Positions 1 to 64,000 of a DNA stretch of 64,000 bases are shown piece after piece. Within the stretch, counting starts at the first letter, position 1. Each line of letters opens with the position of its first letter. Location of the stretch: assembly GCA_038087875.1 (NCBI GenBank), contig CM075990.1, positions 5,706,001 through 5,770,000 of the forward strand. The letters run 5' to 3'. Origin of the DNA: Malacoraja senta. Taxonomy: Eukaryota. A program made the position numbers and the translations under genes. The notes under the pieces were generated by a model that was not told the DNA's origin, did not search any database, and saw only the letters and a program-made list of their open reading frames with translations.

Positions 1-1335
1 TTTATTTCCAAGGCCTATTCTTGCAACTATTGTCTATTATGTCACACTGATTGCACTTGTGAATGTTTGTATTACTGCTTTGATTTGATGAAAATTATCA
101 TTCTTGTTTTTGACTTGTTCTGTACAAAAGCATCCTGATCTGGAACCAAAATGGAGTTGAGTGACTCTAGTTTGCTCTAGCCAAGTCTGTCAGGGGGTAA
201 GAGAACTCAGCATATGGTCTGGATTTGGATAACAAGAAAGGCCAACTCCTTGCAAAGCAATGGTGAGCATGGTTTTACAAGAACTGTCAAGTAGAATCCT
301 GGGCCTATCACTCAAAAGCACCACCTCATATATGCCTGGTGCTGCTGACGAGAATTGGTGCTGAAAGACATGCAAAGCTGCAGCGATGTGATTAATCCAT
401 GCAGTTTATGATTTTGGCATCTTAAATGATACATTTACTGTAGCTAGGGATGAAAGGATTGCAAGCAACATATTGTATGGAGACTACTGTGTATATTTTT
501 TGAGCGTGGATTGAAAAGTTTAATATAAACAAAGTTCTGTTTTGGAAACTTAAAGCTGTTTTTTCAATTATTTAAGCTTTTTTCCAGTTATGGTTCCTGC
601 TGACTATACCAGTATTTATTGTCCATCACCAATTGCCCTAAGCAGCTGGCGCTGGGCTACCATTTTGAACTATTGTTATTCTTTGGGTGAAAGTGCACCT
701 ATAAAGTTGTTGGGCACGGAGTTCCCAGATTTAGACCGAGCAACAATGAAGTAACAACAAAGTGTTTGTCAATGTTGTATATCTTATTGGGGAATCTGCA
801 ACCGGTGGCGCTCCCTTGCACCTCCGGCCCTCGGATTGCTTGCTGGTACCGGTTGTTGGAGAAGCCTAGCTTAGTAAGTACGGTGACTTTACTAGATGCT
901 ATGAATTGCTGAGGTGGAGGGAATGAAAGTTTAACGTTAGATGGGGTATCAAATCAAGTGGGCTACTTGCTTCTGGAGGGTGTTGAGCTGCTTTGTTTTA
1001 TTTTGCTTTGCTGTATTGTTGTTGCTTCTATCATCCAGTGAAGTAGAAAGGATTCCATTGCACTTGTAGATACCAGTAACATTTTTGCATTCCCGATGAA
1101 TCATTTAGTTCCATATATCCAACTCAGCATATATTTAAGCTTTTGGTTGTTATTTTTGGACATTGGTGACCTTCAGGATGTATTTGTGGAACACAACTAG
1201 CCCTATCTATACATTCCCGCTGTTCAATATGACTGTATCGGTGATCAATGGTATTATTCATGTTGTATAATTATGGATGTAATAACTATGAAAATATGAA
1301 TTCTAAATTCCCCCCCACAGATCAGGAATTAACCA

Positions 1336-1362
<27 letters not shown>
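1336..1362. repeat. (GT)n microsatellite
   Basis: Direct run of GT dinucleotides. Confidence 0.95.
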
Positions 1363-1366
<4 letters not shown>

Positions 1367-1642
1367 AGTAAAATAGATAGATGTCCCAGATAGAACAATG
1401 AATTTCTTACTTGTAGCAGCACAACAGAATATGTAAATCTATCCCCTTCCTCTGACATTGAACAATATTACCATCATCAAAGTCTTCATCATCAACAGTT
1501 TAATTGCCACATCAATGTCATGGCTATAAAAGTAGGTCAAATGCTTGACATTGTTCAATAAGCTGTATATATCACCAGTCTACACTGTTTTAATGCTGCA
1601 TTTATCAACATGGTGTAAATCTAAAAACATTCAAGCAGTTAA

Positions 1643-2527
1643 ATAGATAGATAGATAGATAGATAAACATTTATTGTCACGTACACCAATTGGTGCAGTG
1701 ACATTTGACGCCACGCAGCACACAAATAAAGATAACATCCAAGAATTTAACAACAACATAAAAACATCCCCCCACAATGGTTCCCACTGTGGGGGAAGGC
1801 AGCAAAGTCCAGTCCCATCCCCAGTTCACCCATAGTCGGGGCCTATTGAGGCCTCTGCAGTCGCCGCTACGGCAGCCCGATGCTTCAGGCCCTCTCGCCG
1901 GATGATGGAATTCTGGCGTCGGGTGAACACTTTCAGCGGCCCGGAGTGTCTGGAGCGGCCGCCTCCTCCCAGTAGACCACGGCTCCCGAAGTCCACGAGC
2001 CGCGCCGGTCGACGCACCGACTCTGGCGACCTTATCGTGAGATCCCAGGCTCCGCAGTGTTTGAAGCTCAGCGCCGCCCGCGGCTGGAAGCTCCACTGAC
2101 CGCTGACCGCAGACCGCTGACCGCAGACCGCAGACCGCAGCTCCGCGATGTTGGTGCCGGCTGTCACAGCACTCCGGAGCTTACTGCACGGCGACCCGGG
2201 TTAGGCATCGCCCGCTCCGCGATGGTACTTCAGCGCTGTGCCGCCGCCGAAGCTGAAGTCCTGGCCGGTCCCGGCAGGAAAACGCCGCTCCAGTCTGCCC
2301 GTAGGCCGCGAGGAAGGGGCGAAGATACGGCTCGGAGAAAAGCCGCATCCCCGATCAGGTAGGGACTACGAAAATAGTTTCCCCCTTCCCCCCCCCCCCC
2401 CCAACCCCCCACATAAAAAAGACTAAAGACCTCCAAAAACAAACACTTTTAACTAACTAAAAATTTAAAAAAGGGTGAAAAAACTAACAGCTGCTGGCAG
2501 GGCAGCCATACTCGACGGCACCCCAGG
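1643..2527 (-). mobile_element. GC-rich non-autonomous retroelement (SINE-like, no tRNA head seen)
   Basis: On the minus strand it ends in GACAATAAA plus a (TCTA)n tail. It shares its 5' motif (GGYGCCGTCG, T-rich tract, G-run/GAAAC) and a 3' hairpin with the element at 18214-19080. Confidence 0.6.
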
Positions 2528-3044
2528 TGGTAAGGACAAATACCATTCAGGACAAAGCAACTACAGTCATCATCTTAACCAATCACTTCCTCAACGACCA
2601 CATGCGATGGATGCAAAATGCACTGTGGCCACTCATTCAGACTTTAGCAATACTACTTAAATTTCTGACATCTGCTGCTGAGACATACAAGGACAGTAGA
2701 CCAATTGTTTGCAAAGACCTACAATTTAGCAGGATGAAGTGGTGAAAGGCAACAATGTCACTAATTGCTCTGATCTTAATGTTTTATGTGTCATTCCTAA
2801 CTGTCACTGTATGTAATGTTGTCACTTGTGGGCAGAGCACCAAGGCAAATTCCTTGTATGTGAATACTTGGCCAATAAACTTATTCAAAAACTTCAAATT
2901 CTTAAACTTAATCAATGGTTTAGCACTTAAACTGAACCTCATACCCTTTATATCAATGCAGATGAGCAGAAATAAAGCAAGGTGAATTTATTAATTGATT
3001 GAGGATCAATTTTAACTTGGAGCTGAAATTAGGTTTGTTGATAG

Positions 3045-3270
3045 AAACAAAGAACTGCAGATGCTGGTTTATACCAAAGTTAGACACAAAGTGCTGGAGT
3101 AACTCAGTGGGACAGACAGCATCTCTGGGGGTAAAGAATTGGTGACATTTGGGCCAGAGCCCTTCTTCAGACCTCTGACGTCTGAAGAAGGGCCCCAACC
3201 CGAAACATTGCTTATTTTATTTTTTCCAGAGATGCTGCCTGACCTGCTGAGTTGCTCCAGCACTATGTGG
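3045..3270. mobile_element. Palindromic Penelope-derived short repeat (two inverted arms)
   Basis: Left arm ..CTGGAGTAACTCAG..CCCTTCTTCAGAC is the reverse complement of right arm GTCTGAAGAAGGG..CTGAGTTGCTCCAG. The same motif lies next to GIY-YIG coding sequence at 17975-19460. Confidence 0.75.
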
Positions 3271-4007
3271 TTATATTAGATTTGTTGATGTTGATTCCAC
3301 CAGGGAACAGACAAGGTGATCAGAGGATAAGAATTGTTAGATTTTGAACACGGTACTCTTTCTTTACATTAATTTCATGGGAAGTAGGTGTCACTATTGT
3401 GGCCAGAATAATTGCCTGTCAATGATTGTCCTTGAAAAGGCAGTGGTGAGCAATGGAAGTTTTGAGGATGTAACAAAGAGCTTCAACAGTCACTATGATT
3501 CCCAAGGCTGCAATGCAGAGATCCGTAGGGAGTTATTGCAATGCATTTTGTAAATAGTACATATTACAATCAGATGACGATAATCACATTTGGCTTTTAG
3601 GTCAGGAGTTTGACCTGCTGAAAGTGGTTATTTTAATTTTTTTGGAATGCCTGTCAAAATCACCAATAGCAATTTGATTTTTGTTTGGATATATTCGTTC
3701 CAAGAATTCAAATGATATGTTGGGTAGTATATGATTATTAACAGCTGTGTGAATGTTATTTTGTGTATCTTTATGCTAATGTTTTTCAGTTATTGACAAT
3801 ACCTGAAAAAGTCGGTCTGATTTAAAAAAGATAGCATTGCCTTATTTTCAATAAAATCTTTCAGTTGCCCATTTCATTCCAGAAATGTGTTCCTTGAACC
3901 AAAGAATCTGACGACATTGCAATGCAGGTATTGCTTGACGGAGGGAATGTCCTTGTTCAATGGCAGATATTGTACAATGTACAACGACTGTATGACCCGC
4001 TGAGTTA

Positions 4008-5572
4008 TCCCCAGGGCCAGATAGGCTGCATCCCAGAGTACTTAAGGAAGTACCCCCAGAAATAGTGGATGCATTAGTGATAATTTTTCAAAACTCTTTA
4101 GATTCTGGAGTAGTTCCTGAGGATTGGAGGGTAGCTAATGTAACCCCACTTTTTAAAAAGGGAGAGAGAAAACGGGGAATTACAGACCAGTTAGTCTAAC
4201 GTCGGTAGTGGAGAAACTGCTAGAATCAGTTATTAAAGATTTGATAGCAGCACATTTGGAAAGTGGTGAAATCATTGGACAAAGTCAGCATGGATTTATG
4301 AAAGGTAAATCATGTCTGACGAATCTTATAGAATTTTTCGAGGATGTAACTAGTCGAGTGGATAAGGGAGAACCAGTGGATGTGTTATATCTGGACTTTC
4401 AGAAGGCTTTCGACAAGGTCCCACATAAGAGATTAGTATACAAACTTAAAGCACACGGTATTGGGGGTTCAGTATTGATGTGGATAGAGAACTGGCTGGC
4501 AAACAGGAAGCAAAGAGTAGGAGTAAACGAGTCCTTTTCACAATGGCAGGCAGTGACTAGTGGGGTACCGCAAGGCTCAGTGCTGGGACCCCAGCTATTT
4601 ACAATTTATATTAATGATCTGGATGAGGGAATTGAAGGCAACATCTCCAAGTTTGCGGATGACACTAAGCTGGGGGGCAGTGTTAGCTGTGAGGAGGATG
4701 CTCGGAGACTGCAAGGTGACTTGGATAGGCTGGGTGAGTGGGCAAATGTTTGGCAGATGCAGTATAATGTGGATAAATGTGAGGTTATCCACTTTGGTGG
4801 CAAAAACAGGAAAGCAGACTATTATCTAAATGGTGGCCGATTAGGAAAAGGGGAGATGCAGCGAGACCTGGGTGTCATGGTACACCAGTCATTGAAAGTA
4901 GGCATGCAGGTGCAGCAGGCAGTGAAGAAAGCGAATGGTATGTTAGCATTCATAGCAAAAGGATTTGATTATAGGAGCAGGGAGGTTCTAATGCAGTTGT
5001 ACAGAGTCTTGGTGAGACCGCACCTGGAATATTGCGTACAGTTTTGGTCTCCTAATCTGAGGAAAGACATTCTTGCCATGGAGGGAGTACAGAGAAGGTT
5101 CACCAGACTGATTCCTGGGATGTCAGGACTTTCATATGAAGAAAGACTGGATAGACTCGGTTTGTACTCGCTAGAATTTAGAAGATTGAGGGGGGATCTT
5201 ATAGAAACGTACAAAATTCTTAAGGGGTTGGACAGGCTAGATGCAGGAAGATTGTTCCCGATGTTGGGGAAGTCCAGAACAAGGGGTCACAGTTTAAGGA
5301 TAAGGGGGAAATATTTTAGGACCGAGATGAGGAAAACATTTTTCACACAGAGAGTGGTGAATCTCTGGAATTCTCTGCCACAGAAGGTAGTTGAGGCCAG
5401 TTCATTGGCTATATTTAAGAGGGAGTTAGATGTGGCCCTTGTGGCTAAAGGGATCAGGGGGTATGGAGAGAAAGCAGGTACAGGATACTGAGTTGGATGA
5501 TCAGCCATGATCACATCGAAGGGCCGAATGGCCTACTCCTGCACCTATTTTCTATGTTTCTATGTTTCTATG
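4008..5572 (+). mobile_element. CR1-clade LINE, 5'-truncated, young; RT and C-terminal part of ORF2 (ORF 4208-5491)
   Basis: RT motifs QHGF, YLDFQKAFDKVPH, GVPQGSVLGP and KFADD; CR1 C-terminal RPHLEYCVQFWSP and TRGH; (TTTCTATG)n tail. It interrupts a short repeat at CTGAGTTA|CTCCAGC. Confidence 0.95.
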
Positions 5573-5929
5573 TTACTCCAGCATTTTGTGTCTATCTCCG
5601 GCAGATATAACATTCAGTGCCAGCCTTAAGATGGGTGCAGTTTTGTGGTAACTCTCGTGTCTGTGTTTGTCTTTAGGGATGCTCAACTGTTGTACGCTTA
5701 CTTAGTGCATGTTCTAATCATAATATTCTTATCCTCCTTGGAGTAGTGCCAGAGGAATGGTGGACTGCTAACATTATGTTGTTAATTAGAAAGGGAGGAA
5801 CAGAAAAACAAAGTAATTACAGGACAGTCAGTTGGTGGTCAACAAAATGATTGTAATCTATTCTGAGGGACTGTTCATTAAGAAAAGCACAAATGAATGA
5901 AGGACAGTCTGCATGGACTTGTTAAGTAA

Positions 5930-6564
5930 AGTGCCTGTCCCACTTGGGCCGTCACTTACGCGACAGGCCGGTAGTGACGGTCGCGCGACTGTCCCGCGAG
6001 AGTCTCGCGCATCATCATGCGCCCGCACAGCCGTCTGGAGCACGTGACGTCATTTGAAGATGGACACAAAATGCTGGAGTAACTCAGCAGGACCGGCAGC
6101 ACCTCTGGAGAGAAGGAATGGATGATGTTCGTGTCGAGATTCTTCATCAGTCTGAAAGAAGGGTCTTGACCCGAAACGTCACCCATTGCTTCTCTCCAGA
6201 GATGCTGCCGGTCCCGCTGAGTTACACCTGCATTTTATGTCTATCTTCAATTTTCTTGGCCCCGCTCTGGGAGTAGGAGTGGGGGCGGATCCGGATCCGC
6301 AATGGCCGTGAGCCCCAGGCTGAGTTCGACGATCGTTTGCCTGCTTCTGTTGCTGTTGGAGGTGAGAGGTTGTGTCGCGCCAGGGTCTTGGGCCTGTCCC
6401 ACTTTGGCCGTCAGTTACTCGACAGGCCGGTGGCGCGTGATGATTTTGTGCAGGACGAAGTCCACACTCCTCCACACCACTCCATGCGCCCGTCCCGCGC
6501 GCAACCCACACGCTAGCAGGTCGTGTAAATGGCTCGCGAAAGACAGCCAAGTGGGACAGGCCCT
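5930..6564. mobile_element. PIF/Harbinger-like non-autonomous DNA transposon with nested insertion
   Basis: TIRs AGTGCCTGTCCCACTTGG / CCAAGTGGGACAGGCCCT, TAA on both sides. A nested Penelope-derived palindrome lies at ~6055-6250. Confidence 0.75.
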
Positions 6565-6854
6565 TAAAGCTTTGTTGGACTAACGATAGACGTTTTGAGG
6601 ATGTGACAAAGAGGATCAACAGCCACAATGATTCCAAGAGGTGCAATGCAGACACACGAATTGTGTAGGAACTGCAGGTACTTTCTAGGTGGTAGAAATC
6701 ACAGGTCTCTGAGGCATTGTTAAAGAAACCTGAGAGATTAGTTGCAGTATATTTTGTATGTAATACATATTGCAGCATGATGACAAAGGAGTGAATGTTT
6801 AAGGTGGGATGATTGGGAAGCTAATGCTATTAGCAAGAAACGGAGAATGAGGAA

Positions 6855-7325
6855 AGAACTGCAGATGCTAGATTAAATCGAAGATAGACACAAAATGCTG
6901 GAGTAATTCAGCGGGACAGGCAGCATCTCTGGAGAGAAGGAATGGGTGACGTTTCGGGTCAGGACCCTTCTTCAGACTGAGTCTCATTGTTTGCCTGGCN
7001 NNNNNNNNNNNNNNNNNNNNNNNNNNNNNNNNNNNNNNNNNNNNNNNNNNNNNNNNNNNNNNNNNNNNNNNNNNNNNNNNNNNNNNNNNNNNNNNNNNNN
7101 NNNNNNNNNNNNNNNNNNNNNNNNNNNNNNNNNNNNNNNNNNNNNNNNNNNNNNNNNNNNNNNNNNNNNNNNNNNNNNNNNNNNNNNNNNNNNNNNNNNA
7201 TGTTTCGAGTCGAGATCCTTCTTCTAACGTCTGAAGCAGGGCCTCGACCTGAAACGTCACCTATTCCTTTCCTCCCGAGATGCTGCCTGACCAGCTGAGT
7301 TACTCCAGATTTTTGTGTCTTCAAT
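6855..7325. mobile_element. Penelope-derived short repeats flanking the assembly gap
   Basis: Family motif on the minus strand at 6855-6980 and on the plus strand at 7228-7325. Confidence 0.65.
7000..7199. other. Assembly gap (200 N)
   Basis: Run of N. Confidence 1.
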
Positions 7326-10300
7326 TGAAAATGAGTGCCGCACAGAAGTATCTAGATGTTTTCTGCAAGAACGTTTGGTGGAAGCCCTGGGGAGCAAATT
7401 TAAGCATCTCCGGCATAGCAGGCTATTGATTCAACCATTTCTGTAAGGGCAATAGCAGTTTGAATTGGGTGTCAGACAAGCAATAGGGATGGAATGGAAG
7501 TGGGAAGAAGAATGCTGTCCTCCAGATAGAGGAGAGAAGTTTTCCCCAGAGCCAGTGCTACCTTTCTGGCCTGGTACACCCGCATTTCCAATGGTTGGTT
7601 GAAGGACATATTGCTGGATGTCTGTGAGACCATGCAAGTGCTCAGCATACTGTAATCCACAGAAAGTTTGACGTACAAAGAGGCAATCAGGCTGTGCCAG
7701 ATGAAAAATCCCAACCAGGCTCACTTCCAGCACAGGCTTTGTATTCCTTCAGGTCTTCAAGTTCACATTGTTAAACAAGACGAAAATTTCTTCCACTATC
7801 ACCCTGCCAGGCAGTGAGTTCCAGACTCCTACTACCCACTGAGTGGAAACAAAAAATCTCCACTCCTGCCAACAATTACTCCGAATCTATGATTCCTGGA
7901 TTTTGCACCTTCTGTTAATGGAATCGTCCTTGCTATTTACTCTGTCTCGGCCCCTCGTCATTTTTATAAGCAATTGAATTGAATTTCCATTCTGTAACTA
8001 ATGTTGGGGAAAAAATAATCCCAGCCAATCTAATGTTCCGTCAAGCCTGCTTGAGGCCTGTTGAATACACTCCTAAACATTTAACTGCTATTTTTGGTTC
8101 AATCCATATTCCCATTTGGTTATATGTCATCCTTCCTCACTGCTTCTTCATATATATCATTGCTTTTTGCAGGTGTGATTATAAAAAAAAAATATTAATC
8201 TTCTTCTTGCGTTTGAGGCAGCAGAAGTCTGCAGCAGGGTGATGCCAACCGGTTCGACATCTGTAGGTGCCCGCCCTTAAAAGGGCGCATGCTCTGGGTT
8301 GGCGCCAAGCTGCGGTGCTGCTGCTGTCTCTGTTTGTTGTCGTTCGCCTGACTGAAGTCAGTTGACAGGGCTCACCACGGGGAGGTCGACAACATGAGCC
8401 CCAAAATATGAATGATACCTTCACAATGTTTTATTCCCTTGTTTATCTCGTCTGAAACCTCAGTAAGCAGTAATTTAAACTGCCAATGCTGCCCACTTTA
8501 CATCAGGTTCAGTATAGCAGTCTCAGCTTCCGGTTCAACAGCGAGACGGTGTGGCTGAAAAAGCTTCTAATATCATGAAATGGTGCATCAAAGTAAAGAT
8601 GGTTTTTTTTACGATGGCTTGTAGAAAGCTGACTCCTCCATATTGGATTTCTAGTAAGCTTGCTAATGCATTTCATTGAAGATAGACACAAAATGCTGGA
8701 GTAACTCAGCGGGACAGGCAGCATCTCTGGAGAGAAGGAATGAGTGATGTTTCAATTGACAATAGACAATAGGTGCAAGAGTCGGCCATTCGGCCCTTCG
8801 AGCCAGCACCACCATTTAATGTGATCATGGCTGATCATCCCCAATCAGTACCCTGTTCCTGCCTTCTCCCCATATCCCCTGACGGGTCGAGACTCTTATT
8901 CAGACTGATGTCAGGGGAGATGGAGATACATAGATAGGAAGTCTAAGGTGTGAAAACAGGACAAAGGGGACGGTGATCAAGGAAAATGTAGACTAGATCA
9001 TTTTCTAGATCATTGTTAGCTGGGAGAAGCTAACAACAAAGCAAATGAGAAAATGTAGTCGGAGACAATCAGACTGGTCGGCGAACTGGGAAGATGGAGA
9101 GAGGGAAAGCAAGGGTTGCTTGAAGTTAGAGAAGTCAATGTTCAAACCATGCATAACAATGCATTGAATTGTATGTACTGATGTAACCTCTGTAGGTCTG
9201 CCCTGTCGAAGTGCACATCTGTCTTCTGTACCGCAGAATTATTTGCAGTCCTCACCTCAGGCAAACCACTAAGACAGTATGCTTGCTTTTAAATCAGAAG
9301 ACTGTAGTTTGAAGGGGGGGATGAGATGGTGTTGAGGTGCGAAGGCACGTTCATATTCAATTATTTCATCCCCAACACCGACTGCAGTCTCAATAGCTGG
9401 CATCTCAATGATGGGCAGTGCCAACTCTGTCACTGGAGCATGCAGATAGATGTGTTTTCCTCCATTTAGGTGGTGCTGTGTCTGTGTGCCACTCTGATCT
9501 GCAAGTGAGGAAAATGTTGCAATGAGCATCATGCCACAAATGGGTGATGTTTGTCATGCTTGAATAGCTAGTAGATTCTGAAAACAAATACATCTGAGGA
9601 TTGAAGCAGAACTAAGTTATCTCGTAGAGGAGATTGTTGTTTAACAAGCAATGATATATTGTGAAAACTGCATGTGAACTGTATGGCTGGTGCAGTAGTT
9701 GATAGGATATAAGGGCAAGGGTTTTACTGACTGACTGACCATAAGTTTGCTGAAATGTTTATGCCACTCATATATAGCTTTTCAGGTGTTATTGAGTATA
9801 GCTTTAAGAAACATATATAATATATAATATTCAAAAGCAAAATAGATTGATTAAAATAACCACACTCAGAAGGTATTTAATTGAAGTAGATTTTTGTAAA
9901 CTTAGTTAAAATAAGATTAAGAGAACTGTATTATCAACTGCAGAAAGATAAAATTGTTATAAATGATTGAGAGATATTTTAGCTGCAGCTTTACTCTGTA
10001 GCGCTGTTGCATTTTTTGAAAAATTAAACTGGAATTTACAAGTTAATTTCACTTTTTGGTCACTGCCTATTTTGAATGTTAAATAATGGAGTCTGGGCTG
10101 GGTTTTCTGTTTTTGTTGTTACATAAAGCAGTAGACTGGAAAGTAGAGTAGAGACTGTAAAGTAGACTGTAATAATATACATTCTTTTTAAATTACTACT
10201 CGCTTGTTATTCCTCACCAGATGCCCTAACTAGGCATTAATAGTTTTTTGTCAATTGAACATATTCATTAAGTGAGAAACTTAATTCTCCCTTTATTAAA

Positions 10301-11261
10301 ATTATTTATTTGTAAGAGCCATCATGCAAACATCTATCAAGACGTGTGGATTTTGGTTTACCACTTAGATTCATATTCAAGAGGGTTCAAGTTTTGAGAT
10401 GATGAAAACAGTTTATTTCGAGACCCTTCGAAGGGTCTCGACCCAAAACGTCACCTGTTCCTTCGCTCCATAAATGCTGCCTCACCCGCTGAGTTTCTCC
10501 AGCATTTTTGTCTACCTTCGATTTTTCCAGCATCTGCAGTTCTTTCTTAAACAAAACAGTTTATTTGTTTGTTTGTGGGATGTAAACATTGCTGCAAATG
10601 CCAGTCCTCTCCATCTGTAGTTGCCCCTGAACTAAGGTGGATATCAAGAACTAACTACATTGAAAGTCATATATAGACCTAACTGAAAAGTAGGGAAGAC
10701 ATTCTTGCAGATATTCATAAGCCAGATGGGTTTTTACAACAGTCCGGTAGTACTCATTGTTACTATTATTGGCTTTAATTATTCATATTTCCATAATCCA
10801 GATTCTATGGTAGGATTCAAATCTGAGTCCCTGGATCGATGATCCAGAACTCTTGACTGTTATTCCAGTAACTTTAACAACCATGTGCCCTTTAACAAGG
10901 CCTTCTAAGTTTATAGTAATCTTATTTTATGTTTTAATTGAGCAATTACATGTGTTAAATGTATTTGTTTTGGAGCTGCATTGCATAGGCACTGGATGAA
11001 GCCTGGGAAACTGCTCAGAATAATGTGGAGCATGCAGAACAAGTTAGGAAAATGGGCAACTTTAATATTAGAACTGATTAGATATTTGTCTATTGAATTA
11101 TATAAAGAGAGTAACGTTCCCACTGATCTAAAGATAATTAAAGTAAAAAGAAAAAGGGTAATGCCCATTCAGCGCATGGACATTACAATTTTCAGATATG
11201 GTACTTCAGATGCCTTAATTGACCCAGATGTGCAGAGGAGAGTGTGTAAGAAGGAACCACA

Positions 11262-11800
11262 ATAGACAATAGGTGCAGGTGTAGGCCATTCGGCCCTTCG
11301 AGCCAGCACCACCATTCAATGTGATCATGGCAGATCATCCCCAATCAGTACCGCGTTCTTGCCTTCTCCCCATATTCCCTGACTCCGCTATCTTTAAGAG
11401 CCCTATCTAGCTCTCTCTTGAAAGTATCCAGAGAACCAGCCTCCACCTCCCTCTGAGGCAGAGAATTCCACAGACTCACAACTCTCTGTGAGAAAAAGTG
11501 TTTCCTCGTCTCTGTTCTAAATGGCTTACCGATTATTCTTAAACTGTGGCCCCTGGTTCTGGACTCCCTCAACATCAGGAACATGTTTCCTGCCTCTAGC
11601 ATGTCCAAACCCTTAACAATCTTATATGTTTCAATAAGAACCCCTCTCATCCTTCTAAATTCCAGAGTGTACAAGCCCAGCCACACCATTCTCTCAGCAT
11701 ATGACAGTCCCGCAATCCCGGGAATTAACCTTGTAAACCTACGCTGCACTCCCTCAATAGCAAGAATGTCCTTCCTCAAATTAGAGGACCAAAACTGCAC
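11262..11800 (-). mobile_element. CR1 LINE 3' fragment
   Basis: ORF 11345-11800 matches the C-terminus of the 4208-5491 protein; (ATTGTCT)-type tail. Confidence 0.9.
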
Positions 11801-14800
11801 ATAACTGCAGATGCTGGTTTAAACCAAAGATAGACATAAAAAAGCTGGAGTAACTCAGCAGGACAGGTAGCATCTCTGGAGAGAAGGAATGGGTGAAGTT
11901 TTGGGTCAAGACCCTTCTTCAGACGTGCGGAGGAGAGTGATCGTCAATGCACATTCTCCGGAATTTACCTAGGCCCAATATGGGAGTAGTTAATGGGGAT
12001 AGTTTAATCTGGTGATGGTGATGTCACATGGGTAGTTAAGCTCAGGAAAGGTGAAGAACTTCCATGGTCCAACTTGAACCACTGGTTTCACACTGTGTAC
12101 AATCTATTCTCTCATCCAACAGCAATCTCTATTACTCAAGCACGTGACCAACATTAATTTTCTCCAATACACACAAACACATCACTACTGTGCAGTTCTC
12201 GTGCCCGTTTCCCAGCATATACTATTATCACAGATTCAATGATAGCAACCATAATTCCCAGAATCATTGCAAAGTATTCACTCTCACACTTCCTTTACTC
12301 TTGTAGAAGTGAATCAACATTGTCATCAGCTGGAGTAGTCTAGCACCCAACACCGTACTCAACAGACAGACTACATATCTATTAATAGAGTGGTGGTCTC
12401 AAAGTCTACAGCTGTGCCACTGCACTCCAGGTGATATTGCAGACTTGGTTCCAGCATGGTCTAAACAAACAATTCAATAGACATGGTGAGAGCCAACGAT
12501 CTTGACACTATTGGCACGTATAACCAAGTGAGGCCGGTCATCCCAGTCCCGCATAACCTCGGGACCATAGAATCATTTAAAATTAATCGAATTTACCTGG
12601 TTCCTTTGAGCATAAATGCATCGATGTAAACTACAAATAAATGATAATGAAAATGATCAGAAAAGGCTCATTTTGAAGTGGAAAATAAAAAAATTACTGG
12701 TGCTTATGCAGCAGTTTAAAGAGGTTTCATCATAGGCCTGGTATACATAGTCTCCATGTCATGTTCACAGATCAAAAAAATAATCCAGAAGTATCAATAA
12801 CATTCTCCAGGGGAATTATTTTTGAAGCACACTCATTGTCATAGGCAACATCTTGTTGAAATGAGTGAGAATGCAAATTATCTTAAAATATTTCACCAAA
12901 CGACTGATAAGTAACATTTTTAAATGGATAGATATCTAATGATATTCTGATCTGAAAAACTAGACTTTTTCACTAAATGTTAAGAATCTGTTTTTATTTC
13001 TGTACAATAATATTACGGCCCCAGGGAATATATATGCCCCTCAGTTTATACAAAATCAACTGTAGTGCTGTACAGCTGAGTAGATGTTTGTATTAATCTG
13101 CAGTGCCTTGTTTACTCCAAGTAATGTCTGTCTGTTGACAATCTTGTCAATTCATGGCATTTTGATTGCATTACTCTAAATGGTGCCTTGTTACCATAAA
13201 TCTCCTGTTCTATGTAGCCTTACTTTCTTTAACAACCAGGAAACAAACGTTCCACAAATAATAGCACTGTGTCATTGGATCTGGTGATTTGTAAAGACTG
13301 AAGGGTTTCTTTTTACATTTTCAGACCAATTCATGGGTCAATAACAATGCTTCACTTTAAATAAGGAAGGGCACGGTTCTTTATCACTTGAGGGGATGAG
13401 GTCATGGTAAGGAAGTGAAGGGCACAACAATCAATCAGTTAGTAATGGTTATGAAAGAAGCCTGTCGGTCGGTACACAGCGCAAGCAGAGTTATTCTCTC
13501 ATGGTTTACTAAAGCTTTCAATCTTCACAGAAGCAGAGTATTGTGTAGGAAAACAACTGCAGATGCTGGTTTACACCGAAGATAAGCACAAAATGCTGGA
13601 GTAACTCAGCAGGGCAGACAGCATCTCTGTATAGAAGGAATGGGTGACGTTTCGGGTCGAGACTCTTCTTCAGACTGAAGAAGTCTACTCCAGCATTTTG
13701 TGTCGATCTGTGCAGAGTAACTTTTCCACATTATTTTTAGTAATAATATCCCCCCCCCCCCCCCCCCCCTTAGATTTGAGATTGTTTTTCTCTCTGTATC
13801 TGAACCTTGCAAAACACTTCCTTTTAAGAATTCCTAAATAATATTTTATTTCTATACAATATCTCAAGGGTCAGATTCAAGGAGTAAACCACAGTGCATT
13901 TAGCATTCTGATGCATTTTATATGGATGGTTCTCATTATTTAAACTGATGTTAACTCTGAATTTATTCCATATTCACACTAGTGTAACACACATTACCAC
14001 AGATTATACCAGACAAATATGCATAATGAATTTTGAAGTTGTTGAACAATTAATAGTAATAATTGTATCAGGTACAAAAGAAACAAACAATAATGCAGAA
14101 ATCTGCACACTGGTATCTGAAATAATGGCAATTTAATTAAAATTGAGGTGCCTACTGCAGTTTATGTAATGACAGTCCAATGTACTCGGTCGCTGCCTGT
14201 AATATTATTGTACAGTACCTGTTAATGATGGAATTGGAATTCTCTTCAGGCCTGATCTTGGCCTTCCCATTAGACCAGTAGAAAACCGTCCAGTGAAAGC
14301 TAAATCTGTGCTACTGTTTAATTTTATGCAGCCGTCTTATTAAATTTGCTTAGGTTTGCACATTCAAACATACAATCATAAAGAAAGAATTCAGAATCAT
14401 CATCCTTTAACACATTCAATTCAGATTTTGTTCAACCACTCTTCAACCCACCACTGGTCTGCCTAATCATGCAGTCTACTGTGAGAGGTAAAAGATGAGA
14501 CAATTAGGTTTACAACTCCTTGAGGCAAGCAAACCACAAATCCTTTAAATCCTCATCTAAACTAAAACCTCTGACCTACTGAGTATTCACTAATTTCCTC
14601 AAGTCTGCATTATACATTCCTTCCCACCAACTTTAAAAACTTATCTCAACCACATCTTGGCTTGTCTAACCAAATTCATCTTTTCAAACATAAATGTTTC
14701 TTTTAGCATTATGATTCAACATTTCACTTTATTAAAGTGATTTTATTAAATATAAATCTCTTGGCTCTTTATAGATAAAAAATAAATTGATCAATGCAAC

Positions 14801-15579
14801 AGAGTTCATACATAGGGCAAAAGTAAAAAAATATAAATTGATGTTTACGAAGCCAGTCCCAGGCAATATTGGTTGTCATACACAAATATTAATGATACCT
14901 TCCTCTTGTTATCTGACCAGACCAAAGACAATTATTTGGAGGCATCATTATTTAAAGACTAGTAATCAAGTTCAGAGCTCTACATTTGACCAGGAAGACT
15001 CCCAATCTACAAAACAATTCTATGGTGGACACCCTCAGAATGAAGGCAGGATAGCATTAGTTCTGTTATCTGCTAGCCTGACGGCCACTTTCTTTCAGAT
15101 ATTCATTGCAGGTAGCAATAGTTTAGCAAATATGTTCCTGGAAGCAACAACTGTGAAAGTGCCCTGGAGACAGCAGCAGGAGGAACGAGATTCCAACATC
15201 AACAACCTCCTTATGAATACATTTCCCATTTCAGTCCTATACTTACAACCATTTATTTTGAGACTGTGACCCCTAGTTCTAGATTCCTTAGCCTGGGTGA
15301 AAACATCCTCTTCATATTTACTTTGTCAAGCCTTCCAGGAAGAAATTAGCTCACTCAGGTTTGACCCGATTTCACAAAACTAAGCTTTGGAGTTGATGGT
15401 GAGAGTTTCCAAGGCCACTCTCTCTTGGCAGTATATCACTCTGTAACCACCTTTTGGTGCATTTGACATACTGATGGGATAGAATACATCGGATCATTGA
15501 CTGAGAGGTACAATTTTAGTCCCTATGATGCTCGGACATGGCGGTCCTGGCCAGCTCCTGCTCCCCAGTTCTGGAATAT

Positions 15580-17080
15580 CTTAGTGAAGTGTCATCCCTA
15601 CTACCTGTCGCTGGTATTCATTTTGGCTATCCTGATTGCAGTCTACATGCCATCCCAGGCCAATGCTATGCTTCCACTTGAGGAACTACACATGGCCACC
15701 AATAGCCTTGAAACAAAGTACCCTGAGGCCTTGTTCATAATTGCTGTGGACTTCAACTGGGCCAACCTAAAGAGTGTGTGCCAAAATACAATCAGCAAGT
15801 CACCTGCCCGACCAGAAACCTAAACACCTTAAGCCACTGCTAGACAACTGTCAAAAATGCATACCTCTCCATTTCCAGACTGCACTTTGGTAAATCTGTT
15901 CACCTGGCTGTGCTTCTACTCGCTACTTTCAAGCAGAAACTGATGCCAGAGGATCAAGTACAGAAAGTCGTAAGGTGCTAGTTGGAGGAAGCAGATGACA
16001 GTCGGTGGACTGAATGACTATACATATTCTCCAACCAGAAACCATGAATGAACTGCAAGGTCCACTCCCAGGTGATGTCAAAGTCTTCAGCATTCAAGTC
16101 AAATGATTCCAAATGGTACGAGAAATCTATGTACGACCATTGAGAAATGATGGTGGGTTACATGCCCCATCAGCATCGATGGTGCAGATGTGGAAATGGT
16201 TGAGAGCTTCCAGTTCATTGGCGTTAATATTACCAATGATATGTCGTGAACCAATTACATTAATGCAACAGCCAAGATATCACACCAATGCTTCTACATC
16301 CAGAGGAGACTGGGGACATTAGGTTCATCTCCTGTGACTCTTATAAATTCCTGTAGATGTACCAAGGCAAGTATACTGTTGGGTTGCATCAAAGCTTGGC
16401 TTGGGAACAGCTCTGCCCAAAACCGCACATAATTCCAGAGATTTGTAGATGTAGCCAGTCCATCACACAGACCAGACTTCCCACCATTGACTCCATCTAC
16501 ACTTCACACTGCCTCAGATAAGCAGTCAACATAAACAAAGTCTTGTCCCACTTCAGTCATTCCTCCTCCTTCTCCCGGCTCCCATCAAGCAGAAGGTACA
16601 GAAGCTTGAAAGTGCACATCACCAGACTCTGGAACAGTTTCTTCCCCTTGATTATCAGGCTTCTGAATGGTCCTTCCATAAGTTAGGTGCTGTTCAATTC
16701 ACCCCAACCCCATTAAGGGCATTGGACTTTCTTCAAGGAACTGATGCGCTACAATAGACAATAGGTGCAGGAGTGGGCCATTTGGCCCTTCGAGCCAGCA
16801 CCGCCATTCAATGTGATCATGGCTGATCATCCCCAATCAGTACCCCGTTCCTGCCTTCTCCCCATATCCTCTGACTCCGCTATTTTGCATGCTTGAGAAC
16901 TATATTCTGTATACTCTGTTTCTCCCCTTTTTACTATATCTCTTGTTGCCAAGTTTGAACTGATTGTATCTATGTACGATATATCTGATCTGTTTGGATT
17001 TCATGCAAAACAAATGTTTTCACCGAGGGTGAATACCAACTGTTCACTCGATACATGTAACAATAATAAACCTAAACCCT
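15580..17080 (+). mobile_element. Degenerate Rex1/Babar-like LINE
   Basis: AVYMPSQA..LEEL..LETKYPEALFIIAVDFN.ANLK resembles the APE endonuclease of Rex1/Babar elements. Frames are broken downstream, it has a ..ACAATAATAAACCTAAAC 3' end, and a CR1 tail fragment is nested at ~16753-16885. Confidence 0.6.
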
Positions 17081-17392
17081 CTCTCTTTCTTAAATATTTT
17101 TAAGGACTTGGTCTTCAAAACCTGCTGTGGTAGAATCTCATGTTCATCAATCGCTGTGAAGAATATCTTATTGCAATCCTAAATGTCTTTCCCAATATCC
17201 TGAACCTGTGACCCTTGGTCCTAGGAATACTACCCCCCACCCACATTTATTTGAAATTACTTGTTTTTCACTTGATTGTATCTATATCTGGTATAGACCC
17301 TACTCTATATATGGTACATCTGATCTGTTTCTCTAGCACGCAAAACAAAGCTTTTCACCGTAACCTGGAACACATGACTATAATAAACCTAA

Positions 17393-17610
17393 AGGGCCTG
17401 TCCCACTTTCACGACCTAATTCACGACCTCTGCCGAGTTTTCCCTAGACTCATGCTCGCAGCATGGTCGTCACGAGGTCGTAGGTAGGTCGTGATGCTAG
17501 TCGTAGATACTCGTGGCATCGAGTAGGTCGGGGCGTTTTTTTTAGTCTGATGAAAAATGTCCACGAGTAAAAAAAGTCGTGAATTAGGTCGTGAAAGTGG
17601 GACAGGCCCT
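17393..17610. mobile_element. Harbinger-like MITE (218 bp)
   Basis: Perfect 35-bp TIR AGGGCCTGTCCCACTTTCACGACCTAATTCACGAC; flanked by TAA/CAA. Confidence 0.85.
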
Positions 17611-17974
17611 CAAGCCTAATATAATGTTGCAATGTTGCCTGATTAGCTTGTGGGACAGCTCTCCTAATTTTCTAACTATTCCTCAGATGTTAATGAAGAA
17701 GACTTTTACAGGGTTGTTTTAAATTCAGTGCTAGGGTGGGTACAGAATGATGCATCTCATTTAATTCTTCGTTTTTTCTTCATCATTTATTACAACCACT
17801 AGGATGTTTGGGAGGAAAATTTAAAGTCAACCACATTGCTGTGGGCTTGGTTTAATACATAGGCCCAGATGTGGATGCTGGATCTCTTCCCTAAAAAGCA
17901 TCAGTTAAATGAGTTGAGATTTTACAACTACACACAGTTTCAAGGTAATCCTGACTGATACTAGTTGTTTTATT

Positions 17975-19460
17975 CAAGGTAGACAAAAATGCTGGAGAAA
18001 CTCAACGGGTGAGGCAGCATCAATGGAGTGAATGAAATAGGCAATGTTTCGGGTCGAGCCCCTTCTTCAGACTTATGTGAGGGTGGGGGGGGGGGGGCGG
18101 GAAGAAGAAAGGAAGAGGCAGAGACAGTGGGCTTAGGGAGAGCTGGTAAGGGGATGAGAATGCCGGGACTACCTGAAATTGGAGAAGTCAATGTTTATAC
18201 TGCTGGGGAGTAAGTGGCGGCGCCGTCGTACAGCAGCGGCTCGCCTGCAGTCTGTCTGTTTTTACTTTTTTTGTTGTTTTCTTTTGTCCTGTTTTAGTTA
18301 AATTTTAGTTTATTGGGTTGTGTATGTGTGGGGTTGTGGGGTGGGGGGGTGAAACATGACTTTTGTCTCTTCCTTCGGGGGAATGCGACTTTTTCTTGTC
18401 GTATCCCCCTTCTCTGCCTCCGTCTGCGCTGAGGCCAAAATGGCGGAGCTGCCGGCCTCCAACTCCAACTGCGAGCTGCCGGCCTCCAACTCCAACCGAC
18501 CACGATGCTCCGGAGGCAGAGCCAGGGCTTACCAGCGCGAGGCTGGCCAACTTCGGGGCTGCGGTGGCGTTCTGGCGGTGGCGACCGAGGACACTGGTGG
18601 CGACCTGAATCGGGAGGCTCGGCCGCGGGCCCAGTGGACGACATCGTCGGGAGCGCGCAGGTCACAGGTTGGTGACCTGTTTTTCTGGGGCTCCCGCAAC
18701 TACAGCTGCGTCCGCTGGACTGGAGGGCGGCAGCTTCGGCAGCTTCGACCACCCCGGGCCGCGGAGTTTGAGCCGGCCCGTCACGGAGCTCGGATTCAGC
18801 CGCGGGATTGACTTACCATCACCCGGCGGGGCCACAGCATCAGAAGCCTGGATCGCCTCAGCGCAGAGGGAGAACAAAGCGGGAAGAGACAGAGACTTTA
18901 AGACTTTTGCCTCCATCACAGTGAGGAGGTGCCTGGTGAACTCACTGTGGTGGATGTTAATTTGTGTTTATTGTGTGTTTTGTCATTTATTATTATATGT
19001 ATGACTGCAGGCAACGAAATTTCGTTCAGACCGAAAGGTCTGAATGACAAATAAAGGAATCTCTAATCTCTAATCTCTAAACTGCCCAAGCGAAATATGA
19101 GGTGCTGCTCCTCCAATTTACGGTGGGCCTCACTCTGGCCATGGAGGAGGCCCAGGACAGAAAGGTCGGATTCGGAATGGGAGGGGGAGTTGAAGTGCTG
19201 AGCCACCGGGAGATCAGGTTGGTTATTGCGAACCGAGCGGAGGTGTTGGGCGAAGCGATCGCCAAGCCTACGCTTGGTCTCACCGATGTAGAGTAGCTGA
19301 CACCTAGAGCAGCGGATGCAATAGATGAGGTTGGAGGAGGTCCTTGAATGGAGTCAAGGGGGGATGTAAAGCGACAAGTGTAGCATTTCCTGTGGTTGCA
19401 AGGGAAAGTGCCAGGAGAGGGGGTGGTTTGGGTGGGAAGGGACGAATTGGCCAGGAGGGG
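17975..19460 (-). mobile_element. Penelope-like element fragment (GIY-YIG endonuclease plus 3' terminal repeat), split by an insertion
   Basis: Minus strand of ~19081-19340 translates as SSNLIYCIRCSRCQLLYIGETKRRLGDRFAQHLRSV..PVAQHFNSPSHS..LEEQHLIFRLG, a Penelope-type GIY-YIG domain. It continues at 18213 into the short-repeat motif. Confidence 0.85.
18214..19080 (+). mobile_element. GC-rich non-autonomous retroelement nested in the Penelope fragment
   Basis: Sharp boundaries that interrupt the GIY-YIG sequence; ends GACAAATAAA..(AATCTCT)3; related to 1643-2527. Confidence 0.7.
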
Positions 19461-20322
19461 GTGGTTTTATTCATTTTATTAATTAACTTAAATTAAATTC
19501 CCCAGCTGCCCTAGTAGGATGGAACACATACACGTCTGAATCATTCCAATAGCAATAATTCAAATGGTTGATTATTCAACCACATACAGTGTAGGATTCC
19601 TTGCTTTTTTTTCTGATTGCATTAATAATATGGGATTATTGTGATTTACATTTATTAGCACTACGAAGGAATTTCATTTTTTGAGATGGATATTTCCTTT
19701 GTCAGTGAGACAATTTCCTTTTGTACAATCAATTAATTGTTTTCATATCCCGTTCTCCTGTTACACCCTACAAATAATCGCTTGTGGTTATAAACATTTT
19801 GAAATTATTTCTCATTGGCATTATCAACAAAGAATACAAAAGAAACTGCAAATGCCAGAAATTATGAAATAAAACCAGAAAAGGCTGGAAGTGGTTCAGG
19901 CCTGATCTGTGGAGGGACAGAGCTAACATTTTAGATGAATGACCTTTTGTTAGAACAGAATCATTAGCATTATCGAGATCTTTATCTCATCTATCTAAAA
20001 CATTAATCCTGTTTCTCCCTCCACAGATGCTGCCAATCTGCTGTATATTTTAAAGCATGTTTAACTTTAACATCATTAAAGTGTCCAAGTATTATTCAGT
20101 TTCGTGAAACATTTTTAAATGGAGGTACATGAGCCAGTTTATTACGTAAAAGATAACCTATGTTTATTCGTTTTGATTGATATACTTAAACTATTTCAAA
20201 ATATGGTATGCTTTAAATTTATATTTAAATGCATTTAAAAGTACAACTTGGTTTTATTGATGCAATTATTTGGCATCTTTTGGAAAAATGTTGTAGGAAA
20301 GCATAAATCAGATGAAGTAGAT

Positions 20323-20910
20323 GTTAAACAATTGATACCAAATTCAAATCAGTAGTAAACTAGCAAAACCTGCCAATTATTGTTTAAACAAAACTCTTAA
20401 CAAGACATCTCCACGATTGATCAAATTCCTATTGTCTAAATATTTCATAGCTCAATACAGGTGGATATCTTTGTCCATTTCAGAAAGATGGACAAGATGC
20501 TTGAGAGTGCAATTCTAAAAATCTCTCCACACATATTACACTAGCATTACTTTTAACTTTCCATTACCTCCAGGCAAGAAAAAAATACTTATCTAATATG
20601 TAAAATAATTACTTTGCTATTATATAGAACAGGCCACCTGACACTGATGTCCAAGATGCTAAATGGTATTGTTGTTCCCAATTAAGATAGTTGTGATATT
20701 AATTGTCTTCTACAATCAGTGACCGAATGCTTATTGTTTTTAAAACCTTAATACTGATATCCATTACCTCAAATTTAATTCAAGGCAAAAATGGTGTTAA
20801 ATTGCAAAAACAATTATCATGGGAAGCAAGAATACTTTCAGTATATTAATTATAGGTCTCAGGTGATACTGACTCCAATGAACCTTTTAAGGGAACAGTA
20901 CATTCATTAG
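20323..20910. repeat. Left arm of a long, old inverted repeat
   Basis: Colinear reverse-complement match to 26317-26922, e.g. CATTTCAGAAAGATGGACAAGATGCTTGAGA vs TCTCAAGCATCTTGTCCATCTTTCTGAAATG. Confidence 0.9.
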
Positions 20911-21142
20911 CAAATTCAGTCCAATATATCAAGCATGTTAACATTACTTCAATAACCAGTAAAGTAACTGTGTAAGATATGCTCAGAAATTTCAATCCTG
21001 ACTTTAGACAACATGTTACAAAATGAAACAAAGTGCAAAAGGATTATGAAGGAGTTCCTGGCATGCAGGGTGTTTTAACTGCTCCAATCCCATTATCTGC
21101 ACAGCATATGATGAGCACACATCAAAGTACTGTGGGAAACAT

Positions 21143-21149
<7 letters not shown>
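20752..21149. repeat. 398-bp direct repeat, copy 1 (candidate giant L1 target-site duplication)
   Basis: No differences seen versus 25823-26220 (offset 5071). The identical 61-aa ORFs at 20846 and 25917 in the ORF track agree. Confidence 0.95.
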
Positions 21150-21209
<60 letters not shown>

Positions 21210-24200
21210 GTACGGTAGATTACAGTAATGTACAACACGTATATATTAATACATTTTTTGTACCGCTTCACTTTTTTAAACTTTAAGAAAGAAAAAGAAA
21301 GAAGTAAGAAAAGTGAAGAAAGTGCACAAAGGTTGTGAAGTGCAAAAGAGTGTTGGGAAAAGAAAGCCCCTTAGAAAAGAAGTTAGAGAAGGAAGTAAAG
21401 TTAGAAAATAGACCCTAGAAAAAAAAAGAGAAAGAAAGAAGGAACAATCGCTCTATTATAATTCTTATACCATACTTCATAGAGAAGGAACTACCAACCA
21501 AGTCTGTTTTTATTTTACCTCCCATTACCAGGTCCAGATACCTTTTATTTATTTATTTGTTTTTCTAAATTACTATTGCACCTCATGCTTGTAATAGGTC
21601 CAAAAACGTAGACCACGTCTTTTGAAATTGATCTACTTTGCCTACTAGGAGGAATCTCATCTCTTCCAGATGTAATGTTTCCAACATATTTGATGTCCAC
21701 ATTTTTATTGTTGGTGTGGGCGCATTTTTCCAGAATTTAAGTATAAGCTTTTTTCCCATTATTAGCCCATAATTGAGTAAATTCTTCTGATACACGTTTA
21801 ATTCAGGAATACCTTCCGATATTCCAAAAATAATCCATTCTGGTTTTGGTACCAGTTTTATTTTGATTAATTTTGAAAAAATATCAAATATTTCAAACCA
21901 GAATTTTTGGATTTTTGTACAAAAAACAAAAGAATGTGCTATGGTAGCTTCTTGACATATACATTTATCACAGATTGGTGAGACGTTAGGAAAGATTTTA
22001 TTTAGTTTGGTTTTTGAATAATATAATCTATGTAATGTTTTAAATTGGATAAGCGTATGTCGTACGTTGATCGAGCATTTATGCACCTGTAATAAATGAT
22101 TATCCCAACTCTCTTTTGAAATTTTTATACCTAGATCTTGTTCCCAATCTCTTCTAATTCCATCTGTTGTGGGTATTTCTATATTTAAGATGATATTATA
22201 TAAGTATGATATTAAATTAACTGTTTCCGCCTTTGTCTTCATTGCTTCATCTAGTAAGTCGGAAGGCATATTATAATAATCTTTTGTGTGTGTTTTCAAA
22301 TAGTCACAGATTTGTAGATATTTAAAATATTGATTATTTTTCAAATTATATTTCAGTTGTAGTTGTTGGAATGATAGTAATTTTTCTAATTCATACAGAT
22401 CTTCGAGCGTTTTAATTCCCATTCTTTCCCATTGTATAAATGCTTTATCTATGATTGAAGGTTTAAACGATGGGTTATTGACTATTGGTATTAAGAGAGA
22501 TAGGTTTCTTAATTTTAGATTCTGTTTTATTTGCTTCCATGTTCTAATAGTGCTATATATAATTGGATTTTTATTATAATTTTTATTATTCAAATTTATT
22601 GGAGAGAGAATAATCGCTCCTATATTATTCGGGGAGCAATCCCCTTTTTCCATTATAATCCAGTCCACCTGCTGGGCAGAATTGTCCAGCAGGTGAATCA
22701 TATTTTTAATATTTACTGCCCAGTTATAATACATAAAGTTAGGGAGCGCTAGACCCCCCAACTCTTTTCGTTTGTTAAGGTGTGTTCTTTGTATTCTGTG
22801 GGATTTGTAATCCCATATAAAATTTGTAATGTCTGAGTCCAGTTTTTTGAAAAACTTTTTTGGGAGATATATAGGTATTGATTGAAATAGGTAAAGGATT
22901 TGTGGCAAGAAAATCATTTTTATAGCATTTATCCTACCTATTAAGGACATCGGAAGTGTTTTCCAAAATTTAATCAGATTATTTAATTTCTTAAGTAGGG
23001 GATTATAATTAGCTTTAAACATATCATGGTAATTTCTAGTAATCTCAATTCCTAAATATTTGAATTTTTCCATAGCTATTTTAAAAGGGAATTTCCTGAG
23101 ATGTGTTGAGTCTTTTGGTTTAATCGACATAATTTCACTTTTGTTCCAATTTATTCTATATCCTGAAAAGGATCCAAAGTCCTCAATTAAGTTTAATATA
23201 TTTGGTATACTAATTTGTGGTTTTGTGATGTACAGTAGTACATCATCAGCATATAGGGATAGTTTGTTGTTTGAATATTTTGTGTTATAACCGTGAATAT
23301 TCGAGTGTGTTCTTATTTTTTCAGCAAGGGGTTCAATTACCAAAGCAAATAACAGCGGTGATAGTGAACATCCTTGTCTGTTGCCCCTAGATAATTCGAA
23401 TTTTGAAGATAATATATTATTAGTTAGTATTCTAGCCGTAGGTTTGTTATATAGTAGTTTTATCCATGCAATAAAGTTTTCTCCCAATTGGAATTTTTGC
23501 AATACTTTGATCATATAGTCCCATTCTACTTGATCAAACGCTTTTTCTGCGTCCAGTGAGATGATAGCTAACTCTTGGTCATCAGATTTATGTGAATGCA
23601 TTATGTTAAGCAAACGTCTCAAATTATTAAATGAGTGTCTCTTAGGTATAAATCCTGTTTGATCCTCATGTATTAGTCTACTAACATACTTGCTTAATCT
23701 GTTGGCTAATGTTTTTGCTATTATTTTCTGATCCGTATTTAACAAAGCAATAGCTCTATATGATCCTGGTTCTTCTATATTTTTATCTTTTTTAAGTATT
23801 AATATGATCGTTGATTCCGCTAGTGTTTCAGGTAGGTTTTGCTCTTTATAAGCATATGTATACATTTTTTGTAATCGTGGAGTAACTATATCATAAAAAG
23901 ATTTATAAAATTCATTACTGAATCCGTCTGGTCCTGGTGTTTTTCCATTTTTTAGTGTTTTTATTGTGTCTTCTATCTCCTTAGAAGTAATTTGTGCTCC
24001 CAGTTCCTCTTGTTCCCTGCGTTCTAATTGTGGTAGATTACAATTATCTAAAAATTCTGAGATTTTATTATTGTCTATTGACGTTTTAGATGTGTATAGA
24101 TTCTGGTAAAATTGAGCAAATCTTTTATTAATATCCTTGGGTAGTGTTAATACTTCCCCTCTATCTGATTTAATCTTTAATATTGCATTCTCTTTTTCCC

Positions 24201-25822
24201 GTTTTTTAAGTTGTCGTGCTAGAAGTTTGTGGGGTTTGTCCCCGAATTCGAAGTGTTCTTGTTTTGTGATTTGAAATAATGTTATAACTTTCTCTGACAG
24301 TAATTTATTTAACTGAAATTTCAGTAGTAGTATTTTATTATGTTTATCCATAGTTGGGTCTTTAGCATTATCTATATCTAACTGTTTTATTTGATCTTCT
24401 AAGTGTCTTTGTTCATTCTTATTCTTTTTATTTTGATAAGCTTGAAATGAAATAATGACTCCTCTTATAAATGCTTTGAAGGATTCCCATAATAACGTGG
24501 GGGATATCTCTGGTGTATCATTTAACTCAAAAAATAGATCCATCTGTTTTTTTAGGTAGATACTCCCTTGAGGGTCTTTTAAAATTTGTGAGTTAAACCT
24601 CCAGAACGGTTTATTCATAGACATTCCTTCTAGTTTTAGAACAAAAGTTAACGGAGAATGATCTGAGATCGCATTAATATGATATTTAGGATTCAGAGAT
24701 TGCGAAATTAATTTTGTATCCACAAGAAAATAGTCTATCCGTGAATATGTTTTATGCACCATTGAATAAAACGAGTAATCCCTTCCCGTTGGGTTTGCAA
24801 TCCTCCATACATCTGTTATATTTGTGTTTTCCATATATGTGTGTAAGAGTTCACTGGTTTTAGATTTCGTCTGACCTTTTTGTTTTTGCATCGATTTATC
24901 TAAATAAGGATCTAAAACACAATTAAAATCTCCTCCGATTATAACATTTTGATAATTAGATTCTGCAATTATATTCAGAATTTTATTAAAAAATTGAGGG
25001 TTATCAAAGTTGGGCGCATATATGTTTACCAGCGTAATTGGCATATTATTGATCTCCCCTGCTACTATAAGATATCTCCCTTCCTTATCTAAAATAGTGT
25101 TCTTTGATTTAAATGGAATTCCTTTACGAATAATAATTGCAGTACCTCTAGATTTGGAGGTAAATGAAGAGTGAAATGTTTGGCCTATCCAGTTCGCCCT
25201 CAGTCTTGTCTGATCTTGCTGTTTAAGATGTGTTTCCTGTAGAAACGCAATGTCCGTGTTGTATGATTTCAACTGAGCTAGTATCTTGCCCCTTTTAATA
25301 GGTTCATTAATCCCCCTTATATTCCAACTACATAATGTGATTCCTCCTATTTTCTTTTGATTGTCGTCATGCATTTTTACCAGTTTTAATGACCTTAATT
25401 ATTGTGGTGCGTTCATACCTCCGGACTCTGGTTATTTTGGGAGTATTTCTATTATAGACTTCCTTGGTAGTTCTCCTGCGCGATTGTCCTTGAAGAAAAA
25501 ACACACAGATGTGACATATTGTGATTAAAAAAAATATATATAAATCAAATAAATTTACGGTGTCTAAAATTTCAACACCGTAGTGAGTGGCCCACTCGTC
25601 TGTGGGGTACGACATCCATAACGCTTCCGGCGTAGTTGGTATAAAGTTAGCCCCGCTGTATTTATTACCCAAAATCTATGGGGTCATTACCGTTTCCAAT
25701 TCAGTTCTATTTCACCCAGTTACAATTTATATATGTGTCAAATGTATTCGATTCCATATCCTACTCACTCTTTATCTCTTAACTATTTTAAAATGAATTT
25801 AGTATTGTTAAAGTGAGCGGTT
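21146..25822 (-). mobile_element. L1-clade LINE, 5'-truncated (no ORF1), with 60-nt poly(A) tail
   Basis: Poly-T at 21146-21205, 3' UTR at 21206-21582, intact ORF2, and ~450 nt of upstream spacer-like sequence. Confidence 0.95.
21583..25374 (-). CDS. L1 ORF2 protein (APE endonuclease, reverse transcriptase, C-terminal Cys/His region), 1263 aa, uninterrupted
   Basis: SWNIRG, LQETH, GGDFN, SRIDY and SDH (APE); PGPDGF, LDAEKAFD, GNRQGCSLSP and YADD (RT); CDKC..H...C at the C-terminus. Confidence 0.95.
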   Translation of the reverse strand: MHDDNQKKIGGITLCSWNIRGINEPIKRGKILAQLKSYNTDIAFLQETHLKQQDQTRLRANWIGQTFHSSFTSKSRGTAIIIRKGIPFKSKNTILDKEGRYLIVAGEINNMPITLVNIYAPNFDNPQFFNKILNIIAESNYQNVIIGGDFNCVLDPYLDKSMQKQKGQTKSKTSELLHTYMENTNITDVWRIANPTGRDYSFYSMVHKTYSRIDYFLVDTKLISQSLNPKYHINAISDHSPLTFVLKLEGMSMNKPFWRFNSQILKDPQGSIYLKKQMDLFFELNDTPEISPTLLWESFKAFIRGVIISFQAYQNKKNKNEQRHLEDQIKQLDIDNAKDPTMDKHNKILLLKFQLNKLLSEKVITLFQITKQEHFEFGDKPHKLLARQLKKREKENAILKIKSDRGEVLTLPKDINKRFAQFYQNLYTSKTSIDNNKISEFLDNCNLPQLERREQEELGAQITSKEIEDTIKTLKNGKTPGPDGFSNEFYKSFYDIVTPRLQKMYTYAYKEQNLPETLAESTIILILKKDKNIEEPGSYRAIALLNTDQKIIAKTLANRLSKYVSRLIHEDQTGFIPKRHSFNNLRRLLNIMHSHKSDDQELAIISLDAEKAFDQVEWDYMIKVLQKFQLGENFIAWIKLLYNKPTARILTNNILSSKFELSRGNRQGCSLSPLLFALVIEPLAEKIRTHSNIHGYNTKYSNNKLSLYADDVLLYITKPQISIPNILNLIEDFGSFSGYRINWNKSEIMSIKPKDSTHLRKFPFKIAMEKFKYLGIEITRNYHDMFKANYNPLLKKLNNLIKFWKTLPMSLIGRINAIKMIFLPQILYLFQSIPIYLPKKFFKKLDSDITNFIWDYKSHRIQRTHLNKRKELGGLALPNFMYYNWAVNIKNMIHLLDNSAQQVDWIIMEKGDCSPNNIGAIILSPINLNNKNYNKNPIIYSTIRTWKQIKQNLKLRNLSLLIPIVNNPSFKPSIIDKAFIQWERMGIKTLEDLYELEKLLSFQQLQLKYNLKNNQYFKYLQICDYLKTHTKDYYNMPSDLLDEAMKTKAETVNLISYLYNIILNIEIPTTDGIRRDWEQDLGIKISKESWDNHLLQVHKCSINVRHTLIQFKTLHRLYYSKTKLNKIFPNVSPICDKCICQEATIAHSFVFCTKIQKFWFEIFDIFSKLIKIKLVPKPEWIIFGISEGIPELNVYQKNLLNYGLIMGKKLILKFWKNAPTPTIKMWTSNMLETLHLEEMRFLLVGKVDQFQKTWSTFLDLLQA

Positions 25823-26220
25823 TACTGATATCCATTACCTCAAATTTAATTCAAGGCAAAAATGGTGTTAAATTGCAAAAACAATTATCATGGGAAGCAA
25901 GAATACTTTCAGTATATTAATTATAGGTCTCAGGTGATACTGACTCCAATGAACCTTTTAAGGGAACAGTACATTCATTAGCAAATTCAGTCCAATATAT
26001 CAAGCATGTTAACATTACTTCAATAACCAGTAAAGTAACTGTGTAAGATATGCTCAGAAATTTCAATCCTGACTTTAGACAACATGTTACAAAATGAAAC
26101 AAAGTGCAAAAGGATTATGAAGGAGTTCCTGGCATGCAGGGTGTTTTAACTGCTCCAATCCCATTATCTGCACAGCATATGATGAGCACACATCAAAGTA
26201 CTGTGGGAAACATCCATTTT
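25823..26220. repeat. 398-bp direct repeat, copy 2
   Basis: Identical by eye to 20752-21149; abuts the L1 5' truncation point. Confidence 0.95.
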
Positions 26221-26316
26221 CTGCATCTCCAGTAGCCCTGATAATTTGTATTGGCTTGTTTGATCTACCGAATGGCATATAAAAGCGACATCTGCCAAGT
26301 TCAGTCACAATCATTA

Positions 26317-26922
26317 CTAATGAATGTACTAAATTTACTTAAAGGGTTCATTGGAATCAGTATCATCTGAGACCTATAATTAATATAATGAAACTATTCT
26401 TGCTTCCCTCTGTTTTTCTTTTGTAATTTTGCGCCATTTTTTTTACAATTAATTACATTTGAAGTAATGGATCCCAGTATTAACAGTTTTTAAACTAAGC
26501 ATTTGGTCACTCTGGTTGTAGAATAAAATTAATATCATAATTATCTTAATTGGGAACATCAATACCATTTGGCTTTTTGGACACTAGTGTCAGGTGGCCT
26601 GTTTTACATTATAGCAATTTAACTCTTTCACATATTAGATAGGTATTTTTCTCTTCTACAATTATCTGGTGGTAACAGAAAGTTAAAGGTAATGCTGCTG
26701 CAATATGTGTGGAGAGATTTTAAGAGTAGCATTCTCAAGCATCTTGTCCATCTTTCTGAAATGGTCAAGGTTATCCTTTTGTAGTTATCCCTTTGTAGTA
26801 TCTAGACCAAAAGGCATTTGATAAGTCACAGAGCTGTCTTGTTAAGAGTTGTGTTTAAACTAGAATTTGCAATAGTCATTTTCTGCCAGTTTACTATTTG
26901 AATTTGGCAACAATTGGTAAAC
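26317..26922. repeat. Right arm of the long, old inverted repeat
   Basis: Reverse complement of 20323-20910, with scattered substitutions and indels. Confidence 0.9.
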
Positions 26923-27790
26923 AGTTAGAGGCACTGTCTTAGTTATTTTCGGTAAGAAAATGTGACTACTGGTTACATTTTTCTATGACAGCTGGTGGTA
27001 ATTTATAAACAAGCAAGGCATTGAAAATCAGTTTTGAAATAATAATATTATATATTTGATCCAAACTAATGGTACAAAAAAAGTATCTTGTTGCCAGAAA
27101 AACAAATCTGGCCTGTATGGAGCTTTTCTTAGCTGGTATGATCTCTGAATACAAAACATACACAAATTGGCTTCCTCCATCAGAGATCCAATAGAAAAAT
27201 GAGTACATAACTGTGTTGAAGGATATTTTGAGGTTGTTGTTGCATAACATAATGCATTAGATTTAGATCTACTTTACATATCACTATTGGATAATTGCCG
27301 TGAAAGTGCTTCATACTGACGCTCGTGCTAAAAGTAGTAAAAATGTAGTCTTTAGCATTAGTATGCTTTATCCCAATCATCAAAATAATTATCACAATCT
27401 ATGTTCCACAGTAACAATTGAATAAAGCCAGAGGAATTCTCTTGGCAACTTGACGAATATTTACCCCACATCAATGATAAAAACAAAATTGCTGTTGGCA
27501 AATTAGCAACAATGTCTCATATAGTCCCTTTCATATTTCAAACCATTTTCTGAATTGTAATGTGGGTAATGACAACAAATTTGTACACAGCAAGTTCTCA
27601 TAATCAATGTTTTCCAAGGGATAATGATGTTGACTGAGAGATAAATATTGATTTGGACATCAGGGATAACTCATACTCTTTAAAATAATGCCATGGATTT
27701 TCAATATTCACCTTATATGCACAATGACATATCTGAGTTTTCAGAGACATATTTATTACACTGGACCTGAAGCTTAGATTTTCATGCCTA

Positions 27791-28065
27791 ATGTGCCTGT
27801 CCCATCTAGGCTATTTTTTTAGGCGACTAGGCTGTCGCCACATGGTTGCCAGGGCGTTGCCTGTATGGTCGTGAGTAGTCTCCTCAGTCGCCAAAAGAAT
27901 CATAGCATCTTTCTGATCGCCGCTGGATTTTCAACATGTTGAAACATTTTCGAGGACAGTCGGCAACAGTAGGTTTGACGCCAATGAGTGTAGCTTAACT
28001 TTTCCTGACTTAAGTGCTGTCATAGGTTGTTGCCAGGTGACATAGGTTGTCGCCGGTGCTAACTT
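27791..28065. mobile_element. Degenerate Harbinger-like MITE fragment (one end visible)
   Basis: Begins TAA-TGTGCCTGTCCCA, like the TIRs at 5930 and 17393; internal GTCG/TAGG repeats resemble 17393-17610. Confidence 0.5.
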
Positions 28066-30569
28066 TGTTTTATTTTGTTGTTAAAGTGATGATTGTCCCA
28101 AACGTAAATTTAACGATTGAAGCTTTCGATTAAATGTGGTAACCTACTTCATATGATAAAGATTTTGAACATGATCAGGACAAAGTGTGCAGCAGAGTCA
28201 TTAATTTGCTGCTGGAACCAAGACTGAAACATCTGCACCCCCATTCAGTCAGATGTGTTCAGTGCATTCATCCCACTTGCTGTTACCTAATATCCAGTCC
28301 ATCGGAGAAGTCGGACTTTATCCAATTGATTTACTTAACATAATATCAAGAAATAGCTGAGAGCTCAGCATACAGCAAAGGCTAAGGGACCACACACCAT
28401 CTTGGCAATGGAAGGCTTGTGATCTATCACCAAAGACGTGATCTATCACCAGTCAGGCCTTTATCCAAGTTGCTCCAGTACTGTTACAATACTGACATTT
28501 ACCCAACTATATTGAAAACTGTCTAAGTACTTCCTGTTCATTACAAATCCAATCCAGCTCATTACCACCCAATCTACTCGGTCACAATCAAAATTAAGGA
28601 AGATATTTTCATAGTGCCATCAACTGGCGCAATCTCTCCAATAACATATCAATAGCAGTTTATGTCTTACCAGTACCTCTCTTCTCAAGACTTCATTACA
28701 GTTTGCTCCAAAGATGAATAAAAAAGCTAAATTACAGCGCTGATGTGAAAATGACTACCCATGATATCAATGCAGCAAGTATGGTGCCAAGAAACCCTGG
28801 TGAAACCTGTTAATGGATCTAGGATAATATACTCCAAAGGAGTACACCCTTTTAGAGTATTGTATCATCAAACACCATTGCTTGCCTGTTCCCCTTCAGG
28901 TGATGCCTGTTCATCATCCGATTTGGAAATATATTGCACTTCCTTCACTGTCATAGGGTCTGGATTCCGCATGAAATATTTGGGGAATCCTTCATCAAAA
29001 GACTCCAGTATTCCCTAAAGGTGGTTCATCTCAACCTGCGTAGAAATAAGCAATGAATACTGGCCTCTAATTCCAATATCTGCTTATTTCACTCTTTTTC
29101 AATTTATTCTTAAATATTAACACTGTCTACTTCAATCGCTAAACCTGACAGAATTTCAGAACCTGGTGCAAGATTTCTCTCTCTCTACTTCTAAATCTCT
29201 TGCGTCTATTTGATTCCCTCTCCAATGGACACCCATCTAGATTTCTCAACCGTTTAAAACAGTATGCATTTGTCTACTTTGTCTCAATTAATTTTATTAT
29301 GTCAGCTGCAATCTTTGTTTTTAAAAAGAATAAATCTACTTTTTATTTATTATATTTTTTTAAACCAGGCAGTAATGAATGTGTGTCAGACCCTTAATCA
29401 ATTACCTCAATCCTTTCAGAAGTATAGACTCACTGGAATCTCAAGTTATATAGGCTCATTATTAATTTGTCACATTAAATCCTATGATAAAATTGGGAAT
29501 TCCATTTGCCTTTAAGTCTTCAATGTTCTGTTAATCCCAACATATAATTCCACTGTCCTTCAACATGGAACCTTATGCTGCTTAACACTTTTGTCAATGA
29601 CTAGTATTTATATCAGTATTTAGGCACACACACATTCTACCACCACCATGATTAAGAATTATACACCAGGAGTGCATAATTCTGCCCATTACTGAATTTC
29701 CATTTAAACAAAAACTGCTGGAAAAACAAGAGTACCTTTATGAACCCATCGTGCATGTCCCATGTGATTTTCCATCATTGATGGCAAGTTACATTAATTT
29801 TGAAAGTCAGAATTTTTTTATGGCACTTAGTTGGATTCTACACAGACAGTTGTTGCAGGCAAAGGACAATGCTAGGAATGCAAATTATGGAAAATTATTA
29901 TGGCAGTGGACCTGAACTGATTGGTATTGGGCTTTAAGCCAATGCTGGTGCTTCTTACTGAGATTCAGTAACTAGTTCAGTAAGGTTGGCTGATGTGCAA
30001 AAGATGTCAGATTGTTTAACTTGTCTGCCTCATGACAATATTCCAAAGATAAAGTATGAGCAGAAAAGCAGAGATAATACATGAATTAACTATTTTTGAA
30101 TTTATATATCAATATATAAATTTTATTTTTTTATCACAATAAAAAATCTGCAACATAGATTTTGTTCTGAGAGCTGGAATAAGTTATAGTGTCCATAATT
30201 CTAGGCACGAGCTTACCTTGCAAGTATGTACAGAAATAGAAACAGTTTCCAATGGATGATAGGAGGCAATCCAATCACTATATTTCTGCTCATTCAGTGC
30301 CTGGAGTCTGAATAATGCTGACAGATGGATATTATCAGGTTACCTGAAACCCTATCCCCATGACTCTCAATCCTCAACGCTAGATATGGTGCCTGAAACT
30401 AAAATATAAAATTGTTCAGTGACATTCCAATAAGCTTGGCAAAAATGACCTGGTGACCACATTGCTATAATTGGCTTGGTCTGAAGTGACAATGATACTC
30501 TTTAAATAGATCTGCCTAGAAATCCATCTGCATTGTTTTTCCAGTGTTAACAGTATTAGCAGTTCTAAA

Positions 30570-30808
30570 AAGATACAGTGCGGAAACAGGCCCTTCGGCC
30601 CACCAAGCACGTCTATCAGCGATCCCTGCACAAGCCAATTAACCTCCAAACCTGTACGGCTTTGGAGTGTGGGAGGAAACTGGAGATCCCGCCGATAACT
30701 CACACAGGTGACAGGGAGAACGTACAAACTCTGTACACATAGCACCTGTAGACAGGATCAAACCCAGGTCTCTGGCACTGTATGTAGCAACTCTACCACT
30801 GGGCCACC
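30570..30808 (-). mobile_element. tRNA-derived SINE (HE1-like) with CR1-type tail
   Basis: Minus strand begins GGTGGCCCAGTGGTAGAG (A box) then GGGTTTGATCC (B-box-like). It has a central CCTCCCACACTCCAAAG domain and a GGGCCGAAGGGCCTGTTTC tail. Confidence 0.8.
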
Positions 30809-33329
30809 TTTAATGGTATTGTAAAATACCTCTTGAATGTTTTTTTAACTCAAAACAAAATTAGATTAGCGCCAGTTCCAAAAACAATGCTATGTGCCCC
30901 ATCGTGTAACAATACTACTTAGAAACAGAGAGTGTTTGAGTTAAAGTTTCCCACACTAGTAACACTTTCCTTCAAATCTCTGATTTCCAGAAGTCACCCA
31001 TAGAATCACACCAATAGACAAAGATTTTTAACTTTTGTTGTTCAGTTTTATTTAATTCTCTAATGCAGCAGAGAGCAAATGTGGCATCCCTCAAGAGAGA
31101 CTTTCGGCAAGAATCCTGGCAACATTACTAAGAATGTGAATTTGACTTCGACACCAAATAAAAACAGAAAATGCTGGATACGCTCAACAAGTCAGGCCAC
31201 ATTTGACTGAAGAGAAATAACATTTTGAGCTCTAGAATCCCACATTGGAAAATAAACACTATGAAACAGAACACTTAAAACATTAACTCAGTTTATTTTC
31301 CCACATATGCAACTAATCTGATGAGTATTTCCAGCATTTAGTGTTTTTATTTTAGGTTTCCACCAAATGCAAGTTTTTCCCCAAATGCAGACACCCATCC
31401 GACTAGATATTTGTGGTTCTCAATGGCCTCTGTCCTTTATACTTTCTTGATAATGGATTCCAATGGAGAGTTCACTGTAACTTTGTTGACCCACTTGCCT
31501 GTGGGTAGGATCTGAATGTTTCTGTGAACAGGCAAACTGGGTTCTAAAAGTATGGGGGTGGGGGGGGGGGGATAACAATTTCCTGAGGTGAGGATGTTCC
31601 AATTATGCAATTCTTTTCAATGATTCCTAATTTGGCATGACGGTAAAATGCATCACTCATATTGTGCACCATAAATCGATCACATCCAATTTATAGGTTA
31701 AATTTTACTTTGGTCCTCCTTTGCTTCTTTCTAAAGTTTACCCAATCATCTGACCTCATGGTAATCTTTGCAAGATTGTGTGCCTTTTCATTCAATTTGA
31801 TGCCATTTCTTAGATTGCCAAATATTTGTTTTTAACAGAACATATTCTTGTAAAATAATCACTATATATGTCCTTAAACATAAGGTGTTGCTTAACTGCT
31901 GCCTTTCTGATATATTTGTTGCAATCTACTCTAGCCAGCTTTTTCTTCATTGCTAATACAGATGCATGGTTCTTATTTTGAAATTGAATTTAAAATCCAT
32001 TGGAGTAGGCCCTCTGATAACTGGATAAGCTCATAGTTGGGAGTGCACAATTTCTTTCAGCTATCCCCAGAGTCTAAGGAAATATGGCCACCAGCTGTTC
32101 AGAAGATCTGCACCTTGCAAGCTTTTCTGCGCAAGAGAATGGCTCACCCCTGAATGGCCTTGATAGCAGGTGAAACCCTGTCACTGGAGTCACTAATATA
32201 AATGGCCAGAAGAGGCCAGGCAGCTTCTGGGAATGATTTACATGGGAGAACAATTAAAAAAAAACTCTCTTGCACTCTAACTGTTAAATGAACCATTATA
32301 ATATTCATACAATTACTATTTCCATCTATTATTCTGAACAAAATGTTCTTTGTTCATCTTTAAACAATCAAATGCAGTTTCTGCCCTGTGCAATTTCTAT
32401 TTTTGAGCACAAAATTACTTCTAAAATTTACATTTCACTAAAACACTGAGAGAACAGCTGATCCTAAGCATTTGCCAGTAGCTCGGAGATTCCAGAGCCA
32501 AGGACAGCAGCCAGATTACAGTGTAGGGGAACATTAAGACCATTTCCTCCTGCTGCTCCAGCTTAGCCTTCTTGGCAAGTAACTCTTGAGCTCATACCAA
32601 TCTTTTCTTACATCTTGTCCAGGAGGCAATGGTGCAAGGATTATTGTCTTCCTTGCTACTGGCCAGATGGCATGTATTTGTCTGCCACCATTCACCAGTA
32701 CAATTATACAAGGTTGGAGTTGCTCGTGAAATGCTGTCAGGATTGCTGCTGGGGTCTCAGTTGGTCACAATCTATATTCATGACTTGGATAAGGAGACCA
32801 AGAGTGATATATCTAAAGATAGACACAAGATGCTGGAGTAACTCAGTGCGTCACGCAGCATCTCTGGAGAAAAGGAATAGGTGACATTTTGGGTCGATAC
32901 CCTTCTTCAGACATCCTTTTCTCCAAGGATGCTGCCTGACCTGCTGAATTACTCCAGCTTCTGTGCCTATTGCTGGTTTAAACCAGCATCTCAGTTCCTA
33001 CTCATTTTCAATCTCTCTCCGTTTAGAAAATGGTTAAGCAATGTTTTGAGATGGTACCCTTCAGGCAGGGGGGGGGGGATTTAACATTTTATTAATTTTT
33101 AATATTTTTTAACAGGCAGGGTGAATCCATATGCTGCTACCATAAGCAGTGAAAGTATTAATAAGCTTGGAAAACATGATTTACATTGAAACATTCATAT
33201 TATATTCCTTGTTTTCTATGTACCTTTTTGCATTGCTGTGATAATAAAAAAAAATTTTTTTGATAGTCTCAAAGGTTCAATTACTTTAATGCCTCTCTGG
33301 TTGATTAAGGAGGGTAAAAAAAAAAGAAT

Positions 33330-34195
33330 GAGGTACTTTGATAGATAATGTAAAGAGGAATTCCAAGAGCTTCTACAAGTATATTAAAAGCAATTGGGTA
33401 ATTATCAACCCGAACAAGTGTGTGATTTGCATTTTACGAAGCTAAAGCAGGGCAGGATGTATTTGGATGACTGAGTACCCAAAGTACTGTATGGTTCTGG
33501 TCACCCTGCTATAGGAATGACATTATTAAAGTGATAATGGTGCAAAAATACAGTAACGGCAGAACCCTGGAGAATGCTGTAGAGACCCGTCGGGGTACAG
33601 ATACATGGATCCCTGAAAATGGCAACGAAGATAGAGAGACCGCCTTTATTGGTTAGGGCATTGAGTACAAGAGTTGAGACATCATGTTACAACTGCACAT
33701 GTGGTTGGCAAGACCACACGTGGAGTATGGTGTGCCGTTCTGGTCACTTTGTTTTGGAAAGATGTCATTAAGCAAGAAATTGTGCAGAGAAGAAGCACAA
33801 TGATGATACCACGACTGGATGATTTGAGCTATAAAGAGACTAGATCGGCAGGGAGGTTTGAGGGTTAACTTGTTGTGGTATACAAAATCATGAGGGGCTG
33901 GATAAGATGAATGGTCATGGTTATTTTTCCAATTTTATGGAGACTGCATAAAGGGAGAGTGCATAGATTTATGGTGAGGGGGGCAACTTTTTCCCAGAGG
34001 GTGGTGGGTAGATGGACAAACTGTCACAGGAAGTGGTAGAGGCAGGGACAGTTAATGTTTTTAAGATAATTGGACAGATACATGGATAGAAAATAGTTTA
34101 GAGGTACATGGTCAAATGCAGGCAAATAAGGTAGGCAACTTGGTCAGTATGGGCAAGTTGGGCCAGTTGTCATGCTGTACATCTCTATGACTCTA
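33330..34195 (+). mobile_element. Old degenerate CR1 fragments
   Basis: Eroded RPHxEYxVxFWS and 3' tail (..CTCTATGACTCTA) motifs; frames broken. Confidence 0.65.
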
Positions 34196-34924
34196 AGTTT
34201 CATTAAAAAATGAATGCCATATAAGTATTGCTTCAGCTAACGGGTCATCTAATCGGTGAGATTTAAGGCTTCAGAATTAGCTTCAGCCTCCACTATCAGT
34301 TTCAAAGTAACTGCGCAGAAACAAGGATTTATTTTAAATAACTAATTTCCAATTACTTTATATTGTCAGACCAATTGAATTTATCTTTTGTCTTGTCCTC
34401 CCCTCCCCCTCTATCCCGTAGAATGGTTACACAATTTACGCAACTTTTCTATCTCCGAGCTTAACAATTTGCAACTCTTTATCCTATTTAGTCTTTTCAT
34501 CTCTGGTCTTTGTCCAACAATCGGCCTATCAAAAAATAAACCTTTCACCTGCATTCACCTATGACTGGCCATGTTGTCCTGCCCCTCTTTACCAGCTTTT
34601 TTTCTCTCACCCTGCTGCAATCAGTCAGAAGTAGGGTCCTGACCAGAAAAGTCACTTATCCACGTTTCCCAGAGATGCTGCCTGATCCGCCGGGTTACTC
34701 CAGCATTTTGTGTCTATGTTTGGCTCGTTTGTGGGCTATCATTTTATGTATACCTGCTGCTCAATGTTTTATTTCCCTCCAGCAGAACACTTTTAATTCT
34801 AACAAGTGGTTGTTCCATTTAAACCATAGTATTACTGTACAACAAATTAAAAGTTGCAGTGGTCCTGAACTTAGAATCCTAGAATATTGATGTTAAATCA
34901 TTATCTTCATATCTATTTTTCTAG

Positions 34925-35074
34925 GTTGCCGCGAAAGCAGGTGTTTATGAGATTCTGAATCGCTTGGGATTCCTTGAATTGGACGAGCCTGAAAACATGC
35001 CACTTTCAAGACTATGCTACCGTTGGTTGCAACAATGCACAAATACACTTCCATTCCGAGGAGAGTTTATTTAG
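34925..35074 (+). CDS. PALD1: Paladin (PALD1), last coding exon
   Basis: Acceptor ..ctatttttctag| followed by VAAKAGVYEILNRLGFLELDEPENMPLSRLCYRWLQQCTNTLPFRGEFI*, matching my recollection of the vertebrate paladin C-terminus (..KAGIYEILNELGFPELE..PFSRLRYRWQ..). Synteny with ADAMTS14 supports it. Upstream exons were not found in the window. Confidence 0.9.
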   Translation, partial: VAAKAGVYEILNRLGFLELDEPENMPLSRLCYRWLQQCTNTLPFRGEFI

Positions 35075-35667
35075 TTTGCGGACCAATAATTTACCAGTTG
35101 TACACATTTACTTTCCCAAGGCTTTAGAAGTGCTTGATTTATCCTAACCAAATAATGCTGAATAAGGTGGCAAATGGGCTGTGGAGGTAAGCAGTAAGTG
35201 TGATTAATTTTGAGACTTTTGTAACAAAGAGCCAACACAGAGTCATGTTTTATGTTAAAAGATCAAGTTGTCATCAAGAAATTTATAACACGAAACTGAG
35301 AGCCTTCAACCAAAACAAAAACAGGGCTTGAGTCACTCTCGTTAAGACCTACTGTTACTTCATTCTTGGCAATGGTCAATTTATTCATTCTCTAACCACA
35401 ATAAGGTAATTTTGTCAGGCTTTCATAGGTGAATATTACTACAAACTGGTATCCTAATTAGAGGTAGCATTAAAATATTCAACCACATGGCAAATATGGA
35501 ATATAATTAAAAAATGCCACTGAAAACAGCATATTCTGAAAGTCGAATCCATCATTCCATTGTTTCAATTTTTATCACGGATCCACCCATGCATCCTTTA
35601 TTTTACAGGATTGCAATGCACACATATTGTAAACCAAGCTAACTTTCTGATACATATCACGTATATT

Positions 35668-35836
35668 GTAGGAAAGAACTGTAGATGCTGGTTTTAAATC
35701 GAAGGTAGACACAAAATGGTGGAGTAACTCTGTGGGACGGGCAGCATCTCTGGAGAGAAGGAATGGGTGACGTTTCGGGTCGAGACCCTTCATCAGACTT
35801 CAGCCTGAGTTACTCCAGCATTTTGTGTCTACCTTC
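35668..35836. mobile_element. Penelope-derived short repeat with partial inverted arm, downstream of the PALD1 stop
   Basis: Family motif; minus strand reads CTGATGAAGGGTCTCGACCCGAAACGTC. Confidence 0.8.
35769..35796 (-). ncRNA. Minimal hammerhead ribozyme-like core
   Basis: CUGAUGA-A-GGGUC-UC-GACCC-GAAA-CG-UC: canonical core boxes, stem II, vestigial stem III and a GUC triplet. Stem I is short. Confidence 0.6.
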
Positions 35837-38800
35837 ACATATATTGTAGCTTGGATTTTCAGATCCAAACACTGCTGTGTATTAAATGCGGTAAATTGAA
35901 ATCCTCTGGATACGTTGTACTTAGCACAAGATATAACAGAAACTAAATGCAATGCTGAACTTTCCTAATTGGATTCCAGTTGCAATTTCTTTCTCTCTAA
36001 TGAACTTTATTGAATTGCAGGTTGGTTTGGTACATTGGCAGTTTTATGCCAGTGCCGTTGAATGCAAGAGAGTTATCAAAATCAAAGTTATTTTCTGGTC
36101 CAAAGCTGATCTGCTTATCTCTGTACCGCATTGTAAATAGGGATAGATTTTGGCTTTTAACGAGTATATACTTTAATCAAAATTCTTACAATTATTATAA
36201 AAATGTGTTAAAATGTAATTGAATCTAAACAATTATTCATTTTTTTAAATGTGTTCATCCAAGTATCCTTTTGAGGGCACGCACCTGCTTAATCAAACAG
36301 TGAATAAGAATACTTTTGTCACAGTGGAATTGTAAATACAGTAATTACTTTTTCTAAACTTAAGAGAGTTTATGTATTTAAAACATTAGCATGAATAATC
36401 TTAATAGCAATAGGTGCATTGGAATTTACTCCTTTATTGTTTTTTCTACCCCACAACCACGTTCTCCTATGTATAGAATCTACCTGCTTTGGTATTATCT
36501 TTATTTGTTATTTCAGCTATTTTATCAAACTAAATGCAGAAAATTGTATTGTTTTCCAATGTAGAAAAAAATAACATTACAACTGCAATTTACTTGAACT
36601 ACAGTATGAAACCATAATATCAAATCTGGGATCTGGAATAGTCTCTGAAATTTATTCTTAATGCTGGTTTTGTGGTTTTTGTCTTTTCATATTTTGCAAG
36701 AATTTGGTTACCTTTTCACCTAACGGTTCTTGTAAGTTGTCTGTCAGTGCTACTCAGGCACAGACTTTAATGGAATAAAAAAGTGAATGCTTTTCAATAT
36801 CAATTAAAAGACCATAATGATTGTGGGATCATTATTTCCATACGTATGCAGCAGCTCGAATTCTGCCAAATAACATATCTTTCCTTTCCAGCTGGAGAGG
36901 GATCAGTGCTGAATCTTGCCATGGGCTATTGGTTTAGTTTGAAATTAAATGGAAGCACCAAGACTCTGCTGGGAATGGGAAGCAGATGTATGGGGGAGAA
37001 GAAATAAATGTTGAGGCCTGAATACATACATTCGGGATTAAATAACTCAAAAATACACACTGCACCCTTTTTGCTGAACTAGATGGTATGATACTGCACG
37101 TTGGATAATTTGTCACCAAGACTGTTCATCTACATTGGCTCCCAAACTAGCAGAAGGGACGTTGGACTTACATTTTCTTTAATGCTGATTTACCTTTTAT
37201 GTTAGAGACAATGACTGCCACATTTTTTACCAGCATTCTAAATTTCAATACTGTTTTATTGAGATTCAGGAGTAGCTTTGATGCTGGATTTATAAATGTG
37301 GTTTATATGCAGATGTTCCCAATCATGTCATCCGTAGAAATGTTGAAAATCTGAAAAGCAGCAAATATCATCCAGATCAGCAGCAACAAAATATTTTTGT
37401 TCGTTTCATTATCCTGTTACAAAATGACAAACTGTGATATGTGTTGTAGTGTTTACAATTTTGTTCTGATTGCAGATTAACTATTTAAAGGGTCATAGCA
37501 AAATAGTTTTCAGATTTATTGGGCTTTTGCATTTAATACTGCCACAATTCTTCTTCAATTAACTATCATCCACCTCTTGGCAGGAAACTTTTAAGTTATG
37601 TTGCACAACTAAGTCGAGATGGTCAACAGTCTTATGTGTTGTGATACATTGGTGAAAATCAAATGTTCATTATTTTAAATCTGAAAACTAGAGCCAGTCA
37701 ACAGTTGAATTGAAGAGAAGCTGCAAAGATAGCTCATACTGAAGACAAGCACATTTTAAGAGAAACAAATGTCATTGTCATATTATGTTATATTTTGCAG
37801 TGCTGATAACATGGAAATGTGGAAAATATGTTTTATATTCAGCTCTAGTTACAATGTCTAGGAGTGGTAGTCAGACATCGGGCTTGAATATTATAATTCA
37901 AGTTCTTAAATCACAGTCCGCCAAAATGTGAGAAGGCCGTGGGCAAAAGTTCTAATCAAGAGACTTGAGTGCATAATCCCAGTTGACACACAAATGCACT
38001 CTCCAGGAGGTTCTGCAGTGGCAATGATGGTATTTTTACATGCCACAGTAAATTGAGGTCTCAACTACTTTTGGTAATGAAAAATGTTCTATTTCAGGAT
38101 GACCAGGGGTTTCAATTAATGTTCCAACTCTGCAAATCCTCCTAAAACTGATCATCTTATCACATTTTCTGGAGTCACACCATGCTCAAACTGGCTATTG
38201 CATTTCTTCTCTTAGAATAATTAGTGCTCTTTAAACATACTTATTGGCTGTATTTTGGGACATTAGATGTCATAATGCAGGAGTTTTTCAATGAAGTTGT
38301 ATTTTTTTAATTCAGTTGTCTAGCTCAGACTATCCACATGGAATAACTAACATGAAGATGAATTTAATGAAACTATTTTAGACCTGTTATCTCTACTAGT
38401 TGGTACCTCTTAACCATAAGTCTATTGACGGAAGCACAAAGGAAAATGAAATATATTTAACATATGCAGTTTGGTGTAGTTTAACATGTATAATGGTTTT
38501 ACTATTTGTTTGCACAATTTTTCAGATAAATCCATGCTGCCAAATGTGACTCAGTGCCATATACATTTTTGCCTGGTATGCTCATTTAATAATCAGAAAA
38601 TAAATTTAATACATCAAAAGAAAATTGTGTAATTTTTTTTAATGACCGATGACTTCTCTAAAATCACATCTTAATAACACAAATTACTTCAAAGTTAACA
38701 TGTATATAAAAGGACTTTGATACTTTATTTTTATGAATGCTTTTGAAGCATCTGTAAAATATGCATCTTTTGTCTTTACCGAGTTAGAAACAAATCTATG

Positions 38801-40106
38801 AATACTATTTTAATGAAGAAGAACTACAAAGTTTATTATTCTGCAGGATTTTAATGCCAAATTGGCAGAATGGGGCTGCAACATCTTTTGTAGCTTTACA
38901 TTTAAACATTGTACATTTTATTTTGCAGAGAATAACTTGTAAGTTTTATGAGTTTTAAGGTTGAAATTTCTTTAAGTTTTATGAATCATACAATCCTTAA
39001 TTGTGTAGTGCCAGAAAGTAAATTATTAAATGTTTTGCAACAAATCTCATTGACCGTGTCTTCTTCATTTAAAGGATCATAGCAGGTACAATGTCAATTC
39101 ATTTTTTGCAGATTACGTACATAAGCATTTGTGTGGGTATTCAGCAAATGCCAAGGAGCTCAAAAGGAATTGTTTGAGTTAACTCAGAGTACTTAACGCT
39201 TTGGAAATAACCTCCAGAGGACGTCTGAGCTGCCTAGCTTTGCATGGTTAGTCAAATGATGGTTTCAATAGTATACCAATGGAGCCTATAATAAAATGGA
39301 AATTATGGATGCAGAATCCCAAACAATAGTTGATTCCTAGATCTGAGAATTCTAATTTACATCAGACACTCTAGAAAATAACCATTATCAAGGCAATAAT
39401 ATCTCATGTTACAAGCTGATCATCCGCTGCTGAAACTGCGTCAGGCTAAACAGAAAGTGCCTGATCAAATTTCCTGAGCAGCAACAGGTGACCATGGAAT
39501 AGTCGCAATTGCATTGTACTCAAGGTTAAAATAATTTTTTTAAATCATTTTTCAAACAAGAACGTGTATATTCATACTGAGGACAAACCTTACCTTTAAA
39601 ATTTGACGATTACAAGTGTTAAGGTTTATGAAAATAGGATATAGCTATATTATTTATATATGCTAGCAGAATCAAGAAAGGAAAGTACAGCTTGTTTTGG
39701 TCTATTTGTTCCTCCAAATCACTTTCATTAATTAAATAACAGATTTTCAGATTCTAAACATTATGATTTACTTTTCAAAAGTTCAACTGACTTTTTTTAC
39801 CCAAATTTAGAAAGATCAGAGACAGGAAATAAAAGAAAGGAGCTGCTCGTGTAGGCCATCAAACCAATTCCACTGTTCTATCAGGTGATGACCAAATTCC
39901 ATACATCTGTTTTTCCCCCAATACCTTTGATTAACGAAATCTAACCAATCTTCGACTCACAATTGCATCAAGCACTATCTGTAAAACACATTTAAAACTT
40001 CTATTACATTGTGTTTAAGACTGCTTCCAAAAATCAAACCCAGAGCAAGTGTCTTAAATTGTTAAATTAAGTTTCCTATTCTGGCTAATTTAGCCGACTG
40101 AACATA

Positions 40107-40143
40107 AGGTCTGAAGAAGGGTTTCGGCCCGAAACGTTGCCTA
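40107..40143 (+). ncRNA. Minimal hammerhead ribozyme-like motif
   Basis: AGGU-CUGAAGA-A-GGGUU-UC-GGCCC-GAAA-CG-UU-GCCU; the flanks AGGU/GCCU can form stem I. Confidence 0.6.
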
Positions 40144-41799
40144 TTTCCTTCGCTCCATAGATGCTGCTGCACCCGCTGAGTTTCTCCAGCACTTTTGTCT
40201 ACCATAAGTATTTCACAATCAGCCATTATATCTTCCGAATGCGGCATCATAAGCAGCGAATTAAGTATACTGACTTGAAAGAATTATAATTAAATCAGTA
40301 TTTCACCTCAATGAGTTGAATGTGGAAGGAGAACACACAGATTCTATTGTGGCATTGGGAGGGAAAAGAAGAGCATGAATGTAAAAAAAGAAAAATATAT
40401 ACATGGTGGAGAGGAATCCTTGGCATTTGCATGAAAAATTACTTTCTTACAATAGATGCAACGGAGAAAATTTGAAAATAGTATGGGGTCTCGGCAGGAA
40501 ACTGGGTGAGAAAGTATGTATAGTCATGCTGTGGGAGTTGATGGGCTTAATGTGAATGTTACTGACAAGTCCTTTCATTTCATTAGCTGGTCCCCCAGGT
40601 TCATTGATGTCTTGCTTCCACTCAGATTCTGTGAATTCTAAAAGGTGACCTATAAAGCTGAAAGTCTTTGATTCATTCAACGAGGAAGGACTCTGGAGAA
40701 CTACTCAAACTCTGCTCCCAACAAAAATAAATCTCCATCTTATATTAATGTAAGCCATGATGTTAGCCATTGGGTCAATCTCAGTCTCGTCCCTCATCGG
40801 AAGTAAGGGTGTGTCCGTGGCCCAACATATTTTCAATCTTTCTTGCTGCAATGCCACACCTTAACTCCAACAGGTTTCCCACTCAGTTGGAACTAATCCA
40901 CAAAATCAATAATACTGCTGTGGACATACCACTTCCTAGCACCATGAACAACTACTTCCATAATTTTCTGGATTATTCAGGGTGGTACATTCAATATGGA
41001 AAAGTTTCTACATTGTCTGAAAGATGCCAGTGTTTGACCATAAGCTGAACTATCCAGTGCTGATGGCTTTTTATTGATATGACATTGAGTCAATTAACTT
41101 GGCTGATGATCGATCAGTCAAAAAGTCAATGAAGTATCTTAACCACGTCTTCTCATCTCACTTCTCCCTCAATCCATTCTGACAAGTTACATGAAATTTA
41201 TTTATCTCTACTTTTATTAAATGTATGTCCCTCTTTCTATTCAAGACACAAGGACAGGACATTGCACATTGGAGGGAGTAAGAATGTGTAAATGAAGAAA
41301 CAGTTACTTATTCTTAAACTCTGAGGGTGATGGTGAAGGAGCTTGTCAGGGGGTATTTGGATACAATAGCTCTAATGGTGAGGACTATGGCATCTTTGAT
41401 GAGCTCGACCACAAAGGCCATGTCATGAAGCAAAATGGAGGTTAGCGAATGCTGCAACAGACTCCTCCAAAATAGCCATAGAACTCATCATATGCTCTTT
41501 TCTGACTACTACTGGTATTAATTTCCTGAAATTTGAAATACTCTATTTCCCCAGCAGTAATCCCCATGACCTTGCTCAGCAAAACTATTTTTGAAAGATC
41601 ACAATATCTCAAAATAAAGGTAATTCAAGTAATGCCAGATTTCTAAGATAACATCTAAATTATTAAATGATGCTATTCTGATGCTTTAAATGGTATCAGT
41701 TTGTTATTGAGTGGCCTAATAGGAATTTGTTCAATATTTAATACCAAAATCTGGCATTTTGTCCTGAAATAACCTTGAATCTTCCAGATATAAATGAAA

Positions 41800-42690
41800 G
41801 ACAATTTTAAAAAGTAGACATGGTTTACATGGACTTTAGTTAAGCTTCTGACAAGGTCCCGCACAGTTGACTAGTCCAGAAAGTTGAGATACAATGGATC
41901 CGAGGTGTGTTGGCAAACTAGATCCAAATTTGTCTTGGTGGTAGAAGGCAGAAGGTAATAATGGATGGGTGCTTTACTGACTGTAAATTTGAAACAAGTG
42001 GTGTACCACAGGATCGCTGCCAGGACCCTTTTTGCTTATAATATAAAAATGACTTGGATGATAATATAGGTCTTCTGATGATAAGATTGCAGATGATGCG
42101 AAAATTCCTGACGTTGTAAATAGCAAAGAAGGCTGTCGTCCGATACAGTGGGATATAGATAAACTCAAAGCTAGGCACTTGGAATTTAATCCAGGCAAAT
42201 ATGATGGGAAGTAAATTGCAGGTACTTTTGGAGCATTCTCGTACAGAGAATGTCCAGTGCATGTGCATAGCTCCGTTAACCTGTTCAGTACCACCCCCGT
42301 GTATACTCGGGGGATGGCCAATAGTGTAAAACAAAGCTTGGCAGTGAACAGGTAAGTTACTGCAGGGCAATTAAGGCATTTGCTTTCATTGGTAAGGGCA
42401 CCGAGTACAAGAGTCGGGACCTCATGTTGCAGCTGTACAAAACTTTGGTTAGACCACACTTGGAGTATCATGTCCAATTCTGGTCACCACATTACAGGAA
42501 CGATAGAGTAGCAAAAGAGTGCAGAAGAGATTTACCAGGATATTGCGTGGAATAGAGGGCTGTAGTTAGGGGGATAGGCTGCGTTTATTCTCTATGGAAC
42601 ATTCAAGGTCAAAAACTAGGGAGCAAAGGAGAAATTTAAAGGAGATCTGAGGAGGTAGGTTTTTCCATACAGAGGGTGGTGAACATCTGT
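41800..42690 (+). mobile_element. Old CR1 LINE fragment
   Basis: Eroded MDFSKAxDKVPH, GVPQGS, IADD and RPHLEY motifs with frameshifts. Confidence 0.75.
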
Positions 42691-43914
42691 GCAAGCCTGT
42701 CGGCCAGATTCTTAGATCTATGGCTCAGAATAATTCGAAATGGAGAGAGCACATTTATAATGGCACCAAGAACCTCAGATTTATGTACTGGGCACACGTA
42801 GAGACAGTACATATACCTACTAAAGTGTGAATGTTAATACCTATGCGGCAAAATCTAGTTCTTGCCGCTAGATCAAGATTTTGCTCTGCATAGTCTGTGT
42901 GATAGCTGTCGTGCCATAGCTACAGCATGTTAAAAGAAACCACACACATGCAGCTTCTACTCCACTGTATGAAGTTTGTGACCTGGAATACAAGGATCCT
43001 TGCAAACAAACCCACAGTGACAGGCCTAATCATCACTTTGCCATGATTGCCTGGGAACTCAGCCACTAAAATACTCTCTGGTTGTGCAATGGTGAGTACA
43101 GTTTACTCGATGGGTGTAATAAAAAGGTTCAAGAATTTGCTCAAATTGTGTGCAATAAAAAAAGCCCAACATCCCTATTGATCCCTGGGACTCTGGCCCA
43201 TGACCATTGATAGTGGAAAAAGGCATTCATAATTGGCTCAAAAATCTTGATTCTATGCTTTGGGGACACACCAAAGCCCTGGTAAACAATAGAACATCCC
43301 AAAGACTACCCATCCACACCATTGCAGTCACCACTTTCCACATCTGTGGAAGAGTGCATGTTTTGCACTGGCCTCATCTGAGAACCTACATAACTGAATG
43401 GAAGCCATCCTTAACCCTGGAACTACCAAAGATTTGTTTCATTCCCAAATATTTCTACCGCTAAGTACTGCACTCCAACCTAGTCAGGAAGACATACAAT
43501 TTGGTTATGTGGGCAATCAGTGGAGCACTGGAATATTGACCTCAACTCAATGGTGCTCTTCAGTAAGGGTGCTCCTGACATCCCAAGAGGCTGCAAATGT
43601 TGTGTAAGCCATTGATAACCTCAATTTGTCAATCTTTGATTACACCATGTCCACAACTTGCCACTCTCATCTCATCACTTTTTTAGTAACAATGAATGAC
43701 ATAAGGCTTGAACAATGAACACTGCCTGAAATTAATAATTCATTCAATCCTAACAGCTCCAACCAGAAACAGTGACTTCTCATCCAACAGATGCAGCCTG
43801 ACTTGCTGAGTACTTTTGGCATTTTTTATTTTTTATTCACCAGCCGCAAATGATATTTGCAGTTCTCCAGGATCCGTGGGATCCCAATAGGCTATGGTTA
43901 CTTTAGACATTACT

Positions 43915-44216
43915 TTAGACATACAGCACCGGCCAGTAATCACCGTATACTATCACTATCCTACACACTAGGGACAATTTATAATTTTGTCCAAGCCAAT
44001 TAACCTACAAACGAGTACGTCTTTGGGGTGTGGGAGGAAACCAGAGCACCTAGAGAAAACACACACGGTCACAGGGGGAAAACACAAATTCTGTACAGAC
44101 AGCACCCGTAGTCAGGATCGAAGTTTAACTTCCATTTGGAATATTTTTGGAGGACCAGGAAACCAAGAACCCGGGCCTCTGGTGCTGGCAGGAAGCAACT
44201 CTACCACAGTGCCGTT
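43915..44216 (-). mobile_element. tRNA-derived SINE (HE1-like)
   Basis: Colinear with 30570-30808, plus a short internal insertion. Confidence 0.75.
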
Positions 44217-46031
44217 ACCTGACAAATCAAATCCTCCTCTGTCCGTGATTGTTGCAAACTGGGTAAAATGATGAACTGCATCCTCATGTTCTTTGTTGAA
44301 ATTTTAATAAGTCCTCTTTTAATAGGACTTTCATGTGCTTATGAAACTTGAATACAATTTATATATATTGTACACCAAAAACAATACTGACACCTTTGGT
44401 GTTAATTGTTATTTTCTTTGGAATGGTGGCCAATTCAAGTTCATTACCATAGCCTATTCACCAAACCAGCACCAAAAACCTTTTGGGGAAATTGGTCAGT
44501 TTAATTTCACTGTGTGCAATGAGGTATACTTTAGCGAAAATAAGTTCTTCCTGGCAGAAGTTGACTTTGCTTTTTACTTGGAAATCAAGCAATTACAACA
44601 ACTGTGGTGGAATTTCACCCCTAGGTGTTGCTGGCACAATATCCATATGGGTCTTTCTTTTAAAAACGGCAAGTACTTATTTGAACATGTTTATCCAGAG
44701 AGCAAGTGTGGCTTCAGTGCTGTTAAATCAACAACCAACATAGATTTGCAAGAAGAGTCAGTTGTATGCCTCTCAATCTGACAAATGCTTTTGATTGACC
44801 TAGTCAGCAAATAAAAGTATTTTCCAATTATTTATGAGATTTACCTGCCATATCTTCCTAACTTCCACGAGTCTTATTCAGTATTTTCATAATAGTACCA
44901 AAGTTATAGGTCCCATTGTAATTAATGTGCAAAAGGCATGTTTTGGCACATTCTTTGGAACACTTTGTCATTTTAAAGGGCATTTTACCTATTCAGGATC
45001 AGATAGGGGTTTACCTACTTTCAAATTTTACCAGAATGCTGCCTGGATTAGAAGGTACGGTATTAGCTATAAGGAGAGTTTGCAGTTGCACAAATTTGGA
45101 TCGTTTTCTCTGGAACATCGGAGGCAAAAGGAAGTCATGATACAAGTTTATAAAATTATCAGAGGCATAGACAGGGTAGATAGTCTGAACCTTGTTCCCA
45201 GGGTGAAGTTGTCAAAGATTAGATGACACCATTTTAAGATGAGAGGGTCAAAGTTTAACAAAGATGTGCAGGGCAATTTTTTTTTTGGGCCAAAGTGCCT
45301 GTCCTTGTGCTGTACTGTTCAATAATTTTAGAACATAGAAAAGTAAAGTATAGGAACAGGCCCTTCAGCCCACAATGTCTGTGCTGGACACGATGCCAAG
45401 ATCAACTCTTATCTGCCTGTACATAATCCGTATCCCTCCACACCCAACAAACAGCTAACAATGGCCTGTTTCCTTTATCATCGTTACTTTTTTGCATATC
45501 TTTCATTCATTGTTCTATATCTCTCCACATCATCGTCTATATCTCTCATTTCCCTTTCCCGTGACTTTCAGATTGAAGAAGGGTCTCGACCTGAAACGTC
45601 ACCTATTCCTTCTCTCCCGAGATGCTGCCTGTCCCACTGAGTTACTCCAGCTTTTTGTGTCTTATCTTCCATGTGATTTTGTGTCTTATCTTCCATCTAA
45701 TTTGTTTCAAGAAAGTTTAAAGTGATCCAAGAGTATCAAAGTAAAGCTTCAAAATCGGAAACAAGGAACAGCAGATGCTATTTTCCCAAAAAAGAACTGC
45801 AGATGCTGCAACCTTGAGCAATGCTCAAAGTGTTGGAGGAAATCTGGGTCATGCAGCATCTGTGGAGGGAATGGACAGGTATGGATGTTGTCTGGCTCTC
45901 TGAGCTTCTCCTGCCCTGTGTTTTGCTTAACATTTGTCACCATTCCCAACTTGCCAAATTAAAAGAATATATTTTCCATATTCTTATTCCTTCCAGAATC
46001 TACCCCCCCCTCCCTCGTCCACTTCAATCCC

Positions 46032-46480
46032 TAGAGAGGGAGGGGTGGTAGAGAGAGAGGGGAGGAGGGTAGAGAGGGAGGGGGTAGCGAGGGAGGGGGG
46101 GCAGAGAGGGAGGGGGTGGAGGGGGATGGGGAGGGTAGAGGGAGGGGAGTAGGAGGGGGGCAGAGAAGGAGGGGGGCAGAGAGGGGGGAGCAGAGGGAGG
46201 GGGGGGCGGAGAGGGATGGGGAGAGGGAGGAGGGGGAGAGGGATAGGGAGGGTAGAAGCGAGGGAGGGGGCAGAGACAGAGGGGGCAGAGACGGAGGGGG
46301 GTAGAGCGAGGGGGGAGGGAGGGTAGAGAGGGAGAGGGAGGGGGGTAGAGAGGGTAGGTAGGAAGGGGGCATCTCCCTCCTCCACCCCCCTCCATCTCCC
46401 ATTATCGCCCCACTCCCCACCCCATCTCCCTCCTCCTCATTTCCCTCATCCTCCTCCCCTCATTCCCATTCCCTGCCCCA
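46032..46480. repeat. Purine-rich G-tract low-complexity region followed by a C/T-rich tract
   Basis: Direct composition: G/A runs at 46032-46370 and C/T runs at 46371-46480. Confidence 0.9.
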
Positions 46481-48657
46481 GGACCTACCCAGGTCATACA
46501 GCAGCGCCAGGGCCTGGAACTAGGCCTTGTTCTCGCACTTGGCTCGGTCCAGGCTCGGTCCAGCCGTCAGCTTGGAAGCGGGTTGAAAGTTTGAGTTAAA
46601 AACTGGGTTTAAAAACTTGGTTTGGGGTATTTTAAAAGGCTGCAACTTCGGAAATATAGGTGGAAATGCGATGGGAAGATGTTTATGGCGACCACGGGGA
46701 AAATGTGAGTGGGATATGTGAAAATGGGAAGGCTGTGGCCTAGCGTTAGGAAGAAGATAGGAATTAACCAGATTTTAACCAGATTGACACACACATACAG
46801 AGACAACCACACAGAGATCGTGGGCACAAACACAAACAATAGGAAGGCTTTTAGTATTATAGAGATGGGGTGTTGTTAGAGCAAGACCCAGTGCAAACAA
46901 AGTTTTGAAAAATCACATGTCAAGCTGTATTTTTTAATAATATTTGAAAAGTATTCAGTTTGGGTAGAACATGGAAAGGGGTTATTAGCACAATCAACAC
47001 ACTTGTCATTATGCTATCAGTATCACATAAACTGAAATGGAATGGAGCTAGGTGGCATTATGGACATTGAAATAGTTGACTTAAGTAGTGGAACAGCAAT
47101 ATGGTTAAAACATAACCCTGTTAACACAATGCAAAAATTGCAAATGACCTAACCCAGCTTGGGTTAATTTTCTGGAATGGTTAGAGATTCAAGCTAGTGG
47201 GGGTTGAATACAATGGTTTCAAGTCTTCCCATATTGCTTGGATATGTTACTTACATGTTATTGTATTTTATTAGATATTGTGTTGTTACTTCTAAAAACA
47301 TGGAATAAAGCAAGAGTTGGGATGAACTGGACCCGTGAAAAATGACATCATGCTTTTGAATGAATTTGCTGAAAAGTAACCTGTAAATGAGAAAATAAAG
47401 GGGTCAAGTACAAATCGTCAGGTAACTGAAAGCATGGTAGCAGTAACTATTATATTTGTTTCTCTGGCTTTTTTATGATAAGTAGCAGAGCTGACATAAA
47501 ACATGTGCATTTAATTAAAACATAAAAATACAAGTTCAAAGACAGTAATAAAAAAAATGGTTTAACTTAGCACCAAAACTTTTTAGATATAGTTATTACA
47601 TCAAATAACTAATCTTTGTAACATACTAAGTCTAGAGGTTCCTTGTATAGTTGGAAATGAGATCGGGAAGAGCATTTCAGGTAGGTCGTTTATGGTAAAG
47701 AAATTGGCATCATCTTTGTGTTTTTTAATAATATTTGAAAAATATTCAGTTTCAGCAATGGAAAACAGAACCCTATCATTGTTTTTGTAGCTTAGCTGAA
47801 GCCAGGATTGGATAATTAAACTAGCTGTCTGCCAAAGATATTTAAACAAATGTTAAATGTGAGGTGGTCCACATGACATGCCAAGATCAAAGGGTCGACT
47901 ATGTCAAAGACATTGATGTGGGAATAAATTTATGGAAGAAAAGCGAGCAAAGGCCACTATATAAAGGGTAAGTAGAATTGACACAATATTAGTGGGCAGA
48001 AATCAGTGTTGAGGCTGGGACAGGAAAATTATAAAGGAAGACCATTCCCTCTGGAATTTCCCAACCTCTGTCAATAGCTGATTAGAACATTAACAAATTA
48101 CTTTATTCAGAGTAAGTACAGAACATATTGGAAAGACTCTGTGGGTCAGGTAACATCTGTATAAAGAAAAACAGAGTAAATTGAGCGTACACAAAAATGC
48201 TGGAGAAACTCAGCGGGTGCGACATTGTGGGCTCCGCCTTTCCTTGAGCACTGTTGTGTTTTGAACATCTTTCATTCATTTGTACTATTTACCTTCTATA
48301 TCTTTCGTTCAGACTCTCAGTCTGAAGAAGGGTCACAACCCGAAACGTCACATATTCCATTTCTCCAGAGATGTTGCCTGACCCGCTGAGTTACTCCAGC
48401 TTTTTGTATCTATCTTTACATTGAGATGGTATATTGATTTACAAGAACACTGCCAATGCTGGAAATGTTTTACTGAGTATTAGGTGCATTCAGCCCTTTG
48501 AGTTTATACTAACTGTCTGACTAACCCCATCGCTCTCATTCTACCGTTTATTTCTTTATATCGATTCTCTCACACATGCCCAATAACACTACCTCGATCA
48601 TCCAGCACTTACACAAGGACTAATTTAGTTAGCAATTAATGTATTGGAATGGTGGGA

Positions 48658-48693
<36 letters not shown>

Positions 48694-48764
48694 ATCGCAA
48701 AGTAATCGAGAGGCTGAGATATCTATAGCTACTCTTAGTTCATACATTCACAAAACCTGCTTAG

Positions 48765-49053
48765 GCCTCATTGAAACATACCAAATACTGAAAGGCTTGG
48801 ATAAAGTGGATGTGGAGAGGATGTTTCCACTAGTGGGAGAGTCTAGGACTAAAGGTCATAGCCTCAGAATTAAAGGACGTTCCTTTAGGAAGGAGATGAG
48901 AAGGAATATTTCTTTAGTCAGAGGGTGGTGCATCTGTGGAATTCTTTGCCACAGAAGGCTGTGGAGGCCGTCAATGGATATTTTTAAGGCAGAGATAGAT
49001 TCTGGATTAGTACGGGTGTCAGGGGTTATGGGAAGAAGGCAGGAGAATGGGGT
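48765..49053 (+). mobile_element. CR1 LINE 3' fragment
   Basis: LIETYQILKGLDKVDVERMFPLVGESRTKGH. Confidence 0.85.
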
Positions 49054-49167
49054 ACATACACACGTGTGTGTATGTATATATGTATATATACACACTATAT
49101 ACACACACACACACATATACACACATACGTATATACATACACATGCATATATACACACACATTTATA

Positions 49168-49930
49168 CATAGAAACATAGAAAATAGGTGCAGGAGTAGG
49201 CCATTCGGCCCTTCGAGGCTGCACCGCCATTCAATATGATCATGGCTGATCATCCAACTCAGTATCCTGTACCTGCTTTCTCTCCATACCCCCTGATCCC
49301 TTTAGCCACAAGGGCCACATCTAACTCCCTCTTAAATATAGCCAATGAACTGGCCTCAACTACCTTCTGTGGCAGAGAATTCCAGAGATTTACCACTCTC
49401 TGTGTGAAAAATGTTTTCCTCATCTCGGTCCTAAAAGATTTCCCCCTTATCCTTAAACTGTGACCCCTTGTTCTGGACTTCCCCAACATCGGGAACAATC
49501 TTCCTGCATCTAGCCTGTCCAACCCCTTAAGAATTTTGTACGTTTCTATAAGATCCCCCCCTCAATCTTCTAAATTCTAGCGAGTACAAACCGAGTCTAT
49601 CCAGTCTTTCTTCATATGAAAGTCCTGACATCCCAGGAATCAGTCTGGTGAACCTTCTCTGTACTCCCTCTATGGCAAGAATGTCTTTCCTCAGATTAGG
49701 AGACCAAAACTGTATGCAATACTCCAGGTGTGGTCTCACCAGGACCCTGTACAACTGCAGTAGAACCTCCCTGCTCCTATACTCAAATCCTTTTGCTATG
49801 AATGCTAACTACCATTCGCCTTCTTCACTGCCTGCTGCACCTGCATGCCTACTTTTAATGACTGGTGTACCATGACACCCAGGTCTCGTTGCATCTCCCC
49901 TTTTCCTAATCGGCCACCATTCAGATAATA
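49168..49930 (-). mobile_element. CR1 LINE 3' fragment (same young subfamily as 4008-5572)
   Basis: Near-identical peptide fragments; (TTTCTATG) tail. Confidence 0.9.
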
Positions 49931-49949
49931 TTCACATGCGCATATTATA

Positions 49950-50181
49950 CACACAGAGAGTGGTGAATCTCTGGAATTCTCTGCCACAGAAGATAGTTGA
50001 GGCCAGTTCATTGGCTGTATTTAAGAGGGAGTTAGATGTGGCCCTTGTGGCTAAAGGGATCAGGGGATATGGAGAGAAGGCAGGTACAGGATACTGAGTT
50101 GGATGATCAGCCATATTCAATGGCGGTGCAGGCTCGAAGAGCCGAATGGCCTACTCCTGCACCTATTTTCTATGTTTCTAT
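49950..50181 (+). mobile_element. CR1 LINE extreme 3' fragment, inverted relative to 49168-49930
   Basis: Reverse complement of ~49168-49407; ends TTTCTATGTTTCTAT. Confidence 0.9.
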
Positions 50182-50211
50182 ACATACGCATATATATACA
50201 CACGCTATACA

Positions 50212-51252
50212 TAGGTATGTTACAAAACTTACCTTCAGTCGCGCTGTAATTCTGCCACTGGCCGTGTGCGTGATTTTGGCGCCTTTAAGGGGGGGGCGGG
50301 GTTAAAACGCGGGTTTCTCCTCCCTTGTCCTGGTTAATATTTTGTTGGAGTACAAGGCTTGGCTGACAAATCGTTCCTACCGGCGTTTTGTGAATTTTAT
50401 TTTTTTATTACATCGTCAATGTCAGCGCTAGAGTAATTTTAAAAGCAGCTCCTGAAGCGTCAACGCCGATAACGGGGACGGATTTCACACACGGGACAGG
50501 TAAACGAAAGTGGTTTCTTTAAATGTATAAAAGTGTTCTTAAGAAGCCTTTAATTCACATTTTTTCATGCGACACGGTGATTTTATTCCCCGAATTAACG
50601 GCAGTATTTTTCATGCCAATACGGGGTTAAATTCACCGCAAATGAACGTTCCAAAAGATCGCGTTCCAGAAATCCTCACTCGCAAGATGAATTAAATCCC
50701 CATTAATTTACAGGTATTAAACATTCAATTCCTTCCATTTGGCCTGTAAATTCATGAAAATTAGATTTAAAAATTATGTTATATTGTGAATTATTGTGTG
50801 AATGTTATTTGGACACTTAGGCTATTTAAAAATGTTAATCTATTCTTAAGAAATTGATAGATGTTTACATCTAGTAATTGAATTTTGTAATTAGCTACAA
50901 TTAGGTAACTAACTAATTATATGCTTTACTTTCATGTCTTCGAAGTAAGATTGTTTCATATTTGTTTCAGAATGCTTCAATCTATAATAACTGAAAATTT
51001 CTTTCAGTTATCATAATTTTTAAGAAAGTTATGGGCTTTTAACTGTCCTCGATCACAGCTTTTGTGTTAAGTCAATGGAAAAGCAACAGGGAACTAGATG
51101 CTAATTTCTGAGTATGATAATGGCCATAACATTTTTAATACTGAAGATATGAAAGTGAATTAAGTGTCAAATTAAACTTCTTTTTATGCTTTATCTGATG
51201 GGATAAATTGCAGACTTTATTTTTAAAATCTCAAAATTTTGTAACATTGCTA
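50212..51252. mobile_element. ~1.04-kb non-autonomous DNA transposon (MITE, hAT-like), copy 1
   Basis: Imperfect TIR TAGGTATGTTACAA / TTGTAACATTGCTA; flanking direct repeat CTATACA(T); full-length inverted homologue at 58203-59245. Confidence 0.85.
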
Positions 51253-51419
51253 CTATACATGCATATATATACACACACACATGCATATATACACACACAC
51301 ACGTGTCTATTATACATACAAATATACATATACATAAACACACGTATACATATACACATTATTATTTATATTATTCAGTGCATTTTGGATTTTAAAAGTC
51401 CCAAAGAAATATGAAACGA

Positions 51420-51725
51420 AGCCGCGGTTGTACTTACCTCCCATTTGTGACAGCGCGTTGCGCGCTAGATATTCAAATGCTAACGGGCGCCGCCATGGGG
51501 GGGGGAGGCGTGGTCTGCGGCGGGGGGCGGGGCGCGGGGCGCGGGGCGAGGTTGTGCGGCTGCGCCACGGAGTGCGGCGAGGTTGTGCGGCTGCGCCACG
51601 GAGTGCGGCCATCCCCCAGCGCGAGCGAGGCGTCGAGACCGCGCATGTGCCAAGCGGCCCGAAGGGGAAGGGTTGGAACTGGCGCCACGTTTGCCGGTTC
51701 AGTCAGAGCTCGAAACAGAGCGAGC
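51420..51725. promoter_or_regulatory. Small CpG island with GC boxes and a 31-bp tandem duplication, ~1.5 kb upstream of the ADAMTS14 ATG
   Basis: High CpG density, GGGGCGGGGC motif, and the unit GGCGAGGTTGTGCGGCTGCGCCACGGAGTGC twice at 51545-51606. The promoter role is inference only. Confidence 0.4.
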
Positions 51726-53208
51726 TTCAGTATAAAATGTGTAGGAAGGGACTACAGATGTTGGGTTTGAACCGAAGGTAGACACAAAAAAGCTGGAGTA
51801 ACAGCGGGTCGGGCAGCATCTCTGGAGAAAAGGAATATGCGACGTTTCTGGTCGAGACTGAGAGCCAGGGGAGAGGGAAACGAGAGATAAAGACGATAGA
51901 GAGAGATATGGTACAAATGAATGACGGATATGCACAAAAAAAAGTGACGATCATGGAAACTTCATTGCTGAGTGTGGGCTGCAGCTTTCTGTGTCTATCA
52001 CACACACAATTGTGAAAACGGAAGCGTTCTGGATAGAGGTGGCAAATGAGGCAAAGTAGGAAGCAGGATCATGGAAATGAGGCAACTTTTTGGACTGGGC
52101 TCTCTGGAAAAATAGAAAGTTGCTTTCCACCACAGGAATGTGTGGAACTGTTAACCATCAGATACAAATGCGGTCGTTATTGGATGTTCGGGCATAAGAG
52201 TTATTGTAGAGATTATTATTGGTTGTGCGCAGTCTTGGCTGGGTTACGACGCATTTAACCCGGGCATACATTCATCACTTTTCACCAAAAGAAGCTGCTA
52301 GTGATATACTTTAATACGAAGTTAGACAGTTCAATAACATTTAGTTACTCCAGCTTTTTGCGTCTATCATCACATGAATATGTGTCCCAACAATTGGTAC
52401 AATTAACGAATGCAGTAATTCATTAGTTACTGAATAATTCGTTGATTACTGCGTTCATTAATTATACAAGTTATAGGATGCGTTTTCGTAGCGGGTATTG
52501 AAGTGCATAACTTGCATTAAACATTTGGTGCAATTAACAAATGCGGTAATTCAAGTCTGAAGAAGGGTCCCGACCCGAAACATCGCCCATTCCTTCTCCC
52601 CAGCGATGCTGCCTGTCCCGCTGAGTTACTCCAGCATTTTGAGTCTACGCGGTAATTCATTCATTGCTGCATTCGGCAATTGTACCAGCTAATTGCTGAA
52701 TGACTGCATTCAGTAATTGGACCAGTTGTACAATCGAGGGTGGGAAAAGTGAGCAAACAATGAAAAGGGGGCCGGGAAAAACACAAATAAATGTAGAATT
52801 TATTGCTTTTTGTAGAGGAAGGAAGAAGATAGTTGGACTAGTTAAACTCAGGTGAGTTGCTGTGGGTCTGATGGTTCTCATTCATATTCTCCAGTATAAT
52901 CTGTGTACTTGACGCGTGATCTGTCAATCAACCAAGCGTCACTGCATTTCCAGGAGCCGATGGTTCAACAACTCCTGCCTCCAAGGGCTGTGATAAAAGG
53001 GATCGCTGCCCCCAAACTAAAGAACAGTTCATCGAAGGCCAAAAATAGTGGACCGTCTGTATGCCGTCTGTCAGTCGGAACAGAGGGTGGGAGAAAACGA
53101 GCGAACAATACCTTTTGCATTGCAATTCCACCGCACATGAAGTAGAATCAGGGTTTGCGTGGAGCTTTTTTATTCCAGATGTGTTGGCTTCCAAGCTAGA
53201 AAGACGCT

Positions 53209-53284
53209 ATGGGATATATTTATTTATTGATTTCTTTCATTCCGATCATATTAAAAAACAAACTTCATGCATCCCGAACCGAAG
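53209..53284 (+). CDS. ADAMTS14: ADAMTS14 first coding exon (signal peptide-like)
   Basis: ATG gives MGYIYLLISFIPIILKNKLHASRTE; donor GAAG|gtaaat is phase 1, matching the phase-1 acceptor at 53521. Confidence 0.75.
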
Positions 53285-53521
53285 GTAAATATTAACAAAA
53301 ATATCCCTTTTTGTGAACAACGTGTATTAGGTTTAAACATGTAAACCAAAACACTGCCAGTAAATAATGTTTTATCCAGAAGGCAGTGGCAATCCTCTCT
53401 CTGACTGTAATTTAATGGCATAAATTCAGAGCAACTGCATGGAAATGCTATTTTGCAGCAAAAAGATACGCAGAAACTCGATACAGGTTCGGAAGTAACA
53501 ACTGTGTTTTTTCCCCCACAG

Positions 53522-53889
53522 ATGCGCTTTTCGAGAGGTTTACGGATTATGGGCTGATAGTACCGTTTAGTACCGATGACCGGGGTCAGTACATTTCGCA
53601 CATTGTATCGACGGTATACGGCCAGCTTCGGTCTGGGCGGCGCGTTGCACGGAGCAGCCCACAGCAGAGCGGAGACCGGGAACTGTACTTTAACGTTACC
53701 ATTTTCGGGAGAGAATTGCATTTACGCTTGAAACACAACAGCAAGCTGGTTGCTCCCGGTGCAACGGTGGAATGGCAGGAGGATTTTGGGACCGTAGTTA
53801 CCGAACCAATCCATGGAGACTGCGTGTTTTCCGGGGATATTACTGATATGCCAGGAGCAACCGTGGCTCTAAGCAATTGCGATGGATTG
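53522..53889 (+). CDS. ADAMTS14: ADAMTS14 prodomain exon (procollagen N-proteinase subfamily)
   Basis: Acceptor ttttttcccccacag|, donor |gtgagt. Peptide (D)ALFERFTDYGLIVPFSTDDRGQYISHIVS..RRVARS..LYFNVTIFGRELHLRLKHNSKLVAPGATVEWQEDF..DCVFSGDITDMPGATVALSNCDGL. DYG..VP.STD.RG and VEWQEDF, plus PALD1 linkage, favour ADAMTS14 over ADAMTS2/3. Confidence 0.9.
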
Positions 53890-55909
53890 GTGAGTGCGGA
53901 AAAATAGCTATACTAACTACTGTAATTAACACAATGTTGGCGAGGGGAGTGTGATGATTATTAATGAGATGACCAATTGAACCCATTTGGGAAGTTCCAG
54001 TAAACATCACAATAACAAAAGCGTTGTACATTGTGTATGCAAACAAAGAATTTCCCTGTGCCTAGCACATGTGACAATAAAGTATTCCTATTCCTATCCC
54101 TGTCCTCCACTATCCTTCCCACCCTTGAATATATCAGCCAATCGCATACAAAAGAAACGTGAAAGTTTTTTAGTTGTTCACTTGGTACATTCGCTTAATT
54201 TTGCAATGATAAAGTAAATTGGCTCACTTTCAATAGATTCTCAAACTGGTATGTTTAAACAATGTTAATTAATTTGTTACTTTGTGTTGTATACTGTGTG
54301 CCGGGCTACAGTAACACAATTCGCCGAATATCAGCATCCTACGGTACTAATACTAGCTAGCGTTCTTCCATGTTAAGGGTTTCAGTTTTTCCGCCCTTCC
54401 CTGTGTTCTGATTGGTGAGATGTTAGGGTGATTTGAGATAGTGACCTTTATCTCCTTTCCGGATTGGCTTCTACTTTATATGCAATTAGACCGAGGAAGA
54501 GCAAGAGGGCATCGTTTTTGTTTTTGGAAAAAAAATCTTCAGGATAATGACTCTTTTTGGAAAATGTTTATTTGTCAACGACGTTTATTCTCAATGTTTT
54601 GGATCCATTATTGCGGTACCGTGGATATTCCATTAACCAAATGCAGTGATATACTAAGTACTGGAGTAACTCAGCGGGTCAGGCAGTATTTCTGGAGGGG
54701 AAAAAAGATAGGTGACGTTTTGGGCCGGGGCCCTTCAGACTGGTTATCTTTGGTATAAATCAGCATTTGTAGTTCTTTGTTTCCACTAAATGCTGTGAAT
54801 TAGTGATTGGGTGGTGCGGTGTTATTCGTCGTTCTCCTCGTCATGTTTTTGTAGTGACTGAGCTGTCGTTAATTTTGTTGCGTCGCGAGTCCTATTGTCA
54901 CCATATAACTGGGGTGACGGCCTTGAAGGTTAGATTTTCAGACCGCCAATTCACTGGAAAACGACAAGGATGAAGCACAAATCCGCGGGGATCTACGTTG
55001 AGCGTTTAGTTTAACAGGATAATCTTGGGAACCTATCAACATTTGGTCTGCGACTGCAACCTTCCATGCCTTATCAGATTAATTCTTACTGCTTAAATGT
55101 TGTCCAAGGCATCTGGCACCGAGTTCGTGATTCCAACTACCCTGTGGATATAAATGTTCTTTAGATCTCCTCTAAACCTCTCTCTCAACCCATGTGCACT
55201 AGTTTTGAAAAACAACTGGTATGGCGAGGCGTCCTACAATGTACTCTGTGTCTGTCTGTCATAATTTTGTATTTAGGATTTAAATCAAAACTACACTTTG
55301 CGTTTTAACCACAGCTTGCAGGAAATCGTAAATTATGGTAATGGCAGGGTTGTGAAGGAAGCAGAAGCCTGGGAAAATGTCTGTTCAGAATAGCATAATC
55401 TGCTGTGTATCTTCAACCAAATGAGTTACCATTTGTAAGGGCAACTGAATACTATGCATGATTACTCCATATTACCTTCTTTGGTATGGAAATACAAGTT
55501 AAATTTGCTTTGTGTAATTACAAATTGAATTCCAGCAAGTTCTGTATATTCCATTTAACTTAATTTTCATGCCTTATTTTTTATATTCTGTCTTTAATTT
55601 TGGAAGAATGTTTCCTAAATCAGATGTCAGCACAGACTTATGAGATGGAAACAATCCCCAAATTAACATCAATATTTGAGTATACCTATGGGCTAGATAA
55701 TTCTGAAGACTTACCAACATTGTGTAAAGAATTTTATTCTCACTTCAATTCACAACAGTCAGTTCTTTATCCTGAGGCTATGCTTCCTTGTTGTAGATTT
55801 TCCATCTACAAGAAACAACCTCTTGACATTTACCATATCAAATCCTTTCAAAACTTTCATATTTCAATGAACTAAAAACTCATCCTTGGTGTATGTAATT
55901 CCATTTTAC

Positions 55910-56115
55910 TTGAAGATAGACACAAAGTGCTGGAATAACTCAGCGGGTCAGGCAACATCTCTGGAGAGAAGTAATGGGTAACATTTCGAGTTGAGACCCT
56001 CCTTCAGTTGACCCAAAACACCCGTTCTCTCCAGAAATGCTGCCTGACCCACTGAGTTGCTCCAGCATTTTGTGTCTACTTTCAATTTAAACCAGCATCT
56101 GCAGTTCTTCCCTAT
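55910..56115. mobile_element. Palindromic Penelope-derived short repeat
   Basis: Two inverted arms of the family motif. Confidence 0.7.
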
Positions 56116-56998
56116 CCATTTTGCTTGAAATTGGTTTGTATGACAATCATAACATTCAGAAAAACAACCTAGCTATTAAAACATATCTAATAGTAAAGGT
56201 AGAGGAATCTTCCACTTTTTTTGCAAAAGGCTAGTGTGCAGCAACACAAATAACTAGGAAAATTAACAGTATAGTTTTATTGCTAGAGGAAATCTATATA
56301 AAAATAAGGAGGTCATTGTTCAGTTCAACAGGGCATTGTTGAGCCCACATCTTTGATTCCATGTATACTATGTTATGGGAGCAGAATTAGACCATTCACT
56401 CCATCAAGTCTGCTCCGCCATTCAATCATGACTGATCTAACTTTCCCTCTCAACCCCATTCTCCTGCCTTCGCCCCATAACCCCTGACGCCCAACATTAT
56501 TGGCCATCTTATTTAAGAGAGGATATTAATGGATTGGAAATGGTTCAAAGAAAATTTGGAATGGATAGGTTGTCATGAGAGCATGCGGATTCAGGCGCTT
56601 CAATTCGCAGTCCACATTGACAATCAAGTGCCCATTTTTACACTAATCCCACCATATATAATTCTCTACATATTCCCATTAACTTCCCTTCTTGCTTTAG
56701 CAAAAAGTGTTTTCGGGCAGATATGCATTTGTTAAAACCTCGGATGACTTGATTGAAAGATGCATGAACCTGATGTGGGGAGGATATTTCCCTGTGGGAG
56801 ATTCTAAAACGCGAGGTCACTATTTAAAAATAAATGTAATCAGTTTATTACGGGGATGAAGCAGTTTTTTTCCCGGAGCTGAATCTTTGGAATTATTTCT
56901 CCTTCGCATGGTGGAAGCAGAGTTAGATAAGAGTTAGATATGAATGGTGAAAGGTTAACTGGAATTGTGGTACAATTGCCTTCTACAGGAACCAAATA

Positions 56999-57859
56999 CA
57001 TAGATACATAGAAAATAGGTGCAGGAGTAGGCCATTCGGCCCTTTGAGCCTGCAATATGATCATGGCTGATCATCCAACTCAGTATCCCGTACCTGCCTT
57101 CTCTCGATACCCCCTGATCCCTTTAGCCACAAGGGCCACATCTAACTCCCTCTTAAATATAGCCAATGAACTGGCCTCAACTACCCTCTGTGGCAGAGAG
57201 TTCCAGAGATTCACCACTCTCTGTGTGAAAACGTTTTTCCTCATCCTTTTCCCCCTTATCCTTAAGCTGTGACCCCTTGTCCTGGACTTCCCCAACATCG
57301 GGAACAATCTTCCTGCATCTAGCCTGTCCAACCCCATAAGAATTTTGTACGTTTCTATAAGATCCCCTCTCAATCTCCTAAATTCTAGCGAGTATAAGCA
57401 AAGTCTATCCAGTCTTTCTTCATTTGAAAGTCCTGACATCCCAGGTATCAGTCTGGTGAACCTTCTTTGCACTCCCTCTATGGCTATAATGTCCTTCCTC
57501 AGATTTGGAGACCAAAACTGTACGCAATACTCCAGGTGTGGTCTCACCAAGACCCTGTACAACTGCAGTAGAACCTCCCTGCTCCTATACACAAATCCTC
57601 TTGCTATGAAAGCCAACATACCATTTGCTTTCTTCACTGCCTGCTGCACCTGCATGCCTACTTTCAATGACTGGTGTACCATGACACCCAGGTCTCGCTG
57701 CATCTCCCCATTTCCTAATCGGCCACCATTTAGATAATAGTCTGCCTTCCCGTTTTTGCCACCAAAGTGGATAACCTCACATTTATCCACATTATACTGC
57801 ATCTGCCAAACATTTGCCCACTCACCCAGCCTATCCAAGTCACCTTGCAGTCTCCTAGC
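56999..57859 (-). mobile_element. CR1 LINE 3' fragment
   Basis: ORF 57080-57895 is nearly identical to the C-terminal part of 4208-5491. Confidence 0.92.
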
Positions 57860-58202
57860 TCTGGCCAGACTGACTTGCTCTGGCCCTTCTTGCAATAAAG
57901 GTCAACATACTCATTGACTTTCTAATTACTTGCCGCATCTCATTTAAACTTTCAGTCTTTTGTATAATAGCGTCTTGGTCACATTAATGTTCATTTCTTG
58001 TGTAGGAAGGAACTGCAGATGCTGGTTTACACTGAAGATAGACACAAAATGCTGGAGTAACTCAGCGGGACAGGCAGCATCTCTGGAGAGAAGGAATGGG
58101 TGACATTTCTGGTCGAGTCCCTTCTTCGGATAGAGTCGGGGTGAGGAAGTCTAGAGATATGGAGGGGTGAGGTGCGAAAATGACAGATCAAAGCAGATAA
58201 TG

Positions 58203-59245
58203 TAGCAATGTTACAACATTTTGAGATTTAAAAAATAAAGTCTGTAATTTATCCCATCAGATAAAGCATAAAAAGAAGTTTAATTTGACACCTAATTCAC
58301 TTTCATATCTTCAGTATTAAAAATGTTATGGCCATTTTCATACTCGGAAATTAGCATCTTGTTCCTTATTGCTTTTCCATTGACTTAACACAAAAGCTGT
58401 GATCGCGGACAGTCAAAAGCCCATAACATTCTTAAAAATTAAGAGAACTGAAAGAAATTTTCATTTATTATAGATTGAAGCATTCTGAAACAAATATGAA
58501 ACAATCTTACTTGGATGACATGAAATTAAAGCATATAATTAGTTAGTTACCTAATTGTAGCTAATTACAAAATTCAATTACTAGATCTAAACATCCATCA
58601 ATTTCTTAAGAATAGATTAACATTTTTTAATAGCCTAAGTGTCCAAATAACATTCACACAAGAATTCACAATATAACATAATTTTTAAATCTCATTATCA
58701 TAGATTTATAGGCCAAATGGAAGAAATTTAATGTTTAATACCTGTAAATTAATGGGCATTTATATCTTCTTGCGTATGGGGATTTCTGGAACGCGATCAT
58801 TTGGAACGTTGATTTGCGGTGAATTTAATCCCGTATCGGCATGAAAATTATTGCCGTTGGTTCGGGGAAAAGAATCACCGTTTCGCATGTAAAAATGTGA
58901 ATTAAAGGCCTCTTAAGGAGAACGTTTATACATTAAAATAAACTGCTTTCGTTTACCTGTCCCGTGTGTGAAATCCGTCCCCGTTGTCGGCGTTGACGGC
59001 TTCAGAAGCTGATTTTAAAATGACTCCAGCGCTGAAATTGTCGGGAGATTTTTAAAACAAAATACTCAAAACGCCCCTCGGAACGATTCTTCCGCAAAAG
59101 CTGGTACTCCAACGAAATATAATACAGGACAAGGTAGGAGAAACCCGCGTTTTAACCCAGCCCTCCCCTCAAACGCGCCAAAATCGTGCACACGGCCAGT
59201 GGCAGAATTGCAGCGCCGCTGAAGGTAAGTATTGTAACATACCTA
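58203..59245. mobile_element. ~1.04-kb MITE, copy 2 (inverted), nested in a Penelope-derived repeat
   Basis: TAGCAATGTTACAA..TTGTAACATACCTA; flanking direct repeat (A)GATAATG; host repeat at ~58000-58202 and 59246-59380. Confidence 0.85.
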
Positions 59246-59434
59246 GATAATGATAAGGAAATGTTGAATCTGAAGAAGGGTCTCAACCCGAAACGTCACC
59301 TATTCTTTCGCTCCATAGATGCTGCCTCACCCGCTGAGTTTCTCCAGCATTTTTATCTATCTTCGATGTTTCTTTCTTAAACAGGAACTGTTAAATGGTT
59401 CATTGTATGCTGAGGGAAAGGTCACGAGGAATAC

Positions 59435-60030
59435 AAATAGAATTAGGCCATTCGGCACATCAAGTCTATTCTGCCAATCAATCGTGGATGATCTATCTCT
59501 CCCTCCCAACCCCATTCTCCTGTCTTCTCCCTCTGACACCCGTAGCAATCATGAATCTATCTATCTCTGCCTTAAAAATATCCACTGACGGCCACCACAG
59601 CCTTTTGTGGCAAAGAATTCCTCGGATTCACCATCCTCTGACTAAAGAAATTTCTGCTCATCTCCTTCCTGAAAGAATTTTCTTTAAATATGAGGCTATG
59701 ACCTCTAGTCCTAGACTATCCAACTAGTGGAAGCATCCTCTCCACATCCACTCTATCCAAGCCTTTCACTATTCTGTCCCCCCTCATTCTTCTAAACTCC
59801 AGCGAGTACAGGCCCAGTGCTGACAAACGCTCATCATAGATTAACCTACTCATTCCTGGGATCATTCTTGTAAACCTCCGATGGACCCTCTCCAGAACCA
59901 GCACATCCTTCCTCAGATATGGTGCCCAAAATTGCTCTCAATATTCTAAATGCGGCCTTACCAGCGCCTTATAGAGCCTCAACATTACATCTCTGTTTTG
60001 GTATACAAGCCCTCTTGAAATAAAGTTTGC
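59435..60030 (-). mobile_element. CR1 LINE 3' fragment (older subfamily)
   Basis: [31 protein letters not shown]. Confidence 0.85.
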
Positions 60031-60039
60031 TTTCTTTAA

Positions 60040-60385
60040 GGTGACAAGAAGGTGTACAATCAGCAAAATTAATTAGAAAGACAGTGAAATTAGGAGAACT
60101 TGGATGGGGGAGGGATGGTGAGAAATGGCAAGCAAGGGTTACTTGAAGTTAGAAAAATCTATATTCATAATGCTGGGTTGAAAGCTGCCCAAGCAAAATA
60201 TAAGGTGCTGTACCTCCACTTTGTGTTGGGCCTTACTCTGACAATGGAGGAGGCCCAGGACAGAAAGGTCAGTATTAGAATGGGAGAGGGAATTAAAGTG
60301 TTTAGCCACCAAGAGATTATATAGGCCTAGTCAGACTAAGTGGATATGCTCAGCAAAACGATCGCTGAGCCTGCGCTTGGTCGTG

Positions 60386-60423
<38 letters not shown>

Positions 60424-60730
60424 TATATATAGATATATATATAGATATATATATAGATATATATATAGATATATATATAGATATATATATAGATATATAT
60501 ATAGATATATATATAGATATATATATAGATATATATATAGATATATATATAGATATATATATAGATATATATATAGATATATATATAGATATATATATAG
60601 ATATATATATAGATATATATATAGATATATATATAGATATATATATAGATATATATATAGATATATATATAGATATATATATAGATATATATATAGGAGT
60701 TCACCCCCGGAGCAGCAGATACAGTAGATT
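60040..60730 (-). mobile_element. Degenerate Penelope GIY-YIG fragment interrupted by a microsatellite
   Basis: Colinear with 19081-19325; minus strand reads [13 protein letters not shown][repeat][15 protein letters not shown]. Confidence 0.75.
60389..60695. repeat. (TA)n then (GATATATATA)n tandem array
   Basis: Perfect 10-bp periodicity seen directly. Confidence 0.97.
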
Positions 60731-63084
60731 TCTTTCTTCCTTAAAGATTCGTTTTTTCTAGGCCTTCCACCTGTGAACTATGTCATTTTCCCATATTATG
60801 CTCCATTTATCAGTTTTTTTCCTTGCTAGCAGCCAGTTTATATCCCTTTGCAGATATTAATTGCTTACTCCTGCACAGTTTGCTTTCCCATTTGGGTTTA
60901 TATCATCAAGAAATATTCGCCCACAAACTTTCTCCTTCCCTTTTCTGTGTAATTGCAATGCCACAATGCTATGTTCTTGGCTCTGGTGGCTGCACTCCCC
61001 AGGGAAATACCTTTCCTCCGTTAATATTCAGAACTGAATACAGGTTAGAGAGGATGAAGGGAGAAAAAATAGCAGATTTTGGAAATCGGAAATATAAACA
61101 AGTTGCACGCAACATTCCAGGTGAGGCAGTATCTATAGAAAGACAAAAAAGTTAATGTTTTGGGTCAAGGATCCTGCCTACTTGCATTTGCCTGCCTCGC
61201 AGTCACGCCATTGTCTGCTTGCAATGTTTGAACTGAGGATGAAACCTGCTGAAATTCACTACCCATAAAACAGTCAACTGCATTGTTGGATAGCAGTGAC
61301 CAGCTATTGTTCACATTCCAGACCTTGTTTTGAGGTTTTCCGGTTCATGGGCAATGTCCTTAAATTCTCATGCAACAGTGTATGTTCATTCCATGGATCT
61401 GAGGTCCCCGATTGCCTCTAATTACTATATTAAGTTCCTTAGCAAATTAGTGGAGCACAGATAAATTGAGGACTTTGAATAATATGTGTATTTTATGTTT
61501 TTCTTATCCTGATTGAAGGTTATTCATTTCCAAGTTCTTCATTTAATTCAACCACTGTTTCCTGTATTTCCATAAACTCTTTGTCTGTTTCCCACATTGC
61601 CTTTTAAATGCATTGAGTCATTGTTTACTATGTTCCTTTTGTTTCCAGTCTCCTTTTATATTTATTTCTCTCTCTAGATTGTTCTCCCAATCAAAATGAT
61701 CACACCTTGTATTTCTCTCACTGTATTACTAGATGGACATATTTACTTGATTCTCTTCAATTACAAGCAAGATACAGTATTTTCACAAACTTTTCACGCA
61801 GGGCGATATGTATATGGAATGAGCGAAGTGCAATAACAATGTTTAAAAGCCATTTGGACAGGTTCATGTGTAGGAAGGATTTAGGGGTCTGGGTCAAAAG
61901 TGAGCAAATAGGACTAGCTTAGATGGGCATCTTATTCAGCATAGACAAATTAGGCTATAGAGCCTGTTTCTACACTGTGTGACACTATAACCATTTTAAT
62001 GAATTATAAACTGTACTCCAGGAGATGAATGGGTCATCCACACCTGCTTTTTTTTCTTGAATTGCATATATTTGAGATTAATTTCCATGAACTTAAAAGG
62101 TTGTTTTCCCCAGTAAGGTTTAAAAAAATATATTAAAATCGGGAATAAGTGGTTTGTCATTGGAATGAGAATGAGAAGTGACCTTGTACATTGTTTAGAA
62201 TACAAAGGAAGCAGTGTACATTTGTTTCTGACAATAAGAGATGAAAATATATAAAACTGTTGTTCATTGTTTTTCTACTAGATTGTTGTTTCAACAATTA
62301 AGTTAGATTCCAAAGAGATTTGATCCTGAAATTGACTATTAATGGCAACTTTCTCCAACTAAAATGCATGTAGATCCTGGGAATCTTTGTCTTGCATAGC
62401 TTGAAGGTACAGGAGCCTGAAATCTGCATCATCCAGGTTCAGGAATAGCTACTTCCCCACAGCCATCAGGCGACTAAACTCAACTCATACAAAACTCTGA
62501 ACATTAATAGCCCATTGCACTTTATCTGTTTATTTATTTGTGTGTGTGTATATATTTATTCAATGGTATATGGACACACTGATCTGTATTTATGCCTACT
62601 ATATTCTGTTGTGCTGAAGCAAAGCAAGAATTTCATTGTCTTATCTGGGACACATGACAATAAACTCTCTTGAATCGTGAAAAGGAAGCATCACTATCAT
62701 CCTGGAAGATAGAAGATAACCTGCGATACCTCTTGGAATTTTTCTCTCCCAAACTGTTCGCTGACATGTGAATGCATAATCTGGTTTAAGCATTTACAAC
62801 CTCCTGTTTAAGTGGTACATCGCCCCTTTAAATGGGTCTTGGGTTGGCTTTGGTTTGGCCTGTAGAAGTACTTCGGGAGGGTGAGGGAATTGCTCATTTC
62901 TTGCATGGTCATGTGGCATGTTTGTCAATCAAATTTAACTGCGATTTGGAAGATATAATAAGAGGATCTTAAATTGATGTTGGATTCATTTAGCTTAGGC
63001 TTTCCACCTATTTGAAAAAAGATCCGAGTTAAAAATCTCCTTGCAAGTAATTTTCCAGCTCGGAGTAAACCAGAGTAAAAGAGA

Positions 63085-63515
63085 ATGGAGCAGCTGGGCT
63101 TGTACACTCTGGAGTTTAGAAGGATGAGAGGGAATCTCATTGAAACATAGAAGATTGTTAAGGGTTTGGCCACGCTAGAGGCAGGAAACATGTTCCCGAT
63201 GTTGGGTGAGTCCAGAACTAGGGGCCACAGTTTAAGAATAAGGAGTAAGCCATATAGAACGGAGACAAGGAAACACTTTTTCTCACAGAGAGTGGTGAGT
63301 CTGTGGAATTCTCTGCCTCAGAGGGCGGTGGAGGCGGGTTCTCTGGATGCTTTCAAGAGAGAGCTAAATAGGGCTCTTAAAAATAGCGGAGTCAGGGGAT
63401 ATGGGGAGAAGGCAGGAACGGGGTACTGATTGGGGATGATCAGCCATGATCACATTGAATGGCGGTGCTGGCTTGAAGAGCCGAATGGCCTATTCCTGCA
63501 CCTATTGTCAATTGT
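63085..63515 (+). mobile_element. CR1 LINE 3' fragment (same subfamily as 11262-11800)
   Basis: ORF 63166-63429 (ESRTRGHSLRI..FFSQRVV) and the CR1 3' UTR. Confidence 0.9.
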
Positions 63516-64000
63516 CCTGCACCTTTTTGATAGTTCTGTTTCTTCATGCATTGTAATTTACACACAATAAATTATTTGTTACAACTGTTTTTTGCATATC
63601 TTTTTCTTTGCTAAAAGAAATTAGCAGAGAATTTTATTTTGATTTTAACTCCAATATTCTTGTGTGCTTATTCCTCTGAACTAAAGTATATACTCAATCC
63701 GTTCGATCTCTCCTTGTGTGTTTAAACCTACTTTTCCAACAACAGATCAAGTTAAACTTGCTGCTGTTTCTTGGTTGCAGGTATTTCCTTATTTTCGCCT
63801 TCCATCACAGTGACGAATGTGGAGTAGTCACTGTGGTGGATGTTTATGTTAAAATGTATTTGGTGTCTCCTGTTGCTTTTTATTTGAATGACTGATTTGG
63901 CAAATTAAATTATTCCTTGTATATTGCAAAACATACTTGGCTAATAAAGTATTATTGTGTGATTGTGTAGTTAGAGATCAGGCAAGTGGCAATCTTTTCA

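What the first reader, a model, noticed from the sequence alone, without database searches (positions are those of the whole stretch)
3182..59300. Dispersed minimal hammerhead ribozyme cores in the abundant Penelope-derived short repeats
Seen: the commonest short repeat contains CTGA(A/T)GA-A-GGGTC-NN-GACCC-GAAA-CG-TC. Plus-strand copies start at ~3182, 6152, 7231, 40111, 48322, 52557 and 59270; minus-strand copies are at 6948-6975, ~13647-13674, ~18045-18070 and 35769-35796. Loop II varies (TC, CT, CC) while stem II is mostly kept, including G-U variants (GGGTT/GGCCC). The motif is physically linked to a GIY-YIG ORF at 17975-19460. Known: CUGANGA/GAAA/NUH is the hammerhead core, and Penelope-like elements carry minimal hammerheads with a vestigial palindromic stem III (here ACGT) that are thought to act as dimers. 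Inference: this genome has a very high-copy ribozyme-bearing non-autonomous family, and sense copies would lie within PALD1 and ADAMTS14 pre-mRNA.
Basis: partly seen in the sequence, partly recalled or inferred. Interest (0 to 1): 0.75.

Follow-up and report, generated by a model that had tools for sequence, protein, structure and literature searches.

The report
Skate Penelope stubs carrying minimal hammerheads
This very common short repeat is the end-piece of a Penelope-type jumping gene in a likely skate genome; it carries a published kind of tiny self-cutting-RNA motif (cutting untested here) that is complete in only 5 of 19 full copies and decays as fast as the DNA beside it, so the copies are likely inert by-products of the element's copying and not regulators of the two neighbouring genes.

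Summary
The motif is real and non-random. The window holds 36 pieces of a ~95-135-nt repeat; 19 span the hammerhead core and 5 keep the strict motif, only 5 of the 11 copies named. It is the terminal repeat (pLTR) of a Neptune-type Penelope-like element and matches the published minimal hammerhead: no helix III loop, extra base after A9. Corrections: stem II is 4 bp with a 4-nt loop; stem I is only 2 bp; the 'GIY-YIG ORF' is a frameshifted remnant split by an 864-nt insertion; no sense intronic copy has both the strict motif and a 2-bp stem I. Core bases mutate privately as fast as flanks (6/189 vs 38/1023) but carry no shared variant (0/10 vs 19/54 columns), so selection likely acted on source elements only. 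Copies start 2-5 nt before CUGA and none starts at the cut site, which fits run-off cDNAs of uncut RNA better than a separate non-autonomous family. Rough abundance is about 10^6 copies. The class is known, and this scan already holds 220 notes on the same words in at least 11 genomes.

The parts
18043..18070 (-). Hammerhead motif at the end of the ORF-linked element; helix III palindrome lost (ACAT)
   Evidence: lies about 100 nt after the GIY-YIG stop codon at 18169-18171
17976..18213 (-). 3' end of the Neptune-type element: last codons of the GIY-YIG domain, C-rich 3' UTR, hammerhead motif, ~65-nt downstream segment
   Evidence: unitigs of public runs bridge ORF end and motif (records 4 and 18)
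19078..19445 (-). Decayed CX4CXXC linker plus GIY-YIG endonuclease remnant, frameshifted by a deletion
18214..19077 (.). 864-nt unrelated insertion that splits the GIY-YIG remnant, TTA on both sides
6866..6980 (-). Stub with strict motif (6948-6975), 2-bp stem I, with tail; antisense in the inferred PALD1 last intron
35691..35843 (-). Stub with strict motif (35769-35796) and tail, joined head-to-head to a short inverted piece (35805-35843, +)
40105..40216 (+). Stub with strict motif (40111-40138); 4-bp stem I partly supplied by flanking DNA; best candidate for activity; between the two genes
48317..48430 (+). Stub with strict motif (48322-48349), longer pyrimidine-rich upstream part; between the two genes
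59266..59370 (+). Stub with strict motif (59270-59297) but 1-bp stem I; sense in ADAMTS14 intron 2
52551..52662 (+). Stub inserted as a unit: starts 3 nt before CUGA, 13-nt target-site duplication (12 of 13 equal); helix III palindrome lost
3062..3285 (.). Head-to-head inverted pair of full stubs (cores at 3170 - and 3182 +), both damaged; tail on one arm
6051..6255 (.). Head-to-head inverted pair (cores at 6150 - and 6152 +), arms overlap at the start; both damaged
7200..7334 (.). Head-to-head inverted pair (7226 -, 7231 +), both arms start 2 nt before the core; both damaged; one arm runs into an N gap
13564..13718 (.). Stub (core 13646-13673 -, stem II broken, tail) with short inverted partner
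32808..32988 (.). Stub (core at 32910 -, G12 lost) with inverted partner that carries the tail
55905..56097 (.). Stub (core at 56007 -, damaged) with inverted partner that carries the tail
8667..8916 (-). Stub split between C11.1 and G12 by a ~130-nt insertion
11812..11927 (-). Damaged stub with tail (G12 lost)
34621..34723 (+). Damaged stub, sense in the inferred PALD1 last intron
45569..45678 (+). Damaged stub (C3 to U) with ~90 nt of shared upstream element sequence
58020..58132 (-). Damaged stub with tail, antisense in ADAMTS14 intron 2
10430..10526 (+). Stub lacking the CUGA box
51766..51858 (-). Stub with the core box deleted, long upstream part kept
54647..54741 (-). Stub with 3-nt deletion in the core box and a C-G fourth pair in stem II
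60142..60390 (-). Second, older GIY-YIG remnant of the same element; its hammerhead end is missing
34925..35071 (+). Context: last coding exon of PALD1 (paladin)
53209..53892 (+). Context: first two coding exons of ADAMTS14 (53209-53283, 53521-53892)

Best explanation
The repeat is the ~95-135-nt terminal piece (pLTR) of a Neptune-type Penelope-like retrotransposon and carries the published minimal type I hammerhead motif; the dispersed copies are likely dead-on-arrival cDNAs, likely made when the element's reverse transcriptase starts about 100 nt inside the 5' repeat of an uncut transcript and runs off an RNA end 2-5 nt before CUGA. Shown here: family membership, link to the GIY-YIG end, sharp 5' start, two 3' ends (with or without a ~35-nt tail), head-to-head pairs, one clear target-site duplication, neutral decay of the core in the copies, and no shared variant in the core. 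Inferred: run-off from the RNA 5' end, priming on both target strands for the inverted pairs, and purifying selection on the core in source elements only. In a source element the 5' and 3' motifs would pair through the ACGU palindrome to form a dimer that cuts weakly, probably only with the element's protein. In host introns the single copies would be essentially inactive.
For: PLE origin: Pfam GIY-YIG; CX4CXXC linker as in Neptune (motif definition in PMC8557442); best protein relatives 79-89% from skates; unitigs bridging ORF end and motif. In metagenome contigs 38 of 128 look-alike motifs have a PLE protein match in the locus, 34 of these upstream on the same strand. PLE hallmarks: tail in 6 of 20 copies, 7 inverted pairs. 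Sharp start: loose ends pile up 2, 3 and 5 nt before C3 (1126, 1167, 2017 contigs in run X1; alike in X12 and X2); the first two classes go on into unrelated AT-rich DNA. Copy 52557 starts at -3 inside a 13-nt duplication. None of 36 hits starts at the cut site, and no pile at the cut site is among the loose ends shown. Neutral decay: private changes 6/189 in the core vs 38/1023 downstream, p 0.83; the CpG at C11.1/G12 is changed in 12 of 25 copies, like loop II (12 of 26) and a downstream CpG (15 of 30); G12 to A in 14-16% of depth in three runs. Selection on sources: shared variants in 0 of 10 core columns vs 19 of 54 downstream, p 0.026. Literature: internal initiation, tail, cleavage and extension of both strands, protein-assisted hammerhead and uncut RNA as dominant template for the anole element (PMC11167929); single motifs inactive, dimers weak (PMC4209133).
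Against: No full-length element or RNA 5' end was seen; the run-off step rests on where copies start. The anole data are for a Poseidon element, not Neptune. About 5-6 of 22 copies keep longer upstream sequence, so ordinary 5' truncation also contributes. A short master element with the same ends would look almost the same. The shared-variant test has 10 core columns and 19 copies, seeds were picked by likeness to the core, and the core is purine-rich (purine-only 0 of 7 vs 8 of 18). Within the window stem covariation is not above shuffles (184 of 500). No cleavage assay was run.
Confidence: 0.68

Rival explanations
1. A separate non-autonomous, SINE- or retrozyme-like family: a ~100-nt master RNA that begins just before CUGA is transcribed on its own and mobilised by the Neptune protein.
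For: Fixed 5' and 3' ends and a target-site duplication around a 93-nt unit; short copies outnumber ORF-linked ones several-fold (summed depth 2.1e7 at the 3' end vs 3.2e6 at the ORF end); animal non-LTR retrozymes are proposed to be non-autonomous PLE derivatives (bioRxiv 10.64898/2026.07.22.740005).
Against: No head-to-tail array in the window, which defines those retrozymes; short copies share the tail and subfamily letters with the ORF-linked copy (18070 groups with 40111 and 10430); inverted pairs with arms of unequal length fit PLE insertion by-products.
Confidence: 0.17
2. The dispersed copies are active ribozymes (in trans-dimers or with protein help) that cut PALD1, ADAMTS14 and other pre-mRNAs, and the host tolerates or uses this.
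For: 5 strict motifs in 64 kb; putative RNA runs hold the repeat (their RNA status is a guess); copy 40111 has a predicted dimer only 1.9 kcal/mol above two monomers in a 50-nt context.
Against: Neutral decay of the core; 2-bp stem I against at least 3 bp in 102 of 128 relatives; predicted dimer penalty 7.9-14.5 kcal/mol for the other four strict copies vs median 7.0 in relatives, and a competing fold that pairs the purine core with the downstream pyrimidine tract; only one strict sense copy in an intron, with 1-bp stem I; no significant strand bias (5 sense, 9 antisense, p 0.42, little power); published single motifs do not cut.
Confidence: 0.07
3. The copies are ordinary 5'-truncated ends of the 3' pLTR; reverse transcription stalls at the C-rich tract or at stem II, which mimics a fixed start.
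For: PLEs are known for heavy 5' truncation (PMC8557442); a C run lies ~10 nt upstream in ORF-linked copies; some copies start further up or further down.
Against: Starts cluster at -2/-3, short of the C run and past stem II; the first flank letter at the -3 start is a G on the element strand in 3 of 3 runs against an AT-rich flank consensus, as expected from a copied cap; in invertebrate relatives only 22 of 92 motifs share 8 nt or less upstream with a family mate.
Confidence: 0.08

Closest known systems
Minimal type I hammerheads (min-HHR) in pLTRs of metazoan Penelope-like elements (Cervera and De la Pena 2014, PMC4209133; parts 1-2 of 4 read)
   Same: CUGANGA and GAAA boxes, no helix III loop, palindromic 15.2-16.2, extra base between 9 and 10.1, G10.1-C11.1 pair, in Neptune pLTRs, mostly single dispersed copies, some close pairs on opposite strands.
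   Different: Helix II 4 bp (7-8 bp in Schistosoma); helix I 2 bp (4-5 bp typical; 2 bp reported for D. virilis); rough count of 5e4-4e5 strict motifs against ~4,000 in coelacanth and ~9,000 in Xenopus; no cartilaginous fish named in the parts read or the two supplement files searched.
EN+ Penelope-like elements, Neptune clade (Craig et al. 2021, PMC8557442; passages read)
   Same: C-terminal GIY-YIG, CX2-5CXXC linker, 5' truncation, inverted 5' partner, optional 30-40-nt tail, hammerhead in the pLTR.
   Different: No RT or whole element in the window; most copies are reduced to the terminal ~100 nt with a sharp start.
PAc, Poseidon element of Anolis (Frangieh et al. 2024, PMC11167929; parts 1-2 of 4 read)
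   Same: Two 3' ends that define a tail; uncut hammerhead in the inserted copies.
   Different: Other clade; there the ORF starts inside stem II, which could not be tested here; mechanism shown in vitro there, only inferred here.
Animal non-LTR retrozymes (PMC7229834, passages; bioRxiv 10.64898/2026.07.22.740005, parts 1 and 3 of 5 and passages)
   Same: Short type I hammerhead-bearing repeats related to pLTRs; axolotl has 126,247 motifs; one chondrichthyan was sampled in the preprint.
   Different: Those are head-to-tail arrays of 170-400-nt units giving circular RNA; here copies are solo or head-to-head, ~100 nt, with a minimal core.

Membership tests
Minimal type I hammerhead of metazoan PLEs | CUGANGA and GAAA boxes plus NUH in type I order | tested here: met
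   majority letters of 19 copies; 5 strict copies
Minimal type I hammerhead of metazoan PLEs | No helix III loop; palindromic A15.1-C-G-U16.1 | tested here: met
   ACGT is the majority state; CG kept in 12 of 27 copies covering it, the rest mostly CpG decay
Minimal type I hammerhead of metazoan PLEs | Extra nucleotide between 9 and 10.1; G10.1-C11.1 pair; helix II | tested here: met
   extra A in 19 of 19, G10.1 in 19 of 19; 4-bp helix II 89.7% paired
Minimal type I hammerhead of metazoan PLEs | Helix I (4-5 bp typical, 2 bp in D. virilis) | tested here: inconclusive
   2 contiguous pairs, 85.3% paired, U-A or U-G at the first pair, no two-sided change; relatives mostly 3-6 bp
Minimal type I hammerhead of metazoan PLEs | Compensatory changes across families | tested here: inconclusive
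   not above shuffles within the window (184 of 500); clear in stem I among metagenome relatives (second pair C-G 18, U-A 8, G-C 8 of 44 flank types)
Minimal type I hammerhead of metazoan PLEs | Located in the pLTR of a PLE | tested here: met
   about 100 nt after the GIY-YIG stop codon
Minimal type I hammerhead of metazoan PLEs | Self-cleavage as a dimer | not testable with these tools
   needs an in vitro assay; only contigs, no raw RNA reads, were listed
Neptune-type EN+ PLE | C-terminal GIY-YIG endonuclease | tested here: met
   PF01541 above cutoff
Neptune-type EN+ PLE | CX2-5CXXC linker before the endonuclease | tested here: met
   CX4CXXC in the remnant and in shark and ray relatives
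Neptune-type EN+ PLE | PLE-type RT upstream in one ORF, and placement in the Neptune clade by an RT tree | tested here: inconclusive
   RT is absent from the window; relatives P0004 and P0040 join RT and GIY-YIG; no tree was built
Neptune-type EN+ PLE | Inverted 5' partner and optional tail | tested here: met
   7 head-to-head loci, tail in 6 of 20 copies
Non-LTR retrozyme | Head-to-tail tandem units each with a hammerhead | tested here: not met
   no tandem array among 36 hits; only rare short head-to-tail joints in unitigs (1-10 contigs each)
Non-LTR retrozyme | Circular RNA of unit length | not testable with these tools
   no raw RNA reads

The most novel reading that the evidence does not exclude
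In skates the hammerhead motif sits on the element's own Pol II start site (initiator-like TCAGT, +1 three bases before CUGA), about a million stubs are DNA copies of the capped first 95-135 nt of the RNA, and with only a 2-bp stem I the core is kept in source elements for promoter or protein-binding reasons more than for cutting. The stubs would then be a genome-wide record of PLE start sites, reverse-transcription start sites and two-strand priming.
Probability: 0.3. Interest if true: 0.55.

Novelty: new member of a known kind. Interest (0 to 1): 0.27.

Why it matters
The class is published, so the motif itself is no surprise. Two things have some value. First, the density: roughly one piece per 1.8 kb and, by rough extrapolation, 5e4-4e5 strict motifs in a genome of about 2 Gb, as many as or more than the 126,247 counted in the far larger axolotl genome. 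Second, the anatomy of the stubs bears on an open question, what PLE hammerheads are for: copies come from uncut RNA, start at the motif's edge, and keep the core only in source lineages. That makes cheap tests possible (5'-RACE, dimer cleavage, promoter assay). There is no support for a role in PALD1 or ADAMTS14 regulation.

Tried and rejected
Rfam: no hammerhead family among 42 matches at E up to 1 in the whole window, as expected for a motif without helix III. Whole genome: none held, so genome-wide counts and the intron depletion test could not be run. Sequencing runs: no RNA holder listed on record, contigs only, so RNA ends could not be mapped; this is no evidence on expression. A contig of a putative RNA run that begins at the element's start (record 26) was rejected as evidence because a DNA-run contig begins at the same place (record 2). 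Per-position conservation from unitigs is incomplete: the tool dropped differences, and even the loop II differences of the reference copy are not listed, so only the listed CpG rows were used. The crude core-versus-flank test (3.2% vs 10.0%, p 0.0013) was rejected as evidence of selection on copies, since it vanishes when private and shared changes are separated. The 5-bp stem II was rejected. The 4-bp stem I of copy 40111 was rejected as a family trait: the family's upstream letters differ and a 6-nt duplication suggests target DNA (6 nt can be chance). Target-site duplications: clear for 1 of 23 copies scanned, weak 6-10-nt matches for 6 more, one 15-nt match (10425) not examined, none for 15. 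A splice-site exon scan and a first motif scan missed PALD1; one search found its last exon. Copies starting at the cut site: 0 of 36. A DPE-like element over the GAAA-CGUC box was considered; the match to the Penelope DPE of PMC2377424 is only 5 of 8 letters and is not used. Lunse et al. 2017 (PMC5785218) is not held; only its title in a reference list was seen, and it may include cartilaginous fish. Literature searches: hammerhead + Penelope (45 papers, 25 listed), Penelope/skate/shark/cartilaginous/retrotransposon, hammerhead ribozyme + shark + Penelope (1 paper, the word shark used only for the shape), (swamped by hammerhead sharks): none of the listings describes this skate family; absence from print is not shown. 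Supplementary figures of PMC4209133 (file 1 not searched) and the preprint's supplements were not seen and may hold chondrichthyan examples.


Full report
Observation. A profile built from 15 seed copies finds 36 hits in the window and none in each of 5 shuffles. Nineteen hits span the whole core and differ from the majority sequence by 10.8% on average (5.6-18.9%). A strict pattern matches 5 places against 0.00 expected; these are 5 of the 11 named. The other 6 are damaged: three by CpG decay of the ACGT palindrome (3182, 52557, 18070), one by an extra A in the CUGANGA box (6152), one by A9 to C (7231), one by a broken stem II pair (13673). Stem II is 4 bp with a 4-nt loop; the 5-bp stem with a 2-nt loop is sterically rejected.

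Host. The GIY-YIG piece has its best relatives in skates (79-89%) and the ADAMTS14 exon is 97% identical to the little skate protein, so the window is likely from a skate. No genome is held. PALD1 shows only its last coding exon (34925-35071, +) when two full-length paladins are searched against the window, so 1-34924 is inferred to be its last intron; ADAMTS14 begins at 53209 (+).

Origin. The repeat is the end of a Penelope-like element. At 19078-19445 (-) lie a CX4CXXC linker and a GIY-YIG domain (Pfam 26 bits, cutoff 22.6). The linker is the Neptune-type mark described in PMC8557442 (passages). This is no ORF: a deletion shifts the frame, and 864 nt of unrelated DNA with TTA on both sides splits it; the last codons resume at 18210 and the motif follows about 100 nt after the stop. 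The link is general: unitigs of public runs bridge ORF end and motif (records 4 and 18). The copies show PLE hallmarks: a ~35-nt tail in 6 of 20 and 7 head-to-head loci.

Is the motif a true hammerhead? As a class, yes. Stem I was not part of the pattern, yet 102 of 128 have 3 or more contiguous pairs, against 35 when flanks are shuffled between motifs (many motifs are family mates, so not independent). The second pair is C-G, U-A or G-C in 18, 8 and 8 of 44 flank types. Of the 128 motifs 38 have a PLE protein match in the fetched DNA, 34 upstream on the same strand, 1 downstream, 3 opposite. This is the min-HHR of PMC4209133 (parts 1-2 of 4 read): no helix III loop, palindromic 15.2-16.2, an extra base after A9, G10.1-C11.1, mostly single copies, about 4,000 in coelacanth and 9,000 in Xenopus; single motifs did not cut and dimers cut weakly. 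The skate version is at the weak end: stem I has 2 contiguous pairs then an A-C mismatch (85.3% paired, no two-sided change), and covariation inside the window is not above shuffles (184 of 500). Predicted dimer penalties are 13.9, 13.5, 7.9 and 14.5 kcal/mol for four strict copies and 1.9 for 40111, against a median of 7.0 for 68 distinct relatives; several copies fold with the purine core paired to the downstream pyrimidine tract. These are nearest-neighbour estimates without tertiary contacts.

Selection. A crude count makes the core look conserved (3.2% vs 10.0%). Split by type, private changes are equal (6/189 vs 38/1023, p 0.83) while shared changes are absent from the core (0 of 10 columns vs 19 of 54, p 0.026). 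The CpG that includes the catalytic G12 is changed in 12 of 25 copies, like loop II (12 of 26) and a downstream CpG (15 of 30). In unitigs G12 reads A in 13.7, 15.6 and 15.4% of depth in three runs (incomplete table). So the core was likely kept by selection in replicating source elements and decays freely after insertion.

How the stubs likely arise. Their 5' ends are sharp. In three runs loose ends pile up 2, 3 and 5 nt before C3 (1126, 1167 and 2017 contigs in X1); the first two classes run into unrelated AT-rich DNA, the third into the element's C-rich upstream part (264 further rows not shown). Copy 52557 starts at -3 inside a 13-nt target duplication, so it was inserted as a 93-nt unit. 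In three inverted pairs both arms start within a few bases of this point. None of 36 hits starts at the cut site. The start matches the initiator consensus TCA(+1)GT (recalled), and D. virilis Penelope has an internal TATA-less promoter in its pLTR (PMC2377424, passages). For the anole element, reverse transcription starts at two internal sites that define the tail, both target strands are cut and extended, the hammerhead needs the protein, and uncut RNA is the main template (PMC11167929, parts 1-2 of 4). Together: initiation at the sites in the 5' repeat and run-off at the RNA start would give exactly these 95-135-nt stubs, and priming on both strands would give the head-to-head pairs. I had this reading, which then showed the same idea in earlier notes; that repeat is no independent support. 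A separate short master element cannot be excluded.

Host genes. Full-core copies in genic DNA are 5 sense and 9 antisense (p 0.42; all hits 10 and 14), with little power. The four full-core sense copies in the PALD1 intron (3182, 6152, 7231, 34626) all fail the strict motif, and three are arms of inverted pairs that would pair with their partner. The one strict sense copy in an intron (59270, ADAMTS14 intron 2) has a 1-bp stem I. Copies 40111, 48322 and 52557 lie between the genes; UTR limits are unknown.

Abundance (rough). Window density gives about 1.1e6 pieces, 6e5 full cores and 1.6e5 strict motifs (Poisson range 5e4-3.7e5) for an assumed 2-Gb genome; summed unitig depth over an assumed single-copy depth of 25-45 gives 1.1-2.0e6 for the repeat and 0.7-1.3e5 for the ORF end. 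The tool warns that summed depth is no copy number, and one window need not be typical. For scale, axolotl has 126,247 type I motifs (PMC7229834, passages).

Verdict. Real, known in kind, a new member at unusual density. The searches listed under Tried and rejected showed no paper on the skate family, but one key paper and some supplements could not be read. This scan holds 220 notes with the words skate, Penelope and hammerhead in at least 11 genomes. Interest 0.27.

Noticed in passing
window 8336-8402 (-): HDV-like ribozyme fold: Rfam RF02682 34.1 bits (gathering 44; E 0.015 in the whole window, 9.4e-5 in a 401-nt scan). P1 7 bp with a G-U pair at the cut site, P2 7 bp, P3 3 bp, P4 with a UUCA loop, catalytic C kept; the GG of P1.1 reads GU. 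Single copy in the window, no ORF behind it; likely the 5' end of a decayed LINE. No look-alike in earlier notes.
   Followed up: partly
window 21583-25398 (-): Open 1271-aa endonuclease plus reverse transcriptase frame of L1 type, with repeated segments near 20865/25936/26364 and 21074/26145; may be a young, intact LINE in the inferred PALD1 intron.
   Followed up: no
window 18214-19077: 864-nt GC-rich insertion with a short tandem run at one end and TTA on both sides; family not identified; a 58-nt match at 63793-63847.
   Followed up: no
window 8754-8882: About 130 nt resembling a CR1-type LINE 3' end (label recalled) inserted exactly between C11.1 and G12 of a hammerhead copy.
   Followed up: no
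window 1-34924: Only the last PALD1 coding exon lies in the window, implying a last intron of more than 34 kb; two N gaps of 100 bases lie in the window, one next to copies 6975 and 7226.
   Followed up: partly
runs X1, X12, X2 laid on window 6918-6990: Rare head-to-tail joints that restart the motif 1-3 nt after the cut site (6980 to 6945/6946, 1-3 contigs each): tiny tandem motif dimers, possibly a footprint of cut RNA, too few to judge.
   Followed up: no
protein P0005 (zebra shark), C-terminal read-through: Its last residues fit a translation through the same hammerhead motif, which suggests the motif is at the same place in shark elements; indirect.
   Followed up: no
L001-L124: In metagenome relatives the two letters before CUGA are mostly C then A (36 and 47 of 59 flank types), also initiator-like.
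   Followed up: no

Follow-up and report, generated by a model that had tools for sequence, protein, structure and literature searches.

An old single-locus inverted repeat upstream of the last PALD1 coding exon of Malacoraja senta, and a recent L1 insertion with a 398-bp target-site duplication

The inverted repeat described here, in a window of 64,000 nucleotides from Malacoraja senta, is best read as an old and neutral local inverted duplication, which was later entered by a very recent L1 element. The palindrome and the L1 insertion would be two unrelated events, and we give this whole account, an ancient local duplication followed by an unrelated L1 event, a probability of about 0.62. The left arm (20322-20913, plus strand, 592 bp, 31% GC) and the right arm (26314-26923, minus strand, 610 bp) pair with each other both in self-BLAST (E 7e-142) and in a local alignment of 618 columns, with 491 identities, 92 mismatches and 16 gaps, or 78.8% identity with gaps counted. 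The mismatches are 44 transitions and 48 transversions, the K2P distance is 0.18, and the alignment score is 586, where the highest of 200 shuffles matched in composition was 36. The repeat is thus as real as the sequence-only reading had taken it to be, with ends 1-3 bp away from those first given. When the L1 and one copy of its target-site duplication are removed, the remaining empty allele is a palindrome of 1531 bp with a spacer of 329 bp (25985-26313, plus strand), close to the 1.5 kb and 335 bp estimated earlier.

The outer ends of the palindrome are sharp and coincide across the full 600 bp or so, and beyond them there is no similarity above chance (score 15.5, reached by 18% of 300 shuffles). 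The spacer is not more self-complementary than its shuffles, the arms have no internal subrepeats, and no patches of gene conversion were found between them, the longest identical run being 32 (p 0.27) and the window variance giving p 0.09. A coding origin of the arms was considered and dropped, there was no Pfam match in 12 of 12 frames and the indels between the arms are mostly not multiples of three. A sensitive BLAST with both arms and the spacer as queries found no third arm copy in the window, which agrees with the earlier view that the arms resemble none of its other repeats.

To look beyond the window, public contigs from four runs (X1, X2, X3 and X6, of which 88, 100, 86 and 100% were examined) were aligned to it at 80% likeness; these are contigs and not reads, and X1 and X2 are two samples of the same species as the window. 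Only the two arms were recovered, in this species and in two relatives, and dispersed copies of the arms were not found at this likeness in the contigs of any of the four runs. The partner arm itself was recovered in all four, which implies that siblings of that age were detectable. The summed contig depth on the spacer and right arm was 23-29 in X1, where the unique flank gave 23-27, and 1.3-4.9, 46-119 and 28-84 in X2, X3 and X6, while the depth reached 4e4-2e5 on the L1 and 5.6e5 on the repeat at 27848-27974 in X1. The palindrome is a single locus and not a repeat family, and this depth does not support the earlier suggestion of a foldback transposon family.

Both relatives, B and D, carry both arms, and in B one contig of 995 nt runs from arm through spacer to arm without the L1. 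The stretch 25823-26538 differs by 3.9% in B, where the contigs that lie mostly in the flank differ by 3.5%, and the stretch 25899-26556 differs by 3.1% in D, with 4.1% in the mostly flanking contigs. Right arm, spacer and the flank on the right side thus differ from the window alike in the relatives, by about 3-5%. Six further organisms (C and E-I) share 0.20-0.24 of the sequence words, which was not counted as evidence.

The last coding exon of PALD1 (paladin) lies downstream of the palindrome at 34925-35074 on the plus strand, it is 94% identical to a Pristis paladin-like protein and covers residues 818-866 of 866; the paladin match itself, on the same strand, spans 34925-35071. The palindrome is therefore probably inside the last PALD1 intron, as had been proposed. 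With 6 of 29 proteins as queries no other PALD1 exon was found in the window below E 0.29, and for this reason the intron itself is something we infer. The next gene, presumably ADAMTS14 by synteny, is represented by an ADAMTS-type propeptide exon at 53522-53889 on the plus strand (PF01562, E 1.2e-18).

It appears that the duplication predates the split of this species from B and D. A template switch during replication or repair may have folded back across the 329-nt loop and then returned to its original template, so adding an inverted copy of some 600 bp of unique intronic sequence, and the arms would since have decayed neutrally to about 18% divergence. The arrangement of arm, spacer and arm at one locus, and its presence in the relatives, are observed and speak for such a local duplication; no outgroup with just one arm was encountered, and the switch is the likely mechanism rather than a visible one. 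Fold-back inverted duplications and short-range switches have the same order of arm, unduplicated spacer and inverted arm in unique sequence. The catalogue of short-range template switches in apes goes no further than 128 nt (PMC7954356), the fold-back duplications known in humans measure Mb and have spacers of at least 766 bp (PMC3907307), and for this reason the size of the palindrome fits neither class well. The 0.6-kb arms fall between switches of at most 128 nt and Mb-sized events with a terminal deletion, and unlike the fold-back duplications the event here is interstitial, and so old that any junction microhomology is no longer readable.

It is possible, though unlikely, that the palindrome is instead the last surviving trace of a non-autonomous DNA transposon of low copy number, foldback-like or Ginger-like, with 600-bp terminal inverted repeats (TIRs). 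Foldback-type elements and MITEs have long TIRs around a short non-coding centre, and the palindrome shares this design and has sharp ends, but it lacks a family in the genome, internal subrepeats in its arms and a clean TSD. The outer ends read TGT...ACA, and a 4-bp TAGA precedes the left end and recurs 2 bases beyond the right end. Such a repeat near both ends has a 3% probability by chance, under a rule set after the repeat had been seen and with ends that are 18% decayed, so that together with the termini it faintly suggests a transposon and speaks against local duplication. Ginger1 and Ginger2 have TGTNR at both ends, TIRs of 40-270 bp and a TSD of 4-5 bp (PMC2836005). The TGT...ACA ends and the possible 4-bp flanking repeat are common to both, and the left end, TGTTA, fits the pattern; the right end, TGTTT, does not, the repeat is offset by 2 bases, and the arms of about 600 bp are twice the longest TIRs reported there. 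Neither a Gypsy-like integrase nor any other transposase remnant was found by Pfam in 12 of 12 frames, which is not required of a non-autonomous copy, and no third copy appeared at 80% likeness in any of the four runs, leaving a single locus. It is hardly credible that each arm arose as a separate insertion of some common interspersed repeat; inverted repeat pairs are plentiful in the window, but the depth is that of a single locus, both ends coincide over 600 bp and the window holds no other copy. The objection that two unrelated insertions with unrelated boundaries had met by chance is thereby largely ruled out.

The L1 lies on the minus strand, antisense to PALD1. A pure poly(A) tail of 60 nt (21146-21205, a T run on the plus strand, its first four T from the target) is followed by a 3' UTR of 377 nt (21206-21582), an intact ORF2 (21583-25374, 1263 aa counted from its first Met) that encodes both an APE endonuclease and a reverse transcriptase (PF03372 and PF00078), and a 5'-truncated upstream part (25375-25822). 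ORF2 matches human LINE-1 ORF2p (8sxt) colinearly over residues 12-1257 (E 1.6e-186), scoring 625 bits as compared to at most 82 to R2. Together with a poly(A) at a T-rich nick and a flanking direct repeat, this places the element in the L1 clade; ORF1 and 5' UTR are absent from the truncated copy (no Pfam hit in 3 of 3 frames of 25375-25822), and in the contigs other L1 copies continue upstream of its 5' end. The L1 is very recent, since its duplicate is identical at 398 of 398 positions, its tail is pure and its ORF2 is intact.

The direct duplication is exactly 398 bp long and 100% identical between copy 1 (20752-21149) and copy 2 (25823-26220), both on the plus strand. Copy 1 consists of the inner 162 bp of the left arm and 236 bp of the spacer, and it ends with CCATTTT at the site of the first nick. 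Copy 2 recreates the inner left arm (25823-25984) opposite the right arm, and a local hairpin with the original spacer as its loop does survive the insertion, as had been noted. The statement that the spacer captured the L1 is correct only as regards the 3' junction, since the one at the 5' end is 162 bp inside the left arm. At the 5' junction the sequence TACTGA (25823-25828, not assigned to a strand) is common to the target and other L1 copies: L1 contigs (one in X1, two in X2) fit to 25828 and then diverge, which suggests a microhomology of about 6 nt, as judged from loose contig ends at 80% likeness.

It is likely that the L1 integrated by target-primed reverse transcription, its endonuclease nicking the plus strand after CCATTTT in the spacer (21149) and reverse transcription stopping just upstream of ORF2. 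Through its microhomology of some 6 nt the cDNA would then have been joined to the minus strand at an end located at 20752, 398 bp from the first nick and presumably left by an unrelated one, which would explain why 398 bp were duplicated. Events of this kind are rare but have been described. Up to 10% of L1 events in HeLa cells have TSDs of more than 100 bp and the median in NER-deficient cells is 1495 bp (PMC5223499), and long TSDs are mostly found on 5'-truncated L1s (PMC2912911). The insertion resembles those in culture in its 5' truncation, poly(A), T-rich first nick, duplication above 100 bp and distant second end, but it is a natural germline copy in a cartilaginous fish, inside a pre-existing palindrome, and its nick context is TTTT/CT and not TTTT/AA. 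A literature search, which mostly left aside subscription papers and supplements with possible tables of germline long TSDs, gave no paper on this locus and none in the elasmobranch search.

One contig each in X1 and X2 runs from the left arm through a single duplicate copy into the spacer, which is the path of an empty site, and the insertion is therefore probably polymorphic, with the reservation that these are assembled contigs and that graph cleaning could mimic an empty allele. The depth was 23.3, as compared to 29-32 expected if two duplicate copies had been collapsed. We regard it as improbable that the 398 bp are not one TSD at all, but an artefact of assembly or haplotype merging, or the product of recombination between two L1s inserted 398 bp from each other. 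The perfect identity of the copies and the empty path in the contigs of both samples would fit this, as would the lack of a contig bridging the L1 5' junction among the contigs listed. However, a T-rich nick signature is present at the 3' junction and microhomology with the L1 family at the 5' one, the sole N gap in the window is at 7000-7199, and at 27050, 27285 and 28432 X1 and X2 have letters other than those of the window, consistent with a different haplotype.

The position of the L1 invites the question of whether the palindrome set the length of the duplication, with the end of the second strand at the base of the stem (20752). After a nick in the loop and resection, the minus strand would fold arm on arm and come away from the strand that carries the cDNA, and the stem base would be cut by a structure-specific nuclease. 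The first nick is indeed in the loop and the second junction in the stem, and since such spacers cover only 0.6-1.5% of the empty-site window the landing is a mildly unlikely coincidence. In yeast, widely spaced inverted repeats of 75-86% identity fold back in single-stranded DNA and need Rad1-Rad10 (PMC10164571), and the source of the second nick in L1 integration is given as unknown (PMC5223499). Against this, it is a single event picked for its striking look, a mismatched hairpin of -102 kcal/mol (inner 162 nt) must displace a perfect duplex of -193, nothing marks 20752 in the arm alignment, where pairing continues on either side, and long TSDs in culture arise without a stated need for a palindrome. 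We find this quite improbable, and the palindrome would not have caused the insertion. The cruciform that had been proposed to attract nicks is implausible at this spacer and divergence; in yeast double-stranded DNA a 100-bp spacer lowers recombination induced by inverted repeats 300-fold, and 75-86% identity lowers rearrangements 58- to 1087-fold (PMC10164571).

Very improbable is a selected RNA duplex in the PALD1 pre-mRNA, acting as ADAR substrate, small-RNA precursor or splicing modulator. Folding predicts that a long duplex is possible on the transcribed strand, and the palindrome is on the PALD1 side of the last exon: the empty allele folds at -693 kcal/mol, with helices of up to 36 bp when G-U is included, and the surviving hairpin (25823-26479), in which 25823-25984 pairs with 26314-26479 at 80%, folds at -234 kcal/mol (z -14; none of 20 shuffles as stable). 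However, divergence in the relatives is at background level and there is no wobble bias (24 G-U-compatible mismatches on the plus strand, 20 on the minus, p 0.65), which argues against selection on such a duplex. Among 14 listed differences between A and B in the paired inner part, the pair is kept in A in 8, in B in 4 and in neither in 2, and no compensatory double change is among the A-versus-B differences listed (21 of 28 rows for one contig, with 261 rows in all outside the list). These differences are part of a table from two relatives, and within them neither covariation nor conservation of pairing was seen. Rfam gave no match in the window at gathering score, and three weak ones far below it (E 0.18-0.33), none on an arm. 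Window positions 1-34924 hold 42 inverted pairs of at least 80 nt, one of them with as large a duplex energy (-636 as compared to -628), though 5.7 kb apart, and incidental editing would not confer function. The palindrome can probably fold in the pre-mRNA like many repeat pairs in the intron, without a selected role.

Taken alone, the palindrome is intronic DNA of an ordinary, decayed kind. If it did shape the insertion, the locus would show, in a natural germline insertion, that the secondary structure of the local DNA can determine how the second strand is cleaved, an unexplained step of target-primed reverse transcription, with a polymorphic pair of filled and empty alleles at hand for its study. 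One case cannot show an enrichment of long TSDs at palindromes, but such an enrichment would offer a way to study how the second L1 nick is made. The human and chimpanzee genomic survey collected only TSDs of 5-30 bp (PMC2912911), and at least one survey has thereby, through its 30-bp limit, excluded the class of long TSDs. The L1 described here shows that a young family with intact ORF2 exists in a cartilaginous fish, and its very long TSD, of a class described mostly from human cells in culture, is a clean case from nature.

Self-BLAST of the window gave a single long inverted match and a single exact direct match in the repeat region. The inverted match pairs the two arms, 20322-20913 and 26314-26923 (618 columns, 78.8%, E 7e-142); aligned to each other they agree at 491 positions and mismatch at 92, with 16 gaps (K2P 0.18), with a score of 586 as compared to at most 36 across 200 shuffles. 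Similarity beyond the outer arm ends was no greater than in shuffles, the ends being sharp, and nothing above shuffles was seen in the 329-bp spacer. This confirms the inverted repeat of the sequence-only reading, with ends moved 1-3 bp. The direct match, 20752-21149 = 25823-26220, is the 398-bp target-site duplication (TSD) flanking a minus-strand LINE-1 (L1). As that reading also held, the duplication rebuilds the inner left arm and its hairpin: the second copy restores 162 bp, and 25823-26479 folds as RNA at -234 kcal/mol (z -14).

The last paladin coding exon was found at 34925-35071 (94% to Pristis, top matches in rays and sharks), and an ADAMTS-type propeptide exon further on, at 53522-53889. 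Because the window holds no other PALD1 exon, the repeat most likely lies, as proposed earlier, inside the last PALD1 intron, of >35 kb; the exon was seen directly, and the intron is inferred from the exon search. An assembly gap of 200 N (7000-7199) lies upstream of the repeat. A CpG-island-like stretch at 1700-2450 (GC 0.61, CpG o/e 0.95), within the presumed intron, contains a GACCGCA tandem at 2098-2140, and a second GC-rich stretch at 18300-19300 (GC 0.57, CpG o/e 0.82) contains a 24-nt direct repeat at 18446-18496. The segment 19079-19279 is similar to 60182-60382, and 60389-60696 is a nearly perfect tandem array of 25.7 copies of ATATATAGATAT, mostly self-complementary.

The L1 is antisense to PALD1 and has a pure poly(A) tail of 60 nt, a 377-nt 3' UTR and an intact ORF2 of 1263 aa that carries endonuclease and reverse-transcriptase domains and is colinear with human ORF2p (E 1.6e-186); upstream of ORF2 are 448 nt, in which no ORF1 domain was detected. 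Its 3' junction falls just after CCATTTT, 236 nt inside the spacer, and its 5' junction 162 nt within the left arm. Contigs of other L1 copies match up to 25828 and then diverge (one in X1 and two in X2, contig sets from the same species as the window), and the 5' junction therefore has a microhomology of about 6 nt. Reverse-transcriptase-like ORF fragments at 4157-5491, 11345-11818 and 57080-57901, in both orientations, belong to a second LINE family, which we take to be CR1-like.

A 2057-nt contig in X1 and an 869-nt contig in X2 run from the left arm through one copy of the 398-bp stretch into the spacer, without the L1. Their depths are 23.3 and 2.2, as compared to 29-32 and 3.0 expected for a collapsed duplicate. 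No contig among those listed bridges the L1 5' junction, and graph cleaning could have removed branches at the L1 junctions. Probably an empty allele exists in the species and the L1 is polymorphic. Contigs of both sets differ in letter from the window at 27050, 27285, 27688 and 28432; either they represent a different haplotype or the window carries consensus errors there.

The arms had been suggested to be an ancient foldback transposon or a local inverted duplication. Public runs queried with 25823-27600 shared words in 23 of 24 rows, with shares of 0.96 and 0.84 in the two rows of this species and 0.20-0.26 in 21 rows of eight other organisms. Four runs, all contigs, were aligned to 24800-28600 at 80% likeness: X1, X2, X3 (relative B) and X6 (relative D). 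Summed depth over spacer and right arm was 23-29, 1.3-4.9, 46-119 and 28-84, respectively, which is single-locus level, as against 4e4-2e5 for the L1; it doubles where left-arm contigs align onto the right arm. Since the partner arm aligned in all four runs, arm copies of like age were detectable, and a dispersed family is not supported in these contigs. Extra depth over 26604-26625 in X3 and X6, absent from X1, may stem from overlapping contigs, from alleles or from a short third fragment. Nearby, the element at 27720-28100 has a very high copy number in each of the four runs (summed depth 5e4 to 8e5; 5.6e5 in X1 for the repeat at 27848-27974). Its joints switch strand, and it is probably a non-autonomous transposon of palindromic form.

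Both arms are present in B, where one contig (X3 record 17) reads arm-spacer-arm without the L1, and in D (X6 records 24 and 25). Divergence from the window is 3.9% (B) and 3.1% (D) for the arm and spacer contigs, and 3.5% and 4.1% for mostly flanking contigs; with equal rates and no conversion, the arm-arm divergence would be about 4-5 times the species divergence. The inner left arm, 20752-20913 (= 25823-25984), differs from B at at least 12 of 162 sites, the rest of the same contig (spacer and right arm) at 16 of 554 (Fisher p 0.018, post hoc); the two arms may evolve at different rates. G-U-compatible mismatches are unclustered and number 24 on the PALD1 strand versus 20 on the other (p 0.65). 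Among 14 listed A-versus-B differences in the paired inner part (A being the window's species), the pair is kept in A in 8, in B in 4 and in neither in 2, and no compensatory double change occurs among those listed (21 of 28, on the record 17 contig). Of the proposed long dsRNA, then, the predicted ability to fold stands, with no sign of selection for pairing. The intron contains 42 inverted pairs of at least 80 nt; the arm pair has the top BLAST score, and one other has a similar duplex energy. Many local pairs in the window come from a palindromic MITE-like family of about 200 bp (3077-3283, 6054-6250, 32816-32997, 55904-56091 and many half copies); another, 49169-49412 / 49944-50181 (244 bp, 93%, spacer 531 bp), consists of LINE fragments.

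A nick-attracting cruciform, also proposed, is implausible because of the 329-bp spacer and the arm identity of 79-84%. In yeast dsDNA, as reported in PMC10164571, lengthening the spacer from 12 to 100 bp lowers inverted-repeat instability 300-fold, and identities of 86% and 75% lower it 58-fold and 1087-fold. Diverged, spaced repeats still fold back in long yeast ssDNA (PMC10164571), and a hairpin of the palindrome in ssDNA is possible.

The reading we favour, at a probability of about 0.62, combines an old inverted duplication, confined to one locus and apparently neutral, with an L1 event that has no link to it. The palindrome shares its layout with the fold-back inverted duplications of PMC3907307 and the template switches of PMC7954356, but lies outside the size ranges described there, between the two. 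That the palindrome is a lone relic transposon is unlikely: its outer ends read TGT...ACA and TAGA is repeated at both ends with an offset of 2 (3% by chance, by a rule fixed afterwards), but it lacks the combination described for Ginger elements (TGTNR at both ends, TIRs of 40-270 bp; PMC2836005), and neither Pfam (12 of 12 frames) nor Rfam (either arm) gave a match. Less probable still is a link between fold-back of the palindrome and the L1 with its duplication. The overlap is mildly unlikely by chance, since long local inverted-repeat spacers make up 0.6-1.5% of the empty-site window, but it was singled out for that unlikelihood; in a fold-back model, a -102 kcal/mol heteroduplex would have to displace a -193 duplex, and 20752 is unmarked in the arm pairing.

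L1 TSDs in genomes are usually 5-30 bp, and those >100 bp make up at most 10% in HeLa but predominate in cells deficient in NER, for which an unrelated nick at a distance was proposed; the source of the second nick is described as unknown (PMC5223499). A primate survey gathered only TSDs of 5-30 bp and called for work on longer ones (PMC2912911). The L1 that interrupts the old inverted duplication is very young, and its 398-bp target duplication is rare.

What the first reader, a model, noticed from the sequence alone, without database searches (positions are those of the whole stretch)
20752..26220. Young L1 flanked by a 398-bp apparently perfect duplication: candidate giant target-site duplication
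Seen: 20752-21149 and 25823-26220 show no differences by eye and abut the poly(A) tail and the 5' truncation point of the L1 exactly. The tail-side junction is at ..CATCCATTTT|CTGCA, a TTTT tract suited to priming on the poly(A). Known: L1 target-primed reverse transcription normally leaves duplications of roughly 7-20 bp. Inference: second-strand cleavage occurred ~400 bp away, possibly guided by the surrounding inverted repeat, so the L1 duplicated host sequence. Perfect identity and a pure 60-nt tail imply a very recent, possibly polymorphic event.
Basis: partly seen in the sequence, partly recalled or inferred. Interest (0 to 1): 0.8.

Follow-up and report, generated by a model that had tools for sequence, protein, structure and literature searches.

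The report
Young L1 with 398-bp target duplication
A LINE-1 jumping gene in what is likely a skate- or ray-like fish sits between two identical 398-base copies of DNA that occurs once in other samples and related species, so this likely recent jump copied about 25 times more landing-site DNA than usual, an outcome already known from cultured and cancer cells.

Summary
Confirmed. 20752-21149 and 25823-26220 are identical (398 bp). They flank a 5'-truncated L1 with an intact ORF2, no ORF1 and a 56-60 nt poly(A) tail. All 6 public runs laid (2 samples of the best-matching organism, 4 relatives) cross the insertion point without a tail, and 3 hold left flank, one copy and right flank in one contig. 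The empty site is therefore single-copy. High-depth family contigs show a 6-bp microhomology at the 5' junction (chance 0.003), so the duplication is 392-398 bp. The only TTTT/AA on the strand needing the second cut, within 700 nt, lies 10 nt beyond the junction (about 1%, post hoc). Best reading: priming at TTTT/C, a distal second cut, then microhomology joining. Replication-based copying gives the same product. The surrounding inverted repeat is probably incidental. No read carrying the filled allele was available. Long TSDs are known from cultured and tumour cells. This scan noted six similar cases in other genomes (unchecked), one skate/ray-like. New member of a known kind. It matters more if this lineage does it routinely, which could not be tested.

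The parts
20752..21149 (+). Target-site duplication, tail-side copy (398 bp). Ends in TTTT, the inferred priming end.
   Evidence: single copy at the empty site
21146..21205 (-). Poly(A) tail of the L1: pure 60-nt run, 4 nt of it shared with the target
21206..21582 (-). 3' untranslated part, 377 bp, 41% T on the sense strand. No AATAAA next to the tail. Not compared with other copies.
21583..25374 (-). Intact L1 ORF2, 1263 codons: endonuclease, reverse transcriptase and C-terminal Cys/His motif
   Evidence: full-length match to human LINE-1 ORF2p, 625 bits, E 2e-186
25375..25822 (-). Remnant of the inter-ORF region (about 450 bp, 36% GC). The element is 5'-truncated here; family copies continue upstream.
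   Evidence: family contigs cover it and run on beyond 25828; composition
25823..25828 (.). 6-bp microhomology shared by the L1 family sequence and the target at the 5' junction
   Evidence: loose ends behind 25828 in X17 and X18; chance 0.003
25823..26220 (+). Target-site duplication, 5'-side copy (398 bp, identical)
20737..20745 (.). TTTTTAAAA: TTTT/AA consensus on both strands, cut point 408 nt from the first nick and 10 nt outside the duplication. Candidate second nick.
   Evidence: only minus-strand TTTT/AA within -700..+300 of the first nick
20322..20913 (.). Left arm of an old inverted repeat (79% identical to the right arm); both arms are present in relatives
26314..26923 (.). Right arm of the old inverted repeat; 329-bp spacer in the empty allele

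Best explanation
This is a likely very recent L1 insertion, flanked by two identical copies of 392-398 bases that occur once at the empty site, likely made by target-primed reverse transcription with an unusually distant second cut. Inferred steps: (1) the + strand was nicked at TTTT/C (21149) and the T-rich end primed on the poly(A) tail; (2) reverse transcription stopped in the inter-ORF region after about 4.6 kb; (3) the - strand was cut about 400 nt away, most likely at the TTTT/AA site 408 nt from the first nick, and the DNA between the cuts was unwound; (4) the cDNA end annealed to the - strand overhang through 6 bp of microhomology, a 10-nt flap was trimmed, and gap filling on both sides doubled the 398 bp. 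Shown: the structure, the single-copy empty site, the microhomology and the position of the TTTT/AA site. Inferred: the order of cuts, the nuclease, the unwinding and germline inheritance.
For: Identity and exact boundaries. Intact ORF2 matching human LINE-1 ORF2p over its full length. Empty site: X17 (2057-bp contig), X18 (869 bp) and relative X1 (995 bp) run left flank, one copy, right flank in one contig; X2, X4 and X12 also cross 26220/26221 without a tail; X17, X18 and X12 show the left flank as the loose end before 25823 (6 of 18 listed runs laid). Depth over the 398 bp is flat and equals the unique flank (23.3 in X17) against 6,900-7,750 for the adjoining L1 words. Microhomology of 6 bp, P=0.003 in 2 million random junctions. 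Nearest minus-strand TTTT/AA is 10 nt beyond the junction; a random point has one within 0-10 nt in 0.9-1.2% of cases, or 2.7-4.2% for TTTT/A. Precedent: TSDs over 100 bp in up to 10% of HeLa inserts and most inserts in NER-deficient cells, one with a TTTT/c site (PMC5223499, passages); a 1228-bp TSD in 1 of 25 ZfL2-2 inserts (PMC2666801, passages).
Against: No read or contig carrying either filled junction was seen in any run laid, so the filled allele rests on the assembly alone. Contigs could collapse a perfect 398-bp repeat in a carrier, so X17 and X18 are not proven empty. The TTTT/AA coincidence was noticed after the fact and assumes the human consensus holds for this fish enzyme. The first nick is TTTT/C although + strand TTTT/AA sites lie 73, 261 and 408 nt upstream. 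PMC12809410 (discussion) says the second cut has no strong sequence consensus. Preprint 10.1101/2024.12.14.628481 (passages) proposes break-induced replication for 1-10 kb duplications of this kind.
Confidence: 0.55

Rival explanations
1. Same real insertion, but the duplication came from replication rather than a distant nick on the same duplex. The cDNA end, or the reciprocal DNA end, invaded the sister chromatid or intact duplex at the 6-bp microhomology and copied about 400 bp; or the primed left end was joined to a sister broken at the two-strand TTTTTAAAA site.
For: It gives the identical product and needs no 400-bp unwinding. [quoted passage not shown] The TTTTTAAAA site has a cut point at -408 on both strands.
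Against: Pure copying leaves the nearby TTTT/AA site as an approximately 1-4% coincidence. No templated or extra bases at either junction.
Confidence: 0.25
2. The old inverted repeat folded back and directed the cuts: the first nick in the spacer, the second at a mismatch in the hairpin stem.
For: The first nick lies in the 329-bp spacer of the longest close inverted repeat in the window. In the hypothetical - strand hairpin, an A.G and a T.G mismatch at 20758/20757 would place a cut inside the microhomology. Human L1 endonuclease cuts two base pairs downstream of such mismatches in vitro (PMC12809410, abstract and sections 7, 8, 13).
Against: 16% of 7-nt windows in the arm hold such a predicted cut. 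A cut there would leave only 2 of the 6 matching bases to anneal. The arms are 79% identical and extrusion costs about +1,080 kcal/mol against the duplex, a rough figure without supercoiling. The first nick is 71 bp off the axis, and the mirror of the other breakpoint (26479) is not a breakpoint. Inverted pairs with spacers under 1 kb span 9.4% of the window. The same paper found no cutting in single-stranded DNA, which is what the spacer would be.
Confidence: 0.07
3. Two independent same-orientation L1 insertions about 400 bp apart on different chromosomes, one primed at 21149 and one at the + strand TTTT/AA at 20741 with a small target deletion, were joined inside the L1 by unequal crossing-over or by an assembly haplotype switch.
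For: It explains the TTTTTAAAA site 10 nt from the junction by ordinary first-strand priming. Target deletions of 2-15 bp at such sites are listed in PMC5223499 (table passage).
Against: It needs two insertions within 400 bp from a family whose depth ratio suggests only a few hundred near-identical copies genome-wide (depth is a rough guide only). Neither single-insertion allele appeared in the 6 runs laid.
Confidence: 0.05
4. Assembly artefact: a false duplication produced when a heterozygous insertion was merged.
For: The copies are 100% identical, and no read or contig supporting the filled allele was seen.
Against: A merge of an empty allele with an ordinary short-TSD allele cannot create a junction from the L1 5' end to a point 398 bp upstream. 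That junction carries a 6-bp microhomology (P=0.003), a known feature of 5'-truncated L1 (PMC4245944, passages), and the other junction is a T-tract priming site. The window's only N gap is at 7000-7199, about 13.5 kb away.
Confidence: 0.05

Closest known systems
Large TSDs of de novo human L1 inserts in HeLa and NER-deficient (XPA, XPC, XPD) cells; Servant et al., PMC5223499 (passages seen)
   Same: Poly(A)-tailed L1 primed at a T-rich site with a duplication of hundreds of bases (listed examples include 217, 407 and 503 bp, up to 5.9 kb; one at TTTT/c); a distal second nick with helicase unwinding is proposed there.
   Different: Those are engineered elements in cultured mammalian cells. This is an endogenous element in an animal genome assembly, likely inherited, with the empty site seen in other samples and species.
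Long TSD class (L-TSD, >20 bp) of human L1 and zebrafish ZfL2 inserts in DT40 and HeLa cells; PMC4245944 (passages, section 8) and PMC2666801 (passages)
   Same: Named category; microhomology annealing at the 5' junction of truncated elements; host-dependent frequency.
   Different: Cell-culture events; the fish element tested there is L2 clade. A 392-398 bp case of a natural fish L1 was not in the passages seen.
L1-associated small tandem duplications in cancer genomes and induced clones; bioRxiv 10.1101/2024.12.14.628481 (passages)
   Same: Duplication with an L1 at its junction, regarded as a large TSD.
   Different: Somatic, 1-10 kb, and attributed to break-induced replication.
Non-mammalian vertebrate L1 with a long inter-ORF region; PMC5381506 (passages)
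   Same: Inter-ORF region of several hundred bp and low GC, T-rich 3' UTR, poly(A) tail.
   Different: No AATAAA directly before the tail here; ORF1 and the 5' UTR are lost by truncation.

Membership tests
L1-clade non-LTR retrotransposon | ORF2 with N-terminal APE-type endonuclease and reverse transcriptase, collinear with LINE-1 ORF2p | tested here: met
   Pfam PF03372 (14-238) and PF00078 (526-777); residues 11-1256 align to human ORF2p at 625 bits against 82 for the best R2 protein
L1-clade non-LTR retrotransposon | 3' poly(A) tail | tested here: met
   60-nt pure run at 21146-21205
L1-clade non-LTR retrotransposon | ORF1 upstream of ORF2 | tested here: inconclusive
   Absent from this truncated copy. 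Family contigs continue beyond 25828, but only about 10 letters were shown
L1-clade non-LTR retrotransposon | L1 rather than Tx1 subgroup by phylogeny | not tested
   No tree was built; the assignment rests on the score against human ORF2p and on anatomy
TPRT insertion with target-site duplication | Duplicated sequence present once at the empty site | tested here: met
   One contig across flank, copy and flank in X17, X18 and X1; nick site crossed without a tail in 6 of 6 runs. Collapse of a perfect repeat in a carrier cannot be excluded for X17 and X18
TPRT insertion with target-site duplication | Duplication abuts the tail and the 5' end, and is not element or transduced sequence | tested here: met
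   Exact boundaries; single-copy depth over the 398 bp; it overlaps the local inverted-repeat arm
TPRT insertion with target-site duplication | First nick at a TTTT/A-like site | tested here: inconclusive
   TTTT/C: the T tract is present but the base after the cut is not consensus; a TTTT/c case is listed in PMC5223499
TPRT insertion with target-site duplication | Microhomology at the 5' junction of a truncated copy | tested here: met
   6 bp
TPRT insertion with target-site duplication | Both copies and the L1 on one DNA molecule | not testable with these tools
   No run carrying the filled allele was served
Canonical short-TSD L1 insertion | TSD of about 5-30 bp | tested here: not met
   392-398 bp; usual range from PMC5223499, PMC2912911 and PMC12633430 passages

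The most novel reading that the evidence does not exclude
In skates and rays, endogenous L1 routinely finishes insertion with a second cut hundreds of bases away, at the next endonuclease consensus on the opposite strand. Inherited duplications of 100-400 bp would then be a normal footprint in this lineage, missed because surveys look only for 5-30 bp TSDs. This would be a natural germline counterpart of the NER-deficient phenotype and a steady source of small host duplications.
Probability: 0.15. Interest if true: 0.7.

Novelty: new member of a known kind. Interest (0 to 1): 0.33.

Why it matters
How the second strand is cut during LINE insertion is still open. Long TSDs are mostly known from cultured and tumour cells, and two genome surveys read here defined TSDs as 5-30 or 5-25 bp (PMC2912911, PMC12016303; passages), so they could not count long ones. 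This locus is an unmutated natural case with a known empty site, a resolved microhomology and a candidate second nick, so it is a clean entry for a family-wide count. One event says little on its own. If the lineage does this often, L1 is a routine maker of small host duplications there, and detection tools that cap TSD length will miss or misclassify such insertions.

Tried and rejected
No whole genome is held for this window, so TSD lengths of other family copies could not be surveyed. Attempts to find copies with flanks elsewhere gave nothing: viral contigs with ORF2 and metagenome contigs with a 28-base motif from the element's 3' end. Look-ups of earlier notes by sequence and by relatives were blank. 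Rfam found nothing in 19000-28000. The inverted-repeat arms hold no stop-free stretch over 65 codons; what made the repeat is unexplained. 3' transduction rejected: the 398 bp is not between the L1 and its tail. 5' transduction, or part of the element, rejected: the element is truncated, and the 398 bp is single-copy and native to this locus. A pre-existing tandem duplication rejected: relatives about 4% diverged show one copy. Templating from the right arm rejected: copy 2 is 100% copy 1 and only about 80% like the arm. Four other short few-copy direct repeats were inspected as possible long TSDs of other insertions; none flanks a recognisable tailed element. Nine paper searches listed no report of long L1 TSDs in cartilaginous fish or in inherited fish insertions. 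The library lacks most subscription papers and no supplements were read, so germline cases may be in print.

Full report
Observation. The two segments are exactly 20752-21149 and 25823-26220: 398 bp with no difference, 5071 bp apart. The T run is 60 nt (21146-21205) and its first four T lie inside the duplication. Of 142 direct self-matches in the window, 8 are few-copy, and this is the only one above 95% identity. The one N gap is at 7000-7199. From recall of the SINE and LINE sequences, the host looks like a skate or ray; no call tested this. A reprolysin-propeptide exon lies about 27 kb away.

The element. The insert holds an uninterrupted ORF2 on the - strand (21583-25374) with endonuclease and reverse transcriptase domains. 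It aligns over residues 11-1256 with human LINE-1 ORF2p at 625 bits; the best R2 protein scores 82. Upstream lie about 450 bp at 36% GC with no ORF1, fitting the long inter-ORF region described for fish L1 (257-1,032 bp; PMC5381506, passages). Family contigs continue past the window's junction, so the copy is 5'-truncated. In run X17 the L1 words next to the junction have depth 6,929-7,750 against 23.3 for the unique flank. That suggests a few hundred near-identical copies, but the tool warns that depth is no copy number. Two relatives (X4, X12) have no match to this end of the element at 90%.

The empty site. No genome is held, so I searched public runs with copy 2 and the right flank. Of 18 runs listed, two samples of one organism held 83-90% of the words and the rest 6-20%. 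I laid 6 of the 18. X17 has a 2057-bp contig with the left flank, one copy and the right flank; X18 (869 bp) and the relative X1 (995 bp, about 96% alike) show the same. In one search the loose end before 25823 in X17 and X18 is exactly the window's left flank, and in X12 it is that flank with 2 changes in 30. All 6 runs cross 26220/26221 without a tail. Depth over the 398 bp is flat and equal to the flank. So the duplicated DNA is native and single-copy, is not part of the element, and was not tandem beforehand. No contig bridged either filled junction: all 8 records laid for X17 were listed, and for X18 the depth just right of the junction equals the one flank contig. Caveat: contigs drop rare paths, and a graph could collapse a perfect repeat in a carrier, so X17 and X18 are probably, not provably, empty. 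X17's contig differs from the window at 2 of 1578 bases, so it is another haplotype. Zero differences in 398 bp bound the divergence of the copies at 0.75%, well under the roughly 4% to relatives. The insertion is young and likely polymorphic. The filled allele itself rests on the assembly alone.

The junctions. Family contigs match the window through 25828, six bases into copy 2, and only then diverge. The 5' junction therefore has a 6-bp microhomology; 0.3% of 2 million random junctions reach this. Microhomology is typical of 5'-truncated L1 (PMC4245944, passages) and is hard to obtain from an assembly merge. The duplication is 392-398 bp depending on how those bases are assigned. The first nick is TTTT/C, not the consensus. 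On the strand that needs the second cut, the only TTTT/AA between -700 and +300 is at -408, ten bases beyond the junction. A random point has such a site within ten bases about 1% of the time, or 3-4% for TTTT/A. I noticed this after the fact, and it assumes the human preference.

Mechanism. The simplest account is priming at 21149, synthesis of about 4.6 kb, a second cut near -408, unwinding, annealing at the microhomology, trimming of ten bases and gap filling (0.55). Copying from the sister or intact duplex gives the same product (0.25); a preprint favours it for 1-10 kb cases (10.1101/2024.12.14.628481, passages), and PMC12809410 states that second cuts lack a strong consensus (discussion). 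Two insertions recombined (0.05) and an artefact (0.05) remain because no read spans the allele. Taken together, a real single insertion that made the duplication is about 0.87 likely.

The inverted repeat. The arms are 79% identical with a 329-bp spacer. In favour of a role: the first nick is in the spacer, and a hypothetical hairpin would have A.G and T.G mismatches beside the junction, which human L1 endonuclease cuts next to in vitro (PMC12809410, abstract and sections 7, 8, 13). Against: 16% of 7-base windows in the arm have such a site, a cut there would leave only two bases to anneal, the breakpoints are not symmetric, extrusion costs about +1,080 kcal/mol in a rough calculation, and close inverted pairs cover 9.4% of the window. 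I put it at 0.07.

Comparison with what is known. TSDs over 100 bp made up no more than 10% of HeLa inserts and 57-91% in NER-deficient lines, up to 5.9 kb (PMC5223499, passages). One of 25 zebrafish L2 inserts in DT40 cells had 1228 bp (PMC2666801, passages). In human sperm all 51 new Alu inserts had 8-18 nt (PMC12633430, passages), and long-read population data give a median of 21 bp (PMC12350158, passages). Two surveys defined TSDs as 5-30 or 5-25 bp and could not count long ones. Gilbert 2002 and 2005, Symer 2002 and Zingler 2005 were seen only as cited. Nine searches listed no report for cartilaginous fish; subscription papers and supplements were not seen. This scan has six notes of 160-438 bp duplications in other genomes, one skate/ray-like with two cases, and one L1-linked 3-kb duplication in this genome. 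I checked none of them. They suggest the outcome recurs in assemblies, and they gave the lead for the novel case.

Verdict. A real, very young L1 insertion with a long target-site duplication: a new member of a known kind, with unusually clean junctions. Interest 0.33. The bolder reading, that this lineage's L1 does this routinely, has probability about 0.15 and would merit about 0.7; a family-wide TSD count in the assembly would decide it.

Noticed in passing
run X17, record 11 (matches window 25792-25821): A 507-bp contig at single-copy depth (28) joins the same L1 subfamily, truncated at 25821, to unrelated flank. It is another copy broken off within 1-7 bases of this one, a possible truncation hot spot in the inter-ORF region.
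   Followed up: no
20322-20913 and 26314-26923: Old inverted repeat of about 600 bp, 79% identical, 329-bp spacer at the empty site. Present in relatives, single-copy at 85% likeness, no long ORF and no Rfam match. Origin unexplained.
   Followed up: partly
53523-53890 (+): Exon encoding a reprolysin propeptide (PF01562); ADAMTS14-like from recall. Whether the L1, about 27 kb upstream, lies in an intron or before the gene was not determined. A GC-rich patch at about 51480-51680 may be a promoter or a repeat.
   Followed up: partly
17393-17610: 218-bp element with perfect 35-bp terminal inverted repeats, MITE-like. The same terminal motif recurs at 5933-5972 and 6392-6431.
   Followed up: no
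4157-5491 (+), 56996-57901, 49165-50181, 11250-11800, 63077-63516: Several copies of another LINE family (RT match for the first; CR1-like from recall), pairs of them 76-99% alike. The copy at about 49.2-50.2 kb includes an inverted 244-bp segment.
   Followed up: no
46926-46961 and 47717-47752: 36-bp AT-rich direct repeat (94%) around 756 bp of unrecognised sequence with no obvious tail.
   Followed up: partly
7000-7199: 200-N assembly gap, about 13.5 kb from the finding.
   Followed up: no
21206-21582: The L1's last 350 bases have no AATAAA near the tail, unlike the general description of vertebrate L1; a short 3' transduction was not excluded.
   Followed up: no
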